Shown here: piece by piece, positions 1 through 64,000 of the stretch
How positions within the stretch are numbered: position 1 is the first letter of the stretch
How the letters are laid out: each line of letters begins with the position of its first letter
DNA from: Escherichia phage TH12
Strand: one strand, 5' to 3'
Sequence record: MT446390.1
Length of the DNA: 64,000 nucleotides
Position numbers and translations under genes: made by a program
The notes under the pieces: generated by a model
What the model was told of the DNA's origin: nothing
The model's input: the letters and a program-made list of their open reading frames with translations, nothing else
Databases searched by the model: none

Positions 1-1
1 C

Positions 2-406
2 ATAGGCCATTTAGTAACAAAGAACCCGTCTTTAGCCGTAGCTAAAGCTGAACTTGACAGAATGATCGGTCGTAAATGCAACGGTACAATTACCCTTGAT
101 GAGGCTGAAAAGCTATTTAATGAAGACGTCGATAAAGCCGTTCGCGGAATCTTGGGTAATGCTAAACTTAAACCGGTATATGATTCTTTAGACGCGGTTC
201 GTCGATGTGCATTGGTCAATATGGTCTTCCAAATGGGTGTAGCAGGCGTTGCTGGTTTTACTAATTCTCTTCGTATGCTTCAACAGAAACGTTGGGATGA
301 AGCGGCAGTAAATCTCGCCCAATCTAAATGGTATCGTCAGACACCTAATCGCGCGAAACGCGTAATCTCAACATTTAAAACAGGAACTTGGAAAGCGTAT
401 ATATGA
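2..406 (+). CDS. e: Lysozyme (endolysin), 5'-truncated at window edge
   Basis: Open frame from window start; translation [39 protein letters not shown]...[14 protein letters not shown]...QTPNRAKRV matches T4 lysozyme core; stop TGA 404-406. Confidence 0.95.
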
Positions 407-684
407 AAACATATAGTGAATTTTTATCAGAATCTATTCTTAACGAAGCTACTGACACATTTGCAACTAAGCTAGGTGCAGCTTTGGTTGAAGCCGAAAG
501 TCTATTAGCACGTATTTCTGAACTTGCTAGTAAGATAGATACTCGCAAATTTGAACGTACCAGCGATATCGCTAAGCTTGAAGCCTTGTTACGTATGTGC
601 GATAAACCGGAAGAAATCGCTAAGAACGGCTCGCTGATGAAACAACGTCTTGAAAAATATATTTCAGGCGCTTCAGAAAAATAG
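403..684 (+). CDS. Internal head protein-like (capsid-targeting N-terminus MKTYSEF...)
   Basis: ATG 403 overlaps e stop (ATGA); N-terminus resembles T4 internal-protein capsid targeting sequence MKTYQEFIAE; ORF-track start 388 is TTG. Confidence 0.6.
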
Positions 685-685
685 T

Positions 686-740
686 GTTTACTTCCTCCAA
701 GGGTTTTGATACTATACATTCATCAACTACTTGGAGGAAA
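686..740 (+). promoter_or_regulatory. T4-type early promoter (GTTTAC -35, TAnnnT -10) embedded in 10-bp inverted repeat whose distal arm covers the denV SD
   Basis: gtttac 686-691; tactat ~710-715; arms ttcctccaag 692-701 / cttggaggaa 730-739. Confidence 0.6.
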
Positions 741-742
741 TT

Positions 743-1156
743 ATGACTCGTATCAATTTAACACTTGTTTCTGAACTGACCGATCAACATCTTATGGCTG
801 AGTATCGTGAATTACCACGCGTATTTAGTGCAGTCCGTAAACATGTCCAAAACGGTAAACGTGTAAAGGATTTTAAAATCTCTCCAACATTTATCTTAGG
901 CACAGGTCACGTAACATTCTTTTACGACAAACTTGAATTTTTACGTTTACGACAAATCGAGCTAATCGCTGAATGCTTGAAACGTGGTTTCAAAATCAAG
1001 GACACGACAGTCCAGGATATTTCCGACATCCCTGCCGAATTTCGTAATAATTATGTCCCGTCCGAAGCGTCCGTTGCGATAAGTCAAGCACGCTTAGATG
1101 AAAAAATTGCTCAACGTCCTACTTGGTACAAATACTATGGTAAATCAATTTACTAA
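743..1156 (+). CDS. denV: Endonuclease V (pyrimidine-dimer DNA glycosylase)
   Basis: [12 protein letters not shown]...[13 protein letters not shown]...[22 protein letters not shown]...[12 protein letters not shown] matches T4 DenV; 137 aa; SD GGAGG upstream; track start 731 is TTG. Confidence 0.95.
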
Positions 1157-1162
1157 GGAAAA

Positions 1163-1423
1163 ATGAAAATGTATCAAGAATTTATCATTGAAGCAGATGC
1201 CAAAGGTCCTAAATTTAAAGTTAAAGCTTTCATTGGTGATGCCGAAGACTTTGGCTCATTAAAACGTAATGGGTATTCTTTCTTAGGTGGCGATGGTAAA
1301 GAAATCAACACCTATGCAAAACGTAGTGAAATTGCTTATGTTGTAGTAAATCCTAAAGTAGATGTTGACGATATTGGATACGATTTTAACAACTTCGGAA
1401 TTATTTCTGGCGGTAAAGCTTAA
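1163..1423 (+). CDS. Internal head protein-like (CTS-like N-terminus MKMYQEFIIEA)
   Basis: ATG start; N-terminal motif shared with T4 IP capsid-targeting sequence; 86 aa. Confidence 0.6.
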   Translation: MKMYQEFIIEADAKGPKFKVKAFIGDAEDFGSLKRNGYSFLGGDGKEINTYAKRSEIAYVVVNPKVDVDDIGYDFNNFGIISGGKA

Positions 1424-1426
1424 ATT

Positions 1427-1456
1427 GTTTACGCTTAAGTATTAATATGGTATAAT
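1427..1456 (+). promoter_or_regulatory. T4-type early promoter
   Basis: gtttac 1427-1432, 18-bp spacer, tataat 1451-1456, upstream of ATG 1488. Confidence 0.65.
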
Positions 1457-1487
1457 TACTCTATCAAAACAAACAAGGAAACAAAAA

Positions 1488-1790
1488 ATGAAAACATATC
1501 AAGAATTTATTACTGAAGCGCGAGTGAGTGCAGGTAAATTAGAAGCCGCTATAAATAAAAAGGCCCATTCATTTCATGATTTGTCCGATAAAGACCGTAA
1601 GAAACTTGTAAGCCTTTATATTGACAAAGAGCGTATTCTCGCTCTTCCTGGCGCTAATGAAGGTAAACAGGCCAAGCCTTTGAATGCTGTCGAAAAGAAA
1701 ATTGATAACTTTGCTTCTAAATTCGGTATGTCTATGGATGACCTTCAGCAAGCGGCTATCGAAGCAGCTAAAGTAATTAAAGGTAAATAA
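1488..1790 (+). CDS. Internal head protein (IP family; MKTYQEFITEA N-terminus)
   Basis: 100 aa; near-consensus T4 IP capsid-targeting sequence; own early promoter. Confidence 0.7.
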   Translation: MKTYQEFITEARVSAGKLEAAINKKAHSFHDLSDKDRKKLVSLYIDKERILALPGANEGKQAKPLNAVEKKIDNFASKFGMSMDDLQQAAIEAAKVIKGK

Positions 1791-1903
1791 CAGTTTACTT
1801 TCTCCTAGAATTGTGATAGTATATTCATAATTACTTAGAGGGGTAAATACAGAAATGGACAATTCATGCGCCACGGAATGGCCCAACCTAAAAGAGAAAC
1901 TAA

Positions 1904-2443
1904 ATGAGAACATTTTTAACTGGTCCTTATCTATCCCTGATGAATGCTTTTACACACCATTCTGATGTTAGAGTAGAAGAAATTTGTAAGAACGGTTATG
2001 CCCCACCATTTGAAGACGTACTCAAGCAGTACTGTACACTTCGTTTAGACGGCGGCAGACAATCAGGTAAATCGACTGCAGTAACTAATTTTGCTGTTAA
2101 TTGGCTGTATGACGGTGGAACAGTTATTGTTCTTTCTAATACTTCAGCCTATGCTAAAATTTCTGCTGGCAACATTAAAAAAGAATTTTCTCGTTATTCT
2201 AGCGATGATATTCGATTCCGTTTATTTACCGATTCTGTCCGTAGTTTTATTGGCAATGAAGGTTCTAAATTCCGTGGATTAACGCTTTCTCGTATTCTGT
2301 ACATAATTGACGAGCCTATTAAAGCTCCTGATATGGATAAGATTTACAATGTCCATATTAAAACAGTCCAACACTGTTGCAAAAGCAAATATTGCATCGG
2401 CGGTAATGCTCGTCCTCAATTTTTTGTGATTGGAATGCAATGA
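1904..2443 (+). CDS. P-loop NTPase, unknown function
   Basis: Walker A GGRQSGKST, Walker B-like LYIIDEP; 179 aa. Confidence 0.65.
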   Translation: MRTFLTGPYLSLMNAFTHHSDVRVEEICKNGYAPPFEDVLKQYCTLRLDGGRQSGKSTAVTNFAVNWLYDGGTVIVLSNTSAYAKISAGNIKKEFSRYSSDDIRFRLFTDSVRSFIGNEGSKFRGLTLSRILYIIDEPIKAPDMDKIYNVHIKTVQHCCKSKYCIGGNARPQFFVIGMQ

Positions 2444-2748
2444 TGACCACTATTGAAGTTTTTGAATATTGTTATAACAGCCCAGTATGCAATAAAAGGG
2501 CTCTTGTAGAAAATTATGAGATTTACCATTTTAAACCTAAACGATATCGTTTGACTAAAGGCCCGTTCGCAGGGCAGCAGGTTCTTTGTACTGCTCCTAA
2601 TGCACGGTTTATGACTAGTATTCCGCATTTCAAAATGGAATTTATTGATGGGCCGTTTAAGGGATTAATCACTCAAAGTTTAATGGCGTTTAATTCTGAC
2701 CCATTTTTGATTAAAGAAAAAACTTGGATAAATTTATTTTCTAATTGA
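2440..2748 (+). CDS. Hypothetical protein (102 aa)
   Basis: ATGATG start overlapping upstream stop (translational coupling); same-strand compact packing. Confidence 0.55.
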   Translation: MMTTIEVFEYCYNSPVCNKRALVENYEIYHFKPKRYRLTKGPFAGQQVLCTAPNARFMTSIPHFKMEFIDGPFKGLITQSLMAFNSDPFLIKEKTWINLFSN

Positions 2749-2754
2749 GGTTAT

Positions 2755-3117
2755 ATGAAAGCATATCAAATTCTTGAAGGCACACACAAAGGCACTATTT
2801 ATTTTGAAGACGGTACTCAAGCCCGGATTATTGTCTCTAAGACTTTTAAAGAAGACGCTATTGTAGACCCGGAAATTTTCTACGGTTTGAATGCCCGTGA
2901 AATTGAAATTGAACATCAACCTAAAGTTAAAATTGAAGGTGGTCAACACCTGAACGTTAATGTTCTGCGTCGTGAAACTCTGGAAGATGCAGTTAAGCAT
3001 CCAGAAAAATATCCGCAGTTGACCATCCGTGTATCCGGTTATGCAGTTCGCTTTAACTCTCTGACTCCGGAACAGCAGCGTGACGTTATCGCTCGTACCT
3101 TTACTGAGAGTCTATAA
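2755..3117 (+). CDS. GrcA/YfiD-like autonomous glycyl-radical cofactor protein
   Basis: C-terminal [60 protein letters not shown] carries the RVSGY glycyl-radical motif and matches recalled E. coli GrcA/PFL C-terminus; segment is GC-richer than flanks. Confidence 0.85.
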
Positions 3118-3341
3118 TGGCTAAATTGATTATAGAAGGGTCTGAAGATGTTTTAAAATGTTTTGCCGCCTGGTTTAGTTGCTCAGGCGAGCAATCATTC
3201 ATTGAAGCATTTAGAATGGGTGATATTACTGGAAACTATCCGACAACTGATATAATTGTACGTGGATATGGCATTAATGAGCCTATCCAATTAGTCGAAT
3301 ATGACCTTGCCACTGATGAGGAAATTCCTTATGTCGATTGA
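3117..3341 (+). CDS. Hypothetical protein (74 aa)
   Basis: TAATG overlap with upstream stop; compact packing. Confidence 0.5.
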   Translation: MAKLIIEGSEDVLKCFAAWFSCSGEQSFIEAFRMGDITGNYPTTDIIVRGYGINEPIQLVEYDLATDEEIPYVD

Positions 3342-3597
3342 AGACATCAAAGGCTACAAGCCGCATACCGATGATAAAATCGGTAAAGTGAACGCTATTA
3401 AAGATGCAGAAGTCCGTCTTGGATTGTTGTTTGATGCTCTGATTGAAGAAGCATATATCTTGAAAGAAAATGAAACAGAGCAACAAACCAAAGAAGATAT
3501 GGATGCAGTACAGGCTCTTAAGTATGCTAAGCAACATCTAAAAGAAGCCAGCATGTGGGCCTGTCGTGCAGTATTTCGACCTGAGGAAAAATACTAA
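3331..3597 (+). CDS. Hypothetical protein (88 aa)
   Basis: Internal ATG (MSIEDIK) preceded by GAGGA; track start 3301 lies inside upstream gene. Confidence 0.5.
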
Positions 3598-3896
3598 TGG
3601 CTCAAATCCTATCAGGCTTTGGAACTCATTATGAAGCATCTAGACGCATAACTGAAAGCAATCCTTTTGGCCTTGTTCCGAAGCACAAGAAAATTCAAAG
3701 CCTTGATGACTTTGAGAACCGCCTATGGGCCCTCTTTAATGAGTACAAGGCATATCTGAAAGAAGACGCTGACGATTGTCTTGAAGAAGATGAGATTGCG
3801 TATTACGAACAACGCCTTGAACAGCTCAAGAACTTCCATCAGGTTCGTGACGAAGTATCTAAAGCAGTTAAAAAGTTAATTCCTTTCAAAGAGTAG
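3597..3896 (+). CDS. Hypothetical protein (99 aa)
   Basis: ATG overlapping upstream stop (TAATG); compact packing. Confidence 0.55.
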
Positions 3897-3946
3897 TTTA
3901 CTTCTCCTCTAGTTGTGTTACTATAGACTTGTCAACTAGAGGAGAA
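3896..3946 (+). promoter_or_regulatory. T4-type early promoter within 14-bp perfect inverted repeat that includes the regB SD
   Basis: gtttac 3896-3901, tactat 3919-3924; arms ttctcctctagttg 3902-3915 / caactagaggagaa 3933-3946. Confidence 0.65.
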
Positions 3947-3952
3947 ATCAAA

Positions 3953-4411
3953 ATGACTATCAATTCGGAAGTTTTTATCCGCCGTAATAAACTCCGTCGA
4001 ATCTTTGAAACGGAGTTCCGCAAAATAAATGCCGGTATAAAAGATGCTGCAAAGTCTCTTGGACTACCAGGCTTTCATATCAAGTATTCTCAACATCTCT
4101 TAGATCGTGCCATCCAGAGAGAAATAGATGAGAATTACGTTTTTGAATTATTTCATAAAGTAAAAAATCATGTTAAAGAAGTTGCAGAATTTTTATCAAT
4201 GCCGGCACGTCCAGATGTTGATGAAGATTTTGTCGAAGGTGTCGAATATCGCCCAGGCCGTTTAGAAATAACTGATGGAAATCTTTGGTTAGGTCTTACA
4301 GTTTGTCGCGAAAATCCGGCATTCAAAATGAAGACTCTTCAATGTAGAATGGCTATTATTAACAGTAAACGACTACCAGGAAAAGCTTCTAAAGCAGTGA
4401 TTAAAATCTAG
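3953..4411 (+). CDS. regB: RegB site-specific endoribonuclease
   Basis: MTINSEVFIRRNKLRR...HLLDRAIQREIDENYVFELFHK...GVEYRPGRLEITDGNLWLG...PGKASKAVIK matches recalled T4 RegB; 152 aa; track start 3929 is TTG. Confidence 0.85.
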   Translation: MTINSEVFIRRNKLRRIFETEFRKINAGIKDAAKSLGLPGFHIKYSQHLLDRAIQREIDENYVFELFHKVKNHVKEVAEFLSMPARPDVDEDFVEGVEYRPGRLEITDGNLWLGLTVCRENPAFKMKTLQCRMAIINSKRLPGKASKAVIKI

Positions 4412-4419
4412 AGGTAAAC

Positions 4420-4962
4420 ATGAGAAAAGCACTACTCGCTGGTCTATTTGCTCTTTCGTTATCAGCACATAGCTCCGAGCATACTTTTAGTAATGTCCAA
4501 CTCGATAACTTGAATTATGCTTATCAGTTTGGGGAACAGTTTTCTAAGGACGGAAAATTTAAAACGCATGAAAATATGCATAAGAAAGGACTTGGATACA
4601 TAATGGCCGCAATACTATGGCAAGAATCATCCGCAGGTATTAATCTTAAAGATAAGAAAGGTCACCATGCGTATGGAATGTTCCAAAACTATCTACCAAC
4701 AATGAGGGCAAGAATTAACCAGCTTGGTTATAATATGACTGATGCCCAAATTAAGAAAATGCTATCTAAGCGGTCTAATTCAGCAAGATGGGCTTATATC
4801 GAATTTTCTTATTGGTTAAATATACATAACGGGGATATAAGAAAAGCTATATCCTCATATAATGCGGGATGGAAGACAAGTGCTGGAAGTAAATATGCTT
4901 CTGAAGTCCTAGAAAAGGCTAATTACCTTAAATCAAATAAACTACTGGAAATAAAAGAATGA
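4420..4962 (+). CDS. Secreted SLT-domain lytic transglycosylase-like protein
   Basis: N-terminal signal peptide MRKALLAGLFALSLSAHS; SLT motifs ILWQESS...GMFQ and YNAG. Confidence 0.75.
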   Translation: MRKALLAGLFALSLSAHSSEHTFSNVQLDNLNYAYQFGEQFSKDGKFKTHENMHKKGLGYIMAAILWQESSAGINLKDKKGHHAYGMFQNYLPTMRARINQLGYNMTDAQIKKMLSKRSNSARWAYIEFSYWLNIHNGDIRKAISSYNAGWKTSAGSKYASEVLEKANYLKSNKLLEIKE

Positions 4963-5306
4963 CCAAAATGTTGGCTTTAATAGTTAGCTTGGTTTCATTT
5001 AACGCTCTTGCTAATACTACATATACTGATGTAACGGAGTATACAAACAGAACGGCGTCTGATTATTGTGGTAAAAGTCAAGAGTGTAAAGTAGATTTTT
5101 CACAAAAATTGTTATATGCGTATAAAGACGGAGAAAAAGATGGGGCGTCTAGTAGGTTCAAGGCGTCTACTTTAATTAAAAGATACTATAAAAAATGGCA
5201 AATATTAGAATGCTCGGTGGCGGAACCTAAAGATAAGGCAGCATGCAATTCTATGGTGGACCGTCTAGTTGACTCTTATACTAGAGGACTTGTAGCAAGT
5301 GATTAA
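4959..5306 (+). CDS. Small secreted protein (signal peptide, 115 aa)
   Basis: ATGA overlap with upstream stop; N-terminus MLALIVSLVSFNALANT is signal-peptide-like. Confidence 0.6.
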   Translation: MTKMLALIVSLVSFNALANTTYTDVTEYTNRTASDYCGKSQECKVDFSQKLLYAYKDGEKDGASSRFKASTLIKRYYKKWQILECSVAEPKDKAACNSMVDRLVDSYTRGLVASD

Positions 5307-5766
5307 AAACTATATCAAGGGCGATATTGTCGCCCTGTTTTCTAAAGGTAATAATATTGCTCATGGGTGCAATTGTTTTCATACAATGGGTGCCGGTGTA
5401 GCAGGTCAATTGGCAAAGGCTTATCCAAAAATTTTAGAAGCCGATAAACTTCAAACCGAATTCGGAGACGAGACTAAACTCGGGACTTATTCGGTTTATG
5501 AAAAATATTTTAAGACCCATAAAGCTTATTGCTTTAATCTTTATACACAGTTTGAGCCGGGACCTAATTTTGAGTACTCTGCTTTAATGAATTGTATAAT
5601 AGAATTAAATGAATTCGGAAAAAATAAGATAACAAAGCCTGTAATTTATATGCCAAGAATTGGTGCAGGTATTGGTGGTGGAAACTGGGATGTCATCGAA
5701 GAGATTTTAGATACGTATTCCACTAAACTAGAAATTGTGATTGTTGATTGGGAACCATTGTTATGA
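5299..5766 (+). CDS. Macro-domain (ADP-ribose-binding/hydrolase-like) protein
   Basis: GDI...IAHGCNC...MGAGVAGQLAK and C-terminal PRIGAGIGGGNW resemble macro-domain glycine-rich loops; 155 aa. Confidence 0.65.
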   Translation: MIKNYIKGDIVALFSKGNNIAHGCNCFHTMGAGVAGQLAKAYPKILEADKLQTEFGDETKLGTYSVYEKYFKTHKAYCFNLYTQFEPGPNFEYSALMNCIIELNEFGKNKITKPVIYMPRIGAGIGGGNWDVIEEILDTYSTKLEIVIVDWEPLL

Positions 5767-5969
5767 GCCAAACAAAAATTCTTACAGGTGCTAAATGCGA
5801 AAAATGCGAATGGCCTGTAGTTTTTGCTTTATGCAATGACGAAATGGCTTGTGATTTTGATTATTGGTGTTACTGTTCGAACAAAGGTTGTAGCAATCAT
5901 AAAGGTGAAGGGTTTTACTCAGGATTTTACCCTTACCCAGATTTCGTTAAAGAAGGTGAACCTAAATGA
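5763..5969 (+). CDS. Cys-rich small protein (68 aa)
   Basis: ATG 5763 overlaps upstream stop (ATGA); CEKCEW...CNDEMACDF...CYCSNKGC. Confidence 0.5.
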   Translation: MSQTKILTGAKCEKCEWPVVFALCNDEMACDFDYWCYCSNKGCSNHKGEGFYSGFYPYPDFVKEGEPK

Positions 5970-6148
5970 AATTGACTAAAGAAGAGAAAACTAAACTGTT
6001 CGAACTTATCCATGACCTATTGGATGAGCAAGCAGCCACTAATGCGTACGATGAATATGCTCCTTTAACAGACGAAGAATATCAAGCATTGATGGAATCA
6101 TTTGACAGGAAAGAACAAGAACTCATTGACTACGTGAATTCACTATAA
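5966..6148 (+). CDS. Hypothetical small acidic protein (60 aa)
   Basis: ATGA overlap; shares LIHDL motif with ORF 7954-8133. Confidence 0.5.
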   Translation: MKLTKEEKTKLFELIHDLLDEQAATNAYDEYAPLTDEEYQALMESFDRKEQELIDYVNSL

Positions 6149-6157
6149 GGGACTCTT

Positions 6158-6739
6158 ATGGCTAGTTTAATTTTTACCTATGCCGCTATGAACGCTGGTA
6201 AGTCTGCTTCATTACTTACTGCCGCACATAACTATAAAGAACGTGGCATGGGTGTATTAGTTCTTAAACCGGCTATTGATACTCGCGATTCAAAAGGTGA
6301 AATAGTCTCCCGTATTGGTATTCGTCAGGATGCCAATATAATTACAAAAGACATGGATATCTTTGAATTTTATAAATGGGCTGCAGCACAAAAGGATATT
6401 CACTGTGTATTTGTTGACGAAGCTCAGTTCTTAACTACTGAAAAGGTGTATCAACTTAGTCGTATTGTTGACGTATACAATGTGCCGGTAATGGCATACG
6501 GACTACGAACAGATTTTAAAGGTAATCTATTTGAAGGTTCTCAAGCATTAATGGCTATTGCCGATAAGCTTGTTGAACTTAAAGGTGTCTGTCATTGTGG
6601 TAAAAAGGCCACTATGGTAGCTAGAGTCACGGAAGACGGACTTCCAATTACAGATGGCAGTCAAATTGAAATTGGTGATACCGATAGATACGTGTCATTA
6701 TGCCGGAAGCATTGGAATGATTTGACAGGGTTGTTATAA
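6158..6739 (+). CDS. tk: Thymidine kinase
   Basis: MASLIFTYAAMNAGKSASLL...VFVDEAQFL...CHCGKKA...LCRKHW matches T4 Tk; 193 aa. Confidence 0.95.
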   Translation: MASLIFTYAAMNAGKSASLLTAAHNYKERGMGVLVLKPAIDTRDSKGEIVSRIGIRQDANIITKDMDIFEFYKWAAAQKDIHCVFVDEAQFLTTEKVYQLSRIVDVYNVPVMAYGLRTDFKGNLFEGSQALMAIADKLVELKGVCHCGKKATMVARVTEDGLPITDGSQIEIGDTDRYVSLCRKHWNDLTGLL

Positions 6740-6766
6740 ATACTAATATCTAACCAAGAGGTATAT

Positions 6767-6979
6767 ATGCAGCAATTAAACGAAAGACAACTTCGTAATC
6801 TTACTGTAACCCAATTGGATGAAATCCGAAGAGAATTAGGACATTCTATTTCTCATTTAAACGAGGATATCCGTCAAACTGGTTCTAAAGCTGATTATAC
6901 ACGCAAGCGCAAGCTGGAAAAATACCTCACAGATGTTAAGGCCGTCCAAAGGCGAAAAATAAATACTGGCCAAAATTAA
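6767..6979 (+). CDS. Hypothetical protein (70 aa)
   Basis: ATG with SD-like AGAGG upstream. Confidence 0.5.
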
Positions 6980-6991
6980 CAGGAGGCCTAT

Positions 6992-7294
6992 ATGGCCTTA
7001 AGAGCGATAGCTGTCATGGCGATGCTGGGGTTTTTTGCAGCAACAACTCCTATCGTTGGTACTGCACATATTGACCCATATTTTGATAACTTTATGGAAT
7101 CAGGGATTAAAAACGTATATACTTTGTTTGAAATTCAAAATGTCGAGAATTCTGAAAAATTCTATAAGTATATGGCAAAGCATTACAAAAATAGCCCCTG
7201 TGATGATGCATTTGAATGTCATGAACAAGGCATAAAAACTGCCAGACAATTTGCTGAGTTCATGAAAATAAAATTAGAGCCTACATCTATCTAA
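6992..7294 (+). CDS. Hypothetical protein with hydrophobic N-terminus (100 aa)
   Basis: SD CAGGAGG upstream; N-terminus MALRAIAVMAMLGFFAATTPIVG is signal/TM-like. Confidence 0.55.
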   Translation: MALRAIAVMAMLGFFAATTPIVGTAHIDPYFDNFMESGIKNVYTLFEIQNVENSEKFYKYMAKHYKNSPCDDAFECHEQGIKTARQFAEFMKIKLEPTSI

Positions 7295-7301
7295 TTTACT
7301 A

Positions 7302-7330
7302 GCCCCTTCCTTATGGTTGGGGCTTTTTGG
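7302..7330 (+). terminator. Putative intrinsic terminator
   Basis: agcccc...ggggct hairpin followed by ttttt. Confidence 0.5.
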
Positions 7331-7339
7331 CATTTAACA

Positions 7340-7368
7340 GTTTACTTCTCCTTGAGATGTGTTATAGT
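7340..7368 (+). promoter_or_regulatory. T4-type early promoter
   Basis: gtttac 7340-7345, 17-bp spacer, tatagt 7363-7368. Confidence 0.6.
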
Positions 7369-7395
7369 AGTCCTTACTTACTAGAGGAGAACGTT

Positions 7396-7575
7396 ATGAC
7401 ACGTAAAGAAAAGATTTCTAAGTTGATGTTTTTGATTGAAGAGTACGCTAATGCGGTATCTGATTGGGAAAATGCTCATGGTTGCGAAGATGGAGACATC
7501 GACATTAACAGGGCTATGAAAAAGATGGCCGACGCTCACACCGAATTGCAAATGTATGTTAACGAGATTATGTGA
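7396..7575 (+). CDS. Hypothetical protein (59 aa)
   Basis: Internal ATG (MTRKEK) after SD AGAGGAG; track start 7327 lies in promoter region. Confidence 0.5.
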   Translation: MTRKEKISKLMFLIEEYANAVSDWENAHGCEDGDIDINRAMKKMADAHTELQMYVNEIM

Positions 7576-7582
7576 GGATATT

Positions 7583-7789
7583 ATGCTTTACGATTATACT
7601 GGAAAATCTGAAGACGGTGTACTTGAACTTTTACCTGAAAGCGCTGAAGATGATGATATGGTGGTGATGTTTTGTAAAAATGGCCCTGGGGATAAGGGAT
7701 GGATTTATCTTCGCCAAGAAAATGACCTAATTGTTTTAGACCCTAAACAAGTTGAAGAACTTTATCAACATTTAAAACACAATCGGTAG
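7583..7789 (+). CDS. Hypothetical acidic protein (68 aa)
   Basis: ATG 7583 after GAGGA; alternative ATG 7556. Confidence 0.5.
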   Translation: MLYDYTGKSEDGVLELLPESAEDDDMVVMFCKNGPGDKGWIYLRQENDLIVLDPKQVEELYQHLKHNR

Positions 7790-7829
7790 TTTACATCTTG
7801 GTAGGACTATGTTATAGTAGTCCTACCAA
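7789..7829 (+). promoter_or_regulatory. T4-type early promoter with 11-bp inverted repeat flanking the -10
   Basis: gtttac 7789-7794, tatagt 7813-7818; arms ttggtaggact 7798-7808 / agtcctaccaa 7819-7829. Confidence 0.6.
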
Positions 7830-7846
7830 AACAAACGGAGAACAAA

Positions 7847-7957
7847 ATGAAACTTTTGCTTATCGCTTATGTTGTAGTACAATACAATTATCCGATGTTT
7901 ACTTATAACATGGTAAACGGCATAGTGAATCTTATTGAAACGAGTATGGTAAAATGA
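7847..7957 (+). CDS. Small ORF (36 aa), uncertain
   Basis: ATG after SD-like ACGGAG; below ORF-track cutoff; stop overlaps next ATG (ATGA). Confidence 0.3.
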   Translation: MKLLLIAYVVVQYNYPMFTYNMVNGIVNLIETSMVK

Positions 7958-8133
7958 CCCGTGAACAAGCTAATAAATTGATGGACCTTATCCATGACCT
8001 ACGTGAAGCCGATTCAGATTTGAATGATGTAGCTTATCACGCGGTAAATGATAACGGAGACTTTTATGAAAATCAGGTTGATGCTTGTCAGAATGATTTG
8101 GTGAATTTTGTTGAAACTTTAATTGGTGAATAA
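7954..8133 (+). CDS. Hypothetical small acidic protein (59 aa), paralog-like to 5966-6148
   Basis: MTREQANKLMDLIHDLREAD resembles KLFELIHDLLDEQ of the 5966 ORF; below track cutoff. Confidence 0.45.
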   Translation: MTREQANKLMDLIHDLREADSDLNDVAYHAVNDNGDFYENQVDACQNDLVNFVETLIGE

Positions 8134-8134
8134 T

Positions 8135-8665
8135 ATGAAAATTGTAATTGAAACAACCGAGTTGTTTGGTGATTTATGTATCGAAAAACGTGGTTATGCT
8201 TACGTTCTGACACAAGAAGATGATTCTGTTACTATTCTTCCTATGGAACTGGACAAGATTTTGAAACTCAATCCACCGGGCCATGCATCTGTAATTAACA
8301 TTGATGAAGACCTTCAAGTTCGTTTTTATCATGGACTTTATAGTGGGGTTAATATCGAAACAGAAGATGAATGCCTTTCTATTAATAATTGGAAAACATT
8401 CGTCACTAAAGTGAAAGAATTCATTGAATCTGAAACAGCCAAAAAGGCCAAACTTCAATGGGCTAAATGCCGTAATGCTTTTATTACAAATCAGGACCGC
8501 CCTGACTATACAACGGTCCTAGGCGTTAATCCTTCTTATGAAGATGGCGATGTTGTAGTTATTCGTCAAATTGATGACCTTCGTCAACATATCGTTACAT
8601 TAGACAAAGATGAAGCAGTTGCTCTTAAAGCTTATCTTGATTCTATTATCCCAACTTTGAAATAA
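8135..8665 (+). CDS. Hypothetical protein (176 aa)
   Basis: Internal ATG (MKIVIETT) directly after upstream stop; track start 8123 not ATG. Confidence 0.6.
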   Translation: MKIVIETTELFGDLCIEKRGYAYVLTQEDDSVTILPMELDKILKLNPPGHASVINIDEDLQVRFYHGLYSGVNIETEDECLSINNWKTFVTKVKEFIESETAKKAKLQWAKCRNAFITNQDRPDYTTVLGVNPSYEDGDVVVIRQIDDLRQHIVTLDKDEAVALKAYLDSIIPTLK

Positions 8666-8674
8666 GGAATTATT

Positions 8675-9148
8675 ATGATTATCAATGAAAACTCTTGGCA
8701 CTTTAAAATTTATGCCGCGTTCAATAGTACATGGAATCGTCCGAAAACGTTGTGTGCTTATTTTTGGAAAACGTTAATCCCAGTATTGTCTGTTTCAATT
8801 ATTGGATTTGCGATTTTAGCAGCAGTCGTAATCATTGGCCAGGAAATTTTAACTAGATTCTTTGTTTTTAGCAGTCTATGGACATTAGTTCCGGCCTCAA
8901 TTGGCGTAGGCATTTTAATGGTAGCAGTCATGTCTCTTATTGCTGTCGGGTTGGTAATTGGCCCGTCTTGGTTGTTAGACAAATATAACGACAGAAAATA
9001 TTATAAAGAAGTTGAGCTCATTGCACAAAACCAAGAACGAATTAAAAATGGACTTGAGCCTATTGAACGTAAGAAATCATTAATAGGTGAATACCTTAAA
9101 GCTCGTAAAGAAAAAGTCTGTCCTACTCTTGAATATAAGGCTAAATGA
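8675..9148 (+). CDS. Membrane protein (157 aa)
   Basis: Two to three hydrophobic helices (LIPVLSVSIIGFAILAAVVIIG; VPASIGVGILMVAVMSLIAVGLVIG). Confidence 0.6.
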   Translation: MIINENSWHFKIYAAFNSTWNRPKTLCAYFWKTLIPVLSVSIIGFAILAAVVIIGQEILTRFFVFSSLWTLVPASIGVGILMVAVMSLIAVGLVIGPSWLLDKYNDRKYYKEVELIAQNQERIKNGLEPIERKKSLIGEYLKARKEKVCPTLEYKAK

Positions 9149-10134
9149 TGAAAACAATTATGAAAGGCTACTTTGGTAGTCACCTTTATGGAACGTCTAC
9201 TCCTGAATCTGACGTCGATTTTAAAGAAATTTATGTCCCTCATGCTCGTGATATCTTGACCGGTAACGTTAAAGAACACATGAGCAAGAACACGAATAAC
9301 ACATCTTCTAAGAACACAAAAGACGACGTGGACCATGAGTTGTATAGTCTCAAATATTTCTTTAAACTAGCTGTGGATGGTGAAACCGTCGCATTAGATA
9401 TGCTTCACACTCCACAAAGTCTAGTAGTTAAATCTGATTTGCCTGATGTATGGAAGTATATTCAAGATAACAGATCTCGTTTCTATACCACTAACATGAA
9501 ATCTTATTTAGGGTATGTCCGTAAGCAAGCTTCTAAATATGGCGTCAAGGGTTCTCGTCTGGCTGTTCTCCGCCAAGCCCTTAAACGTTCTAATGAATGG
9601 GGACGATACTTTGATAATGGCGCAGTAATTCGTTTATCACATATGAAGAACGTTCTGCCTGTAGGTGAATTTGCTTCATGGGTTGAAACTGAAAACGAGA
9701 AAACAGGTAAGCAAACATTCTATAGTCTGTTGGACCGTAAATTCCAAGACACGTTAACCAATAAAGAGTTCAATGCCATCCTGGTTAAACTTGAAGAGAA
9801 CTACGGTGAACGTGCTCGTAAGGCAGAAGCCAATGAAGGTATTGATTGGAAAGCATTGAGTCATGCATGCCGTGGTGGACTTCAGCTCTTAGAAATTTAC
9901 AAAACCGGCGACCTGGTTTACCCGCTTCAGGATGCTCCATTTATTCTCGATGTTAAGCTTGGTAAACATACGTTTAAAACCGTACAGGAATTCTTAGAAG
10001 ATATCGTTGACCAAGTTGAACATGCGGCAGAACAAGCTGCTAAGAACGGTATGCAGCAAAAAGTAGATATGAGTTTCTGGGATGACTTCCTTGAGCAAGT
10101 CTACTTAGAAAACCACAATTCATACTATAAATGA
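9145..10134 (+). CDS. Pol-beta-superfamily nucleotidyltransferase-like protein
   Basis: N-terminal GS-x10-DVD motif (GYFGSHLYGTSTPESDVDF) typical of minimal nucleotidyltransferases; 329 aa. Confidence 0.65.
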   Translation: MMKTIMKGYFGSHLYGTSTPESDVDFKEIYVPHARDILTGNVKEHMSKNTNNTSSKNTKDDVDHELYSLKYFFKLAVDGETVALDMLHTPQSLVVKSDLPDVWKYIQDNRSRFYTTNMKSYLGYVRKQASKYGVKGSRLAVLRQALKRSNEWGRYFDNGAVIRLSHMKNVLPVGEFASWVETENEKTGKQTFYSLLDRKFQDTLTNKEFNAILVKLEENYGERARKAEANEGIDWKALSHACRGGLQLLEIYKTGDLVYPLQDAPFILDVKLGKHTFKTVQEFLEDIVDQVEHAAEQAAKNGMQQKVDMSFWDDFLEQVYLENHNSYYK

Positions 10135-10135
10135 T

Positions 10136-10153
10136 AAGGGCCTTCGGGCCCTT
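10136..10153 (+). terminator. Hairpin terminator candidate (UUCG loop)
   Basis: aagggcc-ttcg-ggccctt; weak T-tract. Confidence 0.5.
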
Positions 10154-10181
10154 TAGGGGGTCAAAATATTTTTAAAAAGTA

Positions 10182-10210
10182 GTGTACATGTTTTTAGGAT
10201 ATGTTATTAT
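10182..10210 (+). promoter_or_regulatory. T4-type early promoter
   Basis: gtgtac 10182-10187, 17-bp spacer, tattat 10205-10210, followed by tatagacctatcaa element. Confidence 0.55.
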
Positions 10211-10249
10211 AGACCTATCAAAACGAAATGAGTAAATTTGGAGAATAAA

Positions 10250-11230
10250 ATGTTCAACGTTCAAATCAAAAAAGGTATCTATCGTAATAATGAAATCTCC
10301 GGTTCTTATGTTGCCACAAAGACATGGTTCCCAGCAAAGCTTAATCCTGAATGTTCCCACTTAGGTGACGGTAAAATTTTCGTTATGATTGATGGTTCTG
10401 AACGTGGAGTATGGGTCTTCAAATCAGACATCGTAATGGAAGGAGTTGAGACGACACCAGTTGCAGTTGTTGAAAGCACTGAAGATATGAAAACTCGTAT
10501 CAACAAACGCTTTAAAGTAATGAACATGATGACGAATGGCATTATCGATGGCAAAATTCGTTCACTCATTATTTCAGGTGCAGCTGGTATTGGTAAGACG
10601 TATTCTCTGGATAAAGCGCTTAATAATGCTAATGATAATGGTTTCATCAAATACAAAAGCATTAATGGTAAAATCTCTGGTATTGGCCTTTACGAACAAC
10701 TTTGGCTCAACCGTGATGCAGACAGCGTTCTCTTAATCGACGATGTTGATGTATTCTCGGATATGGATATCTTGAACCTTCTTAAAGCAGCATTAGATAC
10801 TGGTGATAAACGCAAAGTTTGCTGGAGCACTGCATCATCTTATCTTGATGATAAGGGTATCGATAAAGAATTTGAGTTTGAAGGTACTATTGTTTTCATT
10901 ACAAACGTTGATATCGATAAAGAGTTAGAACGCGGTTCGAAACTTGCTCCGCACCTTCAAGCTTTAGTATCTCGTTCAGTGTATCTCGACCTTGGAGTAC
11001 ACTCTAATGAAGAGATTATGGTTCGAGTTGAAGATGTAATATTATCTACTGACATGATGCAGAAACGTGGTCTGACGGATGCAGAAACGTATAAAGCATT
11101 GTCCTGGATGAAGGCTAACGTATCTCGTCTTCGCAATGTATCATTACGTACGGCTCTTTATGTAGCAGATTTTATTTCAACCGATAAAGATGGTTGGGAG
11201 GAAATCTCTGAAGTAACTTTACTGAAATAA
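10250..11230 (+). CDS. AAA+ ATPase-like protein
   Basis: Walker A ISGAAGIGKT, Walker B VLLIDDVD; 326 aa; track start 10238 is TTG. Confidence 0.7.
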   Translation: MFNVQIKKGIYRNNEISGSYVATKTWFPAKLNPECSHLGDGKIFVMIDGSERGVWVFKSDIVMEGVETTPVAVVESTEDMKTRINKRFKVMNMMTNGIIDGKIRSLIISGAAGIGKTYSLDKALNNANDNGFIKYKSINGKISGIGLYEQLWLNRDADSVLLIDDVDVFSDMDILNLLKAALDTGDKRKVCWSTASSYLDDKGIDKEFEFEGTIVFITNVDIDKELERGSKLAPHLQALVSRSVYLDLGVHSNEEIMVRVEDVILSTDMMQKRGLTDAETYKALSWMKANVSRLRNVSLRTALYVADFISTDKDGWEEISEVTLLK

Positions 11231-11362
11231 GCTTATAGGAAGTTCTGAGGTAAGCCATAAAGATGAATAATCATATGGCTTACCTCAAAGAAGGACACCA
11301 GGAACCTACTGAGGGCATAGAAATATTTAAAATAATGATGTACAAATCAAAGAGGATATGTT

Positions 11363-11650
11363 ATGGATTTTATGCAAAAAAATAAAGCCGCAGTCGAACT
11401 CTATGCTCATCGTATGGTTAGTTCTACAATGCAATATAGCGAGGAAGTTCGCCAGGACTCTTCCTTGAAAGGAAAAACTAAAGCCTTAATTACCTTAGAT
11501 CGTTTGCAAAAGAATGCCATAGAGATGCTCCAGTACGACAAGAGTGTATATAAGAAAGAACAGGAAGAGAAACTTAAATCTGAAAAGTTACAGAAAACCC
11601 CGAAGTCGGTTTGGTTCAGTGGAAAAAATACTGAAAAAAGTTTCTTTTAG
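11363..11650 (+). CDS. Hypothetical protein (95 aa)
   Basis: ATG after AGAGGA. Confidence 0.55.
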   Translation: MDFMQKNKAAVELYAHRMVSSTMQYSEEVRQDSSLKGKTKALITLDRLQKNAIEMLQYDKSVYKKEQEEKLKSEKLQKTPKSVWFSGKNTEKSFF

Positions 11651-11708
11651 TTGTTTACAAGGTCTATGGTTGTGTTATTATAGACCTATCAACTACTGGA
11701 GGTAAAAC

Positions 11709-12236
11709 ATGAACGCTAAAGATATTTTCAACCTGGTAAATTATAACGACGGTAAATTTAAATCTGAAGCACAGAGCAAGTTCTTTAATGACGTTGCTTA
11801 TGGTAACGAGATTACCGTGGATGGAGGTCAGATTTTCAAATCTCGCTGGAATTGGATTGCTATCATCGATTCAGTTGGAATTGTGGAAGTCTACAAAAAC
11901 ACTAACAAAAAACGTACATTATTCTGGTCTCGTGAAACTAACGAACAGTACAAAAAGGATAAAGCATCTCGTTTATCCAAAGTAACCCAGGAAGATATCG
12001 AGTTTATCAAGAAAGATATCGAGATGTACGAAAATTTAATAGCTGAAGACCAGGCAGTACTCGATAAGTTTGATGAAATTAAAGCTTCTCGTGAAATCCC
12101 TGACTTCATGAAAGAAACAGTAAACGAACGATACGCTCTCACTTCAGAACGTATTGCAAACTATACAAAACAGAAAGCAGAACGTATTAGTACTCTTCGG
12201 AAATTTGAAGAACGTTTAAAGACGGTTCACGCATAA
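11709..12236 (+). CDS. Hypothetical protein (175 aa)
   Basis: ATG after TGGAGG; early promoter upstream. Confidence 0.6.
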   Translation: MNAKDIFNLVNYNDGKFKSEAQSKFFNDVAYGNEITVDGGQIFKSRWNWIAIIDSVGIVEVYKNTNKKRTLFWSRETNEQYKKDKASRLSKVTQEDIEFIKKDIEMYENLIAEDQAVLDKFDEIKASREIPDFMKETVNERYALTSERIANYTKQKAERISTLRKFEERLKTVHA

Positions 12237-12298
12237 ACGCTTTACCCAAGGACGGGTTATAATGGTTTTGAGTTCCAATTCAATCTGAGGAAATAGTT

Positions 12299-13294
12299 AT
12301 GAGCATTATATCTGATGCGGTAAAACATGAAATTAACGGTTTATGTGCTTCACAGATTAAAGTGTGGTTTAAAGACCATAACGATCGCAGAGCACTTAAT
12401 TATGAGCAAATTGCTATCCAAGTTCATCAATTACTGACTAGTAAATTTGATTTTCATATGCCATCTGAAATCTATACTAATCTGCCACGAGCACTTATTA
12501 AAGCGTGTAAAGGTTATGGAAAATCAATGGCTGATGGAATCTTCAGCGCGCTGAATAAACTTAACGTTCTGTCGATGATTAACTCTAACAATATCCTGCG
12601 TAATCTAGGACGTACTGATTTGTTCGGACGTGAACAGTGTAAAATGCCTTTGAAATGGATTGTTGCTCATCTTAACGAGAACCAAACACGTTTTATGGCC
12701 GTAACAGCACGTTTACAAATGGGCTTAGATCGTCAGATGAACTTTAAAACTCATCCATGTTATTCAGGTTCAACAGACTTTTATAAATGCGAGCTTCAAA
12801 AGGTCGGTGGCAAAACTGTCTTAGTAGTTCGTGTAACGTTTGAAGGACGACGTCAAGGATATTTTGACATAATCGGCTCTGGTCTTAAACATTGTGGATT
12901 TATCAACGAAGTTGATATCAAGCGAGACAGCGTTGGATACCGTATTGGGTATGTTTGTACTCTTAAAGAAGAGATTTCAGGACCAGCACCAGGACTAAAA
13001 GACGTTAGATATAAAGACGAGCTCGTTGAAGAAATAAAAGAAGTTGAATATGATATCAACCAAGAAGATGCTCTTAAAGACCTTATTGACGAACTAAACC
13101 AAGACGTTATTCCGGTTCAGAAATTTGAATCAAAACATGCTGAGCAAATCAAATACTTTGAAGCTTTGATTAACGAACTTAATGTAACTATTCAACAGAC
13201 TGACGATGAAATCTCACGATTAGCAGGCTTAAATGGTAAAAATAAAACAGAACGAGCTAATCTTATTCAAGTAGTAAAACTTCTTAAGGAATGA
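12299..13294 (+). CDS. Hypothetical protein (331 aa) with C-terminal coiled-coil-like segment
   Basis: ATG after TGAGGA; heptad-like C-terminus. Confidence 0.65.
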   Translation: MSIISDAVKHEINGLCASQIKVWFKDHNDRRALNYEQIAIQVHQLLTSKFDFHMPSEIYTNLPRALIKACKGYGKSMADGIFSALNKLNVLSMINSNNILRNLGRTDLFGREQCKMPLKWIVAHLNENQTRFMAVTARLQMGLDRQMNFKTHPCYSGSTDFYKCELQKVGGKTVLVVRVTFEGRRQGYFDIIGSGLKHCGFINEVDIKRDSVGYRIGYVCTLKEEISGPAPGLKDVRYKDELVEEIKEVEYDINQEDALKDLIDELNQDVIPVQKFESKHAEQIKYFEALINELNVTIQQTDDEISRLAGLNGKNKTERANLIQVVKLLKE

Positions 13295-13323
13295 TGTACA
13301 ACCAAGGATGGTTGGAGTATAAT
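13295..13323 (+). promoter_or_regulatory. Early promoter with spacer stem-loop (caacc-AAGGAT-ggttg) abutting TATAAT
   Basis: tgtaca 13295-13300, spacer hairpin, tataat 13318-13323. Confidence 0.6.
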
Positions 13324-13349
13324 AAATTTTTCAACATGAGGAATATAAA

Positions 13350-14309
13350 ATGGCTTTTATTACACGTAGAGAACTTATCAAAGAATTTACCTCGAACGCA
13401 TATACTCCAGGACCTAATCCTATCCGTATGCCTGTAAAGACTCCTGAAGAGATTGAGGAAATCTGTTCGTATTATGGGATTACTTCTCGTATGTTTACTC
13501 AATTTGAATGTGTTACTAACACGCCCGTTAAAGAGTTCATTAAAAATGGTGAGTTCAGCCGTTTATTAGCCAAACAGAAACTTCGTAATTTTTGTATTGG
13601 CGGTTGTGGACAATATTTCGCTAAGCAGTTCCGGAATAACCTTAACAATCTGATGGCCATTGCTTCTCGTATTCGTCCTCAAGCAATTAACATGAAACAT
13701 TTGAAATATACTTACGATAAGTTAGAAATCATGGTTATCAGTGAGAACGAGTTCACTCTTACGTATAAACCTAAGAATGATAACGTTGCTCGTGTATTCC
13801 ACCAAGCGCTAGAAGTGTTAGGCGATAATATCCATGAGATTAAAGCAATTTATTCTCGTGAGCTTAATATTATCGACCCTATCAAGAATAAGGGCCATAT
13901 CGCTATCCAGGCTCGTGTATCTATTGGTAAAAAGGTTCCTGCGCCATGGTGGCACAAAGACTCTGAATACTATCAAAATCTTAAAAAGGAAAATGCAACG
14001 TTCGAAGGCAATATCACAGCAACACCAGTCGGTAATGCAGAGGTTCTAAGCGCATATTCTCCGACACAACCCGGTATGTTTAAAGGTTTGCCAAATGTGT
14101 GCAAACTGTCGGCAGTAAAACTAAATGTTTCTAATGACCTTCTTCCGGCCGAAGATTATCATTACAACCAAATCAAGGCTACTGTAGACCAACTGTCCGT
14201 TGAACTTGACAAAGCACAAGCTAAGCTTCGTGATGCTCAAAGTGTTGTAACGAATCTCCAGTTGCAGTACTCTAAACTTTTTAATGCAATGAATGCATTA
14301 AAATCATAA
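13350..14309 (+). CDS. Hypothetical protein (319 aa) with C-terminal coiled-coil-like segment
   Basis: ATG after TGAGGA; own promoter. Confidence 0.65.
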   Translation: MAFITRRELIKEFTSNAYTPGPNPIRMPVKTPEEIEEICSYYGITSRMFTQFECVTNTPVKEFIKNGEFSRLLAKQKLRNFCIGGCGQYFAKQFRNNLNNLMAIASRIRPQAINMKHLKYTYDKLEIMVISENEFTLTYKPKNDNVARVFHQALEVLGDNIHEIKAIYSRELNIIDPIKNKGHIAIQARVSIGKKVPAPWWHKDSEYYQNLKKENATFEGNITATPVGNAEVLSAYSPTQPGMFKGLPNVCKLSAVKLNVSNDLLPAEDYHYNQIKATVDQLSVELDKAQAKLRDAQSVVTNLQLQYSKLFNAMNALKS

Positions 14310-14313
14310 AACG

Positions 14314-14343
14314 GTTTACAACCAAGGATGGTTGGAGTATAAT
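14314..14343 (+). promoter_or_regulatory. Early promoter with spacer stem-loop (caacc-AAGGAT-ggttg) abutting TATAAT
   Basis: gtttac 14314-14319, tataat 14338-14343; 26-nt identical to 13298-13323 and 56460-56485. Confidence 0.6.
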
Positions 14344-14371
14344 GAATCTATCTTAACGAGAGGAAAATATT

Positions 14372-15322
14372 ATGACACGTTCACATTACATTGAATACTT
14401 TGCCGGTCTTATCGCTAACGTTCATGCCCAGCGCGCTGTTGGTGCACTAGGATTTGATGTTCCACACCGAGATGTAGTAAGTGGTATTCTTCGCGATTTT
14501 GGTACATACACAGGTCAAGAAAATCATATCTGTAAAGATACTCAGAATGCGTATTCTCATTCATTAGGGACACTGCTTCAATGGTTCAAACGTTCTCGTT
14601 TATTATCTTCTACTGTAGCTCGCGATAACATTAAAAACTTTATGAAACCGAGCTTTATTAAATCTGTGACATCTAAAACCGATTTGGTTGAATTCACTAT
14701 TGTTAATGATGTTAAAAAGACTCATTTGGCTGATTGGTTATCTACCATTCCTGAAACTAAATTCGCTGATAAATTTGCTTGTGAATTCAATAACCAAGTG
14801 AATATGCTTTTTAAACATTCTCGTAAATTATTCACGGGCGGTGATGGTCGTACAAATAAAGTTCATGTTAAAGATTGGGTTACTGCAGTATTCAAACCGA
14901 CCGGTAATGGTAACGCATCATTATCAATTGATATCCAGGTTCCTTATTACTACTCACGTAATCTCGGTACCATGAAAGCTGAAGAAATTAATAAGCATAA
15001 CAAAACCGTTCGTTCATTGTCTTATAAACTTATTACATTGTTAGAGACTATGGATGTTGTTGAAACGTTCGACGAATCCGAAGATAACGGTTCAATGTTA
15101 TACAGTTCTCGCACCCGAATTAAGCTGAAGAACCCTAACGAGTATAAACTTAAGACTATTAAAGAACCTAAAGTAGAAAAAGTTGACAACTTGAGCGAAG
15201 AACGTGAATATCTCAAATCTCGTCTGAAAGAAGTCGAAGCCCAGATTAAAGAACAGACTAAATCATTAAAAGCTCTGAATGCAAAAGCTGATGGTTTACG
15301 AAATGCTATTGAGGTTTTATAA
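14372..15322 (+). CDS. Hypothetical protein (316 aa) with C-terminal coiled-coil-like segment
   Basis: ATG after AGAGGA; C-terminus LKSRLKEVEAQIKEQTKSLKALNAKADGLRNAIEVL. Confidence 0.65.
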   Translation: MTRSHYIEYFAGLIANVHAQRAVGALGFDVPHRDVVSGILRDFGTYTGQENHICKDTQNAYSHSLGTLLQWFKRSRLLSSTVARDNIKNFMKPSFIKSVTSKTDLVEFTIVNDVKKTHLADWLSTIPETKFADKFACEFNNQVNMLFKHSRKLFTGGDGRTNKVHVKDWVTAVFKPTGNGNASLSIDIQVPYYYSRNLGTMKAEEINKHNKTVRSLSYKLITLLETMDVVETFDESEDNGSMLYSSRTRIKLKNPNEYKLKTIKEPKVEKVDNLSEEREYLKSRLKEVEAQIKEQTKSLKALNAKADGLRNAIEVL

Positions 15323-15627
15323 TGAAACTACGTCTTTTAGAGGATATTGATATGAGCACTAATCATGGCTTGGTTAAGTTTATTGACGATAGTTCAAAGA
15401 TTGAATTTGTTCAGCGAGATAAAATCCACGGTGAAGAAGAGTTCGTTCCTCCGGCATGGAACGAAATCATGAAAATGGTTGAACGACGTGAAAATGCTGC
15501 CAAATCGGCGGCAAAACATCCATGCCCGGAATGTGGAACTATCCAAGTCCAACTGGTTAACTGGACCACTGATAACTTGAAATTGAAATGCCGTAAATGC
15601 TTCCACAAATTTGAGAGAATATTATAA
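15322..15627 (+). CDS. Zinc-ribbon protein (101 aa)
   Basis: C-terminal CPECG...CRKC motif; TAATG overlap with upstream stop. Confidence 0.6.
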   Translation: MKLRLLEDIDMSTNHGLVKFIDDSSKIEFVQRDKIHGEEEFVPPAWNEIMKMVERRENAAKSAAKHPCPECGTIQVQLVNWTTDNLKLKCRKCFHKFERIL

Positions 15628-16040
15628 TGAGATATAGCCTTCGTTGTTTTATCGCAGCTTTAGTTTTTGCCGTTATTCCATTCATTTGGAACAGTCAGAA
15701 TACTTACATGGAAACTAAAGTAATTCCTGTGGAGGTAGTGGAATTAATCTCAGGCCAATCTACAGGAAAATATTCTAAATTAGAATTTATTGCAGTCTAT
15801 AAAGATGAGCAAGGACGAGTTTTTGACAGGCGTGTATCGCCATCGTTTTATACGCTTCTGAATAAAGGTGATACGATAGCTATAGAAATTCGTGAGATGG
15901 ATATCAAACAAACTACTAAAGATAACTTGATTTGGTTCTTTGGTACAGTGTTGTTGGTTTCTATTTGTATCACAGGTTTTATTACATGTATTGTATTTGG
16001 CATTGCATATTTAATCGATGAAAGGAAAAATAATGTTTAA
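15627..16040 (+). CDS. Membrane protein (137 aa)
   Basis: N- and C-terminal hydrophobic helices. Confidence 0.6.
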   Translation: MRYSLRCFIAALVFAVIPFIWNSQNTYMETKVIPVEVVELISGQSTGKYSKLEFIAVYKDEQGRVFDRRVSPSFYTLLNKGDTIAIEIREMDIKQTTKDNLIWFFGTVLLVSICITGFITCIVFGIAYLIDERKNNV

Positions 16041-16296
16041 AGTGTACGGGTATGACTCTACTATTCATAAATGCATTTATTGCGATAATGCGAAACGACT
16101 GCTGACTGTTAAGAAACAGCCATTCGAATTCATTAACGTTATGCCAGAAAAAGGTGTATTCGATGATGAGAAAATTGCTGAGCTTCTGGTTAAGCTTGGA
16201 CGTGAATCACAAGTTGGATTGACTATGCCTCAAGTGTTTGCTCCTGACGGAAGTCACATTGGTGGATTTGACCAACTACGAGAATATTTTAAATGA
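16033..16296 (+). CDS. nrdC: Thioredoxin/glutaredoxin NrdC
   Basis: MFKVYGYDSTIHKCIYCDNAKRLL...QVFAPDGSHIGGFDQLREYFK matches T4 NrdC; 87 aa; track start 16018 lies upstream. Confidence 0.9.
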   Translation: MFKVYGYDSTIHKCIYCDNAKRLLTVKKQPFEFINVMPEKGVFDDEKIAELLVKLGRESQVGLTMPQVFAPDGSHIGGFDQLREYFK

Positions 16297-16589
16297 GTAT
16301 TGATTTAACTTTCCCTGGCCCTTATGACCAGAACGAATTAGAAACTTTGTTATATCAAGAAATGTGCTCTCGTGCTAAGAACGATATTCAGTATGCTATT
16401 GATAATCCATGGGGCGAATTTCGGGTAATGATGGGTAATAGAATCATCGGTGTCCAATGGCGATTCGTTGGCCTTGAGCCTGAGGACTATGAAGAAAACG
16501 AGCATGGTGACTGGATTCCTGTTGGTGAATACCACTGGGAATACGGTGGTCCTGACTTCGAAGTTTCCTGTGCATGGGTAGAACAATAA
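16293..16589 (+). CDS. Hypothetical protein (98 aa), bracketed by a direct repeat
   Basis: ATGA overlap with nrdC stop; flanked by repeats 16279-16296 / 16594-16611. Confidence 0.55.
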   Translation: MSIDLTFPGPYDQNELETLLYQEMCSRAKNDIQYAIDNPWGEFRVMMGNRIIGVQWRFVGLEPEDYEENEHGDWIPVGEYHWEYGGPDFEVSCAWVEQ

Positions 16590-16607
16590 ACTGCGAGAAT
16601 ATTTTAA

Positions 16608-16943
16608 ATGAACGATATTGATTTCGCCAAAGCATATAAATTTGTAGCAACTCTTCTCGGTCCTGACGCTCCTACTAAGCTTGAAGTTTTAAATTCTATT
16701 CCGACTTCATTGGTTCGAGATGCTGAAATATGGACATGGGACGACTCGGCTGTTTGTGAAGATCTGTACATTCTGATGAATGACATGATGGTTAAAAAGC
16801 CTGAAACAATGGTTACTATTACTGTTGAAGAATATAATCGCCTGCAAGCCATTGAAGAGCTTCTGTGGAACATTGAATGTGACCTGCCGTCAGGGCTAGA
16901 ATCCTGGATTGATTATGAAGAGCTCAATAAACTCCGGGGTTAA
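16608..16943 (+). CDS. Hypothetical acidic protein (111 aa)
   Basis: ATG immediately after second repeat copy. Confidence 0.55.
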   Translation: MNDIDFAKAYKFVATLLGPDAPTKLEVLNSIPTSLVRDAEIWTWDDSAVCEDLYILMNDMMVKKPETMVTITVEEYNRLQAIEELLWNIECDLPSGLESWIDYEELNKLRG

Positions 16944-17071
16944 ACCGTGGTATTCTGCTCGATGGGAGACTGTCGAGCCAGACGTCGAAACGGTTTACAA
17001 CGACGAAGAACCATGTTATGATGAACCTTCAATAAATGAATTAATTGATATGGAAATGGGAAGAGATTATT

Positions 17072-17242
17072 ATGCAAGTTAAATTATTGTACCGTTTATT
17101 AAAAAATGGCAAGCATGATTGGTATTTGCTTATTAAAACCGATCCGAATTTTTTCTCTGGACAACCATTTACAGTTCGTCCTACTAAACGTCAGCTTCGC
17201 AAAGCTAAACGTTCTCATCGTAACTTTTATAGAGAATATTGA
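17072..17242 (+). CDS. Small basic protein (56 aa), paralog-like to 45627-45839
   Basis: Internal ATG (MQVKLLY) after GGGAAGAG; C-terminal FTVRPTKRQLRKAKR matches FAVRPTKRQIRQEKR. Confidence 0.45.
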   Translation: MQVKLLYRLLKNGKHDWYLLIKTDPNFFSGQPFTVRPTKRQLRKAKRSHRNFYREY

Positions 17243-17243
17243 T

Positions 17244-17657
17244 ATGAATATTTCTGAAACTCGCGGTAAATGGTTCAAGATTGTTAAAGAAGACGAAGAA
17301 CTACAAGACAAGTTTCCTGAATTAAAGAAAGGAACAATCATCAAGGTAATTGGTACTACTACCGAAGATGGTTATGGCGACCATGGCATTATCGAAGTGA
17401 TGTTGAACACAGGTGAGAAACTTTGCATCTATGACCGTGATACTTCTCTTTGGTGCTTCTGGGAATCCCATTCAATAGATGAACTCGAAGAAATTGACCA
17501 AGTAGTTTGTGATGGTGGACTTGGTGAATTCGAAGGTGAACGTATTTCTTATGCTTTAGCTAAATTAGCTGGTCAAGAAAATAATGACGGTTATGAAGGT
17601 AATCTGATGCAAGCCGCAGCGGAATACATTGAATATTTAGAAAGACGTTTAAGTTAA
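17244..17657 (+). CDS. Hypothetical acidic protein (137 aa)
   Basis: Internal ATG (MNISETRG); track start 17106 lies inside upstream gene. Confidence 0.55.
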   Translation: MNISETRGKWFKIVKEDEELQDKFPELKKGTIIKVIGTTTEDGYGDHGIIEVMLNTGEKLCIYDRDTSLWCFWESHSIDELEEIDQVVCDGGLGEFEGERISYALAKLAGQENNDGYEGNLMQAAAEYIEYLERRLS

Positions 17658-17692
17658 TAAATACCCTTATCTATTTAAGGTAAGGGTTTATT

Positions 17693-18166
17693 ATGTTATT
17701 ATCTGGCAAATTATACAAAGAAGAAAAACAAAAATTTTATGATGCACAGAACGGTAAGTGTCCTATTTGCCACCGTGAATTAGACCCTGATGTTCAAGGT
17801 AACCATCTTGACCACGACCACGAGTTAAACGGGCCAAAAGCCGGTAGAGTTCGTGGATTACTCTGTAATCTGTGCAACGCAGCAGAAGGCCAAATGAAGC
17901 ATAAGTTCAACCGTTCTGGTCTTAAAGGTCAAAACGTTGATTACCTCGAATGGCTTGAAGCTCTTCTTGCTTATTTGAAACAAGATTATTCTGATAATAA
18001 TATCCATCCTAATTTTGTTCCAGACAAAACTAAAGAGTTCTCAAGACTAGGTAAAGAGGAAATGATGGCTGAGATGCTTCAAAGAGGATTTGAATATACT
18101 GAATCTGATACTAAAACACAATTAATAGCTTCATTCAAAAAGCAGCTTAGAAAGAGTTTAAAATGA
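17693..18166 (+). CDS. 49: Endonuclease VII (Holliday-junction resolvase)
   Basis: MLLSGKLYKEEKQKFYDAQNGKCPICHREL...HLDHDHELNGPKAG...LCNLCN matches T4 gp49; 157 aa. Confidence 0.95.
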   Translation: MLLSGKLYKEEKQKFYDAQNGKCPICHRELDPDVQGNHLDHDHELNGPKAGRVRGLLCNLCNAAEGQMKHKFNRSGLKGQNVDYLEWLEALLAYLKQDYSDNNIHPNFVPDKTKEFSRLGKEEMMAEMLQRGFEYTESDTKTQLIASFKKQLRKSLK

Positions 18167-19980
18167 AAATTGAAAAAGAAATTGAAGGATTAATTTATAA
18201 AACTAATAAAGATCTTTTGAACGAGAATGCTAATAAAGATTCTCGTGTTTTTCCAACTCAACGGGACCTTATGGCTGGTATTGTGTCTAAGCACATTGCC
18301 AAAAATATGGTCCCGTCTTTTATTATGAATGCGCATGAAAGCGGAATCATTCATATGCATGATATTGATTATTCTCCTGCTCTTCCGTTTACTAATTGTT
18401 GTTTAGTCGATTTAAAGGGGATGCTTGAGAATGGATTTAAATTAGGCAATGCTCAAATTGAAACGCCTAAATCGATTGGTGTTGCTACTGCAATTATGGC
18501 ACAAATTACTGCACAAGTTGCTTCCCATCAGTATGGCGGAACTACATTTGCGAATGTCGATAAAGTTCTTTCTCCTTATGTTAAACGTACATACGCTAAA
18601 CATGTTGAAGATGCAGAAAAATGGCAAATACCAGACATTCTGAATTATGCTCAATCTAAAACAGAAAAAGACGTATACGATGCATTCCAAGCTTATGAAT
18701 ATGAGGTAAATACTCTTTTTAGTTCAAACGGTCAAACGCCTTTTGTAACAATTACATTTGGTACTGGAACTGATTGGACCGAACGAATGATTCAGAAAGC
18801 AATTCTGAAAAATCGGATTAAAGGTCTCGGTCGTGATGGAATAACTCCTATTTTTCCTAAACTTGTTATGTTTGTTGAAGAAGGTGTTAATCTTTATAAA
18901 GATGATCCGAACTATGATATTAAACAACTTGCGTTAGAATGTGCAAGCAAAAGAATGTATCCTGACATTATTTCGGTTAAGAATAATAAAGCTATTACTG
19001 GTTCTTCAGTTCCAGTTTCTCCAATGGGTTGCCGTAGTTTCTTGAGTGTATGGAAAGATTCGACTGGTAATGAAATTCTTGATGGACGTAATAATCTCGG
19101 TGTTGTAACACTGAATCTTCCTCGCATCGCGTTAGATTCTTATATTGGAACACAGTTCAATGAACAGAAATTTGTTGAGCTATTTAATGAACGAATGGAT
19201 CTGTGCTTTGAAGCCTTGATGTGTAGAATTAGTTCCTTAAAAGGAGTTAAAGCGACTGTTGCTCCTATTCTTTACCAAGAAGGTGCATTCGGGGTTCGTC
19301 TTAAACCTGATGACGACATAATTGAGTTATTTAAAAACGGTAGAAGTTCAGTGTCTTTAGGATACATTGGTATTCACGAATTGAATATTCTTGTCGGACG
19401 TGATATTGGACAAGAAATTTTAACTAAAATGAATGCTCATCTTAAACAGTGGACCGAAAGAACTGGATTTGCTTTTAGCTTATATTCTACTCCTGCTGAA
19501 AACCTTTGTTATCGCTTCTGTAAACTTGATACAGAAAAATATGGAAGTGTAAAAGATGTCACTGATAAAGGCTGGTACACTAACAGTTTCCATGTTTCAG
19601 TAGAAGAAAATATTACTCCGTTTGAAAAGATTTCTCGTGAAGCCCCATATCATTTCATTGCGACAGGCGGTCACATTTCTTATGTTGAACTTCCTGATAT
19701 GAAAAATAACCTAAAAGGTCTTGAGGCTGTATGGGATTATGCTGCACAACATTTAGATTATTTTGGTGTTAATATGCCAGTAGATAAATGTTTTACATGT
19801 GGAAGTACTCATGAAATGACTCCTACTGAAAATGGATTTGTTTGTTCAGTTTGCGGAGAAACTGATCCTAAAAAGATGAACACTATAAGAAGGACCTGCG
19901 GTTATTTGGGAAATCCGAACGAGCGCGGATTTAATCTAGGCAAAAATAAAGAAATCATGCATAGGGTTAAACACCAATGA
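18163..19980 (+). CDS. nrdD: Anaerobic ribonucleoside-triphosphate reductase
   Basis: 605 aa; C-terminal glycyl-radical motif RRTCGYLG and zinc-ribbon CFTCGS...CSVCGE. Confidence 0.95.
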   Translation: MKIEKEIEGLIYKTNKDLLNENANKDSRVFPTQRDLMAGIVSKHIAKNMVPSFIMNAHESGIIHMHDIDYSPALPFTNCCLVDLKGMLENGFKLGNAQIETPKSIGVATAIMAQITAQVASHQYGGTTFANVDKVLSPYVKRTYAKHVEDAEKWQIPDILNYAQSKTEKDVYDAFQAYEYEVNTLFSSNGQTPFVTITFGTGTDWTERMIQKAILKNRIKGLGRDGITPIFPKLVMFVEEGVNLYKDDPNYDIKQLALECASKRMYPDIISVKNNKAITGSSVPVSPMGCRSFLSVWKDSTGNEILDGRNNLGVVTLNLPRIALDSYIGTQFNEQKFVELFNERMDLCFEALMCRISSLKGVKATVAPILYQEGAFGVRLKPDDDIIELFKNGRSSVSLGYIGIHELNILVGRDIGQEILTKMNAHLKQWTERTGFAFSLYSTPAENLCYRFCKLDTEKYGSVKDVTDKGWYTNSFHVSVEENITPFEKISREAPYHFIATGGHISYVELPDMKNNLKGLEAVWDYAAQHLDYFGVNMPVDKCFTCGSTHEMTPTENGFVCSVCGETDPKKMNTIRRTCGYLGNPNERGFNLGKNKEIMHRVKHQ

Positions 19981-20447
19981 ATTATGATAGATTTTATCCT
20001 TGCGATTTTGTGAATGGTCCTGGTTGTAGGGTCGTTCTTTTCGTTACGGGGTGTTTGCATAAATGCGAAGGGTGTTATAATAAATCAACATGGAATGCTA
20101 GAAATGGTATTCCATTCACTGGTGAAACACTAGAACAATTAATTGAATGTTTGAATAATTATTATATAGAAGGATTAACTATAACCGGAGGAGACCCTCT
20201 CTATCCTGATAACCGAGATGTTATTCATTACATTGTTCAAACAGTAAAAAATCTTTATCCCAATAAAAGCATTTGGTTGTGGACAGGATATAAGTTTGAA
20301 GATATTAAACAGCTAGAAATGCTTAAATATGTTGATGTTATTATTGATGGGAAGTATGAGAAAAATCTTCCGACCAAAAAGCTGTGGCGAGGATCAGATA
20401 ATCAGCGACTTTGGTCAAATACCGATGGGGTGTGGAAACATGATTAA
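19977..20447 (+). CDS. nrdG: Anaerobic RNR activating enzyme (radical SAM)
   Basis: ATGA overlap with nrdD; radical-SAM cysteine triad GCLHKCEGCYN; 156 aa. Confidence 0.9.
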   Translation: MNYDRFYPCDFVNGPGCRVVLFVTGCLHKCEGCYNKSTWNARNGIPFTGETLEQLIECLNNYYIEGLTITGGDPLYPDNRDVIHYIVQTVKNLYPNKSIWLWTGYKFEDIKQLEMLKYVDVIIDGKYEKNLPTKKLWRGSDNQRLWSNTDGVWKHD

Positions 20448-20550
20448 ATTGAATTACATTATGGATACTATAAATGATATGATTTTTCATTTTGGTCCAG
20501 AATTTTATTCGCAATATGGTTTGCTTATCAATGCTTGGTTAATTAATTAA
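20440..20550 (+). CDS. Small ORF (36 aa), uncertain
   Basis: ATG overlapping nrdG 3' end; below cutoff; track ORF 20329 runs through nrdG in another frame. Confidence 0.3.
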   Translation: MIKLNYIMDTINDMIFHFGPEFYSQYGLLINAWLIN

Positions 20551-20558
20551 GGGTAAAT

Positions 20559-20774
20559 ATGTATAAATTTCGTAAAGGTTTAGCTGATTTTCTTACAACT
20601 GTAACGTTCTTTTTGTTTATGGCAGTTGGAGCTATTTTTCTTATTCCTTTTACTGGTGTATTTTTCGTGATTAGTTTAATTTCTCCAGAAAAGGGCTTAT
20701 CTTCTAATGAGTTCAATGAGCGTCTGGATAAAATTACTAACAAACTGAATTCTGTTCTTGATAAAAAGGCTTAA
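20559..20774 (+). CDS. Small membrane protein (71 aa)
   Basis: Hydrophobic core FLTTVTFFLFMAVGAIFLIPFTGVFFVISLI. Confidence 0.5.
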   Translation: MYKFRKGLADFLTTVTFFLFMAVGAIFLIPFTGVFFVISLISPEKGLSSNEFNERLDKITNKLNSVLDKKA

Positions 20775-20776
20775 TT

Positions 20777-21094
20777 ATGATTAGTTTTGAGCGGTATGTA
20801 GTAGAGAGTTGGAATGGGTTTGATATGTTCGGTAATGACTATTATTTTTACGAATGTAATCTAAATCCTAGTTTTTGGGCTGGACGTGAACGAGATCTCG
20901 AAGAAATTAATGCTCGCGCCGAATTGTTAGGTGAACTGCCTACAGTTTATTTTACATTTGATGAATCTGGATTTGTTATCCAGGTTTATTTTCCTGAAGA
21001 AAACTCTGGTGAGGATTCTGTTAATCCTCCTTATTGGGCTTATCAAGGAATTATTTCTCGTGGAACAAAACTCGAACTTAAAGAACAAGATTGA
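20777..21094 (+). CDS. Hypothetical acidic protein (105 aa)
   Basis: ATG right after upstream stop; stop TGA 21092-21094. Confidence 0.55.
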   Translation: MISFERYVVESWNGFDMFGNDYYFYECNLNPSFWAGRERDLEEINARAELLGELPTVYFTFDESGFVIQVYFPEENSGEDSVNPPYWAYQGIISRGTKLELKEQD

Positions 21095-21383
21095 AATCTA
21101 TGGCATCCCTGAAGAAGTTGGACGTTGTCCAGGATGTTATACTGTTACAAAACTTTTAAAGGAGCTCAATGCTCCTTATACATTTTATAAAGTCCTCACT
21201 AATAATGGTAAGATTGAATATGACCGTCCTTTAATCGTATCTCTTGCTAAACGTGCAGGATTCACTTCACTTAATATTCGTTATCCTGTCATATTTTTAA
21301 ATGGTAAGAAACAAAAGAATATTGCAGAGTTTAAAAAGTCCTTGATTTCATTAGGATACGACTCTGATATCATAGAAGATTGA
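21090..21383 (+). CDS. Glutaredoxin/thioredoxin-like protein (NrdH-like by position), apparent non-AUG start
   Basis: IEIYGIPEEVGRCPGCYT redox-active CxxC; no in-frame ATG/GTG/TTG between upstream stop and domain; proposed ATT 21090 overlapping TGA (ATTGA). Confidence 0.5.
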   Translation: MEIYGIPEEVGRCPGCYTVTKLLKELNAPYTFYKVLTNNGKIEYDRPLIVSLAKRAGFTSLNIRYPVIFLNGKKQKNIAEFKKSLISLGYDSDIIED

Positions 21384-21385
21384 CC

Positions 21386-21412
21386 AGGTGCCGCCTGGTC
21401 TTCTTTATCCCA
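21386..21412 (+). terminator. Putative intrinsic terminator
   Basis: gaccagg-tgccg-cctggtc hairpin followed by ttcttt. Confidence 0.5.
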
Positions 21413-21548
21413 TTTCTAATATAATCTATTGGAACCCTCACTTCACTATCTCCTTGTGCCCCTCTCAAATCAAAAATATTTTCATAAAACAGTTTACATC
21501 CTCGATAGATATGTTAAGATTAAACCATCTGCTATAGAGGAAAACAAA

Positions 21549-21731
21549 ATGACAATTGAAGATAAAGAAATTAAGGTTGACCAGTACTATTCTGTCAACG
21601 GTAATGCAGTACAGATAACCAGAGTTTCAAGCCTGGATGTTTGGTACCGTTCAATCAAATATCCAGAAATTGGTGAAATGCTTTGTGACCGTAGTATCTT
21701 CTGTTCAATTGCGAAGGAAATTAAGCCATGA
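21549..21731 (+). CDS. Hypothetical protein (60 aa)
   Basis: Internal ATG (MTIEDKEIK) after AGAGGA; early-promoter-like gtttac upstream. Confidence 0.5.
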   Translation: MTIEDKEIKVDQYYSVNGNAVQITRVSSLDVWYRSIKYPEIGEMLCDRSIFCSIAKEIKP

Positions 21732-21976
21732 TTAGTTTAGATTCAAAGAAAGTTGTTCTAACCCTTAAAGTTAATGATGAGCGACCGGTATTCGTTACCA
21801 TTTCCGATTTGCATGTTGAAATTGCTAATGGCGTTCGTACTTATCAAACGTCTAAAACTCAATGGGACTATATCCCAATGTTGACGCTTACTCAGCGTTT
21901 AGAATCAATCGGACTTAAAGACCTTTCAGTAAGTGAAGTGAATTTTATCAAACGCATTGTATCAATCAACCTCTGA
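21728..21976 (+). CDS. Hypothetical protein (82 aa)
   Basis: ATGA overlap with upstream stop. Confidence 0.55.
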   Translation: MISLDSKKVVLTLKVNDERPVFVTISDLHVEIANGVRTYQTSKTQWDYIPMLTLTQRLESIGLKDLSVSEVNFIKRIVSINL

Positions 21977-21983
21977 GGTACTT

Positions 21984-22277
21984 ATGGGTAAAACATATCG
22001 TCGTAAAGATTTGAAAGTTCGCGATTACGACTATTTTGGTAAGCGTAAAGCTCCTGATGGTGTTAGCCACAAAGACATGGTTGAAAACATCTTCCGCTCA
22101 GATAAATGGAAACGTATGAAAGGCGTTGATTCTGAAGTCAAGAATGAAATGAATCGACAACTCCGCAAAGAAGTTCGTAAGTTGAAAAAAGATGTTTACA
22201 GTAAAGAAGATTATGATTATAATACTTCTCATACTGAAGCCAAACGTAAAGCTAACGAATGTTATCGTTACAGTTGA
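21984..22277 (+). CDS. Basic protein (97 aa)
   Basis: Internal ATG (MGKTYRRK) after GAGGT; Lys/Arg-rich. Confidence 0.55.
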   Translation: MGKTYRRKDLKVRDYDYFGKRKAPDGVSHKDMVENIFRSDKWKRMKGVDSEVKNEMNRQLRKEVRKLKKDVYSKEDYDYNTSHTEAKRKANECYRYS

Positions 22278-22284
22278 GGAAATT

Positions 22285-22419
22285 ATGAATATCAAACGAA
22301 TGCTTTTTAAGCAGGGATTATATACTTTAAATGTTAATCCAAAGGGTGATACAACTAAATGGTCTGTAAATGACTGGATTAAGTTCATCGATGAAAATGG
22401 GGCATGGAACACAAAATGA
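22285..22419 (+). CDS. Small ORF (44 aa), uncertain
   Basis: ATG after GAGGA; track start 22192 overlaps upstream gene. Confidence 0.35.
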   Translation: MNIKRMLFKQGLYTLNVNPKGDTTKWSVNDWIKFIDENGAWNTK

Positions 22420-22616
22420 ATCCTGAAAATATTGTGTCATGGCAACTTCGTGAAGAACGTGCAGAATTCTTTGCCAATATGAAACTCAACGGTGTTGAGG
22501 ATGAAGACTTTTTACGCTGGTTCTGGATTTACAAATACAAAGAATGCCAACATGCTGTGCTATTGACTTGCGCAATTATGTACGAAGGCTGGAAAGGCGC
22601 TAAAAAGTTCGGTTAA
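22416..22616 (+). CDS. Hypothetical protein (66 aa)
   Basis: ATGA overlap with upstream stop. Confidence 0.5.
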   Translation: MNPENIVSWQLREERAEFFANMKLNGVEDEDFLRWFWIYKYKECQHAVLLTCAIMYEGWKGAKKFG

Positions 22617-22671
22617 TAGTTTATGATGGTAGGAAGATAACACTTCTTCCTACCAATTTGAGGAGAATATC

Positions 22672-22911
22672 ATGGAACAAGAATTAGACATTATTACATC
22701 GAAAAAACGTCTTGAAGTTGTAGTGAATGGCTCAACTATTAAGTTTGTATATGACACTTTAACTGATGCTATTACCGTTAGTTGTGGTGGAAAGGCTTTT
22801 AGTCTAGATTCTACTGAAAACAAATACCCGTTCTATAAAGGTATCTTTGATATGGGTGTTGATATCAGTGTTCGTCAAGCAAACTATTTACATTATCTTA
22901 TCACTAAATAA
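22672..22911 (+). CDS. Hypothetical protein (79 aa)
   Basis: ATG after GAGGAG; upstream inverted repeat ggtaggaag...cttcctacc. Confidence 0.55.
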   Translation: MEQELDIITSKKRLEVVVNGSTIKFVYDTLTDAITVSCGGKAFSLDSTENKYPFYKGIFDMGVDISVRQANYLHYLITK

Positions 22912-22977
22912 CGCACAAACTCTTGAGAGCAGAGTATAATGTTCTCATTGGATAATAAAATAACCGAGGAAAATAAT

Positions 22978-23310
22978 ATGTCTACTAAAATCAAAAACGT
23001 GGTGAACTCTTTCGCTTTCGATAAAGTTGTTAGTCTTCTAGAAAAAGGCGGTATTGTTACTCCTCAAGTTCTTGACGCATGGGAATTCCGTCTTTATGAA
23101 ATCATGCAAAAACACGACCAGAAAATTGGACGTAATTCTATTCGCGAAATTCTAGTACAATATATTCTTTCTGAATTTGACGTTGCTGCATTTGGTGTTG
23201 AATCTAAAGCTTATCAGAAACATGAAATCTCTGAAAAGACTATCCGTCGTATGAAAAATCAACGTAAGAAAAAATTCGTTGACCTGAAAATTGTTAAGGC
23301 GGTAAAATGA
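22978..23310 (+). CDS. Hypothetical protein (110 aa)
   Basis: Internal ATG (MSTKIKN) after CGAGGA. Confidence 0.55.
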   Translation: MSTKIKNVVNSFAFDKVVSLLEKGGIVTPQVLDAWEFRLYEIMQKHDQKIGRNSIREILVQYILSEFDVAAFGVESKAYQKHEISEKTIRRMKNQRKKKFVDLKIVKAVK

Positions 23311-23534
23311 GCGTATTAACAGAAACTTTGATTAATGACCTGCGTCTAGCTGGTTACGAAGTTGGTACAAATAGTCTAGGTCTTCCTCAGATTGAAGGTC
23401 CTGGATTTATTCTAGAATATGAATTTAAACAATGGTGGCTATATGCTACGGTTGACGATGCGTTGAATATTGATTTCGTTGACCAATTTGATTCGCTGGA
23501 TGCTGCTCTTGAAGCAGCAAAGGAACTAGAATGA
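23307..23534 (+). CDS. Hypothetical acidic protein (75 aa)
   Basis: ATGA overlap. Confidence 0.55.
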   Translation: MSVLTETLINDLRLAGYEVGTNSLGLPQIEGPGFILEYEFKQWWLYATVDDALNIDFVDQFDSLDAALEAAKELE

Positions 23535-23800
23535 AACTATCTCGAATCGCTATAACTGAAGAAAAGCTGGGCGAATTTTACGTCGACAACTTTATGAAAG
23601 TTACGTATTTTCCATTTGTTAAAGGTGTCGGTTTTTGGGAAACTCATGTATCTCAATTAAATGAAGGCGACTATAACGAAACACATGAGAACTTTTTAGA
23701 TTTTCTTTATAACGCTGGTCTTACTGAGCTTTATATCGATATCCATGAGTTCAAACGTTTAATGGAAAAAGTATTCCAGGCGTATTGTTTGCTCCGATAG
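23531..23800 (+). CDS. Hypothetical protein (89 aa)
   Basis: ATGA overlap. Confidence 0.55.
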   Translation: MKLSRIAITEEKLGEFYVDNFMKVTYFPFVKGVGFWETHVSQLNEGDYNETHENFLDFLYNAGLTELYIDIHEFKRLMEKVFQAYCLLR

Positions 23801-23872
23801 TATCTCGTGCTTTAAGATAGGTCTCTAAATATTATGATATAATAGACCTATGAATTGAGCCAAGAGGTACTT

Positions 23873-24430
23873 ATGACTGAACAAAAACCTAAAAATAACT
23901 ATGTGAATAATAAAGAGCTTCTCGCCGCTATAATCGAGTGGAAAAAGGAGCTCTTAAATAATAAAGACCCAAACAAAATTATTCGTCAGAATGATACCAT
24001 CGGTTTAGCAATTATGCTTATCGCCGAAGGCCTGTCCAAACGTTTCAACTTTTCAGGATATACCCAGTCTTGGAAGCAGGAGATGATTGCAGATGGGATT
24101 GAAGCCTCTATTAAGGGACTTCATAATTTCGACGAAACTAAGTACAATAACCCACATGCATACATAACTCGAGCTTGTTTTAATGCTTTTGTCCAACGTA
24201 TCAAAAAAGAACGTAAGGAAGTTGCAAAGAAATATAGTTACTTCGTTCATAATGTCTACGACAGTCATGACGATGATATGGTAGCGTTGGTAGATGAAAC
24301 GTTTATTCAAGACATCTACGATAAAATGACGCATTATGAAGAATCCGCTTATAAAGCTCCTGGGGCTGAAAAGAAGGAAGTTGTTAGCGATTCGCCTAGT
24401 TTGGATTTTTTATATGAGGATGACAATTGA
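23873..24430 (+). CDS. 55: Late-transcription sigma factor gp55
   Basis: [27 protein letters not shown]...[38 protein letters not shown] matches T4 gp55; 185 aa; track start 23855 is non-ATG. Confidence 0.95.
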
Positions 24431-24629
24431 TATCTCTAACTACTTAGAAGAACCTTTTGACGAAGCAATCCCTTATTTGGTAAAACTGTTGGGTCGAGAA
24501 TTTAAAATTAATTTTGACATCGACCCTTTGAACCCACATGACGTGTCATTTTCGATAAATGGGACTCCAGTTGAGTACGAGTTCTGTATTGAAGAGGACG
24601 GACGTTTTTATTTTAATTTAATGAGATAA
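24414..24629 (+). CDS. Hypothetical protein (71 aa)
   Basis: Internal ATG overlapping 55 3' end; start uncertain (24414 or 24420). Confidence 0.45.
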
Positions 24630-24630
24630 T

Positions 24631-24954
24631 ATGACTACCGAGATTATTGAAAATAAAGAAGCAGAAGATGCAGTAGCTAAAATGCTACAAGAAATCCAAA
24701 AGAAAAATGAAGCTGAAGCACGTAAAAAATCCGAAAAGATTCTTAAAAAGAATCGTTTTGAACTAAACCGTCTTTATGCTCATGCTCAAGAAGCAGCAAT
24801 TCAAAACAACTTCGAAGCTTACGAATATGCTATTAAGAAATCTCGGGATATTCTACGACAACCATATAATGAAAAGTTAATTAAAATCCAATGGGTTACT
24901 ACTCGTCAGGCTATTGAGGACATCATTAATGGCACTACTTCAAACAAAGTTTAA
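24631..24954 (+). CDS. Hypothetical protein (107 aa)
   Basis: ATG right after upstream stop. Confidence 0.55.
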   Translation: MTTEIIENKEAEDAVAKMLQEIQKKNEAEARKKSEKILKKNRFELNRLYAHAQEAAIQNNFEAYEYAIKKSRDILRQPYNEKLIKIQWVTTRQAIEDIINGTTSNKV

Positions 24955-25224
24955 ACGTCTGAATTTGAACGCAGGGTTCACCCTTAAATTGGGAGGTCCT
25001 CTTTGTGTTAAAATTTCTGAAAAGGAATATCACGACGGTTCTATTACAGAAATTTGTCCGCCTATTGTAAAGGCAGACCCAAAACAACTCGTGTGGGTTG
25101 ATTCATTTCAAGTTAAGAAATGGTGGAAACGATGATAACGTGGACAGGTGGCTAATGAAAGACGAACACCCGGATTTTTAAGCTTATGAATGACAAATAC
25201 GAAAAAGTTTAAGGGGTCATATGA

Positions 25225-25398
25225 ATGACGAATTTGACGGATTTTGATAAGATTAAATCTGACAAAAATGAGATGATACTTCAATTTGAAGCCGCTCGTA
25301 TTAAAGCAGAAAATGAAGGTACTATTACCCGCAAGAAAATCAAGTTCACGTCTAGTCGCGAACCTCTGTACGGTGTGTTAATTGGAAAGGAAGCCTAG
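25225..25398 (+). CDS. Small ORF (57 aa), uncertain
   Basis: ATG after AAGGGG; below track cutoff; ends inside terminator hairpin. Confidence 0.35.
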   Translation: MTNLTDFDKIKSDKNEMILQFEAARIKAENEGTITRKKIKFTSSREPLYGVLIGKEA

Positions 25399-25412
25399 TG
25401 CTTCCTTTTTTT
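25387..25412 (+). terminator. Intrinsic terminator
   Basis: aaggaagc-ctagt-gcttcctt followed by ttttt. Confidence 0.6.
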
Positions 25413-25459
25413 GCTTTATATTCTGGATGATAAAATGAACCAACTAATGAGGAAAACAT

Positions 25460-25603
25460 ATGATTATATTTTTAGGTGTGACCATATTGATATTAGCCTT
25501 CTATCTATTCACTAGGGCGTGCTGGATAGGTTTCTTTAGTGCCCCAGATGGATTAATTTCTGTGGTTTTATTTTGCATTGCGATAACGGCGTTAGACTTA
25601 TGA
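25460..25603 (+). CDS. Small membrane peptide (47 aa), uncertain
   Basis: ATG after TGAGGA; hydrophobic; stop overlaps gene 47 start (ATGA). Confidence 0.4.
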   Translation: MIIFLGVTILILAFYLFTRACWIGFFSAPDGLISVVLFCIAITALDL

Positions 25604-26619
25604 AAATTTTACATTTAGGTGACTTCCATATCGGCGTTAAACAGGACGACCCATGGGTTCAAGATATTCAACGGGATGGTATTCGTCAAGCAATTGAATA
25701 CTCTAAGAAACACGGTATTAAAACTTGGATTCAGTACGGTGATTGGTTTGACGTCCGTAAAGCAATTACACATCGTACGATGGAATTCAATCGTGAAATA
25801 GTTGATATGATTTCTAAGGCAGGCATTCACGTTCATGTCACGATAGGAAACCATGACATGGCGTTTAAGAATACAATAACACCTAACACTGTTTCTGAAT
25901 TGTTAACTCAATTTGAAAACTTTACTATTTACGAACATCCAACTACTGTAGATTTTGACGGATGTCTGATCGATATCGTTCCGTGGATGTGTGAAGAAAA
26001 TACAGGTGAAATCTTAGAGCACATCAAGACTTCTTCCGCAGCGTACTGTGTTGGGCACTGGGAACTGAACGGCTTTTATTTCTATAAAGGAATGAAGTCT
26101 CATGGGCTTGAACCTGATTTCTTAAAGACCTATAAACAAGTCTGGTCTGGCCACTTCCACACAATCTCTGAAGCTGCTAACGTCAAATATATTGGGACAC
26201 CATGGACCCTTACTGCAGGTGATGAGAACGATCCGCGAGGATTCTGGGTATTTGACACTGTTGTTGAACGTATGGAATTTATTCCCAATGAAACGACATG
26301 GCATCGACGAATCACTTATCCATTTAAAGGCAAAATCAATTATTCTGATTATACTAATCTAGCCGTACGTGTTATAGTATCAGAAATTGATTCAGAGTTG
26401 ACTAAATTTGAATCTGAACTTGAAAAAGTAGTTCACTCTCTTCGTATGGTTTCTAAAGTTGATAACAGTGTTGAATCTGATGACGACCAGGAAATCGAGA
26501 TTAAATCACTTCAAGATATCATTAAAGAATATATTGACGCGATTCCGGATATCTCAGACGAAGACAGAGAAGCGCTGGTCAAATATTCCAACGAACTTTA
26601 TATTGAGGCAACACAATGA
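25600..26619 (+). CDS. 47: Mre11-like recombination nuclease subunit gp47
   Basis: MKILHLGDFH...GDWFDV...GNHDM phosphoesterase motifs; 339 aa as in T4. Confidence 0.95.
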   Translation: MKILHLGDFHIGVKQDDPWVQDIQRDGIRQAIEYSKKHGIKTWIQYGDWFDVRKAITHRTMEFNREIVDMISKAGIHVHVTIGNHDMAFKNTITPNTVSELLTQFENFTIYEHPTTVDFDGCLIDIVPWMCEENTGEILEHIKTSSAAYCVGHWELNGFYFYKGMKSHGLEPDFLKTYKQVWSGHFHTISEAANVKYIGTPWTLTAGDENDPRGFWVFDTVVERMEFIPNETTWHRRITYPFKGKINYSDYTNLAVRVIVSEIDSELTKFESELEKVVHSLRMVSKVDNSVESDDDQEIEIKSLQDIIKEYIDAIPDISDEDREALVKYSNELYIEATQ

Positions 26620-26873
26620 CTTTAGATGAATTTAACAATGCTGGGCTTGGGCTTGAAGTTGAAATAGACGTTAAAGATGATGATGGATTCGAGAACACTA
26701 TCAAGTATTGGATTGAGCCATTACGCGTTGAAGGCAATGAAGTTAAAGCCGTTCATGTCTGTACCGACTGGGCTATTGAATTTAGCTTTAATATAATGGA
26801 CAACGATACTCCTGGCTCTATTCTTAAAATGGCTGAAGCGTGTATTGAGGATGCGTATAATGACGAAGACTGA
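26616..26873 (+). CDS. Hypothetical acidic protein (85 aa)
   Basis: ATGA overlap with 47. Confidence 0.55.
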   Translation: MTLDEFNNAGLGLEVEIDVKDDDGFENTIKYWIEPLRVEGNEVKAVHVCTDWAIEFSFNIMDNDTPGSILKMAEACIEDAYNDED

Positions 26874-27099
26874 TTATGAAATCCATCGTCATGAATTTAG
26901 TATTGGTGATGGTTATATTGGTATCGTTGAATGGACTGAGAATTACGAGGAATCAACTCCTCGTTTCTTTGGAACAATGTATGTTACCTGTGAGTACGCA
27001 CCAGGTGTTGTTATGTATGCAGAACTAGATGAATATTTTGCTGATAGGGATGACATGTTAAAATATGTAGAGGACTTCATTCGAAGAGAATACATATGA
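26860..27099 (+). CDS. Hypothetical protein (79 aa)
   Basis: Internal ATG (MTKTDYE); start uncertain (26851 or 26860). Confidence 0.5.
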   Translation: MTKTDYEIHRHEFSIGDGYIGIVEWTENYEESTPRFFGTMYVTCEYAPGVVMYAELDEYFADRDDMLKYVEDFIRREYI

Positions 27100-28784
27100 A
27101 ATCATTTAAATTAAATCGTGTTCGTTATCAAAACATCATGTCGGTAGGTGGGAATCCTATTGATATCCAATTAGATAAAGTCCAAAAGACATTAATCACT
27201 GGTAAAAATGGTGGTGGTAAATCTACGATGTTAGAAGCCATTACTTTCGGACTTTTCGGTAAACCATTTCGTGATGTTAAGAAAGGACAAATCATTAATA
27301 GCACTAACAAGAAAGAGCTCTTAGTTGAGCTTTGGATGGAATTCGATGATAAAAAATACTTCATTAAACGTGGCCAAAAGCCCAATATTTTCGAAATCTC
27401 CGTTGACGGTGTTCGTCTTGATGAATCTGCCAGCAGTCGCGACTTCCAAGAAGAATTTGAACGTAGCATCGGAATGTCATACGCGTCTTTTAAACAGATC
27501 GTTGTGCTTGGGACGGCAGGGTATACCCCTTTCATGGCTCTTAGCACCCCTGCTCGCAGAAAACTTGTTGAAGACTTATTAGAAGTTGGAATACTTGCCG
27601 AAATGGATAAAATCAATAAGTCTCAAGTTCGAGAACTTAATTCCCAGGGACAAGTTCTCGATGCCAAGAAAGATGGTGTTATCCAACAAATTAAGATTTA
27701 TAATGAGAATATCGAACGTCAAAAGAAATTATCTGGTGATAATGTAGCGCGTCTACAGAATATGTATGACGACCTAGCCAAAGAAGCTCGTTCATTAAAA
27801 GCAGAAATTGAAGAAGCTAACGAGCGTCTACTTAATATCGTTCTTGACGAAGACCCTACTGAGGCATTCAACAAGATAGGACAAGAAGCATTCTTGATTA
27901 AATCTAAAATTGACTCATATAACAAAGTTATTAAGATGTATCATGATGGCGGTACATGTCCTACTTGCGCATCACAGTTGCACCAGGGTGACCCTATTGT
28001 CTCTAAGATTACCGATAAGCTTCATGAATGTAATCACTCATTCGAGCAACTTACCTGTCACAGAGATAACCTGAGTGTCCTAGTGGACGAATATAGAGCT
28101 AATGTTAAGACTAAACAGGACCTTGCATCTGATATTCGTACCAAGAAACAAGCAATGATTGCCACTATTGATAAAGCTAAGAAAGTTAAAGCTGCAATAG
28201 AACAAGCCTCGGCGGAATTTATCGACCATGCCGATGAGATAGCTTTGCTTCAAAAAGAACTTGATAAAATCATTAAAACAAAATCGGATATCGTTCTTGA
28301 AAAATACCATCGTGGTATTATCACAGATATGTTAAAAGATTCTGGTATTAAAGGTGCTATCATTAAAAAATATGTGCCTCTGTTCAACAAGCAGATTAAC
28401 CATTATCTTAAAATCATGGAAGCCGATTACGTGTTTTCTATTGATGAAGAATTCAATGAATCTATAAAATCACGTGGTCGTGAAGAGTTCAGTTATGCTT
28501 CATTTAGTCAAGGTGAAAAGGCACGTATCGATATCGCATTGTTGTTTACATGGCGAGATATTGCTGAAAAGGTCTCTGGTGTTAGAATCAATACATTAAT
28601 TATGGACGAAGTCATGGATTCCGCGACTGATTCTGAAGGTATTAAAGCTATTTCAACAATTCTTAACTCTCTAACCGATGCAAACGTGTTTATAATTAGT
28701 CACAGAGACCATGACCCACAAGCTTATGGACAACATCTTCAAATGAGCAAAGTTGGACGATTTACTGTAATGACTGTTTCATAA
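27096..28784 (+). CDS. 46: Rad50/SbcC-like recombination ATPase gp46
   Basis: Walker A TGKNGGGKST; coiled-coil middle with CPTC zinc hook; C-terminal LIMDEV; 562 aa. Confidence 0.95.
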   Translation: MKSFKLNRVRYQNIMSVGGNPIDIQLDKVQKTLITGKNGGGKSTMLEAITFGLFGKPFRDVKKGQIINSTNKKELLVELWMEFDDKKYFIKRGQKPNIFEISVDGVRLDESASSRDFQEEFERSIGMSYASFKQIVVLGTAGYTPFMALSTPARRKLVEDLLEVGILAEMDKINKSQVRELNSQGQVLDAKKDGVIQQIKIYNENIERQKKLSGDNVARLQNMYDDLAKEARSLKAEIEEANERLLNIVLDEDPTEAFNKIGQEAFLIKSKIDSYNKVIKMYHDGGTCPTCASQLHQGDPIVSKITDKLHECNHSFEQLTCHRDNLSVLVDEYRANVKTKQDLASDIRTKKQAMIATIDKAKKVKAAIEQASAEFIDHADEIALLQKELDKIIKTKSDIVLEKYHRGIITDMLKDSGIKGAIIKKYVPLFNKQINHYLKIMEADYVFSIDEEFNESIKSRGREEFSYASFSQGEKARIDIALLFTWRDIAEKVSGVRINTLIMDEVMDSATDSEGIKAISTILNSLTDANVFIISHRDHDPQAYGQHLQMSKVGRFTVMTVS

Positions 28785-28838
28785 ACGCTTTAACACGATG
28801 TGGTTATAATGACCACATCAAATTAAATGGAGAACAAC

Positions 28839-29027
28839 ATGGAGTATTCAACCGGACAACATCTTCTTGTTGTCCCTGAAATTAAAAAATATGTTTTGAC
28901 CAATACGTTTTCAGGTGAAGAACATATTGTTACTGAACAAATGCTCAAATCTGCTTTTAAAGATGAGTATAATAAAATAATGTCTAATCGCAATTCCGCA
29001 TGGACAGTTACTGACTTCTACGAATAA
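28839..29027 (+). CDS. Hypothetical protein (62 aa)
   Basis: Internal ATG after GGAG; upstream inverted repeat gatgtggt-tataat-gaccacatc. Confidence 0.45.
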   Translation: MEYSTGQHLLVVPEIKKYVLTNTFSGEEHIVTEQMLKSAFKDEYNKIMSNRNSAWTVTDFYE

Positions 29028-29039
29028 GAGAGAAATAAT

Positions 29040-29456
29040 ATGTTTACTACTGCTAAAGGTTTCACTGCTGCTGATCTGAAAGTTACTTCTATCCGTACTG
29101 ACGCTAACCCGCATAACCATAATCGTGTTCGTAAAGCATGGGTCCTGCATTGTGATGACGCAAGTGCTAAAAAGCTTCAATCTTTGCCACAAGAAACTCG
29201 TTTTATGATTTATGGTTTTATTGATAACGATGTATCTGATATGTGGATTCATCTGATGCGTAAGCACTATAAAGATTCTATTGAAGCTGGTGGAAAAATC
29301 GTTCTTGATAAAGATGGTTCTGAGCGTCTGGAAGATTTCTACTGTGTTGATGCCGACGAACAATTAATTGCAGCTGGCGAAATTGTTGCTTCTAAAATTC
29401 CAGAATATATTGAATCACTACCTGAAGCTATTAAAAAGCAGATGGTCGCTGCATAA
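29040..29456 (+). CDS. Hypothetical protein, RpbA-like by synteny (138 aa)
   Basis: Located between 46 and 45 where T4 carries rpbA; no motif verified. Confidence 0.5.
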   Translation: MFTTAKGFTAADLKVTSIRTDANPHNHNRVRKAWVLHCDDASAKKLQSLPQETRFMIYGFIDNDVSDMWIHLMRKHYKDSIEAGGKIVLDKDGSERLEDFYCVDADEQLIAAGEIVASKIPEYIESLPEAIKKQMVAA

Positions 29457-29498
29457 TAAATTTGTTATAAACTTTGAATTGTCTTGAAAGGAAATAAA

Positions 29499-30185
29499 AT
29501 GAAACTGTCTAAAGATACTATCGCTATTCTGAAAAACTTTGCCTCTATTAACTCCGGTATTCTGCTGAGTCAAGGTAAATTTATTATGACGCGTGCAGTT
29601 AATGGCACTACTTATGCGGAAGCAAATATCTCTGATGAAATTGATTTTGACGTAGCACTTTATGATTTGAATAGCTTCTTAAGCATTTTGAGTCTAGTGT
29701 CTGACGATGCTGAAATTTCAATGCACACTGACGGCAATATTAAAATTGCCGATACGCGTTCCACAGTTTATTGGCCTGCTGCCGACAAGAGCACCATTGT
29801 TTTTCCTAATAAGCCAATTCAATTCCCAGTGGCTTCTGTGATTACTGAAATTAAAGCTGAAGACCTTCAACAATTGCTTCGAGTTTCACGTGGTCTTCAG
29901 ATTGATACAATTGCTATTACAAATAAAGATGGTAAAATTGTTATCAATGGTTACAATAAAGTTGAAGATTCTGGCTTGACTCGTCCTAAGTATTCTTTGA
30001 CTCTTACCGATTATGATGGTTCTAACAACTTTAACTTCGTAATCAACATGGCTAATATGAAAATCCAGCCAGGTAACTATAAAGTAATGTTGTGGGGAGC
30101 TGGTGATAAAGTTGCAGCCAAGTTTGAAAGCTCTCAAGTAAGTTATGTTATTGCAATGGAAGCCGATTCTACTCACGACTTCTAA
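29499..30185 (+). CDS. 45: Sliding clamp gp45
   Basis: MKLSKDTIAILKNFASINSGILL...EADSTHDF matches T4 gp45; 228 aa; track start 29484 is TTG. Confidence 0.95.
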   Translation: MKLSKDTIAILKNFASINSGILLSQGKFIMTRAVNGTTYAEANISDEIDFDVALYDLNSFLSILSLVSDDAEISMHTDGNIKIADTRSTVYWPAADKSTIVFPNKPIQFPVASVITEIKAEDLQQLLRVSRGLQIDTIAITNKDGKIVINGYNKVEDSGLTRPKYSLTLTDYDGSNNFNFVINMANMKIQPGNYKVMLWGAGDKVAAKFESSQVSYVIAMEADSTHDF

Positions 30186-30217
30186 GTCAAAGCTTTACGT
30201 TTAATGTAGTACGATTA

Positions 30218-30235
30218 TGGAGGAGAAATCCTCCA
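30218..30235 (+). promoter_or_regulatory. Stable hairpin in gene 44 leader (possible translational operator)
   Basis: tggagga-gaaa-tcctcca, 7-bp stem with GAAA loop, 25 nt upstream of ATG 30261. Confidence 0.45.
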
Positions 30236-30260
30236 GATTAATGATAATGAGGAAAATTAC

Positions 30261-31223
30261 ATGATTACTATCAATTCCAAAGAACACATTCTAGAACAGA
30301 AATATCGTCCTTCTTCCATTGACGAATGTATTCTGCCTGCGTATGACCATGAAATATTCAAGTCTTTAGTATCTAAAGGAAAACTTCCTCATATTATTTT
30401 GCACTCTCCTTCTCCTGGTACAGGTAAAACAACCGTAGCAAAAGCATTATGTAATGATATCAATGCCGAAATGATGTTCGTCAACGGTTCTGATTGTAAG
30501 ATTGATTTTGTGCGTGGTCCGTTAACTGCATTCGCTCGTTCAGTCTCAATGGAAGGCAAGCCTAAAGTTATTGTTATTGACGAATTTGACCGTAGTGGCC
30601 TTGCCGAATCACAACGTCACCTTCGTACGTTTATGGAAGAATTCTCTAGTAACTGCTCTATTATTATCACTGCTAACAATATTGATGGAATTATTGAACC
30701 ATTACGTAGTCGTTGTCGAGTTATCGAATTCGGTCGTCCGACTGAAGAAGATAAAATCTCGATGATGAAGAAAATGATTCATCGTATGGTTGAAATCTGT
30801 AAGAACGAAAATATCGAAATCGCTGATATGAAAGTTGTTGCAGCTCTGGTTAAAAAGAACTTCCCAGACTTTCGTCGTACAATTGGCCAATTAGACCAGT
30901 ACTCGTCTAAAGGTGTTCTTGATGCAGGTATTCTGTCTATCGTAACTAATGACCGTGGCACAGTCTCCGATGTTATCGAAGCAATGAAGAACAAAGATAT
31001 CAAACAACTTCGTGCATTAGCTCCAAAATATGCTGCAGATTATTCATGGTTCATCGATAAATTAGTTTCAGAATGTTATGATCAAGTTGCACCTGGTAAA
31101 AGTATTATTTCGCTTTACGAAATTGCAGGCGAAAATAATAAGTTTCATGGACTAGCAAGTAATATTGAATTACATGTTATGTATATGCTTCTTCAACTGA
31201 CCTGCGAACTGACTTGGAAATAA
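30261..31223 (+). CDS. 44: Clamp-loader large subunit gp44 (AAA+)
   Basis: Walker [12 protein letters not shown], Walker B VIVIDEFD; 320 aa. Confidence 0.95.
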
Positions 31224-31224
31224 T

Positions 31225-31788
31225 ATGAACTTATTCGATGATGACGTCCAGCTTAACGAGCACCAAATTGCATGGAAGTCTAATGACGCTGATGCGATTC
31301 AAAAATGTGCTGATATGTTTAAAGAAAAACCTGAGAATGAATTCTTTAAAATCATTAATGCTATTAATGAAAAGAAATCTATGTCAATTGCTCAGGTCGA
31401 CTACTCAAAATTTATGGTTGAGAACTCATTATCACAGTTTCCAGAATGTATGCCAGCCGTTTACATGATGAACTTAGTCGGTTCTGAATTAAGTGATGAA
31501 GCGCACTTCAACTATATGATGGCGGCAATTCCACGTGGTCGTCGATTCTCTAAATGGGCTAAACTAGTCGAAGACACTTCAGAGTTACTAGTTATCAAAC
31601 TGTTGATGAAACATTACACAATCAACATGAATGATGCTACCGAGTATAAGCGGCTCCTTGAAAAAAATAACAAGTTGCCAATAGTCCTTAAAGAACTGAA
31701 GGCCATGGTCACTGATGAATTTCTCAAAGAAGTTACTAAAAACGTAAAAGAACAAAAACAATTTAAAAAATTAGCATTGGAATGGTAA
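31225..31788 (+). CDS. 62: Clamp-loader small subunit gp62
   Basis: Directly downstream of 44, upstream of regA as in T4; 187 aa. Confidence 0.85.
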
Positions 31789-31790
31789 AA

Positions 31791-32159
31791 ATGATTGAAA
31801 TTAAATTGAAGAACCCTGAAGATTTTCTGAAAGTCAAAGAGACTCTAACCCGTATGGGCATCGCTAATAACAAAGATAAAGTCCTTTATCAGTCCTGTCA
31901 TATCCTCCAAAAGCAAGGTAAATATTACATCGTCCACTTTAAAGAAATGCTGCGTATGGACGGACGTCAGGTTGATATTGATGGTGAAGACTATCAGCGA
32001 CGTGATTCGATTGCTCAGCTGCTTGAAGACTGGGGATTGATTGTTATTGAAGACTCTGCTCGTGAAGATCTGTTTGGCCTGACTAATAACTTCCGTGTTA
32101 TCTCTTTTAAACAGAAAGATGACTGGACTTTGAAAGCAAAATACACAATTGGTAATTAA
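31791..32159 (+). CDS. regA: Translational repressor RegA
   Basis: MIEIKLKNPEDFLKVKETLTRMGIANNKDKVLYQSCHILQK...NNFRVISFKQK matches T4 RegA; 122 aa. Confidence 0.9.
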   Translation: MIEIKLKNPEDFLKVKETLTRMGIANNKDKVLYQSCHILQKQGKYYIVHFKEMLRMDGRQVDIDGEDYQRRDSIAQLLEDWGLIVIEDSAREDLFGLTNNFRVISFKQKDDWTLKAKYTIGN

Positions 32160-32162
32160 AGC

Positions 32163-32193
32163 AATGGGACTTCGGTCCCATTTGGAGTATAAT
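32163..32193 (+). promoter_or_regulatory. UUCG hairpin followed by GGAG-TATAAT (-10-like) upstream of gene 43
   Basis: aatgggac-ttcg-gtcccatt 32163-32182; tataat 32188-32193. Confidence 0.45.
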
Positions 32194-32240
32194 AAGTTCA
32201 TCAACAAACAAAAGACAATAACTCGTCTAAAGGAAATTAA

Positions 32241-34952
32241 ATGAAAGAATTTTACTTAACGGTTGAACAGATTGGTGATTCAATTTTTGAACGTTACATC
32301 GATTCTAATGGCCGTGAACGTACTCGTGAAGTAGAATATAAACCATCGTTGTTTGCACATTGTCCAGAAAGTCAGGCTACTAAATATTTCGATATCTACG
32401 GTAAACCTTGTACTCGTAAGTTGTTCGCTAATATGCGTGATGCCTCCCAATGGATTAAACGCATGGAAGATATCGGACTTGAAGCACTTGGCATGGACGA
32501 TTTCAAATTGGCGTATTTGTCTGACACTTATAACTATGAAATCAAATACGACCATACAAAAATTCGTGTGGCTAACTTCGACATCGAAGTAACATCTCCG
32601 GATGGGTTCCCTGAGCCGTCACAAGCAAAACATCCGATTGATGCTATCACCCATTATGACTCAATTGACGACAGGTTCTACGTATTTGATCTATTGAATT
32701 CTCCGTATGGTAATGTAGAAGAATGGTCTATCGAAATTGCGGCTAAGCTTCAAGAACAAGGCGGTGATGAAGTTCCATCTGAAATTATCGATAAAATCAT
32801 TTATATGCCATTCGATAACGAAAAAGAATTGTTGATGGAATATCTCAACTTCTGGCAACAGAAAACTCCTGTCATTTTGACTGGATGGAACGTTGAGTCA
32901 TTTGATATTCCATATGTGTATAACCGAATCAAGAATATTTTTGGCGAATCTACTGCGAAACGTTTATCACCACATCGTAAAACTCGTGTTAAAGTTATCG
33001 AAAACATGTATGGTTCTCGTGAAATCATTACATTGTTCGGTATCTCTGTTCTTGATTACATTGACCTTTACAAAAAATTCTCTTTTACCAATCAACCGTC
33101 GTATTCTCTGGATTACATTTCAGAATTTGAATTGAACGTTGGTAAACTGAAATATGACGGCCCTATTTCTAAGCTTCGTGAAAGCAATCACCAACGATAT
33201 ATAAGCTATAACATCATCGACGTGTATCGTGTATTGCAAATTGATGCTAAGCGCCAGTTCATCAACTTGAGTTTGGACATGGGTTATTATGCTAAGATAC
33301 AGATTCAATCTGTGTTTAGCCCAATTAAAACATGGGATGCTATTATTTTTAATAGCCTTAAAGAGCAGAACAAGGTGATTCCACAAGGTCGTTCTCACCC
33401 GGTTCAACCTTATCCTGGCGCTTTTGTTAAGGAACCTATTCCAAATCGATACAAATATGTAATGAGTTTCGACCTTACATCTCTGTATCCAAGTATTATT
33501 CGCCAAGTGAATATTAGCCCAGAAACAATAGCAGGAACGTTTAAAGTAGCTCCATTGCATGATTATATTAACGCAATCGCTGAACGTCCTTCAGATGTGT
33601 ACAGTTGCTCCCCTAACGGCATGATGTATTATAAAGACCGTGATGGTGTAGTTCCAACTGAAATCACTAAGGTCTTTAATCAACGTAAAGAACATAAAGG
33701 TTACATGCTTGCAGCTCAACGTAATGGTGAAATAATTAAAGAGGCATTGCATAATCCTAATCTTTCTGTTGACGAACCATTAGATGTTGATTATCGTTTC
33801 GACTTCACTGATGAGATTAAAGAAAAGATTAAAAAGTTGTCTGCTAAATCTCTTAATGAAATGTTGTTTAGAGCTCAACGTACTGAAGTTGCAGGTATGA
33901 CTGCACAGATTAACCGTAAATTGCTCATCAACTCACTTTATGGTGCACTTGGCAACGTTTGGTTCCGTTATTATGATTTGCGTAATGCTACTGCAATCAC
34001 AACATTTGGTCAAATGGCTTTACAATGGATTGAACGTAAAGTTAATGAATATCTGAACGAAGTTTGTGGTACAGAAGGTGAAGCTTTCGTTCTTTATGGT
34101 GATACAGACTCTATTTACGTATCTGCAGATAAAATTATTGATAAGGTTGGTGAATCTAAATTCCGTGATACCAACCATTGGGTAGACTTCTTAGATAAGT
34201 TCGCACGTGAACGTATGGAACCAGCTATTGATAAAGGTTTCCGTGAAATGTGTGAATACATGAACAATAAACAACACTTAATGTTCATGGACCGAGAAGC
34301 TATCGCTGGTCCTCCGCTTGGTTCTAAAGGTATTGGCGGATTCTGGACTGGTAAGAAACGTTATGCATTAAACGTGTGGGATATGGAAGGAACCAGATAC
34401 GCTGAGCCTAAACTCAAAATCATGGGTCTCGAAACACAGAAATCTTCGACCCCTAAAGCAGTACAGAAAGCTCTTAAAGAATGTATTCGCCGTATGCTTC
34501 AAGAAGGTGAAGAATCATTACAAGAATATTTTAAAGAGTTTGAAAAAGAATTCCGTCAATTGAATTATATTAGCATCGCGTCGGTATCTTCTGCGAATAA
34601 CATTGCTAAATATGACGTTGGTGGATTCCCTGGTCCTAAATGTCCGTTCCATATTCGTGGAATTCTGACATATAACCGAGCTATCAAAGGTAATATTGAT
34701 GCTCCACAAGTTGTAGAAGGCGAAAAGGTATACGTTCTGCCTTTACGTGATGGAAACCCGTTCGGTGATAAATGTATCGCATGGCCTTCTGGTACTGAAA
34801 TCACAGATTTAATTAAAGACGACGTACTTCATTGGATGGACTACACTGTTCTCCTTGAGAAGACATTTATTAAACCACTTGAAGGATTCACATCAGCAGC
34901 GAAACTCGATTACGAGAAGAAAGCATCTCTGTTCGATATGTTCGATTTTTGA
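32241..34952 (+). CDS. 43: DNA polymerase (family B) gp43
   Basis: 903 aa; N-terminus MKEFYLTVEQIGDSIFERYIDSNGRERTREVEYKPSLF matches recalled RB69 gp43; exo FDIEV, pol motifs DxxSLYPS and YGDTDS. Confidence 0.98.
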   Translation: MKEFYLTVEQIGDSIFERYIDSNGRERTREVEYKPSLFAHCPESQATKYFDIYGKPCTRKLFANMRDASQWIKRMEDIGLEALGMDDFKLAYLSDTYNYEIKYDHTKIRVANFDIEVTSPDGFPEPSQAKHPIDAITHYDSIDDRFYVFDLLNSPYGNVEEWSIEIAAKLQEQGGDEVPSEIIDKIIYMPFDNEKELLMEYLNFWQQKTPVILTGWNVESFDIPYVYNRIKNIFGESTAKRLSPHRKTRVKVIENMYGSREIITLFGISVLDYIDLYKKFSFTNQPSYSLDYISEFELNVGKLKYDGPISKLRESNHQRYISYNIIDVYRVLQIDAKRQFINLSLDMGYYAKIQIQSVFSPIKTWDAIIFNSLKEQNKVIPQGRSHPVQPYPGAFVKEPIPNRYKYVMSFDLTSLYPSIIRQVNISPETIAGTFKVAPLHDYINAIAERPSDVYSCSPNGMMYYKDRDGVVPTEITKVFNQRKEHKGYMLAAQRNGEIIKEALHNPNLSVDEPLDVDYRFDFTDEIKEKIKKLSAKSLNEMLFRAQRTEVAGMTAQINRKLLINSLYGALGNVWFRYYDLRNATAITTFGQMALQWIERKVNEYLNEVCGTEGEAFVLYGDTDSIYVSADKIIDKVGESKFRDTNHWVDFLDKFARERMEPAIDKGFREMCEYMNNKQHLMFMDREAIAGPPLGSKGIGGFWTGKKRYALNVWDMEGTRYAEPKLKIMGLETQKSSTPKAVQKALKECIRRMLQEGEESLQEYFKEFEKEFRQLNYISIASVSSANNIAKYDVGGFPGPKCPFHIRGILTYNRAIKGNIDAPQVVEGEKVYVLPLRDGNPFGDKCIAWPSGTEITDLIKDDVLHWMDYTVLLEKTFIKPLEGFTSAAKLDYEKKASLFDMFDF

Positions 34953-34992
34953 TATAATGCCATGGACGGTAAACTAATTAAATGAGAGAAAT

Positions 34993-35628
34993 ATGAAAAC
35001 TACACCAATCACTATCGCTATTGACGCAATCGTAAAACAAGCTTCATCTCTTGCCACTATGGCTAAAGTAATTAGTCAAAACTCTGCCCGATATAATGCT
35101 ATTCTTGAAACTCTTCGTCGCCCTGGACTGAGTAATTATGAAAGCCGAGTAATTATTACAGGTGTTGGTAAGAACGCTAATATCGCAACTAAAGCTTCCG
35201 AGACTTTTGCTTCACTAGGTATTCCTAGCATGTATTTGAACACCGGGCATTATTCTCATGGCGACGCAGGGTTTATTGCACCTAATGATGTATTAGTTCA
35301 CATCAGTCGTTCTGGTAAGACTGAAGAAATGATAGGTGTTGCTAAACATCTTCGTATGATTCGTCCTCAGGTTAAACAGATTCTGTTACATTGTAACCCT
35401 GACATTCCGCAAGAATACGAAGCTCTTTTTGATTATACGTTCTGTACAGGCATCGCGGTAGAGGTTGATGAGAATTCTCTGGCTCCGACCATGTCCACTA
35501 CATTGTTGTTAGCGCTTATCGATACGTTTGCTATCAACCTTTCGTCTGAACGTGGATTTACCTCTAATGACTTCCTTAAGTTCCACCCTGGTGGTGCACT
35601 AGGTGCCATGTTACGAGGCGAACAATGA
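34993..35628 (+). CDS. SIS-domain sugar-phosphate isomerase (arabinose-5-phosphate isomerase-like)
   Basis: SIS motifs ITGVGKNANIATK, SRSGKTEE, HPGGALG; 211 aa. Confidence 0.8.
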   Translation: MKTTPITIAIDAIVKQASSLATMAKVISQNSARYNAILETLRRPGLSNYESRVIITGVGKNANIATKASETFASLGIPSMYLNTGHYSHGDAGFIAPNDVLVHISRSGKTEEMIGVAKHLRMIRPQVKQILLHCNPDIPQEYEALFDYTFCTGIAVEVDENSLAPTMSTTLLLALIDTFAINLSSERGFTSNDFLKFHPGGALGAMLRGEQ

Positions 35629-35768
35629 AAGCAATAACAATAGGACTTTTACTATTGATGCTTGTCATGACTATCTACTGGAGCTTAACGGCTCCAGTAA
35701 TGATTCCGACTCTTATAATCGGATGGATTATGATTGGACTACAAACAAAGTATGAATGCTTTAACTAG
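35625..35768 (+). CDS. Small membrane peptide (47 aa), uncertain
   Basis: ATGA overlap with SIS gene stop; hydrophobic; below track cutoff. Confidence 0.4.
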   Translation: MKAITIGLLLLMLVMTIYWSLTAPVMIPTLIIGWIMIGLQTKYECFN

Positions 35769-35809
35769 AATAGTGTACAATACACCTACTTACCAATGAG
35801 GACCACAAC

Positions 35810-37495
35810 ATGAAAAAAGCTGTTATTCTTGGTGCTGGACTGGCAACTCGTTTGTATCCAATAACGCACCATATTCCTAAGGTGCTTGTTAACTATAAAC
35901 AAGACACTATTCTGAGCAATTTGTATACAATTTATTCTGACCTTGGTGCAGATGAAATTATTGTAGTAGTTCATTCAAAATTTGTTGAAACTGTTCGAGC
36001 TTATTGTGAGCAAGAAGGGTTCAATGTGACTATTCGTACAGTTGATGAAGCGTATGGTTCTGCTTATGCTCTTGCTAAATTATACAAAGATTTAGATGGC
36101 CATAATGTAATTGTTAACTGGTGTGATATTATTCCTGATTTTGGTTCATGGTCTTGGAATGTTAACGCAATCTATGTTAAGGGTGACGAATGTCGATATA
36201 ATTTCGACGGTGAAAATATCACTAGCGTAGGTTCAACAGGTGGTAATGTTGTAGGAATTTATCAGTTCAAAGACTGGGAATTCTATATGGGTTCTACTGA
36301 TGAGGAAATTCATGAATACTGCAAAGGACGTGATTTCGTAGAATTCCTTTACGGCAGCGCATTCAATAAATCAGAGCTTATGAATCTAATTGATTTAGGT
36401 GATATGCCTAAACTTGAAAAAGCTCATGAAGTTCGTGAACTTAATCGTAGTTTTAATGCAGTTGAAATTGGTGAAGAAACTGTAACTAAATTCGCATTAA
36501 CCGAACAGGGCCGAGCTCTTCAGAAAGATGAGATTTCATGGTATCTTAAAGTGAAATCAGATTCAGTTCCTCAGTTAGTTTCTGTTAATGAAAATAACTT
36601 TGAAATGGAACGCATTAAAGGTAAGCCGGCATTTGAATATATTAAATCCAAATCGAGTCTTGCTCGTCCACAAATTGTTGATGCAATTTTAGATGCACTG
36701 AAATTCAGCACAGACACTTATTTTGTAAGTCCTGAAACTGTTCGTCGTGATTTCACTAAAGAATTCTATACGAAAGTTATTGATCGTTGTGAAAGCATTC
36801 AACCATTGATTGATTCATTTGGTAAAATCACACATGTGAACTACACTAAGATTGGACGTCTGAAGCCAATGCTGAAACAAGCTTTAGAACACCTTATTCG
36901 TTATCATAACCGTTCTCAGGGACAGTACTCTGTTATTCATGGTGACCCGAACTTCAGTAATACTATGATTACTGATAACGGCGAAGTCAAGTTTATCGAC
37001 CCTCGTGGATATTTTGGCGAAACCAAGATTTACGGGCCAAAATTGTACGATGAAGCTAAAGTGCTTTATGCTGTTTCAGGTTATGATGAATTCAATGCTA
37101 ATCCGACCTGGGGACAGTTTACTATTGATGAAACAACTTGTAATGTGACTATTAACATCAATCCATTAATTTACAAATATGGAAAGATGAGTTCGTTTAA
37201 CGAGTATCATCATTTGGCGGTGGCAATTATCTGGATTGCATTAGGTGGTTATTTCAAGAATAATCCACTTAAAGCGGTAGCCGCATATTATAAAGGTATG
37301 GAACTTCTGACTAAGCAATTACGCAACATGGGCCGTGTACTTCAAGACGGCTCTATTAGTTATGACGTAGCAGAACCTGTAACGGCTACTCTGATTACAA
37401 AAAATCCTGGTAAATGGGTACTAACTGATAAAGAAACTGGTGTTTCCTATCGTCCAATCGGTGGCGATATCACTCATCAATGGGAACGAATCTAA
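35810..37495 (+). CDS. Bifunctional sugar-1-phosphate nucleotidyltransferase / APH-fold sugar kinase
   Basis: N-term AVILGAGLATRLYPITHHIPKVLV (NDP-sugar pyrophosphorylase G-loop); C-term VIHGDPNFSNTMI...FIDPRG (APH/choline-kinase-type motifs); 561 aa. Confidence 0.75.
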   Translation: MKKAVILGAGLATRLYPITHHIPKVLVNYKQDTILSNLYTIYSDLGADEIIVVVHSKFVETVRAYCEQEGFNVTIRTVDEAYGSAYALAKLYKDLDGHNVIVNWCDIIPDFGSWSWNVNAIYVKGDECRYNFDGENITSVGSTGGNVVGIYQFKDWEFYMGSTDEEIHEYCKGRDFVEFLYGSAFNKSELMNLIDLGDMPKLEKAHEVRELNRSFNAVEIGEETVTKFALTEQGRALQKDEISWYLKVKSDSVPQLVSVNENNFEMERIKGKPAFEYIKSKSSLARPQIVDAILDALKFSTDTYFVSPETVRRDFTKEFYTKVIDRCESIQPLIDSFGKITHVNYTKIGRLKPMLKQALEHLIRYHNRSQGQYSVIHGDPNFSNTMITDNGEVKFIDPRGYFGETKIYGPKLYDEAKVLYAVSGYDEFNANPTWGQFTIDETTCNVTININPLIYKYGKMSSFNEYHHLAVAIIWIALGGYFKNNPLKAVAAYYKGMELLTKQLRNMGRVLQDGSISYDVAEPVTATLITKNPGKWVLTDKETGVSYRPIGGDITHQWERI

Positions 37496-37881
37496 TGCAC
37501 CGTGTAGAAAACATGCTTAATCTTTGTTTTGATGTCGATGATTGTATAACAGAGTGGAATAACAATCGTGATTACGTGAACTTCAAACCAGACGTCGAAA
37601 TGGTGTCTGCCATTAATGCCCTGTATGATGCAGGGCATACCATAACGCTTTACACTGCTCGTGGTATGAAGTCAGTAGGTCCTGGTCGTATAGCAATTGA
37701 CATTCTCCCAAGTCTGATTCAGAACTTGGCAAACATTGGCTTGAAGTACCATAATTTGCTAACACATAAACCAGTATATGATTGGATTATCGACGACAAA
37801 GCTATGCGTCCTGACGAATTCAAAGCTCTTATGAATAAAGGCGAATTCGAAACATTTAAATCGTATAAACCGAATCTATAA
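37495..37881 (+). CDS. HAD-superfamily phosphatase-like protein
   Basis: Motif I FDVDDCIT near N-terminus; TAATG overlap with upstream stop; 128 aa. Confidence 0.65.
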   Translation: MHRVENMLNLCFDVDDCITEWNNNRDYVNFKPDVEMVSAINALYDAGHTITLYTARGMKSVGPGRIAIDILPSLIQNLANIGLKYHNLLTHKPVYDWIIDDKAMRPDEFKALMNKGEFETFKSYKPNL

Positions 37882-37939
37882 TAATTTAAGTAAGACCTGC
37901 AAAAAAACCATCGCATCAATTAACGCGAGATGCAAAAAA

Positions 37940-39100
37940 ATGAATACTTTTAAAATCGGAACGAATTTTGATTTAGCTCTTCTTGATAAAATCGTAGAGC
38001 TCAATAAAACCTATCCTAATAGCTTGATAAACGAAGTATATGGCTCTACAAGAGAAATGGCTTTTGTAGCAGCCAGACCTGATTTTAGGCTTCCTGACGT
38101 TGACAAAAAGATGTTAGAAGACTACGTTAAACGTTGTAACGAATTAGGTATTTGCTTTAACTATACACTCAACACGATAAATCCTGGTTCAAAAAGAGAA
38201 CTAGTTGAGTGGAAGAAGAAAGCTATTCAGGATTATGTTCAGTATCTTTGGTCAATAGGCGTATGGCGTATTACTATCGCTAACCCTGTTGTTATGGAAA
38301 TTGTTCGTGAAGTCAATAAAGATATTGAGATTGAAGTTTCAACAATTCTACATGTCGATGCGGTAACTCAAATCAAATACTTACATGACCAATATAACAT
38401 CAAAAAGGTCTGTTGCGGAATTCATAAGAACCGTTCAGTTTCTTTCCTGAAGCGTGCAGCAGAGTTTTGCAATAAGAACAATATAATATTTGAAGTTCTT
38501 GTAAATGAGTTCTGTTCTAATGCTGGTAAAGGGTATACAACACATTGTAGTTATCGTGACTCTTGCTATATTTTCCATAGTACTGATGTTACAGCTGATG
38601 ATGCTAAATCCTTAAATGGATATCCAATGCAACACTGCATTAAAGCTCGTGATACAGACCCATTTAACTGGTTGAGAACTCGTTTTGTTCGTCCTCAAGA
38701 TTTGAAACTTTATAATGATATTGGTATCACTCAATTCAAAGTTTCAGGACGTACAGGTAGCACAGACTACATTTTGAAAGTTCTTGAAGCATACGCTTCT
38801 GAAAAGTTTGAAGGTAATTTGTTAGAACTGTGGAAGCCTTTAGAGACTATTTTCACTCTTGAAAATGAGACTGAGTTTTCACATACAGTAAATATTGAAA
38901 CCTCTTTGTTAGATGGCTTTTTAGAAAAAAGGTGGTTCAGACATCCAGATTTTGATTGTGCTAATGAAATCTGTGGGTCAACGTGTACATATTGTGAAAG
39001 GTATTATAAACGTCAATTATCTAAAAACGGGTTAGCAGAAAACTCCATATCTATTATTGATATAACTAACTCTGATGACGCTTTGAGGTACCCGGAATGA
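37940..39100 (+). CDS. Cys-rich enzyme, tentatively peptidase-U32-like (Fe-S?)
   Basis: 386 aa; Cys clusters VCCG, EFCSNAGKGYTTHCSYRDSCY, DCANEICGSTCTYC; family call is weak by-eye resemblance only. Confidence 0.6.
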   Translation: MNTFKIGTNFDLALLDKIVELNKTYPNSLINEVYGSTREMAFVAARPDFRLPDVDKKMLEDYVKRCNELGICFNYTLNTINPGSKRELVEWKKKAIQDYVQYLWSIGVWRITIANPVVMEIVREVNKDIEIEVSTILHVDAVTQIKYLHDQYNIKKVCCGIHKNRSVSFLKRAAEFCNKNNIIFEVLVNEFCSNAGKGYTTHCSYRDSCYIFHSTDVTADDAKSLNGYPMQHCIKARDTDPFNWLRTRFVRPQDLKLYNDIGITQFKVSGRTGSTDYILKVLEAYASEKFEGNLLELWKPLETIFTLENETEFSHTVNIETSLLDGFLEKRWFRHPDFDCANEICGSTCTYCERYYKRQLSKNGLAENSISIIDITNSDDALRYPE

Positions 39101-39336
39101 TTTCTAGAAAAAGTTTTAATTATAAACTTAACGAAGAGATTTTGACTATGAAACTGAACACTAACGAACAAATTCTTAAAAAGGCCCTTATGGGCCTGTT
39201 TGAAACCAAAGCGGCTAAAGTGATTAAAGAACCTGTTCAATTGGAATACTACACTGATGCATTCCTTCATAGTGTTCTTGGAAGTATAGATTCTGAAGCT
39301 TTACGTTATATCAACATTGTCAAGAAATTCAAATAA
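39097..39336 (+). CDS. Hypothetical protein (79 aa)
   Basis: ATGA overlap; GAGGT upstream. Confidence 0.5.
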   Translation: MISRKSFNYKLNEEILTMKLNTNEQILKKALMGLFETKAAKVIKEPVQLEYYTDAFLHSVLGSIDSEALRYINIVKKFK

Positions 39337-39378
39337 GCTTTATGAATTGAGTATATAATAAATTGTATTGAGGTAAAT

Positions 39379-40095
39379 ATGGGAAAACATAACACAATGA
39401 AATATATCAAAGCCGCAGATTTTCAAACCGCATTTAAAGCAGTCAATCGTGAAATTTTAGAAAACCCCGAATTCGTAACTGATTCTCGTATTGGACGTTG
39501 TAATGAAATTGGGTCTATGACAGTAGTTGTTGACACTCCATCATCATTCAAAATGACCGACCCACGTATTAACCGCATCTCTTATGAATATGCCGAAGAC
39601 TTCTGGAAGTTTATGATTTCTGGTGGTACCAACGCAGAAGAAGCGTTTAAGGCATATCCTAATGTCGCTAAATTTATTTCTAAACCAAAATCAGATGTTT
39701 TGCCGGCGAACTTCAACACTTTCTATGGTCCTCGCATTGCGGCCCAATTACCAACTCTTCTAAAAGAACTTAAAGAAAAACCTAACTCTCGAAGAGTTGT
39801 GTTCCAAATTCTAGAAAGTTCTGATCAGGCTTTGCTTGATTCGGACGAAACACTTGAATATCCATGTACTGACTCAGTAACTTATTATATTCGTGATGGT
39901 AAGCTTTATACCCACTGTCATATGCGTTCTCAGAACTGTGCTGTTGTTATGCAGTTGGATTTTTATCTCCAAGGAAAATTACTTCATTATATCGCTAACG
40001 AATGTGGTGTAGAAGTTGGTGATTATACTCATACCATGGTAAGTGCCCATGTGTTTGAACGTGATTTTGATTATGTTAAAGGATTCCTTGACTAA
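39379..40095 (+). CDS. 42: dCMP hydroxymethylase homolog (thymidylate-synthase superfamily), divergent
   Basis: KPNSRRVVFQIL vs T4 NPDSRRGIMIY; PCTDSVTYYIRDGK...HMRSQN vs T4 MCTNTVQYLIRDKK...NMRSND; SAHVFERDF vs SLHVYSRHF; 238 aa. Confidence 0.75.
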   Translation: MGKHNTMKYIKAADFQTAFKAVNREILENPEFVTDSRIGRCNEIGSMTVVVDTPSSFKMTDPRINRISYEYAEDFWKFMISGGTNAEEAFKAYPNVAKFISKPKSDVLPANFNTFYGPRIAAQLPTLLKELKEKPNSRRVVFQILESSDQALLDSDETLEYPCTDSVTYYIRDGKLYTHCHMRSQNCAVVMQLDFYLQGKLLHYIANECGVEVGDYTHTMVSAHVFERDFDYVKGFLD

Positions 40096-40994
40096 TGGCT
40101 ATTTTCCGCGTACCAATCTTGAGTATGCGGTCTTATGAAACTGGACAGTATGCTATCCTTAAGGATGGCAACTTCCAACTTCATTTGCACCGTGCTAATC
40201 CGGGTGATGTGATTACATATCCACGTAATGCATCTGATATTAAAGAATGCGAACGTCTTTTCCCAGAATTTAAGTTTGTTCCATTATGGTATAAAGATAA
40301 CGCGTATAACACTCGTAAATATTTCTGGACTGAAAATGAATTTGTGGTTGATTCATTAATTGATTATTATGATTGTGATTTTCTAATCACAGATATCACT
40401 GGTTATGGCGGCGCTTTTGATGTGGAATTCAATTTCAATATCACTGCAGACCCTAATAAACCACGTTTTTATATTGATGAATTCTTAAAAACCGACATGT
40501 TGTCTGTTAATCGTTCACTTCAAACTACTGTGTTGAATGAACGTCAAAAAGGAGTGCTGGTTAACGCAGGTGCAGATGGTAATAAGATTATCGTAACGCA
40601 GAAAGTTATACGTCCTTCCATCATGCAGCGTCTTGTAGGTGATTTGGCTCCTATTCATCTAGATGGTATTTTTCATCCATTTCGAATTAGTGACCCATGT
40701 TATCGTTTTGAACAAGTGGTTGAATGTGCAATTCAATTAGGTCAACCGCTTTATATAACCGATCCAAATAATAGCTTCGACAGAAATAAGTATCCTGAAG
40801 AAGCGCTGATTCGAATTTTTAAACCAACTAAAACTGAGTACTATCAAATTCTTAAAGGACGTCCGAAAATTCAATATTTCGAAAATCCTGAAGAAGTATT
40901 CCATCCAGGTCTTGGTGAGTTCATCTACTTTAATGCTTTAATTTCTTCGCCGTATAATATACCTAAATACGAAGATGTCGTAATCGAGGAATAA
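40095..40994 (+). CDS. Hypothetical protein (299 aa) at the T4 beta-gt position
   Basis: TAATG overlap with 42 homolog; no family recognised. Confidence 0.6.
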   Translation: MAIFRVPILSMRSYETGQYAILKDGNFQLHLHRANPGDVITYPRNASDIKECERLFPEFKFVPLWYKDNAYNTRKYFWTENEFVVDSLIDYYDCDFLITDITGYGGAFDVEFNFNITADPNKPRFYIDEFLKTDMLSVNRSLQTTVLNERQKGVLVNAGADGNKIIVTQKVIRPSIMQRLVGDLAPIHLDGIFHPFRISDPCYRFEQVVECAIQLGQPLYITDPNNSFDRNKYPEEALIRIFKPTKTEYYQILKGRPKIQYFENPEEVFHPGLGEFIYFNALISSPYNIPKYEDVVIEE

Positions 40995-40995
40995 A

Positions 40996-41544
40996 ATGGC
41001 TAAAATTATTTTAGTAGACGGCCCAGATAATGCTGGTAAAACAACTTTCATTAATGACATAATGGAAATTAGTGAAAGATATGTAAAGATTGATTTCCCT
41101 AAACGAACAGTTGATGGACGTTTCGATGTTAAGTCTCGAAATGAAGTTGGTTGTTTCGAAACGATGTTGAATTATTTAGACCCTACTAAGATTTATCTGT
41201 TAGACCGTGGATATATTAGTAACTGGGTTTATGGACGTATTCGACAAGATGCGGACTCGGTTCTTGACGTTTATGAACAGGACTATGTTCGTCTTTGCCA
41301 AAACCATGATGTGTTCACAATTATTTTAACACGTAACGAAATGACTGAAAGTTTTGAAGACGACCTTATTACTTTGTCTTCATTCGGTTTTAATACAGTC
41401 GTTTCACATTTTGAAGAGTTTGCAATTCATAACAAAATCCAAACATATCAATTACTTAATCATGATGGTGCTAACAAAGTTATAGGATTTAATGCAAGCG
41501 AACGTAATTGTTTGATTACAGAAATCATCAAATGGGCTCGTTAA
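40996..41544 (+). CDS. P-loop kinase, thymidylate/dNMP-kinase-like
   Basis: Walker A ILVDGPDNAGKTT; LLDRGYISNWVYGR resembles Tmk DR(Y/H) region; 182 aa. Confidence 0.6.
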   Translation: MAKIILVDGPDNAGKTTFINDIMEISERYVKIDFPKRTVDGRFDVKSRNEVGCFETMLNYLDPTKIYLLDRGYISNWVYGRIRQDADSVLDVYEQDYVRLCQNHDVFTIILTRNEMTESFEDDLITLSSFGFNTVVSHFEEFAIHNKIQTYQLLNHDGANKVIGFNASERNCLITEIIKWAR

Positions 41545-41562
41545 GAGCCATTTAAAGTTTTA

Positions 41563-41589
41563 AATGCTGTATAACCCTTAGTATATAAT
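41563..41589 (+). promoter_or_regulatory. Candidate MotA-dependent middle promoter for uvsX
   Basis: aaTGCTgtA MotA-box-like 41563-41571, 12-bp gap, tataat 41584-41589. Confidence 0.45.
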
Positions 41590-41642
41590 CGTCTTATCTT
41601 TTAAACATGAGTAAAATATAATGATGCCTATGGAAAAATACA

Positions 41643-42815
41643 ATGTCTGATTTAAAATCTCGTCTGATTAAAGCTTCTACTTCTAAAATGACTGCGGACT
41701 TGACTAAGTCTAAGCTGTTTAATAATCGTGATGAAGTCCCTACTCGTATTCCGATGTTGAATATCGCACTAGGTGGTGCTCTGAATGCAGGATTGCAATC
41801 AGGCTTGACTATTTTTGCTGCACCTTCTAAACACTTTAAAACGCTGTTTGGACTAACTATGGTTGCAGCGTATATGAAGAAATATAAAGATGCAATCTGT
41901 TTGTTTTATGACTCAGAATTTGGTGCTTCAGAATCTTATTTTCGTTCAATGGGTGTTGATTTAGACCGTGTAGTTCATACTCCGATTCAATCTGTCGAAC
42001 AACTTAAAGTTGATATGACTAATCAGCTTGACGCGATTGAACGCGGTGATAAAGTTATTATCTTTATCGATTCAATCGGTAATACTGCATCTAAGAAAGA
42101 AACCGAAGATGCATTGAATGAGAAAGTCGTAGGTGATATGTCTCGTGCTAAGGCACTTAAATCTCTGTTCCGTATTGTGACTCCTTATCTGACTATTAAA
42201 GATATTCCATGTGTTGCAATCAACCATACAGCAATGGAAATCGGCGGATTGTATCCTAAAGAGATTATGGGCGGTGGTACAGGTATTCTTTATTCTGCCA
42301 ACACGGTATTTTTTATCTCTAAACGTCAGGTTAAAGAAGGTACAGAATTGACCGGTTATGACTTCACGTTGAAAGCGGAAAAATCTCGTACAGTTAAAGA
42401 GAAATCTACTTTCCCGATCACGGTTAATTTTGATGGCGGTATTGACCCATTCAGTGGCTTGTTAGAAATGGCAACTGAAATTGGTTTTGTAGTTAAGCCT
42501 AAAGCCGGGTGGTATGCTCGTGAATTCCTTGACGAAGAAACAGGCGAAATGATTCGTGAAGAGAAATCATGGCGTGCTAAAGCTACTGATTGTGTAGAAT
42601 TCTGGGGACCTTTGTTTAAACATAAGCCTTTCCGAGATGCAATTGAAACTAAATATAAACTAGGTGCTATCTCTTCTATTAAAGAAGTTGATGACGCTGT
42701 TAACGACCTTATTAATTGCAAAGCAACAACTAAAGTTCCGGTTAAAGCTTCTGATGCTCCGTCTGCAGCAGATATAGAAAACGACCTTGACGAAATGGAA
42801 GATTTCGATGAATAA
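41643..42815 (+). CDS. uvsX: RecA-like recombinase UvsX
   Basis: MSDLKSRLIKASTSKMTADLT...matches T4 UvsX N-terminus; C-terminal acidic tail; 390 aa. Confidence 0.95.
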   Translation: MSDLKSRLIKASTSKMTADLTKSKLFNNRDEVPTRIPMLNIALGGALNAGLQSGLTIFAAPSKHFKTLFGLTMVAAYMKKYKDAICLFYDSEFGASESYFRSMGVDLDRVVHTPIQSVEQLKVDMTNQLDAIERGDKVIIFIDSIGNTASKKETEDALNEKVVGDMSRAKALKSLFRIVTPYLTIKDIPCVAINHTAMEIGGLYPKEIMGGGTGILYSANTVFFISKRQVKEGTELTGYDFTLKAEKSRTVKEKSTFPITVNFDGGIDPFSGLLEMATEIGFVVKPKAGWYAREFLDEETGEMIREEKSWRAKATDCVEFWGPLFKHKPFRDAIETKYKLGAISSIKEVDDAVNDLINCKATTKVPVKASDAPSAADIENDLDEMEDFDE

Positions 42816-43149
42816 TCTCGATGATTTAAATCTAGAAATCGTTGATGAATCCCCTTCTTCGGAAGGGGAAGACATTCGCAAAGAACGAGTGTTTAATGAA
42901 TCTCTTAAAATTATCCGTTCAGCAATGGAAAATGTCATTCAAGAGATTCTGATTACACTTGAAGACGGTTCTCATCATATAGTCTATATTACAAAACTAG
43001 ACTGGGTTGATGGTAAAATCGTAATGGACTTTGCAGTTCTTGACCAGGACAGAAAAGCAGAACTTGCACCACATGTTGAAAAATGTGTTACAATGCAGGT
43101 ACAACAAGCTTTTAATGAACGAACCAAGAAAAAATTTAAATTCTTTTAA
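42808..43149 (+). CDS. Hypothetical protein, gp40-like by synteny (113 aa)
   Basis: Internal ATG overlapping uvsX stop; sits between uvsX and 41 as T4 gene 40. Confidence 0.5.
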   Translation: MNNLDDLNLEIVDESPSSEGEDIRKERVFNESLKIIRSAMENVIQEILITLEDGSHHIVYITKLDWVDGKIVMDFAVLDQDRKAELAPHVEKCVTMQVQQAFNERTKKKFKFF

Positions 43150-43158
43150 GGAGTTATC

Positions 43159-44601
43159 GTGGTAGAAATTATTTTGTCTCATCTCGTATATGACCAGGCT
43201 TATTTTTCTAAGGTCTGGCCTTATATGGATTCTGATTACTTTGAGCGTGGACCGGCAAAAAATGTCTTTAAAATTATAAAGAACCACGTTAACGAATATA
43301 ACGCAATGCCATCCATTAATGCATTAAAGGTGGCTTTAGATAACAGTTCTTTAACTGAAGCCGAATATAAAGGAACTTCAGACTTAATTGAAAAATTGGC
43401 TGATACTCCTGAAGACCACGAATGGTTGGTTAAAGAAACTGAGAAATATGTCCAGCAAAAAGCGATGTATAATGCTACATCCAAAATCATTGAGATTCAG
43501 TCTAATGCTGAACTACCTCCAGAACAACGTAACAAGAAAATGCCTGATGTAGGAGCTATTCCTGATATTATGCGTCAAGCACTTTCAATTTCGTTCGATA
43601 GTTATGTTGGACATGACTGGATGGAAGACTACGAAGCACGCTGGCTTTCTTATCTAAATAAAGCACGTAAGGTCCCGTTCAAATTAAACATTTTGAATAA
43701 AATAACCAAAGGTGGTGCAGAAACAGGTACACTAAACGTTTTAATGGCCGGTGTTAACGTCGGTAAATCTTTAGGCCTTTGTTCACTTGCTGCAGATTAT
43801 CTTCAAACAGGTCATAATGTTCTTTATATTTCCATGGAAATGGCTGAAGAAGTTTGTGCTAAGCGTATAGATGCAAACATGCTTGACGTATCACTCGATG
43901 ATATCGATGATGGTAACGTATCTTATGCTGAATATAAAGCCAAGATGGAAAAATGGCGTTCAAAAACAACATTAGGACGTTTAGTAGTTAAACAGTATCC
44001 TACTGGTGGAGCTAATGCTAATACATTCCGTGCGTTGCTTAATGAGTTAAAACTTAAGAAGAACTTTGTGCCATCTGTAATCATGGTTGATTACTTAGGT
44101 ATTTGTGGGTCTTGTCGTATCAGAGTTTACACTGAAAATAGCTACACATTAGTTAAAGCTATCGCAGAAGAACTTCGTGCATTAGCAGTAGAATCTGAAA
44201 CAGTTCTATGGACTGCAGCTCAAGTAGGACGTGCAGCATGGGATGCTTCAGACATGAACATGAGTGATATCGCAGAATCAGCAGGTTTACCAGCAACGGC
44301 AGATTTCATGTTGGCCGTAATTGAAACCGAAGAACTTGCACAAGCTGAACAACAACTTATCAAACAAATCAAATCACGATACGGTGATAAGAATAAGTGG
44401 AACAAGTTCTTGATGGGTGTACGTAAAGGCAATCAGAAATGGGTTGAGATTGAGCAAGAAGGCATGAACACACCTAACACAGTAAATGAAAACGCAGGTG
44501 CTCAGATGCGTCAGGCAGAGGTGAATCGTACGGAACGCGTAGGTAAAGCCAAAGCAACACGTGCTGACCTAGATAGCTTAGCCAATGAGTTAAAATTTTA
44601 A
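43159..44601 (+). CDS. 41: Replicative DNA helicase gp41 (DnaB-like)
   Basis: GTG start after TAAGGAG; MVEIILSHLVYDQAYFSKVWPYMDS and Walker A GVNVGKS; 480 aa. Confidence 0.95.
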   Translation: MVEIILSHLVYDQAYFSKVWPYMDSDYFERGPAKNVFKIIKNHVNEYNAMPSINALKVALDNSSLTEAEYKGTSDLIEKLADTPEDHEWLVKETEKYVQQKAMYNATSKIIEIQSNAELPPEQRNKKMPDVGAIPDIMRQALSISFDSYVGHDWMEDYEARWLSYLNKARKVPFKLNILNKITKGGAETGTLNVLMAGVNVGKSLGLCSLAADYLQTGHNVLYISMEMAEEVCAKRIDANMLDVSLDDIDDGNVSYAEYKAKMEKWRSKTTLGRLVVKQYPTGGANANTFRALLNELKLKKNFVPSVIMVDYLGICGSCRIRVYTENSYTLVKAIAEELRALAVESETVLWTAAQVGRAAWDASDMNMSDIAESAGLPATADFMLAVIETEELAQAEQQLIKQIKSRYGDKNKWNKFLMGVRKGNQKWVEIEQEGMNTPNTVNENAGAQMRQAEVNRTERVGKAKATRADLDSLANELKF

Positions 44602-44605
44602 TAAA

Positions 44606-44625
44606 AAGGAGACTTCGGTCTCCTT
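44606..44625 (+). terminator. UUCG hairpin (terminator/processing candidate)
   Basis: aaggagac-ttcg-gtctcctt; short T-tract. Confidence 0.5.
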
Positions 44626-44689
44626 TCGGGGTTTACATCTTCCTCTAGGCATGATATGATGAACTTACACCAACCAAGAGGAAAACATT

Positions 44690-45064
44690 ATGAATATGTC
44701 TCAAGCAATTTTTACTGCAATCACAGAAAACACAACTGTTGAAGTAGTTTCTCCACTGGCAACCTACGTTATTCTTGCCCCTAAAACTATTGTATCTCGT
44801 ATGGAAAACATGGGCAAACGTATCGTACAAATTGTCGGAGCCGGAAATCAAAAACTTGATTATCTGCGAACCATCAAAGCTTATGAACATTTCCAACTCG
44901 AAAAAGGTTCTCCTATCCGGGTAGAACTCGTAAATGGTGATATCGTTCGAGCAATGTTCCATCATTTCTATGCATTGAATGACCCATCTAAAGCGGTTCG
45001 TTTAATTGCATACGACGCAAACCAAAACGAAATCAACGCAGATATATCTAAATTACGTTTTTAA
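44690..45064 (+). CDS. Hypothetical protein (124 aa)
   Basis: ATG after AGAGGA; early-promoter-like gtttac upstream. Confidence 0.6.
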   Translation: MNMSQAIFTAITENTTVEVVSPLATYVILAPKTIVSRMENMGKRIVQIVGAGNQKLDYLRTIKAYEHFQLEKGSPIRVELVNGDIVRAMFHHFYALNDPSKAVRLIAYDANQNEINADISKLRF

Positions 45065-45115
45065 GTTTACTTCTCCGGTAGTTGTGTTATTATAGACCTA
45101 TCAACTACTGGAGAA
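45065..45115 (+). promoter_or_regulatory. T4-type early promoter with 14-bp inverted repeat sequestering the SD
   Basis: gtttac 45065-45070, tattat 45088-45093; arms ttctccggtagttg / caactactggagaa. Confidence 0.6.
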
Positions 45116-45119
45116 CAAA

Positions 45120-45437
45120 ATGAAAACCATCGATTGTAAAGCAGAATTTAAGATTTTTTATCACGGTTCAAGTAGTTCAGCTAACATCGAAAACATGCTT
45201 TGTCCTCCTGAAGAAACAGGAGTTCTGTCTGAAACTGGACGTAAGAAAAACTTGGATCGTGTATTCTTTACTGAAGATATCGGTTTAGCAAAGATTTATG
45301 CAGGACGAGCAGCACGCTCTTATGGAGGTGAACCACGTCTCTATCGAGTAATTTCTCCGGTAGACGTAGTTCAAATGAATAATACTAAAGGTGCTACAGT
45401 TTATCACGCTGAATGGGCCTTCTGTGAGGAAATATGA
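45120..45437 (+). CDS. Hypothetical protein (105 aa)
   Basis: ATG after TGGAG. Confidence 0.6.
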   Translation: MKTIDCKAEFKIFYHGSSSSANIENMLCPPEETGVLSETGRKKNLDRVFFTEDIGLAKIYAGRAARSYGGEPRLYRVISPVDVVQMNNTKGATVYHAEWAFCEEI

Positions 45438-45625
45438 GCAAATTAACTAAAGTTACTTTTATCGGTTGGTTTAAAAGCGGCGAGATGTTCACTAAAGATA
45501 TCATGTTATCAGGTGATCGCGAAGAAATCGAGTGGGTTGCGGTACAACTTGCTGAAGTGAACAAAGCATTAGTTAAAGCATTTGTTAATGACGAGAAAGT
45601 TTTTGAAGCTGATTTCAGAGGATAA
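45434..45625 (+). CDS. dmd: Dmd (discriminator of mRNA degradation; RnlA/LsoA antitoxin)
   Basis: VTFIGWFKSGEMFTKDIML...AEVNKALVKAFVNDEKVFEADFRG matches recalled T4 Dmd; 63 aa. Confidence 0.8.
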   Translation: MSKLTKVTFIGWFKSGEMFTKDIMLSGDREEIEWVAVQLAEVNKALVKAFVNDEKVFEADFRG

Positions 45626-45626
45626 T

Positions 45627-45839
45627 ATGTATTCAACTGTGTTTAAACCATCGACATACGAATTTGCATCAACTACACAATGGAAAGCTCTTATTCTGGA
45701 AGGATGGGAACTAATGATGGACTGCGAAGCATCTGAAAAGTTTCCACACGGCAAAGTGGACTTCGTTAAATTTGCTGTACGTCCGACTAAACGACAAATT
45801 CGTCAAGAAAAACGCAAATTTCGCAAAAGTTTAAAATAG
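45627..45839 (+). CDS. Small basic protein (70 aa), paralog-like to 17072-17242
   Basis: ATG after GAGGA; C-terminal FAVRPTKRQIRQEKRKFRK. Confidence 0.5.
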   Translation: MYSTVFKPSTYEFASTTQWKALILEGWELMMDCEASEKFPHGKVDFVKFAVRPTKRQIRQEKRKFRKSLK

Positions 45840-45899
45840 CTGTTTACAAGCACTACATAATGTGTTACTATCTTTCTATCAACTACAGAGGAAATTGAA

Positions 45900-46268
45900 A
45901 TGAAAAAATTAATCACTTTAGCAATGGTATTTGGATTAACCGGATGTGGTGCCCATGGCTTTATCCCTAATAATGTTGGCCAATTGATTTATAACCCGAA
46001 TGTTAAACAGTACAACCAACCTAAAGTTGAAGTGGAAGACCCGGTTACTGTAGGTAATCGAATGATTCAAGCTGATGCCCATGCTCAACGTTATCGTGAT
46101 TCTGATACTGTAGCATTGTCAAAAGAACAACGCGTTAAAGAACATTGTCTACAGGCTACTGAAATCGCATTCATTCGCTATGTTGAAACAACTGGTAAAG
46201 AGCCTTCCCAGAAACAAATCGCGAATAACTACGTCCAGTGTATTGAACGTTTAAACAAATTTAATTAA
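45900..46268 (+). CDS. Lipoprotein (122 aa)
   Basis: Signal peptide MKKLITLAMVFGLTGC with lipobox LTGC; own early promoter. Confidence 0.65.
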   Translation: MKKLITLAMVFGLTGCGAHGFIPNNVGQLIYNPNVKQYNQPKVEVEDPVTVGNRMIQADAHAQRYRDSDTVALSKEQRVKEHCLQATEIAFIRYVETTGKEPSQKQIANNYVQCIERLNKFN

Positions 46269-46329
46269 TTGGTTTACGCCAAAGTTAAAACAAGATACTA
46301 TAAACATAACAAATCAAGAGGAAATTAAC

Positions 46330-46578
46330 ATGGAATTATTCGTAGCTAGTTCAGTAGCAGTTTTAATCGCAGGTATTGGTTCAATCATCATTTACATGTT
46401 GCCTTGGGTAATCGCACTTATTCGTGGCACAAAAAGCACAACAGCAATCTTCTTTGTATCTTTACTCTTTAACTGGACGATGATTGGTTGGATTGGAACT
46501 TTAATTTGGTCTATCGTTGCCGAAAAGAAATCTGCTCAGCAGCCTCAACAAGTAATTATTATTCGCGAAAAAGAATAA
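46330..46578 (+). CDS. Superinfection-immunity (Imm)-family membrane protein
   Basis: LPWVIALIRGTKSTTAIFFVSLLFNWTMIGWIGTLIWSI resembles Imm-family signature; 82 aa, two TM. Confidence 0.65.
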   Translation: MELFVASSVAVLIAGIGSIIIYMLPWVIALIRGTKSTTAIFFVSLLFNWTMIGWIGTLIWSIVAEKKSAQQPQQVIIIREKE

Positions 46579-46641
46579 ACTTGTTTACATTATAGATGGA
46601 CTATGGTATAGTAGTCCTATCAAATCAACTAAGGAGTTAAA

Positions 46642-46935
46642 ATGAAAAAGTTATCATTGGCAGCAATCTTACTCGCAGTATCATGTGCACCAGCTCCAGT
46701 TACAGCAGGTTATGATAAAGACCTCTGTGAGTGGTCAATGACTGCAAATCAAGAAGATGTTGAACAACAAATCTTCTCTGATATCGTGAACATCACTAAA
46801 CGAGACCGTCCTAATATGGTTAATAAAGTTGTTGAACAACTTAAGTCTGGCGGTATCATGCAGTACAACTATGTTTTGTATTGTGACCCTAATTTCGATA
46901 ACAAAGATATCGTAACCGAAATCACAGGTGAGTAA
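46642..46935 (+). CDS. sp: Spackle-like periplasmic superinfection-exclusion protein
   Basis: Signal peptide MKKLSLAAILLAVSCAPAPVTA then GYDKDLCEWSMTA...SGGIMQYNYVLYCD, as recalled for T4 Sp (61.3); 97 aa. Confidence 0.7.
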   Translation: MKKLSLAAILLAVSCAPAPVTAGYDKDLCEWSMTANQEDVEQQIFSDIVNITKRDRPNMVNKVVEQLKSGGIMQYNYVLYCDPNFDNKDIVTEITGE

Positions 46936-46936
46936 T

Positions 46937-47587
46937 ATGATTTATTATATGCACAAAAATGCACCATTTAAATATGGTAAATTTCCTAATGCACAATGTT
47001 ATAATATAACGCCGAATGAAAATAATAACGGATACCATATTGGTGTAATTTTTGTAATTGTTAAAGATAATGAAATCGTTGCCTGGGCAGATTTTAAAGG
47101 TACAACATATGATGTTAATCCTGTGCCTTTCACATATTACAATATAATGGATTTGGCATATGATTATAATTGGTTTACTCATGATACTCTGGCACATGTT
47201 GAAGGCGTAGGATTTGATATCTCTTATTCTAGTTATTCATTATGTCCTATGAGCCGAGCTCACGGTAAAGATGTATCATATCTTTCAATTCGGAAACGTG
47301 TAAACTTCAAACGTAGTACAGAGTATGTTGGTGGACTCTTTGTTAAAGATAATAAAATAACTCGTATTAGTTATCCTTTAAGTGTAGGTCAAAAAGATGT
47401 TGATGTTGATTTAGACTTAACTGAAAGTAACATTAATCGTATTGCTTCTGTATATTTTGATATCGATGAAAAAATTGTAGTGTGTGGATACGAATTACCA
47501 CCTGAAGAAAAGGTTGAAGCAATTGAAGTCGAATTAGAAATTTCTGTTGATGACCAAATATTTAATGCATTTATGAATCGAGGTTAA
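46937..47587 (+). CDS. Hypothetical protein (216 aa), AT-rich
   Basis: ATG after AGGTGAG; track start 46928 is GTG. Confidence 0.6.
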   Translation: MIYYMHKNAPFKYGKFPNAQCYNITPNENNNGYHIGVIFVIVKDNEIVAWADFKGTTYDVNPVPFTYYNIMDLAYDYNWFTHDTLAHVEGVGFDISYSSYSLCPMSRAHGKDVSYLSIRKRVNFKRSTEYVGGLFVKDNKITRISYPLSVGQKDVDVDLDLTESNINRIASVYFDIDEKIVVCGYELPPEEKVEAIEVELEISVDDQIFNAFMNRG

Positions 47588-47588
47588 A

Positions 47589-47786
47589 ATGACTACTGCA
47601 ATTTGCACTGGTTCTAAAATTAGTGTTTTTACAAGTTTTGAAGATTATGAAGTTGTTTCAAAACACCAATACAATATTAGCGTAAAAGCTAATGATGGTG
47701 TAATTTGGAATATTCCACACTATGAAGACACTACATATGAAGTCACAGATGCGAACGGTGATAAAGCGATCTTTGTGATTGATTAA
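47589..47786 (+). CDS. Hypothetical protein (65 aa)
   Basis: ATG after GAGGT. Confidence 0.5.
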   Translation: MTTAICTGSKISVFTSFEDYEVVSKHQYNISVKANDGVIWNIPHYEDTTYEVTDANGDKAIFVID

Positions 47787-47805
47787 ATATACTCAGGAGG
47801 TACCT

Positions 47806-48273
47806 ATGGGTATTATTAACACTGCAATAGATTCTGTTTACGCATATAAGTTTATTCGACTAATGCAAAAACCTTTTACCGAATGGAAAGCGTACGAAGC
47901 CAAAATAATCGACGAACGTGGAAGTGTTCTTAAACGTCCTTCTACTCCCGAAGAGAAAGCGGCTTATACACCTTTTCATGCTTCAGTTCGTTCAATGAAG
48001 CGAATGATGAGTACTGTTCCAGGTCTTAATGGAATGGCCTCAATGATGTCTGCCTGGAGTGCTGTAGCTTCACGCTATAACATTACAGAAGAACAGCAGA
48101 AAGAAATATTTAAAGAACTCCCTTTATTTGAGGATATGGTGGCTGGTGATTCAGGTGGCAGTCCTCAAGCTATTGCATCAGGAACTACTACAGGTGCAAT
48201 TGTAAATAAAGGTCCAGAACAAATTCCTTCCAAGAAAAGAAAGCGAATTAAAGTAAATATTAATAAGTTGTGA
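47806..48273 (+). CDS. Hypothetical protein (155 aa)
   Basis: Internal ATG after AGGAGG. Confidence 0.55.
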   Translation: MGIINTAIDSVYAYKFIRLMQKPFTEWKAYEAKIIDERGSVLKRPSTPEEKAAYTPFHASVRSMKRMMSTVPGLNGMASMMSAWSAVASRYNITEEQQKEIFKELPLFEDMVAGDSGGSPQAIASGTTTGAIVNKGPEQIPSKKRKRIKVNINKL

Positions 48274-48312
48274 TAAGATGGCCTTATTAATTTAAGGCCT
48301 CTGGAGAATACT

Positions 48313-49335
48313 ATGGCTGAATGGATAGATAATGAATTTGCTTATCGTGCGTTTTCTCACCTCCCTCGTTTTAGACAAATCAATAATTCAAGCACATTTA
48401 AATTAACATTTCGTTGTCCAGTTTGTGGCGACTCTCAGACAGATGCAATGAAAGCCCGCGGATGGTATTATGGCGGTACTCCAGGTAATGTGCATTGCTA
48501 TAACTGTCAATATCATAATACAATTTCTGGATACTTAAAAGAGTACGATGAAGAGCTTTATCGCGAGTATCTAATGGAAGTTCGTAAAGAAAAAGCTAGA
48601 ATGGAACCAAAGATTGAAAAGGTTCCTGAAGCTAAGCCGGAGCCAGAGAAAAAGACTATAAATTCTTTGCCGTCTTGTTCTCGTCTGGACAAGTTGCCTG
48701 AAGAGCATCCTATTGTGAAATATGTTAAGTCTCGGTGTATTCCTAAAGAATCATGGAACAGATTATGGTTCACATTAGAATGGCCCAAATTGGTCAACAA
48801 GATTCAACCTGGTACGTATAAGAAAGAGATTCCTGAACCGCGTTTAGTGATTCCTATTTTTAATAAAGATGGGAAGGCCGAGTCATTCCAAGGACGTGCA
48901 CTTCGTAAAGATGCTCCTCAGAAATATATCACTATTAAAGCGTTTGAGTCTGCAACAAAAATTTATGGTGTTGAACGTGTTAAGGAAGGAGACGTCTGGG
49001 TAATGGAAGGTCCTATTGATAGTTTATTCATACCCAATGCAATCGCTATTACAGGCGGCTCAATAGATTTAGATGTGGTACCATTTAAAGAACGTCGGGT
49101 ATGGGTAATGGATAATGAACCTAGGCATCCAGATACTATAGCTCGTATGAAGCGATTAGTTGATGCAGGCGAACGTGTCATGTTCTGGGACCGAGCTCCA
49201 TGGAGATCAAAGGATGTGAATGATATGGTAATGAAAGAAAATGCAACACCACAAGAAATTTTAGAATATATGAAACAGAATATTTCAAGTGGGTTGCATG
49301 CTAAAATGAGATTATCTCGTTATTCGAAGATTTAA
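48313..49335 (+). CDS. 61: DNA primase gp61
   Basis: N-terminal zinc ribbon CPVCGDS...CYNC and TOPRIM-like region; 340 aa; position upstream of 56. Confidence 0.9.
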   Translation: MAEWIDNEFAYRAFSHLPRFRQINNSSTFKLTFRCPVCGDSQTDAMKARGWYYGGTPGNVHCYNCQYHNTISGYLKEYDEELYREYLMEVRKEKARMEPKIEKVPEAKPEPEKKTINSLPSCSRLDKLPEEHPIVKYVKSRCIPKESWNRLWFTLEWPKLVNKIQPGTYKKEIPEPRLVIPIFNKDGKAESFQGRALRKDAPQKYITIKAFESATKIYGVERVKEGDVWVMEGPIDSLFIPNAIAITGGSIDLDVVPFKERRVWVMDNEPRHPDTIARMKRLVDAGERVMFWDRAPWRSKDVNDMVMKENATPQEILEYMKQNISSGLHAKMRLSRYSKI

Positions 49336-49529
49336 ACAAGCCCTATAATAGCAAAGGCCAAATCAACTACAGTATCCAATGGAACAGAAGGAACTATAAT
49401 ACCATTAGCAACTAACAATGGTGCAATCCCGAAGTTCCATGAAATAATGCCACCTACAACTATTGCAGCGATAGCAGTTTTCTTTTTATTGCCTTTAATA
49501 GCGTTGATTAACGATGGAAGTTTAAACAT
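49332..49529 (-). CDS. Small membrane protein (65 aa), only minus-strand gene called
   Basis: On minus strand ATG preceded by AAGGAG at 5-nt spacing; two hydrophobic helices; fills an otherwise ORF-free gap between 61 and 56. Confidence 0.6.
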   Translation of the reverse strand: MFKLPSLINAIKGNKKKTAIAAIVVGGIISWNFGIAPLLVANGIIVPSVPLDTVVDLAFAIIGLV

Positions 49530-49618
49530 AATATCTCCTTAGTTACCTATTATTTATTACGCTTTATAAAATTAATGTTAGAATTAAACTCTCTTACACT
49601 GAATTGAAAGGAAAAATA

Positions 49619-50140
49619 ATGGCGCACTTTAACGAATGTTCACAACTTATTTCTGGTGTTGATAAAGCAGAAGAAGCTTATTTTAATGCTCTGATTCACG
49701 AAGATAAAGACCCACTGCAGGTAATGCTTGATATGCAGAAATCTTTACAGGTTCGTTTGGCAAATGACAAGCCTGAACATAACAAACATCCTGATGAATT
49801 GGCTACTGCCGGTGATGTTGTTGATTGGCTGCGTAATCAGAAAGATTATATTGATGATGAATTCCGTGAACTGTTGACTTCACTTGGCGGTATGAGCAAT
49901 GGTGAAAAAGCCGCCAGCAGTGTATGGAAGCCGTGGAAAGCACAACATGCCGAATATCGTAATCGTCGTATCGATGAACTGTCTCCTGAAGACCAGCTTG
50001 AAATTAAATTCGAGATGATTGATATCCTCCACTTTGTTCTGAACATGTTCCAAGGCCTTGGACTTACTGCAGAAGAAATCTTTAAACTTTACTACTTGAA
50101 AAACCAACACAACTTTGAACGCCAGGATAATGGTTACTAA
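49619..50140 (+). CDS. 56: dCTP/dCDP pyrophosphatase gp56
   Basis: 173 aa; internal ATG (MAHFNEC); MazG-like; position between 61 and soc. Confidence 0.85.
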   Translation: MAHFNECSQLISGVDKAEEAYFNALIHEDKDPLQVMLDMQKSLQVRLANDKPEHNKHPDELATAGDVVDWLRNQKDYIDDEFRELLTSLGGMSNGEKAASSVWKPWKAQHAEYRNRRIDELSPEDQLEIKFEMIDILHFVLNMFQGLGLTAEEIFKLYYLKNQHNFERQDNGY

Positions 50141-50146
50141 TTAAGT

Positions 50147-50154
50147 TATAAATA
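50147..50154 (+). promoter_or_regulatory. T4 late promoter (TATAAATA) for soc
   Basis: Exact TATAAATA ~35 nt upstream of soc ATG. Confidence 0.65.
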
Positions 50155-50185
50155 CACCTGTAATTAAACAACAAAGGAGTTAATT

Positions 50186-50422
50186 ATGGGTGGTTACGTT
50201 AATATCAAAACCTTTACACATCCGGCTGGCGAAGGCAAAGAAGTTAAAGGTATGGAAGTTTCTGTACCGTTTGAGATTTATTCAAACGAACATCGAATTG
50301 CAGATTCCCATTACCAAATCTTTCCATCAGAAAAGGCAGCTTATTCTGATGTCGTTTCTGATGCAGCAACTTGGAAAACTAAGAACGCTGCAATGTTTAC
50401 CCCTACACCAGTAAGTGGTTAA
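50186..50422 (+). CDS. soc: Small outer capsid protein Soc
   Basis: GYVNIKTF...HYQIFPSEKAAYS...matches T4 Soc pattern; 78 aa; SD AAGGAG. Confidence 0.85.
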   Translation: MGGYVNIKTFTHPAGEGKEVKGMEVSVPFEIYSNEHRIADSHYQIFPSEKAAYSDVVSDAATWKTKNAAMFTPTPVSG

Positions 50423-50430
50423 ATAATTTA

Positions 50431-50456
50431 AGGAATCCTTCGGGATTCCTTTTTTC
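50431..50456 (+). terminator. Intrinsic terminator
   Basis: aggaatcc-ttcg-ggattcct followed by ttttt. Confidence 0.7.
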
Positions 50457-50523
50457 GTTTCTAGAGTTTACAACCACTAAAAACTGTGTTAAGATATTCT
50501 TACTTACTCAAGAGGAGAACAAT

Positions 50524-50751
50524 ATGTTAAATCGTTGGATTAAACCTAATAACACATTAGGTGCTTTGATTGCTCAAGAAGTTTCGTTGAAATACGGTCT
50601 TGGATATTACGATGATGTAGTCGTACACTCATTCATGATGGATGGTGAAGACGTCAAATTTAATGCCGAAATCCGTTGGGATGATGGTGGTGTTCGTTTT
50701 GTTCGAGGAACAATTAATGCTTACGATGCTGAAGAAGTTTTTTGCTGTTAA
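50524..50751 (+). CDS. Hypothetical protein (75 aa)
   Basis: ATG after AGAGGAG; early-promoter-like gtttac upstream. Confidence 0.55.
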   Translation: MLNRWIKPNNTLGALIAQEVSLKYGLGYYDDVVVHSFMMDGEDVKFNAEIRWDDGGVRFVRGTINAYDAEEVFCC

Positions 50752-50764
50752 ACCAGGCGAAGGT

Positions 50765-50953
50765 ATGATGCCTATTCCTGATACACACGAAAAAAGTTGG
50801 GAATACATTGGTGACGGCATGATGGAAGAAGTTGTTCGTCCTAAGTCTGCTTTAAACTCTTCAAGTTATAATCATTCATACGTATCGTCTTGGCCTGGTG
50901 ATTCCGGGTCAAGTTATTCTGATTGTGGTTCAAGCTCAGGGAGCTGCGAATGA
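50765..50953 (+). CDS. Hypothetical Ser-rich protein (62 aa)
   Basis: Internal ATGATG just after upstream stop; track start 50642 overlaps upstream gene. Confidence 0.4.
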   Translation: MMPIPDTHEKSWEYIGDGMMEEVVRPKSALNSSSYNHSYVSSWPGDSGSSYSDCGSSSGSCE

Positions 50954-51129
50954 ACAAGATAGTTAAATGGTTTAAAAGCTGGGACGATGGTGTCGGTCCA
51001 GAAGATTGGCTGGATGTTCTTGAAGAGAATATGGCTAAAGAATTCCAGAAACATGAAGAAAAGCTCGTCGAAGATGAAGGCGAACGTATTGTAAAACTTT
51101 ATATGGGTGAACCATCGAGGAAATTATAA
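50950..51129 (+). CDS. Hypothetical protein (59 aa)
   Basis: ATGA overlap. Confidence 0.45.
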   Translation: MNKIVKWFKSWDDGVGPEDWLDVLEENMAKEFQKHEEKLVEDEGERIVKLYMGEPSRKL

Positions 51130-51593
51130 TGGATGCTATGCTATTTAAAATGTATTTGCTTGAAGCCAAGTCATTTAAACATATACCGGTGGAAGATAAG
51201 ACTCCACTAGAAATAGCTATTCTCATTAACAAAAGTCTAAATAATCCGCAATATATCGTAGAAGAATTCTGTAAATTGCAGATTCCTAAAGGTTACAAAA
51301 TTCGTGTAGAGCGAGTTGGAGCTATTACTCGTTCTAAAAATTCTCCGTTTAGTCTTGAAGAAGGCATAAAGGACTTAGGTTATGAATCTACGGAAAATGC
51401 AGTTTATGTGAATCCTGAAAAGCGTTTAGACTTGTTTGAAAAGCGAGACCATAAGTATTTTGCCAAAAAATACTTTATTACATCATTAGCAGATTTAGTC
51501 CATTTGCAACGAGCTATTTGGAAATTTTTTAAGACAAAAGGTGTAGCACTAGAAACATTCTCTGAACCAGCTAGTTTTTATCTAGGTGAATAA
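51129..51593 (+). CDS. Hypothetical protein (154 aa)
   Basis: TAATG overlap; CGAGGA upstream. Confidence 0.6.
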   Translation: MDAMLFKMYLLEAKSFKHIPVEDKTPLEIAILINKSLNNPQYIVEEFCKLQIPKGYKIRVERVGAITRSKNSPFSLEEGIKDLGYESTENAVYVNPEKRLDLFEKRDHKYFAKKYFITSLADLVHLQRAIWKFFKTKGVALETFSEPASFYLGE

Positions 51594-51594
51594 T

Positions 51595-51774
51595 ATGGAC
51601 CTTATGAGTATGTTTGACGAGCCTGAAGTTGAGGCTCCTAAAGTGCATCGTAGTGAACTTGTTGATGAACTAGATAGTATTATACAACGACACGGCTTTA
51701 GTTTACCTGTTGAAGCCCTGAAAGACCTTGCATCTTATTATGACGACCCTCCACCATGGAGTCCTTGGAAATGA
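51595..51774 (+). CDS. Hypothetical acidic protein (59 aa)
   Basis: Internal ATG after AGGTGA. Confidence 0.45.
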   Translation: MDLMSMFDEPEVEAPKVHRSELVDELDSIIQRHGFSLPVEALKDLASYYDDPPPWSPWK

Positions 51775-51935
51775 AAGAGAAATTTAAAGAGAAATTCTTA
51801 CTAGAAATCAAGGAAAAAGACTTTGAGACATGGTACCGAATGGTGAAAGGGTTGACATTGCTTTTTAAAGCATCCTTATTCATGTTAGAACAACCCGGTC
51901 CTGATGGTCCTTTAGTAGGAAAGCTTAAAAAGTAG
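51771..51935 (+). CDS. Small ORF (54 aa), uncertain
   Basis: ATGA overlap; below track cutoff. Confidence 0.35.
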   Translation: MKEKFKEKFLLEIKEKDFETWYRMVKGLTLLFKASLFMLEQPGPDGPLVGKLKK

Positions 51936-51990
51936 TTTACATTCCCTCCTCTCGTGTTATGATAGGCTTATCTTTAAATGGAGGTCTATC

Positions 51991-52572
51991 ATGACATGTC
52001 AATCTGAACTTCAAGAACGCGAATACCTAACAAATCTGATTGATAGCAAATTCACCCGCCAAGAACAAAACATTCTCTGGGCTTGCACTGATTCTAAGGA
52101 AGACCCAGATTTCCACTATGAATTAGACCATCTTGTCCGTAAGCATATGACTTCTACAGTACCAGTAGAACTCTACCGTGGTGTAACTCCAGAAGAAGTA
52201 GAACGTCTTTCCCTTCTTTCTGTTGGATGCCATTGGTCTCCTGGACGCGCGACATCATTCACAACTGATTTCAGTACAGCTCGTCAATTCTCTGGGAGAT
52301 GGGAATATCAAACGTACACTATTCTTAGTCTTCGAAATGCTCCATTCATTTTTGATTACTACCAAAACATGGTTAACATTATACTCGCTGGAAAGAATCC
52401 TAAGCATGTTATGGAAGAAACGCGTGTTGACGTCCTAGATATGATTGAATCTGAACAAGAATACATGGTCTCAGGTATCTCTAGATTTGAGATTGTGGAA
52501 ATTGAAGACTTAGAATATGACCCTTTATCTCGGTTATACAAAATCATTCATTTGAAAATGTTGAATTTTTAG
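51991..52572 (+). CDS. modB: ADP-ribosyltransferase ModB-like
   Basis: R-S-ExE-type elements (LYRG; SFTTDFSTA; EQEYMV); paralog of next gene; position as T4 modB. Confidence 0.65.
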   Translation: MTCQSELQEREYLTNLIDSKFTRQEQNILWACTDSKEDPDFHYELDHLVRKHMTSTVPVELYRGVTPEEVERLSLLSVGCHWSPGRATSFTTDFSTARQFSGRWEYQTYTILSLRNAPFIFDYYQNMVNIILAGKNPKHVMEETRVDVLDMIESEQEYMVSGISRFEIVEIEDLEYDPLSRLYKIIHLKMLNF

Positions 52573-52629
52573 TGTACAAACTCTTCCGATGATGATATTA
52601 TACTTTTATCAACCACAGGAGAAACCTAA

Positions 52630-53238
52630 ATGTTTATGCCGTATAACGAGTGTGAAATTGAAGAAATGGTTCGTCGTGCTCAAAACCCCGAATATCAAGA
52701 TGTATTGCAGTACGAAATTGATAGTCAATTCAGCGACATTGAACAAAGTGTACTGTGGCAGTGTATGGAAAACAAGCCAGATAGCATCCAACAGGAGTTA
52801 AGTTCAATCGTTCGTAGAAATTGGACGTCTTCTGTTCCTGAGACAATGTATCGTGGAATCTCTAAGAAAACTATGGCCACACTTGATGATAAAGGCATTG
52901 GTAGTATTATTAAATTTGACAGAGTAATGAGCTTCAGCCCAGTGTTCGGTGTAGCACGTAACTTTGCTTCGTATAATTTTTACGGAACATTTAATATGTT
53001 CTGCATCAAAGATGCACCATTTGCTTTCAACTTCCGTGAACATATGCTTAATATGATTCTGGCTGCGCCATCTTGCGAGTTCAATGGAGCTTTCCCTGAA
53101 GCAACAAGACGGTCTAATGCTAGACTTATATCTGACGAATGCGAATTTATGCTCCCTATAGGGACTACACTGCGTGTAGATTCTATTATTCAAGATGGAC
53201 GTTATACAATCTGGAATCTGTCTATTGTCAGTTACTGA
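52630..53238 (+). CDS. modA: ADP-ribosyltransferase ModA-like
   Basis: MYRG; SFSPVFGVA; DECEFML; paralog of 51991 ORF; position as T4 modA. Confidence 0.65.
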   Translation: MFMPYNECEIEEMVRRAQNPEYQDVLQYEIDSQFSDIEQSVLWQCMENKPDSIQQELSSIVRRNWTSSVPETMYRGISKKTMATLDDKGIGSIIKFDRVMSFSPVFGVARNFASYNFYGTFNMFCIKDAPFAFNFREHMLNMILAAPSCEFNGAFPEATRRSNARLISDECEFMLPIGTTLRVDSIIQDGRYTIWNLSIVSY

Positions 53239-53392
53239 CTGAATTAGAATAACCGGATGGAACTCAGAACCATTATAACACATAAAAAATTAAAGCATTT
53301 TATGAAAAAAAGAGTGTACACTACCTGAGGGCATGATATTATAGACTTATCAGCTAAATGACCTTAACGTCCGTAAGACAGAGGAAAATATT

Positions 53393-54139
53393 ATGTTATC
53401 AAATAATAAAATTAACAAAATCAATCGTCGTCTTGACCACACCAGAGCTTCTGCGAAGAGACGCTCTAAGGATTTTAACTTAGACTTTAATTACCTTAAA
53501 AACATTCTTGATCAAAAGGTCTGCGCTTACTCAGGTGAATCTTTCAATAACTCTGTTGAAGGTGAGAAATTATCCTTAGAACGTTTTAATAACGATATCG
53601 GCTACATTAAAGGTAATGTTATCCCAGTTAAGAAAAAATATAACACGGCTCGTTCTGATTTAACATTAGAAGAACTTATTGAGAAACGTGATGCCATTGC
53701 AAGACGTATCGCTAATCCTTCTGCCCGTAAAGTAGAGAAACTTAATCTCGACGAGAAGAAATGGGCCCAAATCAAAAAGGTTTATGGTACTATTTTAAAA
53801 ATCCGAGCAAAACGTGAAAATCGTGTTAAGCATATGGCGAACATGTTGAAAAATCAACCTTTATCTAACGAATCTAAACTTAGAATTGTTGCTTTGAAAG
53901 CACGCATTAATGGCTCACATCAAGCAGAAGGCCATGAACTTACTAAACTCAACGTTCTTCTTAAAGGCTCTGACTGGAAAACTAAAACTAAATTAACCGA
54001 TGCTGAATCGCTTTTCGATACATATGATAAAGTTATCCAAGGTCTGCAACGTTTTGAAAAGATTGGTTTCATTGGTAAATTAAAATTGAAACGTGGCTTA
54101 CCACTTAGCGCATCATTATTCCAACTGATTAAAGGTTAA
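53393..54139 (+). CDS. Basic protein, Srd-like by synteny (248 aa)
   Basis: Between modA and dda as T4 srd; no motif verified. Confidence 0.5.
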   Translation: MLSNNKINKINRRLDHTRASAKRRSKDFNLDFNYLKNILDQKVCAYSGESFNNSVEGEKLSLERFNNDIGYIKGNVIPVKKKYNTARSDLTLEELIEKRDAIARRIANPSARKVEKLNLDEKKWAQIKKVYGTILKIRAKRENRVKHMANMLKNQPLSNESKLRIVALKARINGSHQAEGHELTKLNVLLKGSDWKTKTKLTDAESLFDTYDKVIQGLQRFEKIGFIGKLKLKRGLPLSASLFQLIKG

Positions 54140-54141
54140 TT

Positions 54142-54453
54142 ATGGTTTATGTATATGCAATAGTTTATCGAGATATGGAAGGATTTACTGTCCCGGTTCC
54201 ACTTGATGAGCATCGTCCTGCAGTATTTTTTAGAAAGGATATTGCAGATAAAGTTTTCGATACTTTGAAAACACAGTATAAAACAGATTTAAAAATGGGA
54301 GTTCTAAGAATGGTCGAAACTCCGCGTAAGTTCTGGTTTAATAAGCTTGAAATGAAACACGTTAAACTAGATGCGGAGACGCAAAGATTGTATCAACGAA
54401 TCCTGGACACAGGCCGTATTGTTAGTATTCCAATTGCAGGGACTTTACGATGA
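54142..54453 (+). CDS. Hypothetical protein (103 aa)
   Basis: ATG right after upstream stop. Confidence 0.55.
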   Translation: MVYVYAIVYRDMEGFTVPVPLDEHRPAVFFRKDIADKVFDTLKTQYKTDLKMGVLRMVETPRKFWFNKLEMKHVKLDAETQRLYQRILDTGRIVSIPIAGTLR

Positions 54454-55763
54454 TATTTGATGATTTGACTGAAGGCCAGAAAAACGCCTTCAACGTTGTT
54501 ATGGAAGCTATTAAAGAAAAGAAACATCACGTAACTATTAATGGGCCTGCCGGTACAGGTAAAACAACCCTTACTAGATTCATCGTTGAAGCCCTTATTT
54601 CTTCTGGAGAATCAGGTATTATTTTAGCAGCCCCTACACATGCTGCTAAAAAGGTTCTAAGCAAACTTGCAGGCCAAGAAGCATCGACTATTCATAGCAT
54701 TCTTAAAATCAACCCAACTACATACGAAGAAAACGTATTATTTGAACAGAAAAAGGTTCCAGACTTAGCCTTGTGTCGTGTACTGTTATTTGATGAAGCG
54801 TCAATGTGCGACCGTTCTCTGTTTAAAATAATGTTAGCTAGTATCCCTAAATGGTGTACAGTAATTGGAATTGGTGACCGATGTCAGATTCGACCTGTAG
54901 ACCCAGGCGAATCAACTGCGTATCTAAGTCCTTTCTTCACTCACAAAGACTTCGTGCAATGCAACCTTACAGAAGTTAAACGTAGCAATGCGCCAATTAT
55001 TGATGTTGCGACCGATATTCGTAATGGCAAATGGATTTACGATAAAGTAGTTGATGGGCACGGTGTTCATGGATATACAGACCTTAAATCGTATATGATG
55101 AACTATTTTAACGTCGTTAAAACTCCTGAAGACCTTTTCGAAAATCGAATGATGGCATTCACAAATAAGTCGGTGGATAAGTTGAATTCAATTATTCGCC
55201 GAAAACTTCTCGAAACAGAAAAGCCATTTATTAAAGATGAAGTCATTGTTCTACAAGAGCCGTTTACCAAGACGTATAAGCTAGATGGCAAAAATATGAC
55301 CGAAATGCTTTTCAATAACGGGCAATTCGTTCGTATTCGGGATGCTGTAGAAACGTCTACATTCGTTAAAGCACGTGGTGTTTCAGGCGAATATATGATA
55401 CGATACTGGAATCTTACAGTAGAAACATATGGCGACGATGATGAATACGTCCGCGAGGATATAAAGGTTATTTCTTCTGAAGAAGAGCTTTATAAATTCA
55501 ATTTGTTTTTGGCTAAGACTGCAGAAACATACAAATTCTGGAATAAAGGTGGTAAAGCTCCATGGAGTGAATTCTGGGATGCTAAACGTATGTTCACTAA
55601 GGTGAAGGCACTACCAGTATCAACCTTCCATAAGGCCCAGGGTATGTCTGTTGACACGGCCTTTGTTTATACACCGTGTATCCATTATGCCGATTCAGAA
55701 TTAGCTAAACAGTTATTGTATGTCGGCACAACTCGTGGTCGTTTTGACGTCCATTTTATTTGA
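54450..55763 (+). CDS. dda: SF1 DNA helicase Dda
   Basis: Walker A GPAGTGKTT, Walker B LLFDEASM; 437 aa. Confidence 0.95.
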   Translation: MIFDDLTEGQKNAFNVVMEAIKEKKHHVTINGPAGTGKTTLTRFIVEALISSGESGIILAAPTHAAKKVLSKLAGQEASTIHSILKINPTTYEENVLFEQKKVPDLALCRVLLFDEASMCDRSLFKIMLASIPKWCTVIGIGDRCQIRPVDPGESTAYLSPFFTHKDFVQCNLTEVKRSNAPIIDVATDIRNGKWIYDKVVDGHGVHGYTDLKSYMMNYFNVVKTPEDLFENRMMAFTNKSVDKLNSIIRRKLLETEKPFIKDEVIVLQEPFTKTYKLDGKNMTEMLFNNGQFVRIRDAVETSTFVKARGVSGEYMIRYWNLTVETYGDDDEYVREDIKVISSEEELYKFNLFLAKTAETYKFWNKGGKAPWSEFWDAKRMFTKVKALPVSTFHKAQGMSVDTAFVYTPCIHYADSELAKQLLYVGTTRGRFDVHFI

Positions 55764-55772
55764 GAGAAAATT

Positions 55773-56450
55773 ATGAGCACTGATGTTATTATAGATTTTG
55801 AAACATTCGGCAATACATCAAAAGCGGCTGTTATTGACCTTGCGGTTATTGCATATAATTCCGACCCTGAAGTTGTTGAATCATTTGAAGAACTTGTTCA
55901 ACGTGGTAAGCGAATTAAATTTAATTTAGCTTCTCAAAAAGGGAAGCGAGTTTTCGCTAAATCCACTATGAAATGGTGGAAAGAACAATCAGCAGAAGCA
56001 CGTAAAAACCTTGCTCCGTCTGAAGATGATGTCACTACGCTTGAAGGCATTAAAATCTTTTTAGACTATTGCCGAGCTAATAAAGTTGACCAATGGAAAT
56101 CACAGATGTGGTGCCGTGGTATGAGCTTTGACTTCCCGATCTTGGTCGATTTGATTCGTGACCTCTATCGTGATGAAGGTGTTCTTGAACCGGATATTGA
56201 TACTGATAAATTAGAACCGGTTAAATTCTGGGCTCAACGTGATATTCGTACGGCAATCGAAGCTTACTCGTTGACACGAGGATTAAGTATGTGTCCATTA
56301 CCGATGGGTACGCTAAAAGGATTCGTTGCCCATGATAGTGTTCATGATTGTGCTAAAGATATTTTGATGTTAAAATATGCTCAGCGTTATGCGCTTGGCC
56401 TTGAAGATGTCCCTGAGAATCCTGACCCGTTAAGTGTAAAACAGCGATAA
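55773..56450 (+). CDS. dexA: Exonuclease A (DEDD family)
   Basis: IDFETFG exo motif, FDFPILVDLIRD, HDSVHDCAKD; 225 aa. Confidence 0.85.
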   Translation: MSTDVIIDFETFGNTSKAAVIDLAVIAYNSDPEVVESFEELVQRGKRIKFNLASQKGKRVFAKSTMKWWKEQSAEARKNLAPSEDDVTTLEGIKIFLDYCRANKVDQWKSQMWCRGMSFDFPILVDLIRDLYRDEGVLEPDIDTDKLEPVKFWAQRDIRTAIEAYSLTRGLSMCPLPMGTLKGFVAHDSVHDCAKDILMLKYAQRYALGLEDVPENPDPLSVKQR

Positions 56451-56455
56451 AAACA

Positions 56456-56485
56456 GTTTACAACCAAGGATGGTTGGAGTATAAT
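56456..56485 (+). promoter_or_regulatory. Early promoter with spacer stem-loop (caacc-AAGGAT-ggttg)
   Basis: gtttac 56456-56461; tataat 56480-56485. Confidence 0.6.
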
Positions 56486-56515
56486 CTTTCTATCTTAACC
56501 AAACGGGAAAACATT

Positions 56516-57010
56516 ATGAATATCAATACCACGGCTACTTACATCCTGAAAGACGAAAAACAAATCAACTGGTACAGTGCTTCAGTGCGAGCTTATGAAA
56601 AGTTTTGTGAAATTTTAGGTGCCACTCAAGGTAATAGTTTCACTATTGTTAACTTCATCAAACAAGTTGAAGGCCCTTGGTTATTCTTAGAAATTAAAAA
56701 TTCATATGGTACAATTTCTACTACCGCCCTTCCAAGCACCGACTTTGAACTGTTGATTGAAGAAGTAGAACCCGTTAAAGATATCTGTATTGATATGGAT
56801 ATCACTTGTATGTACGGTACTCTGATTAAGCCTATTGAGCCTACTGATTTGTTGTGTAAATATGTTTCAATTCGACGCCCATTCGCTGGTCCAGTAAATG
56901 GATGGGTAACTGACCAATGGATTGAAGACGATGTTGAACTTCTGAACGTTGTTCATGCAGGTGATTTTAGTGTAGTTCCACGTAGTGCTGTGGTTAATAT
57001 CCTTAATTAA
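56516..57010 (+). CDS. Paralog family member 1 (164 aa)
   Basis: Internal ATG (MNINTT); C-terminal NGWVTDQWIEDDVELLNVVHAGDFSVV shared with next two genes. Confidence 0.6.
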   Translation: MNINTTATYILKDEKQINWYSASVRAYEKFCEILGATQGNSFTIVNFIKQVEGPWLFLEIKNSYGTISTTALPSTDFELLIEEVEPVKDICIDMDITCMYGTLIKPIEPTDLLCKYVSIRRPFAGPVNGWVTDQWIEDDVELLNVVHAGDFSVVPRSAVVNILN

Positions 57011-57013
57011 TGT

Positions 57014-57042
57014 TGTACATCCAAGGACGGATGGAGTATAAT
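57014..57042 (+). promoter_or_regulatory. Early promoter with compensated spacer stem-loop (catcc-AAGGAC-ggatg)
   Basis: tgtaca 57014-57019; tataat 57037-57042. Confidence 0.6.
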
Positions 57043-57072
57043 GAATTCAACTTAAACAAAGAGAGAGAAATT

Positions 57073-57528
57073 ATGATTACTATTGGTGAAATTAAGCGTG
57101 TATCATCTGCATCTCGTTCTAAAGCTGCAGGTCGTCTGGTTGAAGTTGTCGGACTTCGTACTAATGGTACTGGACGTGTTAAAGAAGTTAAAGTTCGAAT
57201 CATTCCTAGTTCCGGAAAAACTGAAACTCAGTACGCTTACGTAAGTCCTAAATTCTTGGAAACTCATGTGAGCGCTCATTTTGCTTCTACTGAACCTAAT
57301 GTACAGTTCAAATGGGCCTTGTGTAAAGGTGTTGAATTCCAGACTGATAAAGAATTTGACTTCATCGATGAATACGGTTATCCAAGCAAAACTGATACTA
57401 TGTGCGGCTTCATTAGTGACCAATGGGTTGAAGATGGTGAAAAGTTATACAATATCGTATTCTTAGGTGACTTCCGAGTTGTTAAAGAATCTGAAATCAC
57501 TCGCTATGTGTCTCCTCGTAAAGCTTAA
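57073..57528 (+). CDS. Paralog family member 2 (151 aa)
   Basis: Internal ATG (MITIGEIK); SRSKAAGRLVEV...GFISDQWVEDGEKLYNIVFLGDFRVV. Confidence 0.6.
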   Translation: MITIGEIKRVSSASRSKAAGRLVEVVGLRTNGTGRVKEVKVRIIPSSGKTETQYAYVSPKFLETHVSAHFASTEPNVQFKWALCKGVEFQTDKEFDFIDEYGYPSKTDTMCGFISDQWVEDGEKLYNIVFLGDFRVVKESEITRYVSPRKA

Positions 57529-57537
57529 GGAATTATT

Positions 57538-57957
57538 ATGAATATTGTAAATCTCTCTACAGGTGATTACGTATATGTATCTGTTGCTTCTCGCTCTAAA
57601 GTTGCCGGGAAGTTGGTTGAAGTTCTTTCTGTGAGTGATCCGGTTTTTGGTCGTAACCAAGTTAAAGTTCGTGATGCTAATGGTAATATTGGCTACGTCT
57701 CAAGCCAGTTCATTGAGCCAGAAGAAAAAGCGTTCAAATGGGGACTATGCAGATCAGTTTCTGTTGAAAAAGACCATGAATTCACTATTGCTGCGGCAAC
57801 TGATGGAACGCCATGGAAAACTAAGCAAATCGGCGGATTTATTAGCGACCGTTGGGTAGAAGATGGTGTTAAGCTTTATAACATCGTTTTCGCTGGTCAG
57901 TTCATGGTAGTTCCTGAATTCCAAATTAAAAAATATAGCCCAGCTGCTTTCGCATAA
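57538..57957 (+). CDS. Paralog family member 3 (139 aa)
   Basis: SRSKVAGKLVEV...GFISDRWVEDGVKLYNIVFAGQFMVV. Confidence 0.65.
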   Translation: MNIVNLSTGDYVYVSVASRSKVAGKLVEVLSVSDPVFGRNQVKVRDANGNIGYVSSQFIEPEEKAFKWGLCRSVSVEKDHEFTIAAATDGTPWKTKQIGGFISDRWVEDGVKLYNIVFAGQFMVVPEFQIKKYSPAAFA

Positions 57958-57961
57958 AGTT

Positions 57962-58012
57962 GTTTACTTCTCCTCTGGTTTTGATATTATAACCATATCA
58001 ACCAGAGGAGAA
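57962..58012 (+). promoter_or_regulatory. T4-type early promoter with 13-bp perfect inverted repeat sequestering the SD
   Basis: gtttac 57962-57967, tattat 57985-57990; arms ttctcctctggtt 57968-57980 / aaccagaggagaa 58000-58012. Confidence 0.65.
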
Positions 58013-58016
58013 TAAT

Positions 58017-58541
58017 ATGTTAGTTTACCGCGTAGAACGTAGTTTTTGTACTCAACGTGAATCATTACCAGGAATTGCTATCGAAGACGGTAAAGCCGTC
58101 AGAATTTGGGAAACCTCTTGGAATAAAGAACCTCGCTCGCCATACGGTTGGTCGGGCACCGACAACTCTGAAGAAACATGGGAGTTCCTTGATAAACATG
58201 GAATACTCTCAGGTAACTTCTACCATCACGGCGACAACTATAATGTCCCTAATCGTCCTACAGTAAATGAAGACAAACTCCTTGAACAAAATATCTTAAG
58301 ATACTATAGAATTGAGCACACATTTGAATTGAGTGAAGATTGGGCTCAAGGGTTCTATTTTGGATTTGAAAGTGTTGATGCGGTTTATGCATGGTTTGAT
58401 GACCAGGTGGATGTTGAACTCTTGAAAGCTAAAGGATACTACATCGCGGTCTATGAAGCACCTGATTTCATCCTCGGAAGTTGTCAATTAATGTTTAGAC
58501 GTTCATTGGCAGAACAAGTTGATTTTATTTTGCTAAAATGA
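58017..58541 (+). CDS. Hypothetical protein (174 aa)
   Basis: ATG after GAGGAG. Confidence 0.6.
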   Translation: MLVYRVERSFCTQRESLPGIAIEDGKAVRIWETSWNKEPRSPYGWSGTDNSEETWEFLDKHGILSGNFYHHGDNYNVPNRPTVNEDKLLEQNILRYYRIEHTFELSEDWAQGFYFGFESVDAVYAWFDDQVDVELLKAKGYYIAVYEAPDFILGSCQLMFRRSLAEQVDFILLK

Positions 58542-58598
58542 TGTACAACAACTATGGTCTATGATACTATAGACCTATCAAAACAAGAGGAGAATATT

Positions 58599-58826
58599 AT
58601 GAAACGTCAAATCATTAAAAACGTAACTACTGATTCAAATATCGATGAGTTTGAAGATGTTCTGTTTAATCCTGATTTAGTTGTTGTACAGAAAAACTGG
58701 ACTGAATTTTTATGCTACACTGAAGTGGTTTACGTTTACGAAAAACTAGGCGATGAAATGCCTATCTATGGTATCTTCCGTGAAATCACTGAAAATGGTA
58801 CAACTTATTGGAAGGAAACTTACTAA
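58599..58826 (+). CDS. Hypothetical protein (75 aa)
   Basis: Internal ATG after AGAGGAG; track start 58554 lies in promoter. Confidence 0.5.
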
Positions 58827-59236
58827 TGGCTAATAAATTCCGCGTTAACTTATGGTACCAATTTAAAGATAAACGTGCCCAAGAAGAGTTTATTAAAAAC
58901 CACACTGATAATGGGATTTATGCACGACGTCTTGGCCTGGAACCATTTAAAGTATTAGATGTTGACCATCTTGGTCGTCCTACTAAAATTGTGACATCTA
59001 CTGGCATGGTTGGATACGCAACAGGCGGTGATATTCTTGATGAAAACTTTATCTGGCTCTCTACTAGTGAAGCAGAGTTTTTTGATGAAGTGGGAAATCC
59101 GTATCAAGCGTCCGAAGAGCAAGATTCTGGTGAACTTGACGAATTGTCTGAATTTCCGGTGATGACAATTACTATCGAAAATAACGACCAGGCATGGTCT
59201 TTGTATCAAATGTTGAAAGCACATTTTAAGGAATAA
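58826..59236 (+). CDS. Hypothetical acidic protein (136 aa)
   Basis: TAATG overlap. Confidence 0.55.
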
Positions 59237-59241
59237 TAATA

Positions 59242-59421
59242 ATGCCGTTATACGACTATAAATGTCAATCTGAAGGTTGTGGCCATGAATATGAAAAAAT
59301 TAAAAGGATTTCTGAACGAGAAAACGATGTTTGCCCTGAATGTCATCGTCTGTCTACTCGTCGGGTTTCTGCTCCTAAACATGTGAACGGTGGTTTTTAC
59401 GACTTACTTAAGAAGGGTTAA
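59242..59421 (+). CDS. Zinc-ribbon small protein (59 aa)
   Basis: CQSEGCGH...CPECH two CxxC pairs; below track cutoff. Confidence 0.5.
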   Translation: MPLYDYKCQSEGCGHEYEKIKRISERENDVCPECHRLSTRRVSAPKHVNGGFYDLLKKG

Positions 59422-59423
59422 TT

Positions 59424-59849
59424 ATGGCTTTTAAAGGTTTTGAAGTTGGTAAGAAATATCGTATTATCAAAGGACAGGAAGATAATTTCTTGAGAATTCT
59501 TAATACGACTGGTAAACGTCTTAATACTAATCTGCATACTACTTTATTGTCCAAAGATTTTATTGTGGAAGAGATGATTGGTTACGGTGTTTCAATGATT
59601 GCTGTAGAAGCCGTAGGCGATTATGGCCGAACTATTCATAGTATGCAAGGTGATATTCTGCTTTATGGTGCAGAATTTAAATTCTTTGAAGAAGTTCAGG
59701 AACCAGATACAGCTGTCGATTTCAAAAAAGGCTCTATAGAATTTGTTGATGGTTCGGTGATCGTATCAGGCGATGTGGTCATTACAGTTAAAAGTGAACA
59801 AGGGCGTTTGGCTGTAATTGATGCACTTCAGAAAATTAAATTTAAATAA
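59424..59849 (+). CDS. Hypothetical protein (141 aa)
   Basis: ATG right after upstream stop. Confidence 0.6.
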   Translation: MAFKGFEVGKKYRIIKGQEDNFLRILNTTGKRLNTNLHTTLLSKDFIVEEMIGYGVSMIAVEAVGDYGRTIHSMQGDILLYGAEFKFFEEVQEPDTAVDFKKGSIEFVDGSVIVSGDVVITVKSEQGRLAVIDALQKIKFK

Positions 59850-59866
59850 GGGCTTCGGCCCTTTTT
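59848..59866 (+). terminator. Intrinsic terminator
   Basis: aagggc-ttcg-gccctt followed by ttttt. Confidence 0.65.
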
Positions 59867-59912
59867 GCTTTAGATTTCGGATGATAGAATACCTTCATAA
59901 CGAGGAGACAAT

Positions 59913-61733
59913 ATGATTAAAAATGAAATTAAGGTATTGTCAGATGTAGAACATATTAAGAAACGTAGTGGTATGTATATTGGTTCTTCTGCTAAAGAAG
60001 CCCACGAGCGTTTTTTGTTTGGTAAATATCAACAAGTTGAATATGTTCCAGGTCTGGTTAAATTAATCGATGAGATTATTGACAACTCGGTTGATGAAGC
60101 TATTCGTACATCATTTAAGTTTGCAAATAAAATTGATGTGCAAATTAAAAATAATCAAGTTTCGGTGGAAGATAATGGACGTGGTATTCCTCAAGGTTTA
60201 GTTACCGACCAAACAGGTGAACAAATTCCTGGGCCTGTAGCAGCCTGGACTATTCCAAAGGCCGGTGGTAACTTTGGCGATGACTCTGAACGCAAGACTG
60301 GTGGTATGAACGGCGTCGGGAGTAGTTTAACTAATATCTTCTCTACGTTGTTTACAGGCATTACGTCAGATGGCGAAAATGAAATCACTGTTAACTGTTC
60401 AAACGGAATGGAAAACAAATCATGGTCTTCTAAGAAATCTAAAGGTAAAGGCACTAAAGTAATCTTCACTCCTGATTTCACTTCATTTGAAGAGCATAAT
60501 TTATCTCAAATTTATTTAGATATTACTTTAGACCGACTTCAAACATTGGCAGTCGTTTATCCTGATATCAAGTTCACATTTAATGGTAAAAAGGTTGATG
60601 GTAATTTTAAACGATTTGCTAAACAATTTGGTGAAGATAACATCATTCAAGAAAATGATAAAGTCTCTATAGCATTCACAACATCACCAGATGGCTTCCG
60701 TCATTTAACTTATGTGAATAACATCCATACTAAAAACGGCGGTCATCATGTTGAATGTGTAATGGATGATATCTGTGAACATCTTTTGCCTGGTATTAAA
60801 AAGAAATATAAGGGTATTGAAGTCACTAAAGCTCGTGTTAAAGAATGTCTCACAATGTTGATGTTTATTAGAGACATGAGCAACATGCGTTTTGATTCTC
60901 AGACTAAAGAACGTTTAACGTCAACGTATGGTGATATTCGTAATCATATCCAATTAGATGCTAAGAAAATTGCTCAGGCACTTCTTAAAAATGAAGCCTT
61001 GATTATGCCTATTGTTGAAGCAGCATTAGCTCGTAAATTGGCGGCAGAAAAGGCTGCAGAAACTAAAGCGGCTAAAAAGGCAACTAAAGCTAAGGTTCAT
61101 AAGCATATTAAAGCTAACCAATGTGGTAAAGATGCAGATACGACATTGTTCTTAACAGAAGGTGATTCGGCAATTGGTTATCTCATTGATGTTCGTGACC
61201 GTGAACTACATGGTGGATTCCCATTACGTGGTAAGGTGATGAATAGCTGGGGTATGTCATATGCTGATATGATGAAGAACAAAGAGCTCTTTGATATCTG
61301 TGCTATCACAGGTCTTATTCTTGGTGAAAAGGCAGAGAATACGAACTATCGTAATATTGCAATTATGACTGATGCCGATCATGACGGCCTTGGAAGTATT
61401 TATCCGGCTTTGCTTGCTTTCTTTAGTAATTGGCCTGAATTGTTTGAACAAGGACGTATTCGCTTTGTTAAAACGCCTGTAATTATTGCACAAATTGGCA
61501 AAACTCAAAAATGGTTTTATACTGTAGCTGAGTATGAAGAAGTTAAAGATACACTGCCTAAGCATAGTATTCGATACATCAAGGGATTGGGCTCACTTCA
61601 GCGGGATGAATATAAAGAAATGATTCAAAACCCTGTGTACGACGTAGTTAAACTTCCTGAAAATTGGAAAGAACTATTTGAAATGCTCATGGGTAACGAC
61701 CCTGAACTCCGTAAAGATTGGATGCTTGGTTAA
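59913..61733 (+). CDS. 39: Topoisomerase II ATPase subunit, uninterrupted gp39/gp60 fusion form
   Basis: 606 aa; GHKL ATPase IDNSVDE...EDNGRGIP...GGMNGVGSS and TOPRIM-like TEGDSA...DADHDG in one ORF. Confidence 0.9.
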   Translation: MIKNEIKVLSDVEHIKKRSGMYIGSSAKEAHERFLFGKYQQVEYVPGLVKLIDEIIDNSVDEAIRTSFKFANKIDVQIKNNQVSVEDNGRGIPQGLVTDQTGEQIPGPVAAWTIPKAGGNFGDDSERKTGGMNGVGSSLTNIFSTLFTGITSDGENEITVNCSNGMENKSWSSKKSKGKGTKVIFTPDFTSFEEHNLSQIYLDITLDRLQTLAVVYPDIKFTFNGKKVDGNFKRFAKQFGEDNIIQENDKVSIAFTTSPDGFRHLTYVNNIHTKNGGHHVECVMDDICEHLLPGIKKKYKGIEVTKARVKECLTMLMFIRDMSNMRFDSQTKERLTSTYGDIRNHIQLDAKKIAQALLKNEALIMPIVEAALARKLAAEKAAETKAAKKATKAKVHKHIKANQCGKDADTTLFLTEGDSAIGYLIDVRDRELHGGFPLRGKVMNSWGMSYADMMKNKELFDICAITGLILGEKAENTNYRNIAIMTDADHDGLGSIYPALLAFFSNWPELFEQGRIRFVKTPVIIAQIGKTQKWFYTVAEYEEVKDTLPKHSIRYIKGLGSLQRDEYKEMIQNPVYDVVKLPENWKELFEMLMGNDPELRKDWMLG

Positions 61734-61747
61734 TTGATAGATGTCCT

Positions 61748-61775
61748 AAGCTCCTTCGGGAGCTTCATTTTAATT
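61748..61775 (+). terminator. Hairpin terminator candidate
   Basis: aagctcc-ttcg-ggagctt then cattttaatttt. Confidence 0.55.
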
Positions 61776-61791
61776 TTAATAAGGCTTAATT

Positions 61792-62892
61792 ATGAAAGTT
61801 ATGTTTATCCCATCTCGCGCAGTCCCATTTAACCCAGAACGTGTACAAGGTGGTCTTGAAGCAGTACATTTAAATGTGTTGAAATATCTTGTGTCCATCG
61901 GTGCTGATATTGATTATATCGGCTTTGATAATGACACATTTGGTGATTGGAAGGTTAATCATCATCCTGTTGGTCATCTGACTAAATTCAGTCTAGGTAT
62001 GAGTTATACTATGGCTCGTAAGATTGTTGAACTAGCCGGCATCCATGAATACGATTTCGTTGTTACTATGGAACCGACTAAACTAACCGTTCAGGCAATT
62101 AAAGACGCAGGTCTCTCTAAAGTTCATAAGAATTTTATGGCAACACCATTTGAACCGGTATCTCGTGGCATTGTTCAAATTTGGGACCAGACTATTCAAA
62201 TTCATAAGAACGGTGGTAAGAGTTATGCTCCTACTAAAGCCTTCCGTGAATTTGAACGTAAATATTGTTATATGACTTCAGGTCTGACTGACAAAATTGA
62301 TTATGATTATTGGCGAGCAAATCCGTTGTTTGAAGCCGAAGATTATCCGGTTATTTGTTTGAATGAGAAACCTGAAGTTCTTCCGGCGACTGATCTGATT
62401 ATTAGTGCACAACGTTATGACACTAAAATGCGTCGTACTGATGTTGCTCTTGAAGCGATTAAAGCACTAGGCGAAAATGGTGCAGGATACTGTCCTAGTA
62501 AATGGGCACCACCGGCTAAGTATCCTGTTATTATTGATGCTCCACACAGTGAAATCATGGAACGTCTTAAAACAGCTAAAGCACTTATTAATACGTGTCC
62601 TGACACAGGTACGGTAGAGAATAGTTCTATTGAAGCCATCTCTAAAGGTGTCCCTGTAATCCAGTTAGTTTTTAAGGATTATCCTCATGCGACATTTGAA
62701 TATGACCCAGATACTGTGCGTGTAGAAATTGATTCCTCTACTCCTAAGAAAGAAGTAGTTGCGCTTTACACAAAAGCTGTATTAGAATTCACTGACACAT
62801 ACGAAGCTCGAGTTAAACGCGCTGAAGCAGTGTGGAAGAAGTATAATCGAGATGCAGTTGTTGCGATGTGGGATAAAATCTTCACAGCGTAA
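61792..62892 (+). CDS. Candidate GT-B-fold glycosyltransferase (possible DNA glycosyltransferase)
   Basis: 366 aa; C-terminal TGTVENSSIEAISKGVPVIQ resembles GT-B nucleotide-sugar-binding E-x7-E region; fold not verified. Confidence 0.6.
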   Translation: MKVMFIPSRAVPFNPERVQGGLEAVHLNVLKYLVSIGADIDYIGFDNDTFGDWKVNHHPVGHLTKFSLGMSYTMARKIVELAGIHEYDFVVTMEPTKLTVQAIKDAGLSKVHKNFMATPFEPVSRGIVQIWDQTIQIHKNGGKSYAPTKAFREFERKYCYMTSGLTDKIDYDYWRANPLFEAEDYPVICLNEKPEVLPATDLIISAQRYDTKMRRTDVALEAIKALGENGAGYCPSKWAPPAKYPVIIDAPHSEIMERLKTAKALINTCPDTGTVENSSIEAISKGVPVIQLVFKDYPHATFEYDPDTVRVEIDSSTPKKEVVALYTKAVLEFTDTYEARVKRAEAVWKKYNRDAVVAMWDKIFTA

Positions 62893-62984
62893 ATCCTGAA
62901 TAGCCTGAGGCACTATTACACATAAGATGATAGATTATATGGTCTTTAGTAATAGTGCCCTAGGAATCTACTGAAGAGAATATT

Positions 62985-63185
62985 ATGAGAACATATAACG
63001 TGGACTTGGAACTTTTTGATAAAGCAGTGCTCCGGGAATTCCGGCTTATCCAAAGATTTTTTGATATCGAGTCAGCAGAGTCCTTTAAAGAACGCTTTAA
63101 AGAAATTCGATATAAAATACAAACCGATACAGCTACTAAAGAAGAACTTCTTGAAGTAGCAGAAATTTTTAAACGTAACTTGTGA
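62985..63185 (+). CDS. Small protein (66 aa), rIIA.1-like by position
   Basis: ATG after GAAGAG; immediately upstream of rIIA. Confidence 0.55.
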   Translation: MRTYNVDLELFDKAVLREFRLIQRFFDIESAESFKERFKEIRYKIQTDTATKEELLEVAEIFKRNL

Positions 63186-63197
63186 TGAGAGAAAAAT

Positions 63198-64000
63198 ATG
63201 ATTATTGAAACGGCTAAAGAAACGATTATTGGTTCTGGTGGTAAAAGCACAGCATTTACTATTCAAGGCAATAGCAAAGTTTATAAGATTTTGTCTAATG
63301 ACCTTTATACAAACAAAGAATTGGCTTGTGTACGTGAATTAATTACAAACTGTATCGATGGACAAATTCTTAACGGTTGCACTGATAAGTTTATTGTTCA
63401 GGCTCCAGGTCGTTTAGACCCACGTTTTGTAGTTCGTGATTTTGGACCGGGTATGAGCGATTTCACCATTCGAGGTAATGACGAAGAGCCAGGAATCTAT
63501 AACTCATATTTTGCTTCAACTAAAACATCGAGTAACGATTTCATTGGTGGATTCGGACTCGGCTCTAAAGCTCCATTAGCATATACTGATACGTTTAACC
63601 TTACGTCTTATCATAATGGTGAAGTTCGTGGTTACGTAATCTACCAAGATGACACAGGTCCACAGATTAAGCCGACCTTTGTAGATAAGATGGGTCCTGA
63701 TGACCGTACGGGTGTAGAAGTAGTTGTACCGGTTAACCCGGAAGATTTTGGAAAGTTTGCATCCGAAATTGCATATGTTATGCGTCCTCTAGGTGATATT
63801 GCAGAAGTTCGTGGTGTTAAAGATATTAAATACTTCCCAGAATTTGATGATGTATATTTGGCCAAGGAAGCTCCATGGGGTGAACGTGGTAATATCATGG
63901 CTGTTTATGGCGGTATTGTATATCCAATCGGAAGTGTTATTAAAGAACAAACATGGATGATGACACGATGCACTACAGCTTATATTAAATTCCCTATGGG
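63198..64000 (+). CDS. rIIA: rIIA protein, 3'-truncated at window edge
   Basis: [55 protein letters not shown]...DFGPGMSDF...GGIVYPIG matches T4 rIIA N-terminal region; open to window end. Confidence 0.95.

Follow-up and report, generated by a model that had tools for sequence, protein, structure and literature searches.

Hairpin E1, which lies between nrdC.10 and nrdC.9 in the genome of Escherichia phage TH12 (MT446390.1), a Mosigvirus (RB69-like, T4-type coliphage), contains an inverted repeat that exceeds chance expectation in the window (i.e. the whole stretch of 64,000 nt analysed here). Of the readings considered, one in which this element acts as RNA has the best support. In the form that we favour, to which we would give about an even chance of being correct, E1 is a stem-loop in the sense early mRNA running through nrdC.10 and nrdC.9, attenuating transcription or protecting a 3' end. 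It would then be a local case of the hairpins found between cistrons, right after genes, in the variable early regions of T4-type phages. Acting in cis on the transcript, E1 would i) slow or partly halt RNA polymerase, ii) block 3'-to-5' exonucleases, thereby leaving the nrdC.10 message with a protected 3' end, and iii) limit read-through into nrdC.9, a gene without a detectable promoter of its own.

Structure and genomic setting of E1

E1 occupies positions 11246–11287, and its arms are 100% complementary over 14 bp (Table 1). Six of the 14 pairs are G-C, the predicted energy is -24.4 kcal/mol, and the 151-nt region around the hairpin has a folding z-score of -3.66. When 40 dinucleotide-preserving shuffles of the whole 64-kb window were searched (loop of 3–30 nt), perfect inverted repeats were at most 13 bp long, with 14 bp reached in 0/40; the unshuffled window has two perfect 14-bp repeats, E1 and one at 3902–3946. 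The original prediction had placed 13-bp arms at 11245–11257 and 11275–11287 around a 17-nt loop. The strings that it quoted are present (gaggtaagccata at 11247–11259 and tatggcttacctc at 11274–11286), but its coordinates were off by 1–2 bases, its loop length was wrong, and one extra T-A pair lengthens the stem to 14 bp. It was correct in describing a perfect inverted repeat that is intergenic (14 perfect pairs within the 132-nt spacer) and lacks a U-tract, since the stem is followed by AAAGAAGGACACC on the plus strand and by GAACTTCCTATAAGC on the minus strand. It placed the repeat "after the AAA+ ATPase gene", which is approximately correct: the ORF upstream is an nrdC.10 homologue, with Pfam AAA matches that are all under the curated thresholds.

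Table 1. Coordinates of E1, its surroundings and E2 in the 64-kb window
Feature	Position	Strand	Remarks
Early-promoter-like site TGTACA-16-TATTAT	10183–10210	+	Ahead of nrdC.10; start of the nrdC.10-nrdC.9 transcription unit
nrdC.10	10238–11230	+	Upstream gene; 330 aa, P-loop/AAA-like NTPase, phrog_1250
nrdC.10-nrdC.9 spacer	11231–11362	+	Non-coding, 132 nt; contains E1
E1 5' arm, TGAGGTAAGCCATA	11246–11259	+	SD-like GAGG inside; the relatives read have AACAA after GGT (5-nt bulge)
E1 loop, AAGATGAATAATCA	11260–11273	+	14 nt, A/T-rich; 3 internal pairs possible (GAU/AUC)
E1 3' arm, TATGGCTTACCTCA	11274–11287	+	Anti-SD-like CCTC inside
ORF starting in the E1 loop	11263–11385	+	40 codons; judged non-coding
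nrdC.9	11363–11650	+	Downstream gene; 95 aa, DUF7203
T4-type early promoter TTTACA-16-TATTAT	11654–11687	+	Ahead of nrdC.8; overlapping inverted repeat AGGTCTAT/ATAGACCT
E2	62893–62984	+	Upstream of rIIA.1; possible paralogous cassette; hairpin 62904–62964, -28.5 kcal/mol

E1 starts 16 nt after the nrdC.10 stop codon, and the SD sequence (GAGG) and ATG of nrdC.9 lie about 75 nt downstream of it. By promoter scan, the only promoter-like sites around the two genes are those at 10183–10210, preceded by a CUUCGG-type hairpin (10136–10153), and at 11654–11681, and no promoter-like site was found between E1 and nrdC.9. The downstream site with its inverted repeat is a cassette of the PeSL type, in which the stem-loop, located between the promoter boxes or overlapping them, has terminator or attenuator activity (PMC2839356; PMC4122927), and it closes the nrdC.10-nrdC.9 two-gene unit. 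Several clear PeSLs are present within the window, and other genera have PeSLs at the very position of E1. Reading of the sequence in and near E1 revealed neither a late promoter (TATAAATA) nor a middle promoter with a MotA box. Rfam 15 gave no match in the whole window at gathering thresholds, and in the region 11000–11800 at E<=10 only sub-threshold matches to microRNA precursors, which are generic hairpins matched by chance. In the literature searched, neither a paper on the nrdC.10/nrdC.9 spacer nor transcript-end data for this site in any T4-type phage were found.

The E1 loop contains an ATG at 11263 and a -10-like hexamer, AATAAT, neither of which is conserved in the relatives SHSML-52-1, PECP20 and Shf125875. 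The ORF starting at this ATG was rejected as a gene, since its frame shifts through A4/A5 and GGA/GGGC indels among close relatives, three relatives have ATT in place of its start codon, and it matched neither a Pfam nor a PHROG family. E1 was likewise rejected as a leader-peptide attenuator: the frame of the loop ORF changes, the ATG is lost in three relatives, and there is no U-tract terminator. Canonical Rho-independent terminators have a G+C-rich stem, a loop of about 3–8 nt and a U-run directly after the stem. E1, with its 14-nt loop, 6/14 G-C pairs and no U-run on either strand, was not called by the terminator scan and was rejected as a member of this class, as the original prediction had held in stating that it is not a typical intrinsic terminator; in the bulged relatives (see below), TTTTGTT follows the inner stem, on the minus strand only. 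Efficient intrinsic termination by E1 is unlikely because of the missing U-tract and the 14-nt loop, and for this reason we infer its role as attenuator or stabiliser from position alone. The suggestion that E1 is an attenuator thus holds only in a loose sense, that of a partial stop to transcription or a barrier at the 3' end, and not in the sense of leader-peptide or alternative-structure logic.

Stem-loops downstream of nrdC.10 in T4-like phages

About 40 distinct sequences following nrdC.10 were surveyed across T4-like genera. Every real spacer surveyed has a stem-loop of -12 to -24 kcal/mol directly after the nrdC.10 stop codon (shuffle means of about -6 to -12), with stems that are unrelated in sequence between spacer types, and no such stem-loop was found in phages whose next gene begins within about 15 nt. 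Going by their sequences, some of these hairpins are canonical terminators and some are PeSL cassettes; U-tracts are present in L055, L064, L065, L057 and L035, and GTTTACA with a -10 in the loop in L012–L016, L053, L054 and L042. Since a stem-loop occurs in every sampled real spacer type and the stems share no sequence, this position is a convenient natural series for the effects of U-tract-less hairpins on phage early transcripts.

Among 25 spacer types, the sense hairpin was the stabler in 16 and the antisense hairpin in 5, with 4 ties (Wilcoxon p = 0.004). This bias is the pattern expected from the use of G-U pairs in RNA; such pairs are present in hairpins at the position of E1 in other T4-like phages and are functional in sense-strand RNA only. 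As the two strands of E1 itself fold about equally (-24.4 vs -25.7), the sense-strand argument for E1 is drawn from these analogues. The intergenic hairpins of this window, taken alone, show a sense bias that is not significant (14 vs 8, p = 0.11).

RB69 apart, the Mosigviruses show about 96% conservation of the spacer, and across 143 genomes its conservation matches that of the flanking genes. RB69 lacks this spacer; in RB69 and the IMG/VR relative L006, nrdC.10 is joined to nrdC.9 via a 12-nt spacer, and the Dhakaviruses, also without the spacer, have a junction much like that of RB69. Any function of E1 must therefore be dispensable. The three substitutions seen within or beside the stem in Mosigvirus relatives weaken the pairing and do not compensate, and weaker stems are found in L005 (-14.9 kcal/mol) and SHSML-52-1 (-12.8 kcal/mol). 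Compensatory changes were not found in the Mosigvirus (A4), Tequatrovirus (A2) or E2 (A5) alignments, a result explained by divergence being too low (Mosigvirus relatives, 96% identity). In the record of phage SA35RD, the hairpin is labelled a terminator on the basis of a WebGeSTer prediction, as is the T4-type hairpin in SA21RB; the authors of these records had scanned for T4 early, middle and late promoter patterns, and only a terminator was annotated here. E1 is thus of little importance alone, given that one relative's record already says "terminator" and that such hairpins in T4-type early regions have been known for decades.

In T4, the nrdC.10-nrdC.9 spacer is 94 nt long, can be aligned with the 132-nt spacer and carries a hairpin with a 9-bp stem (GGCAGTTCA-13 nt-TGGACTGCC), conserved in 503 Tequatrovirus records. 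The two hairpins share the identical map position, an A/T-rich core ending in ATATGG, the preceding ACAAAA, the lack of a sense-strand U-tract and a WebGeSTer terminator call in one record each, but differ in their arms and in the register of pairing. Taken alone, the similarity between the E1 and T4 spacers is not significant (Smith-Waterman shuffle p = 0.11), and nhmmer gave no match. Past remodelling is indicated by a stretch at 11335–11354 (ATGATG...TCAAAG), which can be aligned to the start of T4 nrdC.9 but is not in frame in this genome.

These comparisons bear on a possible but distinctly less favoured explanation, that the spacer is recombination debris of the hyperplastic early region, made up of a decayed promoter/stem-loop cassette and the displaced original start of nrdC.9, and that the hairpin is functionless and its perfect stem a recent accident. 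The out-of-frame match to the T4 nrdC.9 start fits such a history, as do the poor promoter-like hexamers of E1 (<=8/12, under the scan threshold), the tolerance of relatives for stem-weakening substitutions and indels, and the phages that manage without the spacer (RB69, L006 and the Dhakaviruses). However, neutral debris would not be expected to show stem-loops recurring at the exact position in all sampled real spacer types, with unrelated stems and a sense bias, and T4 and the Mosigviruses keep a hairpin round the alignable A/T-rich core even though the arms differ; the conservation of the spacer at the level of the flanking genes also argues against it.

C(UUCG)G-type intercistronic tetraloop hairpins, reportedly described by Tuerk et al. 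in 1988, and intrinsic terminators are known elements of T4, and at least 6 hairpins of the CUUCGG type are present in the window. E1 resembles these elements in lying just past a stop codon in an early polycistronic unit and in its presumed role in termination or 3'-end stability, but has a long A/U-rich loop, no U-tract and a much longer stem. With its GAGG arm, CCUC arm and nearby AUG, it also resembles the T4 early hairpins that sequester the ribosome-binding sites of genes e, soc, 49, I-TevI and mobE (PMC3014915). However, the GAGG and AUG of E1 are part of no conserved ORF, and the true initiation region of nrdC.9 is 75 nt away and unpaired in the full-length fold. A translational switch could be envisaged in which the 3' arm (…CAUAUGGCUUACCUC) is an anti-SD/anti-AUG for the nrdC.9 start, held by a 5' arm resembling an SD plus spacer, such that nrdC.9 would be repressed on RNA lacking the 5' arm. 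When the 5' arm is removed, the minimum-energy fold indeed pairs the 3' arm with GAGGAUAUGUUAUGG, and the SD G residues become more likely to be paired (probability of about 0.45, up from about 0.1). The effect is nevertheless modest, at -16 kcal/mol over 124 nt the alternative fold is weak, and neither a promoter nor a processing site is known from which such an RNA would arise. We consider this switch very unlikely.

Origin of the perfect stem and relation to PeSLs

In all 143 phage-database records with the spacer, it is 5–7 nt longer than in this genome, and all 13 relatives read directly (10 from phage records, 1 IMG/VR contig and 2 metagenome contigs) have the AACAA bulge in the 5' arm. 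A private 5-bp deletion thus accounts for the perfect stem. The deletion allele was also sought elsewhere, with 0 matches in IMG/VR and both metagenome matches bulged. The bulged form is predicted to fold into 7 pairs, the 5-nt bulge and 7 pairs, and the deletion would lift the predicted stability from -18.5 kcal/mol (bulged consensus) to -24.4 kcal/mol, compared with -13.9 kcal/mol for the T4 hairpin. Judged from these sequences, the element is normally bulged in this lineage, and the perfect 14-bp stem is the exception. The original prediction, made from the letters of a single genome, could not have shown that only here is the stem perfect.

Exact loss of the bulge is what would be expected of a quasipalindrome-templated (template-switch) or slippage deletion. 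Quasipalindromes are hotspots of template-switch mutations that make arms perfect (PMC7202029, PMC8794818). As in quasipalindrome correction, an imperfect repeat in E1 was made perfect by one event removing exactly the unpaired bases of one arm; however, simple slippage between the flanking AA dinucleotides gives the identical product, and the mechanism covers only the origin of this allele and not the role of the hairpin. The E1 deletion may be considered a clean natural case of such correction in a relative of the phage, T4, in whose rIIB gene these mutations were reportedly first described. It also cautions that a "perfect" repeat in one genome may be a mutational accident and not a selected form.

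E1 may be the stem-loop remnant of a PeSL, as its layout would correspond to the stem-loop part with a decayed promoter: weak -35-like sequences (GTTCTG/GTAACA) precede the stem, and the -10-like AATAAT lies in the loop. Like PeSLs (Arbiol et al. 2010, PMC2839356; Comeau et al. 2014, PMC4122927), E1 is an intergenic, stable stem-loop in a hyperplastic early region, right after a non-essential ORF, in a spacer whose presence varies between close relatives (RB69 vs other Mosigviruses). In contrast to PeSLs, defined in the T4 group by TTTACW-N17-TAYWAT overlapping the stem-loop, i) E1 lacks a credible early promoter, having no GTTTAC and sigma-70 hexamers of <=8/12 matches (the best candidates, TTCTGA-N17-AATAAT and GTTCTG-N14-GATG-AATAAT, went unreported by the scan), ii) its loop is large (14 nt), iii) about 75 nt separate it from the next SD, which in a PeSL comes at once, and iv) it has at most two copies (in the 64-kb window and 50 kb of phage JS09) and one in the whole T4 genome, whereas PeSLs have many copies per genome.

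Whether E1 is instead an active PeSL, with a sigma-70 promoter whose -10 lies in the loop, was also considered; transcripts would start inside the hairpin without the 5' arm, and the stem-loop would form only on read-through RNA. The spacing in this allele, GTTCTG-N14-GATG-AATAAT, fits the T4 early pattern GTTTAC-N14-gtggTAttaT, but the extra 5 nt set the hexamers 22–23 nt apart in every relative read. Of the 7 longest inverted repeats in the window, 5 combine a -10 in the loop with GTTTAC (in one case GTTTAT) placed at the 5' end of the stem or no more than 3–4 nt from it, cassettes of this kind directly follow nrdC.10 in other genera, and T4 has a canonical early promoter at the position of E2. 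Against this, the -35 of E1 is poor (GTTCTG, 3/6) and the promoter scan did not call the site, three relatives carry the loop changes TG to TT and AATAAT to AATAAC, which would abolish a -10, and the promoter-pattern search by the authors of the SA35RD and SA21RB records gave only the terminator annotation here. We therefore consider an active promoter at E1 unlikely.

E2 and a possible class of hairpins

No other intergenic hairpins in the window are as stable as E1 and E2, and these two are also the only long ones lacking both GTTTAC and a U-tract; they have long stems and large structured loops. The stem of E2 is unlike that of E1 but surrounds a similar loop motif (CATAAGATGATAGATTATATGG), and a similar sequence, AGGAAYCTACTGARG, lies downstream. 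The arms of the E2 and T4 copies are completely different from those of E1, and the loop is conserved.

The separate character of these two hairpins could be taken to favour cleavage by RNase III, or by another double-strand-specific enzyme, at a site splitting the nrdC.10 and nrdC.9 messages, as could the long, perfect helix without a terminator tail. Typical E. coli RNase III substrates, however, span about two helical turns (roughly 20 bp or more), and the E1 helix has 14 (+3) bp; the normal allele of the lineage is shorter and bulged (7+7 bp), and the T4 counterpart has only 9 bp. RNase III goes unmentioned in a review of T4 mRNA decay, which deals with RNase E, RegB, RNase LS and exonucleases. 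We regard processing at E1 as quite unlikely, and nothing was found in support of the RNase III site that the original prediction had listed.

A role at the DNA level, i.e. as a palindrome for a dimeric protein, a cruciform or an antisense (minus-strand) terminator, is the most improbable reading considered here. The equal stability of E1 on both strands is compatible with it, as is a T-tract (TTTTTGT or TTTTGTT) that comes after the hairpin on the minus strand in T4 and in the bulged Mosigvirus allele, but the deletion in this genome takes this tract away. In T4, a G-U pair leaves the minus-strand hairpin much weaker than the sense one (-8.7 vs -13.9), and this asymmetry, together with the sense bias of the wider hairpin class, weakens the case for a minus-strand terminator. 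Half-sites 14 nt apart, one of them interrupted by 5 extra nt in all relatives read, do not suit a dimer operator, and it is the loop, not the arms, that is conserved between the T4, E1 and E2 copies. The protein-binding palindrome proposed earlier is thus opposed by the unconserved arms (Mosigvirus, T4 and E2), by the bulge and by the G-U pairs in the analogues.

Smith-Waterman shuffle tests gave p = 0.0015 for E2-T4, 0.01 for E1-E2 and 0.11 for E1-T4, values that make a family of the three suggestive only. Single nhmmer queries with E1, E2 or the T4 spacer did not retrieve the others; a profile of all three, run against the window, the whole genome of T4 and 50 kb of JS09, gave no additional copy, and motif scans matched only at the three known places. 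On these grounds it is rather unlikely, though conceivable, that E1, E2 and the T4 hairpin represent a small, undescribed class of T-even intergenic RNAs, in which an A/T-rich loop motif (…GATGA-WWARAT-YATATGG) is carried on differing stems. If real, such a class might, for example, provide the site of a phage or host RNA-binding protein, or be a promoterless mobile regulatory cassette distinct from PeSLs.

The repeat between nrdC.10 and nrdC.9

The window belongs to Mosigvirus, the RB69 group of T4-type coliphages; the 2.1-kb stretch around the hairpin under study (E1) shares 98.7% identity with Escherichia phage LF82-1 and 97–98% with JS09, ST0 and many others. E1 starts 16 nt past the nrdC.10 stop codon, within a 132-nt spacer of the early two-gene unit nrdC.10-nrdC.9, which is flanked by promoter-like sites. 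NrdC.10 gave only sub-threshold matches to AAA/P-loop families of Pfam, and NrdC.9 is DUF7203. A promoter scan between E1 and nrdC.9 called no site.

Both strings quoted in the original prediction, which described 13-bp arms around a 17-nt loop, were found, at 11247–11259 (gaggtaagccata) and 11274–11286 (tatggcttacctc), 1–2 bases away from where they had been placed. A repeat finder added a T-A pair, giving 14-nt arms with 100% complementarity and 14 nt, not 17, between them. The RNA is predicted to fold at -24.4 kcal/mol, with 3 additional pairs within the loop (z-score -3.66 for the 151-nt region around E1). Inspection of the sequence confirmed the claimed lack of a U-tract after the stem, and this holds for both strands. 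When the 64-kb window was shuffled 40 times with dinucleotides preserved, the longest perfect inverted repeat (loop 3–30 nt) was 13 bp and 14 bp was reached in 0 of 40, whereas the actual sequence contains two of 14 bp, E1 and one at 3902–3946; the repeat is not due to chance. It fits no Rfam family.

Coordinates and loci of the features discussed
Feature	Position in window, or locus	Remark
nrdC.10	10238–11230	upstream of E1; RB69 and T4 annotations
E1 arms	11246–11259; 11274–11287	
nrdC.9	11363–11650	downstream of E1; RB69 and T4 annotations
Promoter-like site	10183–10210	ahead of nrdC.10; CUUCGG-type hairpin precedes
Promoter-like site	11654–11681	ahead of nrdC.8; short inverted repeat overlaps
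Frame-shifting indels	11321–11324; 11354–11356	A4/A5 run; GGA/GGGC
PeSL-type cassettes	683–748; 3897–3951; 7790–7829; 22617–22662; 45065–45115; 57958–58016	GTTTAC/GTTTAT 5' of stem, -10-like box in loop
CUUCGG-type tetraloop hairpins	10136–10153; 32163–32182; 44605–44626; 50430–50451; 59850–59861; 61739–61770	intergenic
E2 (second hairpin)	62893–62984; hairpin 62904–62964	between RB69ORF003c homologue and rIIA.1
Textbook terminators after nrdC.10	L055, L064, L065, L057, L035	with U-tracts
Bare tetraloop hairpins after nrdC.10	some types	GGGGCGAAAGCCCC
Promoter/stem-loop cassettes after nrdC.10 (~10)	L012–L016, L053, L054, L042, L060, L063	

An ATG at 11263, 12 nt past the GAGG of the 5' arm (17 nt in relatives), begins a 40-codon ORF extending across the start of nrdC.9. 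It was rejected as a gene: the ATG is ATT in 3 relatives, two indels (Table) move the frame among relatives, and no Pfam or PHROG family was matched. In phage SQ17 (MW882907.1, 341–730), 2 extra spacer bases place this ATG in frame with nrdC.9, and the annotated 129-aa 'NrdC.9', the loop ORF fused to nrdC.9, probably results from mis-annotation of a non-coding indel polymorphism.

Remodelling in this lineage seems to have affected the 5' end of nrdC.9 itself. The segment at 11335–11354 (ATGATGTACAAATCAAAG) aligns with the T4 nrdC.9 start (ATGATGTTATACTCAAAG) out of frame with the Mosigvirus gene body, which begins at a new SD and ATG at 11352–11365, and RB69 has a third version. In RB69 (1570–1640), an extra base (aactggataaag versus aaccgataaag) creates an early stop in the annotated nrdC.10 (312 aa versus 326–330), after which the frame runs on to the usual ...ctgaaatga position, attributable to a frameshift or to faulty sequencing of the reference.

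Origin of the perfect stem

A query with the spacer alone matched 143 phage records, in all of which the match covers 143–145 bases versus 138 in the query, at no more than 96.5% identity. All the relatives read directly (LF82-2, PECP20, Shf125875, PhAPEC2, SA35RD, SHSML-52-1, SQ17, AV109, 308Ecol101PP and the IMG/VR contig L005) carry GAGGTAACAAAAGCCATA where the window has GAGGTAAGCCATA; two metagenome contigs, retrieved with a pattern permitting either form, both have the extra AACAA, and the deleted form found no match in the IMG/VR scan. The perfect stem is unique to this genome. Because the relatives carry the extra bases and the deleted form is unmatched, the normal element of the lineage is a bulged stem, predicted to fold as 7 pairs, a 5-nt bulge and 7 pairs at -18.5 kcal/mol (variants: L005, -14.9; SHSML-52-1, -12.8), and the bases missing from the window are exactly the bulged ones. 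One event turning an imperfect inverted repeat into a perfect one is the hallmark of template switching at quasipalindromes (PMC7202029, PMC8794818); the identical change would also arise if slippage occurred between the AA dinucleotides on either side, and an assembly error in the source genome is possible.

As to conservation, the spacer and its bulged hairpin are present in relatives, but the perfect stem is in none of those read and the spacer is nearly gone in RB69. Among the relatives, whose spacers are 96% identical, no compensatory changes in the stem were found, and the 3 substitutions in or next to it all weaken it. Of the roles first proposed for the repeat, an RNase III-type site is quite improbable, since its helix is not long enough, the usual allele carries a bulge and the enzyme goes unmentioned in a T4 decay review. 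It is highly improbable that E1 is an anti-anti-SD switch for nrdC.9, as might be suggested by the predicted fold lacking the 5' arm, in which the 3' arm pairs through partial complementarity with the nrdC.9 SD/AUG (11352–11367) and the SD pairing probability rises from ~0.1 to ~0.45.

Stem-loops after nrdC.10 in T4-type phages

In RB69, the IMG/VR relative L006 and the Dhakaviruses, the nrdC.10 stop is followed after ~8–12 nt by the next start codon, leaving almost no spacer; the phages can therefore dispense with the element. The T4 spacer is 94 nt long and holds another hairpin (GGCAGTTCA-13 nt-TGGACTGCC), kept at ≥90% identity in 503 Tequatrovirus records. MAFFT aligned the T4 and Mosigvirus spacers via ACAAAA, an A/T-rich loop, ...ATATGG and the T4 nrdC.9 start (TAATGATGT...TCAAAG), the last being out of frame with the gene body in Mosigviruses, but this similarity alone is not significant (shuffle p = 0.11). 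In some Tequatroviruses (locus L032; records RB32, RB33, RB6), a homing-endonuclease gene, annotated 'site-specific intron-like DNA endonuclease', lies between the nrdC.10 stop and spacer position 16, and the T4-type hairpin persists downstream of it.

In a survey of ~56 IMG/VR loci encoding NrdC.10 relatives (several contigs twice), a stem-loop of -12 to -24 kcal/mol occurs in the first 60 nt after nrdC.10 in each distinct type with a real spacer (shuffle means ~ -6 to -12), and loci where the next gene starts within ~15 nt lack one. The stems show no sequence relationship and include terminators, tetraloop hairpins and cassettes with GTTTACA just upstream and a TATAGT/TATAAT-like box in the loop (Table). 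The latter match the promoter-early stem-loop (PeSL) cassettes of T4-type phages, in which the stem-loop sits between or over promoter boxes and acts as a terminator or attenuator (PMC2839356, PMC4122927). Stem-loops thus recur at this position across genera, which argues against the main rival reading, that the spacer is left over from recombination and has no function; this reading, consistent with the stem damage tolerated in relatives and the spacer loss in RB69, is rather unlikely.

G-U pairs stabilise the RNA of one strand only. With hairpins optimised separately per strand for 25 distinct post-nrdC.10 spacer types, not all phylogenetically independent, 16 were more stable on the sense strand, 5 on the antisense and 4 on neither (mean sense-antisense difference -1.6 kcal/mol, Wilcoxon p = 0.004). 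The T4 hairpin (-13.9 versus -8.7) and E2 (-28.5 versus -22.6) show the same bias; the perfect E1 hairpin is symmetric (-24.4 versus -25.7), and the 24 strong intergenic hairpins of the window show a weak sense bias (14 versus 8, p = 0.11). Taken together, the bias in the spacer types, T4 and E2 argues against a DNA palindrome and a minus-strand terminator, and favours E1 as a sense-strand RNA element. The minus-strand terminator, suggested by TTTTTGT/TTTTGTT following the hairpins of T4 and of the bulged Mosigvirus allele, was weakened by this comparison; the window's deletion of 5 bases removes the T-run in any case. The originally proposed protein-binding palindrome also fails the dimer-operator test on arm conservation, and a DNA-level or antisense element is the least probable of all.

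E1 differs from a canonical terminator in its loop and lack of a U-tract tail, and from a full PeSL in copy number and lack of a credible promoter; the most suitable class for it is that of intercistronic stem-loops with neither promoter nor U-tract. An active promoter cassette is improbable: the window allele fits the spacing GTTTAC-N14-gtgg-TAttaT as GTTCTG-N14-GATG-AATAAT, but the spacing misfits in every relative read and the -10 is mutated in 3. We consider it about an even chance that E1 would form in the early sense transcript and act in cis as a partial transcription stop and/or a 3'-exonuclease barrier, which would give the nrdC.10 RNA a protected end and limit nrdC.9 expression, E1 probably being what remains of a PeSL-type cassette, its stem-loop half. 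The original interpretation is partly supported, its attenuator surviving loosely as the partial stop or 3' barrier.

Intercistronic hairpins of T4 early regions and PeSL stem-loops are already established; a search for literature on the nrdC.10-nrdC.9 spacer found neither a publication nor transcript-end data. The bulged E1 is annotated 'rho-independent terminator (WebGeSTer)' in the SA35RD record, as is the T4-type spacer hairpin in that of SA21RB.

Other hairpins of the window

In five of the seven longest inverted repeats, GTTTAC (once GTTTAT) abuts the 5' side of the stem or lies a few bases from it, the loop carries a -10-like box and the 3' arm often contains the next gene's SD; these five are PeSL cassettes, with an architecture like that of the RBS-sequestering hairpins known in T4 early transcripts (PMC3014915). 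The stems of the six PeSL-type cassettes listed are 10–14 bp, and several hold the SD (GAGGAG) in the 3' arm; read-through RNA would hide the SD and promoter-initiated RNA would not. At least two CUUCGG-type hairpins (50430–50451, 59850–59861) are directly followed by T-runs and are classic T4-style terminators.

The exceptions among the seven are E1 and E2, the two most stable intergenic hairpins of the window (E2 ranking first), which lack GTTTAC and a U-tract and have large structured loops. They share, in the same order, CTGAGG, CATAA(A)GATGA, AT(C/T)ATATGG and AGGAA(C/T)CTACTGA(G/A)G (shuffle p = 0.01), and a 13-mer of E2 (ATAGATTATATGG) recurs without mismatch in the loop of the T4 nrdC.10/nrdC.9 hairpin (p = 0.0015). 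nhmmer did not link the three to each other, and no further copies were found in the window, the whole T4 genome or 50 kb of JS09. The family is a lead, not a result, and it is doubtful that the three form a small class with a conserved loop motif on variable stems, e.g. a protein-binding RNA. E2 hardly varies in SA35RD and RB69, and its map position in T4 is occupied by a canonical early promoter together with a short inverted repeat.

Follow-up and report, generated by a model that had tools for sequence, protein, structure and literature searches.

The analyzed DNA (the window) is a 64,000-nt stretch of Escherichia phage TH12 (MT446390.1) in which an identical 33-nt sequence occurs twice, 33 kb apart. 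Very probably, the window contains a family of about 25 cassettes, each combining a T4-type early promoter with a leader, that have the architecture of PeSLs and act as seams for local recombination, and each 33-mer is the downstream half of one such cassette. (PeSL stands for promoter-early stem-loop, a type of cassette known from T4-type phages; Arbiol et al. 2010, PMC2839356; Comeau et al. 2014, PMC4122927.) Each cassette would consist of a sigma-70-type early promoter (GTTTAC, 17-18 nt, and TAnnAT, with an A/T-rich upstream region), a Shine-Dalgarno sequence (SD), and an ATG, and it would provide the start signals for both transcription and translation of the single gene, or short run of genes, behind it. 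A crossover inside two neighboring cassettes of the same orientation would delete or insert exactly one gene, and would leave one chimeric but still complete cassette.

A repeated promoter and leader

An exact repeat search of the window found GTTGTGTTATTATAGACCTATCAACTACTGGAG at 11669-11701 and at 45081-45113, both on the + strand. This matches the duplicated cassette that an earlier note on this DNA had described, although its coordinates were 3-5 nt too low. The 33-mer has no further match in the window at up to 3 mismatches, and beyond it, the copies share 77% identity over 64 nt. A 14-nt core, TATAGACCTATCAA, is found exactly at 10208, 11679, 45091, and 58568, and with 2 mismatches at 3922, 23841, 26123, and 53340, all on the + strand. 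The four related copies that the earlier note had placed near 3915, 10205, 23835, and 58560 are all present, with the core either exact or at 2 mismatches. The match at 53340 belongs to an additional cassette that was absent from that list, and the match at 26123, which lies inside an ORF, may be a chance product. An exact scan of IMG/VR with a 28-nt core found only 4 stretches, on 3 contigs.

The repeat is not a chance or low-complexity match, and we give that explanation no weight. In shuffled sequences, 0.00 matches to the 33-mer are expected, and the core has 8 matches where 0.8 are expected. Also, every copy lies on one strand and in front of genes.

Both copies read GTTTAC-N17-(TGT)TATTAT, then GGAG, then ATG (Table 1), which bears out the label of promoter and leader that they had been given. 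Furthermore, their orthologues in RB69 are already published as predicted early promoters: the list from 2006 includes Pe:53683 (upstream of nrdC.8), Pe:20537, and Pe:20971 (Nolan et al. 2006, PMC1524935), and these are the orthologues of copy 1, copy 2, and the cassette at 44631, respectively. In the record of another Mosigvirus, SA79RD, the orthologue of copy 1 carries two annotations that overlap, a T4 early promoter and a terminator. Judging from its sequence, the 33-mer spans the stretch of a T4-type early promoter from the extended -10 through the start site and leader to the Shine-Dalgarno sequence. We infer promoter activity and the start sites from these motifs and from the precedent of T4 and RB69.

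The cassette family

The window comes from a Mosigvirus, an RB69-like phage of the T4 type, and shares 96-98% identity with other Mosigvirus genomes. A scan with a position-weight motif found 25 cassettes on the + strand, which is the gene strand, and 0 on the - strand (Table 1). They fall into two clusters, at 0.7-21.5 kb and at 44.6-58.6 kb, which are the two variable regions. The same scan found no cassette within 21.5-44.6 kb, where DNA polymerase and other replication genes lie. Except for the weaker cassette at 16993..17074, they lie between genes.

The layout consists of a GTTTAC-like -35, a spacer of 17-18 nt, and a TAnnAT -10 with a TG/GT-rich extension upstream, followed after 26-30 nt by GGAG or GAGG and ATG. 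In all 25 cassettes, the GGAG or GAGG is 5-9 nt ahead of the ATG. The 25 nt upstream of the -35 are 71.5% A+T, versus 62.9% for the window (the standard deviation for 25-mers is 8.9). These features do not differ in kind from the early promoters of T4 and RB69, which have the same -35, spacing, and extended -10: the T4 early consensus, as quoted in the SA79RD record, is GTTTAC(N14)gtggTAttaT, and for RB69, 58 sites are given in the supplement and 57 are stated in the text (Nolan et al. 2006, PMC1524935). As noted for RB69, a C just upstream of the start is preferred. The papers on T4 and RB69 promoters left embedded stems and recombination undiscussed.

A generic sigma-70 consensus is not enriched (55 sites versus 66 expected in 1-20 kb, and 58 versus 51 in 44-60 kb); only the extended T4-type motif is informative for detecting promoters here.

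The genes behind the cassettes are all + strand ORFs, and include denV, regB, nrdC.x, modA/B, srd, motB-like genes, and others. In PHROGs, the flanking ORFs all belong to families without an assigned function, with the partial exception of the ORF at 56516-57010, which has a weak second match to a family of MotB-like transcriptional regulators. No Rfam family reached the gathering threshold anywhere in the window.

In the related copy at 23811..23876, GCTT replaces GTTTAC, and its motifs suggest a middle-promoter variant of the cassette.

Table 1. Promoter/leader cassettes in the window. Promoter, leader, and stem assignments are predictions; stem energies are in kcal/mol.
Feature	Position	Strand	Details
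Cassette	686..745	+	upstream of denV; class I stem, spacer CTCC... with SD ...GGAG; -19.1
Cassette	1427..1490	+	upstream of internal-protein-like gene; without stable stem; indel junction 1485-1511
Cassette	1793..1906	+	long leader, upstream of vs.8 orthologue; indel junction 1865-1913
Cassette	3896..3955	+	upstream of regB; class I stem CTCCTCTAGTTG / CAACTAGAGGAG; -21.6
Cassette	7340..7398	+	class I stem
Cassette	7789..7849	+	class II stem TTGGTAGGACTAT / ATAGTCCTACCAA, overlaps -10; -20.9
Cassette	10182..10252	+	upstream of nrdC.10 orthologue; single chimeric cassette
Cassette, copy 1	11653..11711	+	upstream of nrdC.8 orthologue; motif score 46.1, window maximum
Copy 1 boxes	11653-11658; 11676-11681	+	-35 GTTTAC; 17-nt spacer; TGT-extended -10 TATTAT
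Copy 1 leader	11669-11701; 11698-11702; 11709	+	33-mer; SD GGAGG; ATG
Cassette	13294..13352	+	class III, hairpin AACCAAGGATGGTT inside spacer; left partner, FL18-type deletion
Cassette	14314..14374	+	class III; right partner, FL18-type deletion
Cassette	16993..17074	+	weaker, score 25.2; partly inside coding sequence
Cassette	21492..21551	+	class I stem
Related copy (core with 2 mismatches)	23811..23876	+	inverted repeat ATAGGTCT / AGACCTAT encloses TATTAT/TATAAT; GCTT upstream
Cassette	44631..44692	+	upstream of 124-aa ORF 44690-45064 (RB69ORF041c orthologue); recombination partner of copy 2 in TH58-type genomes
Cassette, copy 2	45065..45122	+	upstream of 105-aa ORF (RB69ORF040c orthologue)
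Copy 2 boxes	45065-45070; 45088-45093	+	-35 GTTTAC; -10 TATTAT
Copy 2 leader	45081-45113; 45110-45113; 45120	+	33-mer; SD GGAG; ATG
Cassette	45842..45902	+	upstream of imm-region gene
Cassette	46272..46332	+	without stem
Cassette	46583..46644	+	class II stem
Cassette	50466..50526	+	canonical terminator ahead, 50430-50451
Cassette	51935..51993	+	upstream of modA/modB-type gene
Cassette	52572..52632	+	upstream of modA/modB-type gene
Cassette	53314..53395	+	upstream of srd
Cassette	56456..56518	+	class III; left partner, AV116-type deletion
Cassette	57013..57075	+	class III; right partner, AV116-type deletion
Cassette	57962..58019	+	class I; -23.9; left partner, a TH58-type deletion
Cassette	58541..58601	+	class II, exact core TATAGACCTATCAA; right partner, a TH58-type deletion

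Recombination between neighboring cassettes

Across eight relatives, we found five gains or losses of single genes whose junctions are chimeras, at the nucleotide level, of two neighboring cassettes. Independent genomes share such junctions. The cassette at 44631 is fused to copy 2 (45065) in TH58-type genomes, and this junction is common to at least 9 genomes. The junction of the cassettes at 13294 and 14314 (the FL18-type deletion) is present in 21 of 153 genomes. Two other junctions join 56456 to 57013 (the AV116-type deletion) and 57962 to 58541 (a TH58-type deletion). In the fifth case, it is the window that has the single chimera (10182..10252), while RB69, phi25-307, and FL18 have two cassettes around a 219-nt gene (RB69ORF102c). 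By comparison of these sequences, the cassette family is shown to be a substrate for local recombination. The crossovers map to short intervals, with about 10-27 nt of identity, so microhomology-mediated or replication-slippage events are not separable from true homologous recombination.

More broadly, 10 of 25 indel events touch the footprint of a cassette, and the footprints account for just 5.1% of the compared sequence (P ~ 7e-5 if events are placed uniformly, which is a generous null because viable indels must fall between genes anyway). The other 15 events have a cassette at neither end.

The pair of copies 33 kb apart

The earlier note had suggested that these repeats might promote recombination and the shuffling of modules. 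This is supported for the family, given the five chimeric junctions (one of them involving copy 2), but not for the pair that it highlighted. Neither of the hybrids expected from the 11.7-kb and 45.1-kb copies was found in about 160 Mosigvirus records (we searched for both orientations), and 0 records cover at least 80% of either query. In the comparison of flanking genes that the note had called for, the genes on either side of copy 1 show no variation in any of the relatives we examined.

Alternatively, the 33-nt identity might reflect recent gene conversion or recombination between the two copies, with the pair as an active long-range substrate. No other pair of cassettes shares an exact match as long as 33 nt (the runners-up reach 30 and 27 nt, with a median of 8 nt over all pairs), and a crossover is expected to leave left halves that differ and right halves that are identical, as seen here. 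Nevertheless, we consider such an exchange to be very unlikely. Besides the missing hybrids, each cassette is conserved at its own locus in every relative examined, and the two copies vary independently. For example, FL18 has a C>T change in copy 2 and not in copy 1; a G>A change affects copy 1 only, in 3 of the 4 relatives checked there and in RB69; and in RB69 the copies differ at 3 positions, one of which is a 1-nt deletion. In the Tequatrovirus RB18, the leader of nrdC.8 already reads ATCAACTACGGAGG, so that stretch is old. Finally, a crossover between direct repeats this far apart would remove 33 kb, including the gene for DNA polymerase and other essential replication genes. Alignments of the orthologues also led us to reject concerted evolution of the two copies. 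Shared descent from the cassette family, together with constraint on the promoter and leader, would account for the identity of the pair, rather than exchange between its members.

Stem-loops embedded in the promoters

About 17 of the 25 cassettes contain a clear stem-loop; we saw none in 5 cassettes, and 3 were weak or unclassified. The predicted energies of the class I and class II stems range from about -9.5 to -24 kcal/mol. In copy 1, the predicted stem (11660-11670 with 11677-11687, or AGGTCTATGGT / ATTATAGACCT) overlaps the -10 and has an energy of -13.6 kcal/mol. In copy 2, a predicted stem of 14 pairs joins 45071-45084, in the promoter spacer, to 45102-45115, in the leader and SD, and it encloses the -10 (-21.0 kcal/mol). 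The left and right arms of the same cassette pair better than arms from different cassettes (-10.5 versus -7.8 kcal/mol), and 0 of 20,000 permutations reached the observed value. A set of 10 class I cassettes folds into a consensus of 11 pairs, and 10 of these pairs have changes on both sides that preserve the pairing. The orthologue of the cassette at 3896 in RB18, in front of regB, retains the stem with different bases.

These stem-loops might be mainly terminators or attenuators of upstream transcripts, as the authors of the PeSL studies proposed. The stem-loop of a phi1 PeSL lowered lacZ downstream of it to an extent similar to that of the rrnB T1 terminator (PMC2839356; PMC4122927), and the terminator annotated over the orthologue of copy 1 in SA79RD was called by WebGeSTer. 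We regard this main role as possible but rather unlikely. No cassette stem has behind it the run of T's that a canonical intrinsic terminator would show (the sequence 3' of the stem is ATCAACTAC in copy 1 and AACAAAATG in copy 2). The stems are also absent from our lists of terminator-like sequences on the + strand for 1-20 kb and 44-60 kb, and several cassettes have a separate canonical terminator upstream (for example at 50430-50451, 7301-7328, or 10136-10153).

Another explanation begins with the right arm, which coincides with the Shine-Dalgarno sequence in about eight cassettes, copy 2 among them. Because the left arm is in the promoter spacer, it is absent from the cassette's own transcript, so the RNA hairpin would form only on transcripts that read through from upstream. 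In class I cassettes, the spacer arm might then mask the SD on read-through RNA, and the gene would be translated only from the transcript of its own promoter. There is precedent in T4, where e, soc, 49, and I-TevI have an SD-sequestering hairpin with a late promoter within its 5' arm, and the ribosome-binding site is free only on the transcript that begins at the internal promoter (Uzan and Miller 2010, PMC3014915). Those are late promoters and the effect was shown experimentally, while here the promoters are early and the effect is predicted, for a subset of cassettes. For the cassettes at 686, 3896, 45065, and 57962, the predicted probability that the SD is unpaired is 0.57-0.75 on the own transcript and 0.00-0.23 on read-through RNA (0.57 versus 0.02 for copy 2). 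That the stem survives changes on both sides, among the copies in this genome and in the regB orthologue of RB18, also favors masking. Across all 25 cassettes, the raw difference in SD accessibility (0.61 versus 0.42) is significant, but 55 control genes show a similar effect of length (the drop is 0.19 for the cassettes versus 0.12 for the controls, P = 0.11). Hence, we do not extend masking to the whole family and confine the claim to the four cassettes. Copy 1 shows no effect (0.21 versus 0.27), and the support is computational only. We regard masking in class I cassettes as possible but doubtful.

With similar caution, we propose that stems whose right arm is the SD might be translational insulators, so that only a gene's own early transcript would be translated. 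If this is true, each accessory gene would be self-contained for both transcription and translation, which would explain how a cassette can be transferred or lost together with its gene while the neighbors stay undisturbed, and the mechanism of T4 e, soc, and I-TevI would extend from late to early promoters.

Comparison with PeSLs and morons

PeSL-mediated shuffling has already been published, and the phage pairs in which PeSLs were reported are RB49/phi1, PST/T4, and nt-1/KVP40, with the RB69 group not among them (PMC2839356; PMC4122927). The stable stem of a PeSL can lie ahead of the promoter boxes, between them, over one of them, or shortly past the -10. The Mosigvirus cassettes resemble them in their order of elements (an A/T-rich upstream region, a sigma-70-like early promoter with a stem between or overlapping the -35 and -10, and then SD and ATG), and in being concentrated in hyperplastic regions and absent from blocks of core genes. 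As for PeSLs, where close relatives differ by an indel of one gene, a chimeric cassette is left, and the crossovers map between the -10 and the ATG. There are differences as well. The stems of PST/T4 were drawn upstream of the promoter, while many of the stems here are embedded in it, as in RB49/phi1, and in about eight of the cassettes the SD itself serves as the right arm. For PeSLs, excised mini-circles and the reporter activity of a stem have also been described.

The morons of lambdoid phages, as discussed by Arbiol et al. (2010, PMC2839356), are likewise single accessory genes with their own promoter and terminator. For the Mosigvirus cassettes, however, the conserved flanks are the sites of crossover.

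Implications

With these results, the RB69 group (Mosigvirus) joins the T4-type phages whose early-promoter cassettes are seams for the gain and loss of accessory genes. The seams are supported by base-level chimeras and by how often these occur in about 160 sequenced genomes. Pairs that lie far apart, such as the copies at 11.7 kb and 45.1 kb, are probably not productive substrates. These phages are widely used in therapy and biocontrol, and simple crossovers between neighboring cassettes can alter the gene content of the two variable regions, including the copy number of the nrdC.x and motB-like paralogues.

Two copies of a probable early-promoter cassette

The window is 96-98% identical to genomes of Mosigvirus, the RB69-like T4-type coliphages, and all of its real genes are on the + strand. 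Comparison with annotated relatives places the e / denV / regB / tk / rI / nrdC.x / nrdD region on the left (0-22 kb); the middle contains replication genes, including a 903-aa polymerase ORF; and the right part (44-60 kb) contains gene 41, dmd, imm, 61, 56, modA/B, srd, dda, dexA, motB-like genes, and gene 39. The sole ORF that relatives annotate on the opposite strand (49332-49529, - strand, 65 aa) lies right after gene 61, with + strand genes on both sides.

An earlier note described a promoter/leader cassette of about 34 bp that is duplicated 33 kb apart. An exact repeat search found the 33-mer GTTGTGTTATTATAGACCTATCAACTACTGGAG at both loci, on the + strand, so the duplication is real, although the reported coordinates were 3-5 nt too low. 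No third match was found in the window with up to three mismatches, and none is expected from shuffled sequences. Related copies of the core had been reported near 3915, 10205, 23835, and 58560, and we found them at 3922, 10208, 23841, and 58568. Overall, the 14-nt core TATAGACCTATCAA has 8 matches, as compared to 0.8 expected.

The description as a promoter and leader was also borne out: as judged from their sequences, both copies are probably T4-type early promoters followed by GGAG and ATG (see the table). Given this layout, the 33-mer extends from the end of the spacer, across the extended -10, the start region, and the leader, to the Shine-Dalgarno sequence (SD). The gene 3' of copy 1 is the orthologue of nrdC.8, and the gene 3' of copy 2 is a 105-aa ORF with no assigned function, immediately upstream of dmd. 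Sequence identity between the copies outside of the 33-mer is 77% over 64 nt.

Using a two-block weight matrix, we identified 25 such cassettes on the + strand of the window and none on the - strand. Twelve are at 0.7-21.5 kb and 13 are at 44.6-58.6 kb; the scan found none in the replication core. Every cassette is intergenic, with an SD and ATG at its 3' end, and the 25 nt 5' of its -35 are A/T-rich. No other pair in this family shares an exact match as long as the 33-mer.

Two tandem arrays of paralogous ORFs have a cassette for most of their genes: five nrdC.x-type ORFs of ~316-331 aa (9145-15322) and four motB-like ORFs (56516-58541). Their copy numbers vary among relatives via cassette-by-cassette crossovers. 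The site at 23811-23876 is cassette-like, with the inverted repeat ATAGGTCT / AGACCTAT surrounding the -10 and GCTT upstream in place of GTTTAC. This site may represent a middle-promoter form of the cassette, comparable to the "PmSL" elements described in phage nt-1.

Features of the cassettes and of their recombination (window coordinates unless an RB69 site is named; cassettes are named by their starts)
Feature	Position	Strand	Description
Copy 1	11653..11711	+	GTTTAC, 17-nt spacer, TGT-TATTAT; GGAG 20 nt past -10; ATG 11709
Copy 2	45065..45122	+	GTTTAC, 17-nt spacer, TGT-TATTAT; GGAG 20 nt past -10; ATG 45120
33-mer	11669-11701, 45081-45113	+	exact
14-nt core	10208, 11679, 45091, 58568	+	exact
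14-nt core	3922, 23841, 26123, 53340	+	2 mismatches
RB69 predicted early promoter	Pe:53683		directly 5' of nrdC.8; orthologue of copy 1
RB69 predicted early promoter	Pe:20537		5' of RB69ORF040c; orthologue of copy 2
RB69 predicted early promoter	Pe:20971		5' of RB69ORF041c; orthologue of cassette 44631
Class I stems	686, 1793, 3896, 7340, 21492, 44631, 45065, 57962	+	CTCC-containing spacer pairs with GGAG-containing leader, enclosing -10
Class II stems	7789, 11653, 46583, 58541, weakly 10182	+	spacer pairs with -10/start region (GGTCTAT / ATAGACC)
Class III stems	13294, 14314, 56456, 57013	+	small hairpin entirely within spacer
Weak or unclassified stems	51935, 52572, 53314	+	
Loss in FL18	13327-14317		one nrdC paralogue; crossover inside shared 27 nt TACAACCAAGGATGGTTGGAGTATAAT
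Loss in AV116	56519-57012		one motB-like paralogue; crossover at GGAGTATAAT
Loss in TH58	44694-45110		124-aa ORF and promoter half of copy 2; 44631 promoter fused to copy 2 SD and ATG
Loss in TH58	58019-58562		crossover between cassettes 57962 and 58541
Extra 219-nt gene (RB69ORF102c) in phi25-307, FL18, RB69	10182		between two cassettes; window has one chimeric cassette, crossover in shared core

The distant copies probably do not exchange

If copies 1 and 2 recombine, then some phages might join the left flank of one copy to the right flank of the other. We searched with both combinations, and among 160 and 434 matching records, no record covers 80% of either hybrid query. Each copy is conserved at its own locus in all of the relatives, with 0-1 nt differences, none of which are common to both copies of one genome. 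Three positions, one of them a 1-nt deletion, distinguish the two copies in RB69, and the nrdC.8 leader of the Tequatrovirus RB18 already reads ATCAACTACGGAGG. Together, these results indicate that the identity is constrained, inherited family similarity, and we rejected ongoing exchange between the two copies. Also, recombination between copies 1 and 2, which are direct repeats, would remove 33 kb, including the polymerase, and so would not be expected to leave a viable phage.

Neighbouring cassettes recombine

We aligned the left region to AlbertHofmann, PNJ-6, phi25-307, and FL18, and the right region to FL18, moskry, AV116, and TH58. In these alignments, we counted 25 separate indels or replacements, each of 100 nt or more. 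Footprints of the cassettes account for 5.1% of the compared bases, yet 10 of the 25 events touch one (P ~7e-5 under uniform placement, which is a generous null because viable indels need intergenic positions). Five of the events are clean cassette-by-cassette changes whose junctions are base-level chimeras.

Misassembly of a single record does not explain these junctions: a contiguous 44631 x 45065 junction occurs in at least 9 genomes, which come from different laboratories, and 21 of 153 records contain the 13294 x 14314 junction as contiguous sequence. Thus, the recombination and module shuffling that the earlier note proposed are supported for the cassette family, and for copy 2 with its neighbour at 44631, but not for the flagged pair.

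The 124-aa ORF at 44690-45064 is present in 132 of ~157 Mosigvirus records. Among records that name E. coli LF82 as host, only 3 have it, while 13 match the surrounding DNA. The ORF appears to be polymorphic even inside one closely related isolate set.

Other variable sites

FL18 has an additional 558-nt gene (window 7301-7328, FL18 7200-7870), which lies between two copies of a terminator hairpin, AGCCCCTTCC...GGTTGGGGCTTTTTT, instead of between promoter cassettes, and is preceded by TATAAATA, the T4 late-promoter motif. Terminators may be additional crossover sites. At 400-431, 1160-1191, and 1485-1516, small genes have identical first 27 nt, encoding MKTYQEFI..., which matches the leader that targets T4 internal proteins to the capsid. 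In relatives, insertions of additional genes fall precisely at these recurring 5' ends of coding sequences (junctions 1485-1511 and 1865-1913), which is the older picture of "internal protein locus shuffling." A 1-kb insert with a homing-endonuclease annotation interrupts nrdD (18163-19980) in PNJ-6, and two genes with this annotation stand in for most of nrdD in FL18. At 50100-50139, moskry and TH58 have ~350-385 additional nt (annotated as soc.2/soc.1 in moskry; the TH58 record is unannotated), with a cassette at neither end.

Specific stem-loops within the cassettes

Folding the cassettes with ViennaRNA gave three stem arrangements, with predicted energies for class I as low as -24 kcal/mol; five of the 25 cassettes lack a clear stem. 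In copy 2, the 3' half of the 33-mer forms the right arm of a predicted 14-pair stem, while in copy 1 it is the 5' half that supplies the right arm, in a predicted 11-pair stem, so the structural role of the 33-mer differs between the copies.

The stems are specific and are not a by-product of the consensus. Arms pair more strongly within their own cassette than with other cassettes' arms (mean of -10.5 vs. -7.8 kcal/mol; 0 of 20,000 permutations reach this). For ten class I cassettes, RNAalifold reports 11 pairs, 10 of which are kept through two-sided changes. In RB18, the stem of the regB cassette is kept, with different bases. Position 45076 belongs to the spacer arm of copy 2; it is G in the window and in FL18, which makes a G-U wobble with the leader arm, and A in moskry, AV116, and RB69, which makes a Watson-Crick pair. 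Tolerating G-U is a small hint that this stem matters in RNA and not in DNA.

Because the start site is 3' of the left arm, only read-through transcripts could form the hairpin as RNA. The authors who described promoter-early stem-loops (PeSLs) proposed a role in termination, and a PeSL stem from phi1 showed terminator-like activity when placed in a reporter (Arbiol et al. 2010, PMC2839356; Comeau et al. 2014, PMC4122927). However, no cassette stem has a T run 3' of it, a terminator scan (1-20 kb and 44-60 kb, + strand) picks up none of them, and several cassettes have separate canonical terminators upstream. We consider it unlikely that the stems mainly terminate transcription. Alternatively, they might mainly mask the SD on read-through RNA, as for T4 e, soc, 49, and I-TevI, which have late promoters (Uzan and Miller 2010, PMC3014915). 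For cassettes 686, 3896, 45065, and 57962, the predicted accessibility of the SD falls from ~0.6-0.75 to 0.0-0.23 on read-through RNA, but for the 25 cassettes taken together, the decrease is not significantly larger than in 55 control genes (P = 0.11). Masking as the main role is a tentative, model-based idea that we somewhat doubt.

Relationship to published elements

Nolan et al. 2006 (PMC1524935) predicted a set of RB69 early promoters (57 according to the text, 58 sites in the supplementary list), including orthologues of both copies and of cassette 44631. In a deposited Mosigvirus genome, the orthologue of copy 1 is annotated as a T4 early promoter with an overlapping predicted terminator. 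In a PeSL, an A/T-rich region is followed by an early promoter whose boxes flank or are overlapped by a stem-loop, and then by an SD and an ATG; such elements cluster in hyperplastic regions and are crossover points at which single genes are inserted, deleted, or swapped among close relatives; and excised PeSL mini-circles were demonstrated experimentally (PMC2839356; PMC4122927). The window's cassettes have all of the sequence-level features of PeSLs. The repeat, the cassettes, and their local recombination fit this published class and the RB69 promoter predictions. What is new is the predicted use of the SD as the right arm in several embedded stems, and the extension of PeSL-type shuffling to Mosigvirus, supported by base-level chimeras and by population frequencies.

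Follow-up and report, generated by a model that had tools for sequence, protein, structure and literature searches.

The genome of the T4-like Mosigvirus Escherichia phage TH12 carries, between tk (6158-6739) and nrdC (16033-16296), three consecutive genes of similar length with hairpin-bearing promoter cassettes before them, which raises the questions of what these genes are, what they do for the phage and whether they are related to one another. The window, i.e. the whole stretch of 64,000 nucleotides analysed here, contains them on the plus strand as open reading frames at 12299-13294 (gene 1, 331 amino acids), 13350-14309 (gene 2, 319 amino acids) and 14372-15322 (gene 3, 316 amino acids), each preceded by the Shine-Dalgarno sequence GAGG. 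All three are conserved over their full length in 134 to 741 phage records, and the dN/dS values against close relatives were 0.06-0.20, as expected under purifying selection; on account of these values, the genes were judged to be functional, and the three consecutive genes of about 320 codons listed in a preliminary description of this DNA are thus real. With moderate confidence, we favour the explanation that they form an array of diverged paralogues with recombining promoter cassettes, whose products would act as early anti-defence binders.

By sequence, genes 1, 2 and 3 correspond to the already catalogued RB69/T4 accessory genes nrdC.6, nrdC.5 and nrdC.3, the products of which were their best matches in T4, and the RB69-type annotation is present in a 98%-identical Mosigvirus. 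Gene 1 (family F6; precomputed Pfam assignment PF26899) matched PHROG 2257 with an E-value of 1e-126 and T4 NrdC.6 with 29% identity (E 9e-19), and its counterpart in Shf125875 is annotated as 'similar to RB69 nrdC.6'. Gene 2 (family F5; PHROG 2351) matched Pfam DUF7235 over its full length, residues 15-318 aligning with profile positions 1-307 (400 bits with a cut-off of 30, E 1e-119). Gene 3 (family F3; PHROG 1435; precomputed Pfam assignment PF26897) showed 56% identity with T4 NrdC.3 and also matched T4 NrdC.4 (E 6e-5), of whose gene it is a paralogue. Word-indexed homologue searches with the three proteins returned close relatives only (55-98% identity), a PDB sequence search gave no match below an E-value of 0.1, and scans of 13 diverse family members against Pfam, NCBIfam and PADLOC yielded DUF7235 and scattered coiled-coil noise only.

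A function is suggested by gene 2. T4 NrdC.5 is a published inhibitor of the defence sirtuin Dsr1, an NADase, and T4 nrdC.5 supplied from a plasmid restores infection of Dsr1-carrying cells (Srikant, Guegler and Laub 2022, PMC9391042). Like gene 2, T4 NrdC.5 matches DUF7235 end to end (418 bits, 4e-125); the two proteins are similar in length, their genes lie in the same accessory interval from nrdC.8 to nrdC.2 with nrdC.6 directly upstream in both, and they end in similar C-terminal helices (QYSKLFNAMNALKS against QRSKLNNALNALN). However, gene 2 is the RB69-type allele with only 26% identity to the T4 protein (E 3e-12), and anti-Dsr1 activity is known for the T4 protein only. Since gene 2 and T4 NrdC.5 belong to one Pfam family, we infer an anti-defence role for all three genes. 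Almost all columns conserved across the family are hydrophobic and none of the Pfam, NCBIfam and PADLOC scans found an enzymatic domain, and for these reasons the proteins were read as non-enzymatic. Most likely, then, they would be early-made binders that neutralise host immune sensors, with the paralogues directed at different targets or at variants of a target. DSAD1, the SPbeta-phage inhibitor of DSR2 (PMC10973363, PMC11087589), may be a functional analogue, as it is also without enzymatic domains and blocks a SIR2-type NADase; it differs in having no detected sequence relationship with these proteins and in belonging to another phage and host lineage with another target.

The context of the genes is circumstantially that of anti-defence functions, comprising the family of gene 2, the accessory region, the early-type promoters and the neighbouring anti-defence genes. 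The neighbours nrdC.1 and 49.2 inhibit Septu and OLD, respectively (bioRxiv 10.1101/2025.11.20.689424; PMC13096335).

It is possible, though clearly less probable than the anti-defence role, that the genes are real paralogues serving as early host-takeover or regulatory factors, for example as coiled-coil adaptors acting on the host nucleoid, envelope or transcription machinery, in which case the effect of T4 NrdC.5 on Dsr1 would be indirect or specific to its branch. Such a role agrees with the low identity between gene 2 and T4 NrdC.5 and with the finding of no known anti-defence domain in the Pfam and PADLOC scans; neither gene 1 nor gene 3 has a link to a defence system, and purifying selection among close relatives fits any conserved function. 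On the other hand, the region is dispensable and variable (copy numbers of 1 to 4 and a natural loss of gene 2), the three genes show extreme allelic divergence (26-56% identity to T4) beside well-conserved neighbours (77-92%), and anti-defence roles have been established by experiment for three genes within this interval (PMC9391042, PMC13096335, bioRxiv 10.1101/2025.11.20.689424).

Early expression is predicted from the cassettes preceding the genes. A hairpin with TATAAT, as described previously, was found before all three genes, the copy before gene 1 being diverged: CAACCAAGGATGGTTGGAGTATAAT occurs as exact copies at 13299 and 14319 (0 expected in shuffles) and as a diverged copy at 12241-12263. 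Cassette 2 (13295-13323, plus strand) consists of a -35 element TGTACA (13295-13300), a hairpin (13299-13314), GGAG and a -10 element TATAAT (13318-13323), and its hairpin, CAACCA-AGGA-TGGTTG, sits inside the 17-nt spacer. Cassette 3 (14315-14343, plus strand), with TTTACA (14315-14320), a hairpin (14319-14334), GGAG and TATAAT (14338-14343), matches the sigma-70 consensus at 11 of 12 positions, again with a 17-nt spacer containing the hairpin, which has a folding energy of -6.9 kcal/mol as RNA. The two cassettes share an exact 25-mer repeat, and cassette 2 lies in a 43-nt direct repeat, D1, whose partner is 1020 nt downstream. Both conform to the promoter form TTTACW-N17-TAYWAT, whereas cassette 1 does not. 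The latter (12241-12263, plus strand), a degenerate copy that follows the nrdC.8-like gene, comprises TTTACC, the hairpin ACCC-AAGGAC-GGGT (12244-12257) and TATAAT (12258-12263), with a spacer between TTTACC and TATAAT of only 11 nt and no other -35 element. T4 nrdC.7 and the nrdC.6-type gene of Dhakavirus-like loci are preceded by the same short-spacer form. In a simple promoter scan, promoter-like sites were not enriched in the region (29, with 37 expected). Judging from the consensus elements, genes 2 and 3 would each have their own sigma-70-type, T4-early-type promoter, while cassette 1 is probably not a normal sigma-70 promoter and gene 1 is probably transcribed by read-through from the promoter preceding the nrdC.8-like gene; the claim that every gene has its own early promoter was thus not confirmed, a -35 element at 17 nt being present before genes 2 and 3 only.

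The covarying hairpin inside the promoter spacer has 5-6 bp, and its stem was compared across hairpin variants, which came partly from a search requiring pairing; a pairing-free search gave the same intergenic set. Paired bases filled 89.6% of the cells and double changes were seen in four of the six pairs, a value reached by none of 500 shuffles, and slid controls gave 17-40%. Six different stem sequences remain complementary around a constant AAGGA(T/C) centre. We consider it unlikely that the hairpin arose as a palindrome by chance, spread with the copies of a single promoter sequence and free of selection. The stems, at 5-8 bp, are indeed short and taken one by one do not stand out (-5.5 to -9.6 kcal/mol, z-scores 0.0 to -2.2), and several copies are identical by descent, but the complementarity kept in six different stems, with four of six pairs changed on both sides, speaks against this reading. 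The hairpin was also considered as an intrinsic terminator, and this was rejected: it is followed by no T-run, and no terminator-like site was called by the scan at any cassette.

These elements resemble the promoter-early stem-loop (PeSL) cassettes of T4-type phages (Arbiol et al. 2010, PMC2839356; Comeau et al. 2014, PMC4122927), as they are repeated intergenic units of an early promoter and a hairpin placed before accessory open reading frames in hyperplastic regions, have the TTTACW-N17-TAYWAT form reported for T4/PST, and remove single open reading frames by recombination between neighbouring copies, as shown for RB49/phi1. They differ in the position of the hairpin: in the published cassettes, the stem-loop directly precedes the promoter and serves as a terminator (PMC4122927, Fig. 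3 legend), whereas the hairpin here is located between the -35 and -10 elements, without a T-run and with a constant AAGGA(T/C) loop. Both the genes and this type of cassette shuffling (PMC2839356, PMC4122927) have already been catalogued or published, and the advance made here is incremental.

A natural deletion at the cassettes is seen in Mosigvirus p000v, which lacks exactly the middle gene: the 1020 bp missing correspond to the spacing of cassettes 2 and 3, and at the junction these two window cassettes are fused into a chimera. This deletion supports the idea of swappable modules. Nucleotide homology with T4-type genomes is lost at about 12267, about 4 nt past the TATAAT of cassette 1, so that cassettes lie at indel or exchange boundaries between related phages both at the p000v junction and at the limit of T4 homology. 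Because the near-identical cassettes are direct repeats, single gene units are deleted by homologous recombination between copies, and by the same route units may also be duplicated or exchanged. Mapping of presence and absence across T4-like genera gave one to four family members at this position: related phages that infect Enterobacter, Citrobacter and similar hosts, such as those of the CC31, PEi20 and Moon types, have a single copy, and T-even coliphages have three or four; p000v, lacking gene 2, was the case of natural absence. Together, the deletion, the homology limit and the copy numbers bear out the preliminary description of a modular array in a plastic tk-nrdC interval. The genes for NrdC.3, NrdC.4 and NrdC.6 of T4, hypothetical proteins of the nrdC-mobD interval, have the same order and orientation as in the window; the window differs in having three copies without nrdC.4, in the position of its nrdC.7 homologue after nrdC.2 and not before nrdC.6, and in having no nrdC.1 homologue.

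The N-terminal regions had been regarded as unrelated, and BLASTP comparisons among the three proteins indeed gave no similarity. Profile-profile comparison and iterative profile searches across 39 T4-like loci, however, joined the three proteins with T4 nrdC.4 and eight other families. In hhalign, F3 and F4 were matched with 97.8% probability over 243 columns, F6 and Fa with 94.2%, F5 and Fa with 94.1%, and F5 and F4 with 72.5%, all these joins being colinear over 156-243 columns. Direct comparison of F6 with F5 gave only 2%; this value and the BLASTP result mean that the case for homology depends on intermediates and on iteration. Merged profiles (F5+Fa+F6+Fd+Fh against F3+F4+Fe) gave 96.5%, and 95.1% after removal of 60 C-terminal residues, indicating similarity outside the coiled coil. 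Iterative HMM searches begun with the protein of gene 1, 2 or 3 all converged on the same 71-73 proteins among 1208 open reading frames, and no known unrelated gene was recruited among these frames. When 65 C-terminal residues were removed from every sequence, the iterations from genes 1 and 3 still converged, and the truncated gene 2 query did not expand. With shallow alignments of database matches, only nrdC.3 against nrdC.4 was significant in hhalign, the rest being below 2%. A mixed three-family profile was also run exhaustively as an HMM against 1.84 billion representatives and yielded 9 proteins; besides fragments, these were members of the three families, an nrdC.4-type protein and a repetitive one of 511 aa, which is probably a spurious match. 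X260, a 260-aa family located ahead of the single-copy members in other genera, was rejected as a relative (hhalign at most 0.5%; never recruited).

By these comparisons, genes 1-3 are strongly diverged paralogues arranged in tandem and belong to one small protein superfamily restricted to T4-like phages, which would comprise T4/RB69 NrdC.3, NrdC.4, NrdC.5 and NrdC.6 and single-copy relatives in other Tevenvirinae. The predicted protein plan starts with a helical N-terminal part that carries two conserved motifs, S-x-L-L-x(4-6)-L-x-N-F and F-x3-F-x2-N-x3-L-L-x2-A-S-R-L-x2-G; a beta-rich middle and then a variable linker lead to the C-terminal amphipathic heptad helix. Least probable of all is that three unrelated genes of convergent size, with cassettes acquired independently from different sources, have only a generic coiled-coil tail in common, as their lack of pairwise BLASTP similarity, their three different PHROG and Pfam families and the hhalign values below 2% with shallow profiles might suggest, since deeper profiles and iterations unite them even without the C-terminal helix, the motifs are colinear along the whole protein length, the C-terminal end forms a conserved motif and not heptads of a generic kind, and single-copy relatives occupy the same genomic position.

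The C-terminal tails themselves were confirmed. In a home-made heptad-register scan with the 95th percentile of 200 shuffles as the threshold, only amino acids 281-310, 267-319 and 269-316 of genes 1, 2 and 3, respectively, exceeded the threshold. The C-terminus of each protein is thus a heptad-repeat helix of about 40-50 residues, with hydrophobic residues periodic over at least four heptads and an a/d pattern readable in the sequence. On the plus strand, the regions are encoded at 13139-13291 in gene 1 (amino acids 281-331, with a GLNGKNK break), 14148-14306 in gene 2 and 15176-15319 in gene 3. In the superfamily alignment, the terminal L322, V325 and L329 of gene 1 fall in conserved C-terminal columns. 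AlphaFold2 models of the gene 2 and gene 3 proteins each contained one long C-terminal helix (266-318 and 275-315), with block-mean pLDDT values of 65-81 in the helices and 24-68 elsewhere in each protein; the means of 10-residue blocks were 53-81 over 271-319 of gene 2 (65-81 from residue 281) and 67-80 over 281-316 of gene 3. Structure prediction was otherwise of little help: mean pLDDT was 53 for gene 3 (26-sequence alignment) and 41 for gene 2 (31-sequence mixed alignment), the globular parts were unusable, and a Foldseek search of BFVD with the better model returned only the orthologue (E 7e-19; TM-scores at most 0.36). Most likely, the amphipathic helix, homologous across the superfamily, oligomerises the protein. 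The genes share more than their size and a coiled-coil tail, being diverged members of one family.

If nrdC.3, nrdC.4, nrdC.5 and nrdC.6 are one diverged family whose members share an oligomerising tail, the only tested member offers a lead to three or four untested genes per phage, and suggests a concrete screen of each paralogue against defence-system libraries. The T-even nrdC interval is emerging as a counter-defence island, with nrdC.5 acting on Dsr1, nrdC.1 on Septu and 49.2 on OLD. The natural deletion of one gene at identical cassettes is a clean example of repertoire gain and loss, which bears on predicting the host range of therapeutic T4-like phages.

A more far-reaching proposal, to which we give only a slim chance, combines these features. 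NrdC.3, NrdC.4, NrdC.5 and NrdC.6 may constitute a repertoire of coiled-coil-oligomerised decoys or inhibitors for capsid-sensing receptors of the Dsr1/Avs7 type, each paralogue tuned to a different sensor variant. In this picture, the family may have grown from the single copy of Enterobacter and Citrobacter phages to the three or four of coliphages, and paralogues might use the conserved C-terminal helix to assemble with one another or to bind a shared partner. The cassette may at the same time have a triple duty, its DNA serving as promoter and recombination site and its read-through RNA forming a hairpin and then presenting a putative RegB/S1-type cleavage site. The candidate site is GGAGUAUAAU, against the consensus GGAGRAYARAA.

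The three plus-strand ORFs of the preliminary description were present at 12299-13294 (gene 1, 331 aa), 13350-14309 (gene 2, 319 aa), and 14372-15322 (gene 3, 316 aa), and full-length copies were conserved in 741 (gene 1), 134 (gene 2), and 653 (gene 3) phage records. Their dN/dS values against two close relatives were 0.06-0.20, and they are real, functional genes. In comparisons with T4 proteins, gene 1 matched NrdC.6 (29% identity, E 9e-19), gene 2 matched NrdC.5 (26% identity, E 3e-12), and gene 3 matched NrdC.3 (56% identity) and, more weakly, NrdC.4 (E 6e-5); identity to T4 was much higher in the flanking genes (nrdC.11, 77%; nrdC.10, 78%; nrdC.8, 83%; nrdC, 92%). Pfam DUF7235 was matched over its full length by both gene 2 (E 1e-119) and T4 NrdC.5 (E 4e-125). 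The region 12000-15700 shared 98% identity with Escherichia phage CCU7 and Shigella phage Shf125875 (Tevenvirinae, genus Mosigvirus, RB69 group). Genes 1-3 are T-even accessory genes of an ordinary but informative kind, previously catalogued as nrdC.6, nrdC.5, and nrdC.3, and the Shf125875 record labels them as similar to the RB69 genes of these names.

Thymidine kinase (tk) is encoded at 6158-6739, NrdC (glutaredoxin/thioredoxin) at 16033-16296, and endonuclease VII at 17693-18166, which places genes 1-3 within the tk-nrdC accessory interval, as was initially proposed, with tk and nrdC on either side. Early transcription follows the plus strand of the window. The variable array is headed by a conserved upstream pair, namely an nrdC.11-like RlaP/pol-beta-type nucleotidyltransferase (9145-10134) and an nrdC.10-like P-loop protein (AAA/STAND-like; 10238-11230). 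The nrdC.7 homologue (15627-16040), a predicted membrane protein with 42% identity to T4 NrdC.7, occupies the nrdC.2/nrdC gap in the window and the nrdC.8/nrdC.6 gap in T4.

Neither pairwise BLASTP nor shallow-profile comparison of the three proteins found an N-terminal relationship. All ORFs of 200 aa or more located downstream of the conserved nrdC.10 gene, which served as the anchor in 39 T4-like loci, were clustered, and the cluster profiles were then compared using hhalign. The nrdC.3-type family matched the nrdC.4-type family with 97.8% probability over 243 columns, the gene 1 and gene 2 families matched a 338-aa family from Enterobacter, Kosakonia, and Edwardsiella phages (94.2% and 94.1%, respectively), and the gene 2 family matched the nrdC.4-type family (72.5%); all four alignments were colinear. 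When each half of the family network was merged into a single profile, the two profiles matched at 96.5%, and at 95.1% when 60 C-terminal residues were cut from every sequence, and this match spanned two N-terminal motifs. Iterative profile searches of the non-redundant ORFs of all loci (n = 1208), starting from each window protein, reached the same 71-73 proteins, which comprised all the families, and recruited no proteins known to be unrelated. When 65 C-terminal residues were removed everywhere, genes 1 and 3 as queries again led to this set, in which the gene 2 family was included; the truncated gene 2 query did not expand by itself. These observations suggest, with high but not complete confidence, that genes 1-3 are remote paralogues, and this superfamily link among the three gene families is new. 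The N-terminal regions had been regarded as unrelated, a view contradicted by the deep profiles and iterative searches, which join the families even without the C-terminal 60-65 residues.

The C-terminal heptad-repeat tail noticed earlier was recovered in all three proteins. In a purpose-written heptad-register scan (threshold, 95th percentile of 200 shuffles), the sole segments above threshold were C-terminal (aa 281-310, 267-319, and 269-316 of genes 1, 2, and 3, respectively). The AlphaFold2 models of genes 2 and 3 were poor overall (mean pLDDT 41 and 53), and the top-scoring part of each was one long helix (266-318 and 275-315). The C-terminal end carries a motif conserved across families, roughly Q-R-x-K-L-x2-A-h-x2-L. 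In the T4 reference (NC_000866, L001 in our collection; locus positions 7990-8260, minus strand), the annotated nrdC.6 C-terminus (ending in ELIFLFNNMMMKFSDYLD and stop) looks frameshifted, and the adjacent frame (ending in QQYDDEIFRLSGLSSKAKSEREKLIKIVDLLKS and stop) is homologous to the gene 1 coiled coil; thus, the reference nrdC.6 is either truncated or contains an uncorrected frameshift.

The proposal that these genes are swappable modules was upheld by a homology boundary and a gene loss, both located at the hairpin-TATAAT cassettes preceding genes 1, 2, and 3 (cassettes 1, 2, and 3; 12241-12263, 13295-13323, and 14315-14343). In a megablast of 11700-16300, the T4-type homology (query 6-568) stopped ca. 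4 nt past the TATAAT of cassette 1. Mosigvirus p000v has genes 1 and 3 and lacks gene 2 alone (1020 bp missing), and its junction is identical to the gene 1-gene 2 junction of the window up to TATAAT and to the gene 2-gene 3 junction thereafter. This is what homologous exchange in the 27-bp identical core of cassettes 2 and 3 would be expected to produce, and exchange between cassettes is the published mechanism for promoter-early stem-loops (PeSLs; PMC2839356). This exact one-gene deletion is new.

Cassettes 2 and 3 form a 43-nt direct repeat with a spacing of 1020 nt, and the 25-mer CAACCAAGGATGGTTGGAGTATAAT has exact copies at 13299, 14319, and 56461, plus a copy bearing three changes at 57018 (chance expectation, none). 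Having TGTACA or TTTACA, 17 nt, and TATAAT, both are predicted to be good sigma-70/T4-early-type promoters, and they agree with the PeSL consensus in T4/PST, TTTACW-N17-TAYWAT (PMC4122927). In cassette 1, TTTACC and TATAAT are just 11 nt apart, a form shared by the homologous element that follows nrdC.8 in T4 and in Dhakavirus-like loci; transcription of gene 1 appears more likely to start from a promoter-like site before the nrdC.8-like gene (11654-11681). The early promoter initially assigned to each gene is thus supported for genes 2 and 3, and cassette 1, with its short spacer, is probably not a normal sigma-70 promoter. GenBank KT184309 and KT184310 (phages ATK47 and ATK48), which match 12000-15700, carry the depositors' feature 'direct repeat sequence1 posible binding site of StbAB'; this feature probably corresponds to the cassette repeat.

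Whereas published PeSLs have the hairpin upstream of the -35 element, the hairpin of the window cassettes lies within the promoter spacer. Across phages, the loop AAGGA(T/C) was constant and the stem varied with compensation (AACC/GGTT, ATCC/GGAT, CCAC/GTGG, AGCC/GGCT, TACC/GGTA, and ACCC/GGGT). In the covariation count, 89.6% of cells were paired, with both-side changes in four of the six pairs; the observed score was reached in none of 500 shuffles, and slid controls were 17-40% paired. This geometry, with its covariation, is new. Single hairpins were weak (-5.5 to -9.6 kcal/mol), and the hairpin can be present in RNA solely via read-through transcripts from upstream promoters. The sequence following the hairpin, GGAGTATAAT(A/G) (13314-13324 and 14334-14344), resembles the RegB/S1 cleavage consensus GGAGRAYARAA (PMC1702504) and overlaps the -10 hexamer in cassettes 2 and 3; therefore, read-through transcripts might be cut there. 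GGAG is missing from the cassette variants before T4 nrdC.4 and nrdC.7.

A mixed three-family profile found only 9 proteins among 1.84 billion representatives, and the family is very small and phage-restricted. A 511-aa protein (P0063) with ~50-residue repeats (containing AFVAKFNNNLNTLLASTYIGGS) matched this profile (E 3e-5) via five short motif-2-like stretches and is most likely a repeat-driven false positive. Counting members upstream of nrdC.2, with locus-to-phage assignments inferred, there were four in T4, three in the window and other Mosigvirus phages (nrdC.6/.5/.3 types), three in Dhakavirus-like loci (nrdC.6/.5/.4 types), and one each in phages of Enterobacter, Klebsiella, and Edwardsiella (CC31, CIP9, and PEi20 types), Citrobacter (Moon, Merlin, and CF1), and Pectobacterium (PM2). 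One Klebsiella-phage-like locus (L039) has, upstream of nrdC.10, a 313-aa ORF (6949-7890, plus strand) that joined the superfamily in the truncated iteration (E ~1e-25) and is a member away from the usual position. Most single-copy members in non-coliphage Tevenvirinae are preceded by a conserved ~260-aa protein (10836-11636 in L027, with equivalents in 18 further loci), which lacks a coiled coil and for which no relationship to the superfamily was detected.

Domain scans found no enzymatic or known domain in the family, and a structure-database sequence search found no solved relative. The columns conserved across the superfamily were nearly all hydrophobic, a pattern in keeping with a scaffold for binding and not with an enzyme. 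A deletion mutant plates again on cells with Dsr1 from ECOR17 when T4 nrdC.5 is supplied (PMC9391042), the Dsr1 sensor recognises the phage major capsid protein (PMC13581612), and, of the neighbouring genes, nrdC.1 inhibits Septu and 49.2 inhibits OLD (bioRxiv 10.1101/2025.11.20.689424; PMC13096335). The array most likely encodes early-made oligomers that inhibit host immune sensors stoichiometrically, its paralogues covering different targets; the one tie of this reading to data is the family membership of gene 2. Comparison with T4 proteins found no homologue of nrdC.1, the reported Septu inhibitor, in the window interval.

The same hairpin-promoter cassette was also seen downstream of dda and dexA (56453-56485 and 57010-57042), preceding two paralogous small genes (listed ORFs 56474-57010 and 57010-57528); in the copy at 57018, a stem pair has switched from A-T to T-A, a compensatory change. 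These two genes and a third paralogue (57538-57957) share the C-terminal segment (V/I)(T/S)D(Q/R)W(I/V)EDG...L(N/Y)NVV/IVF.GDF.VV.
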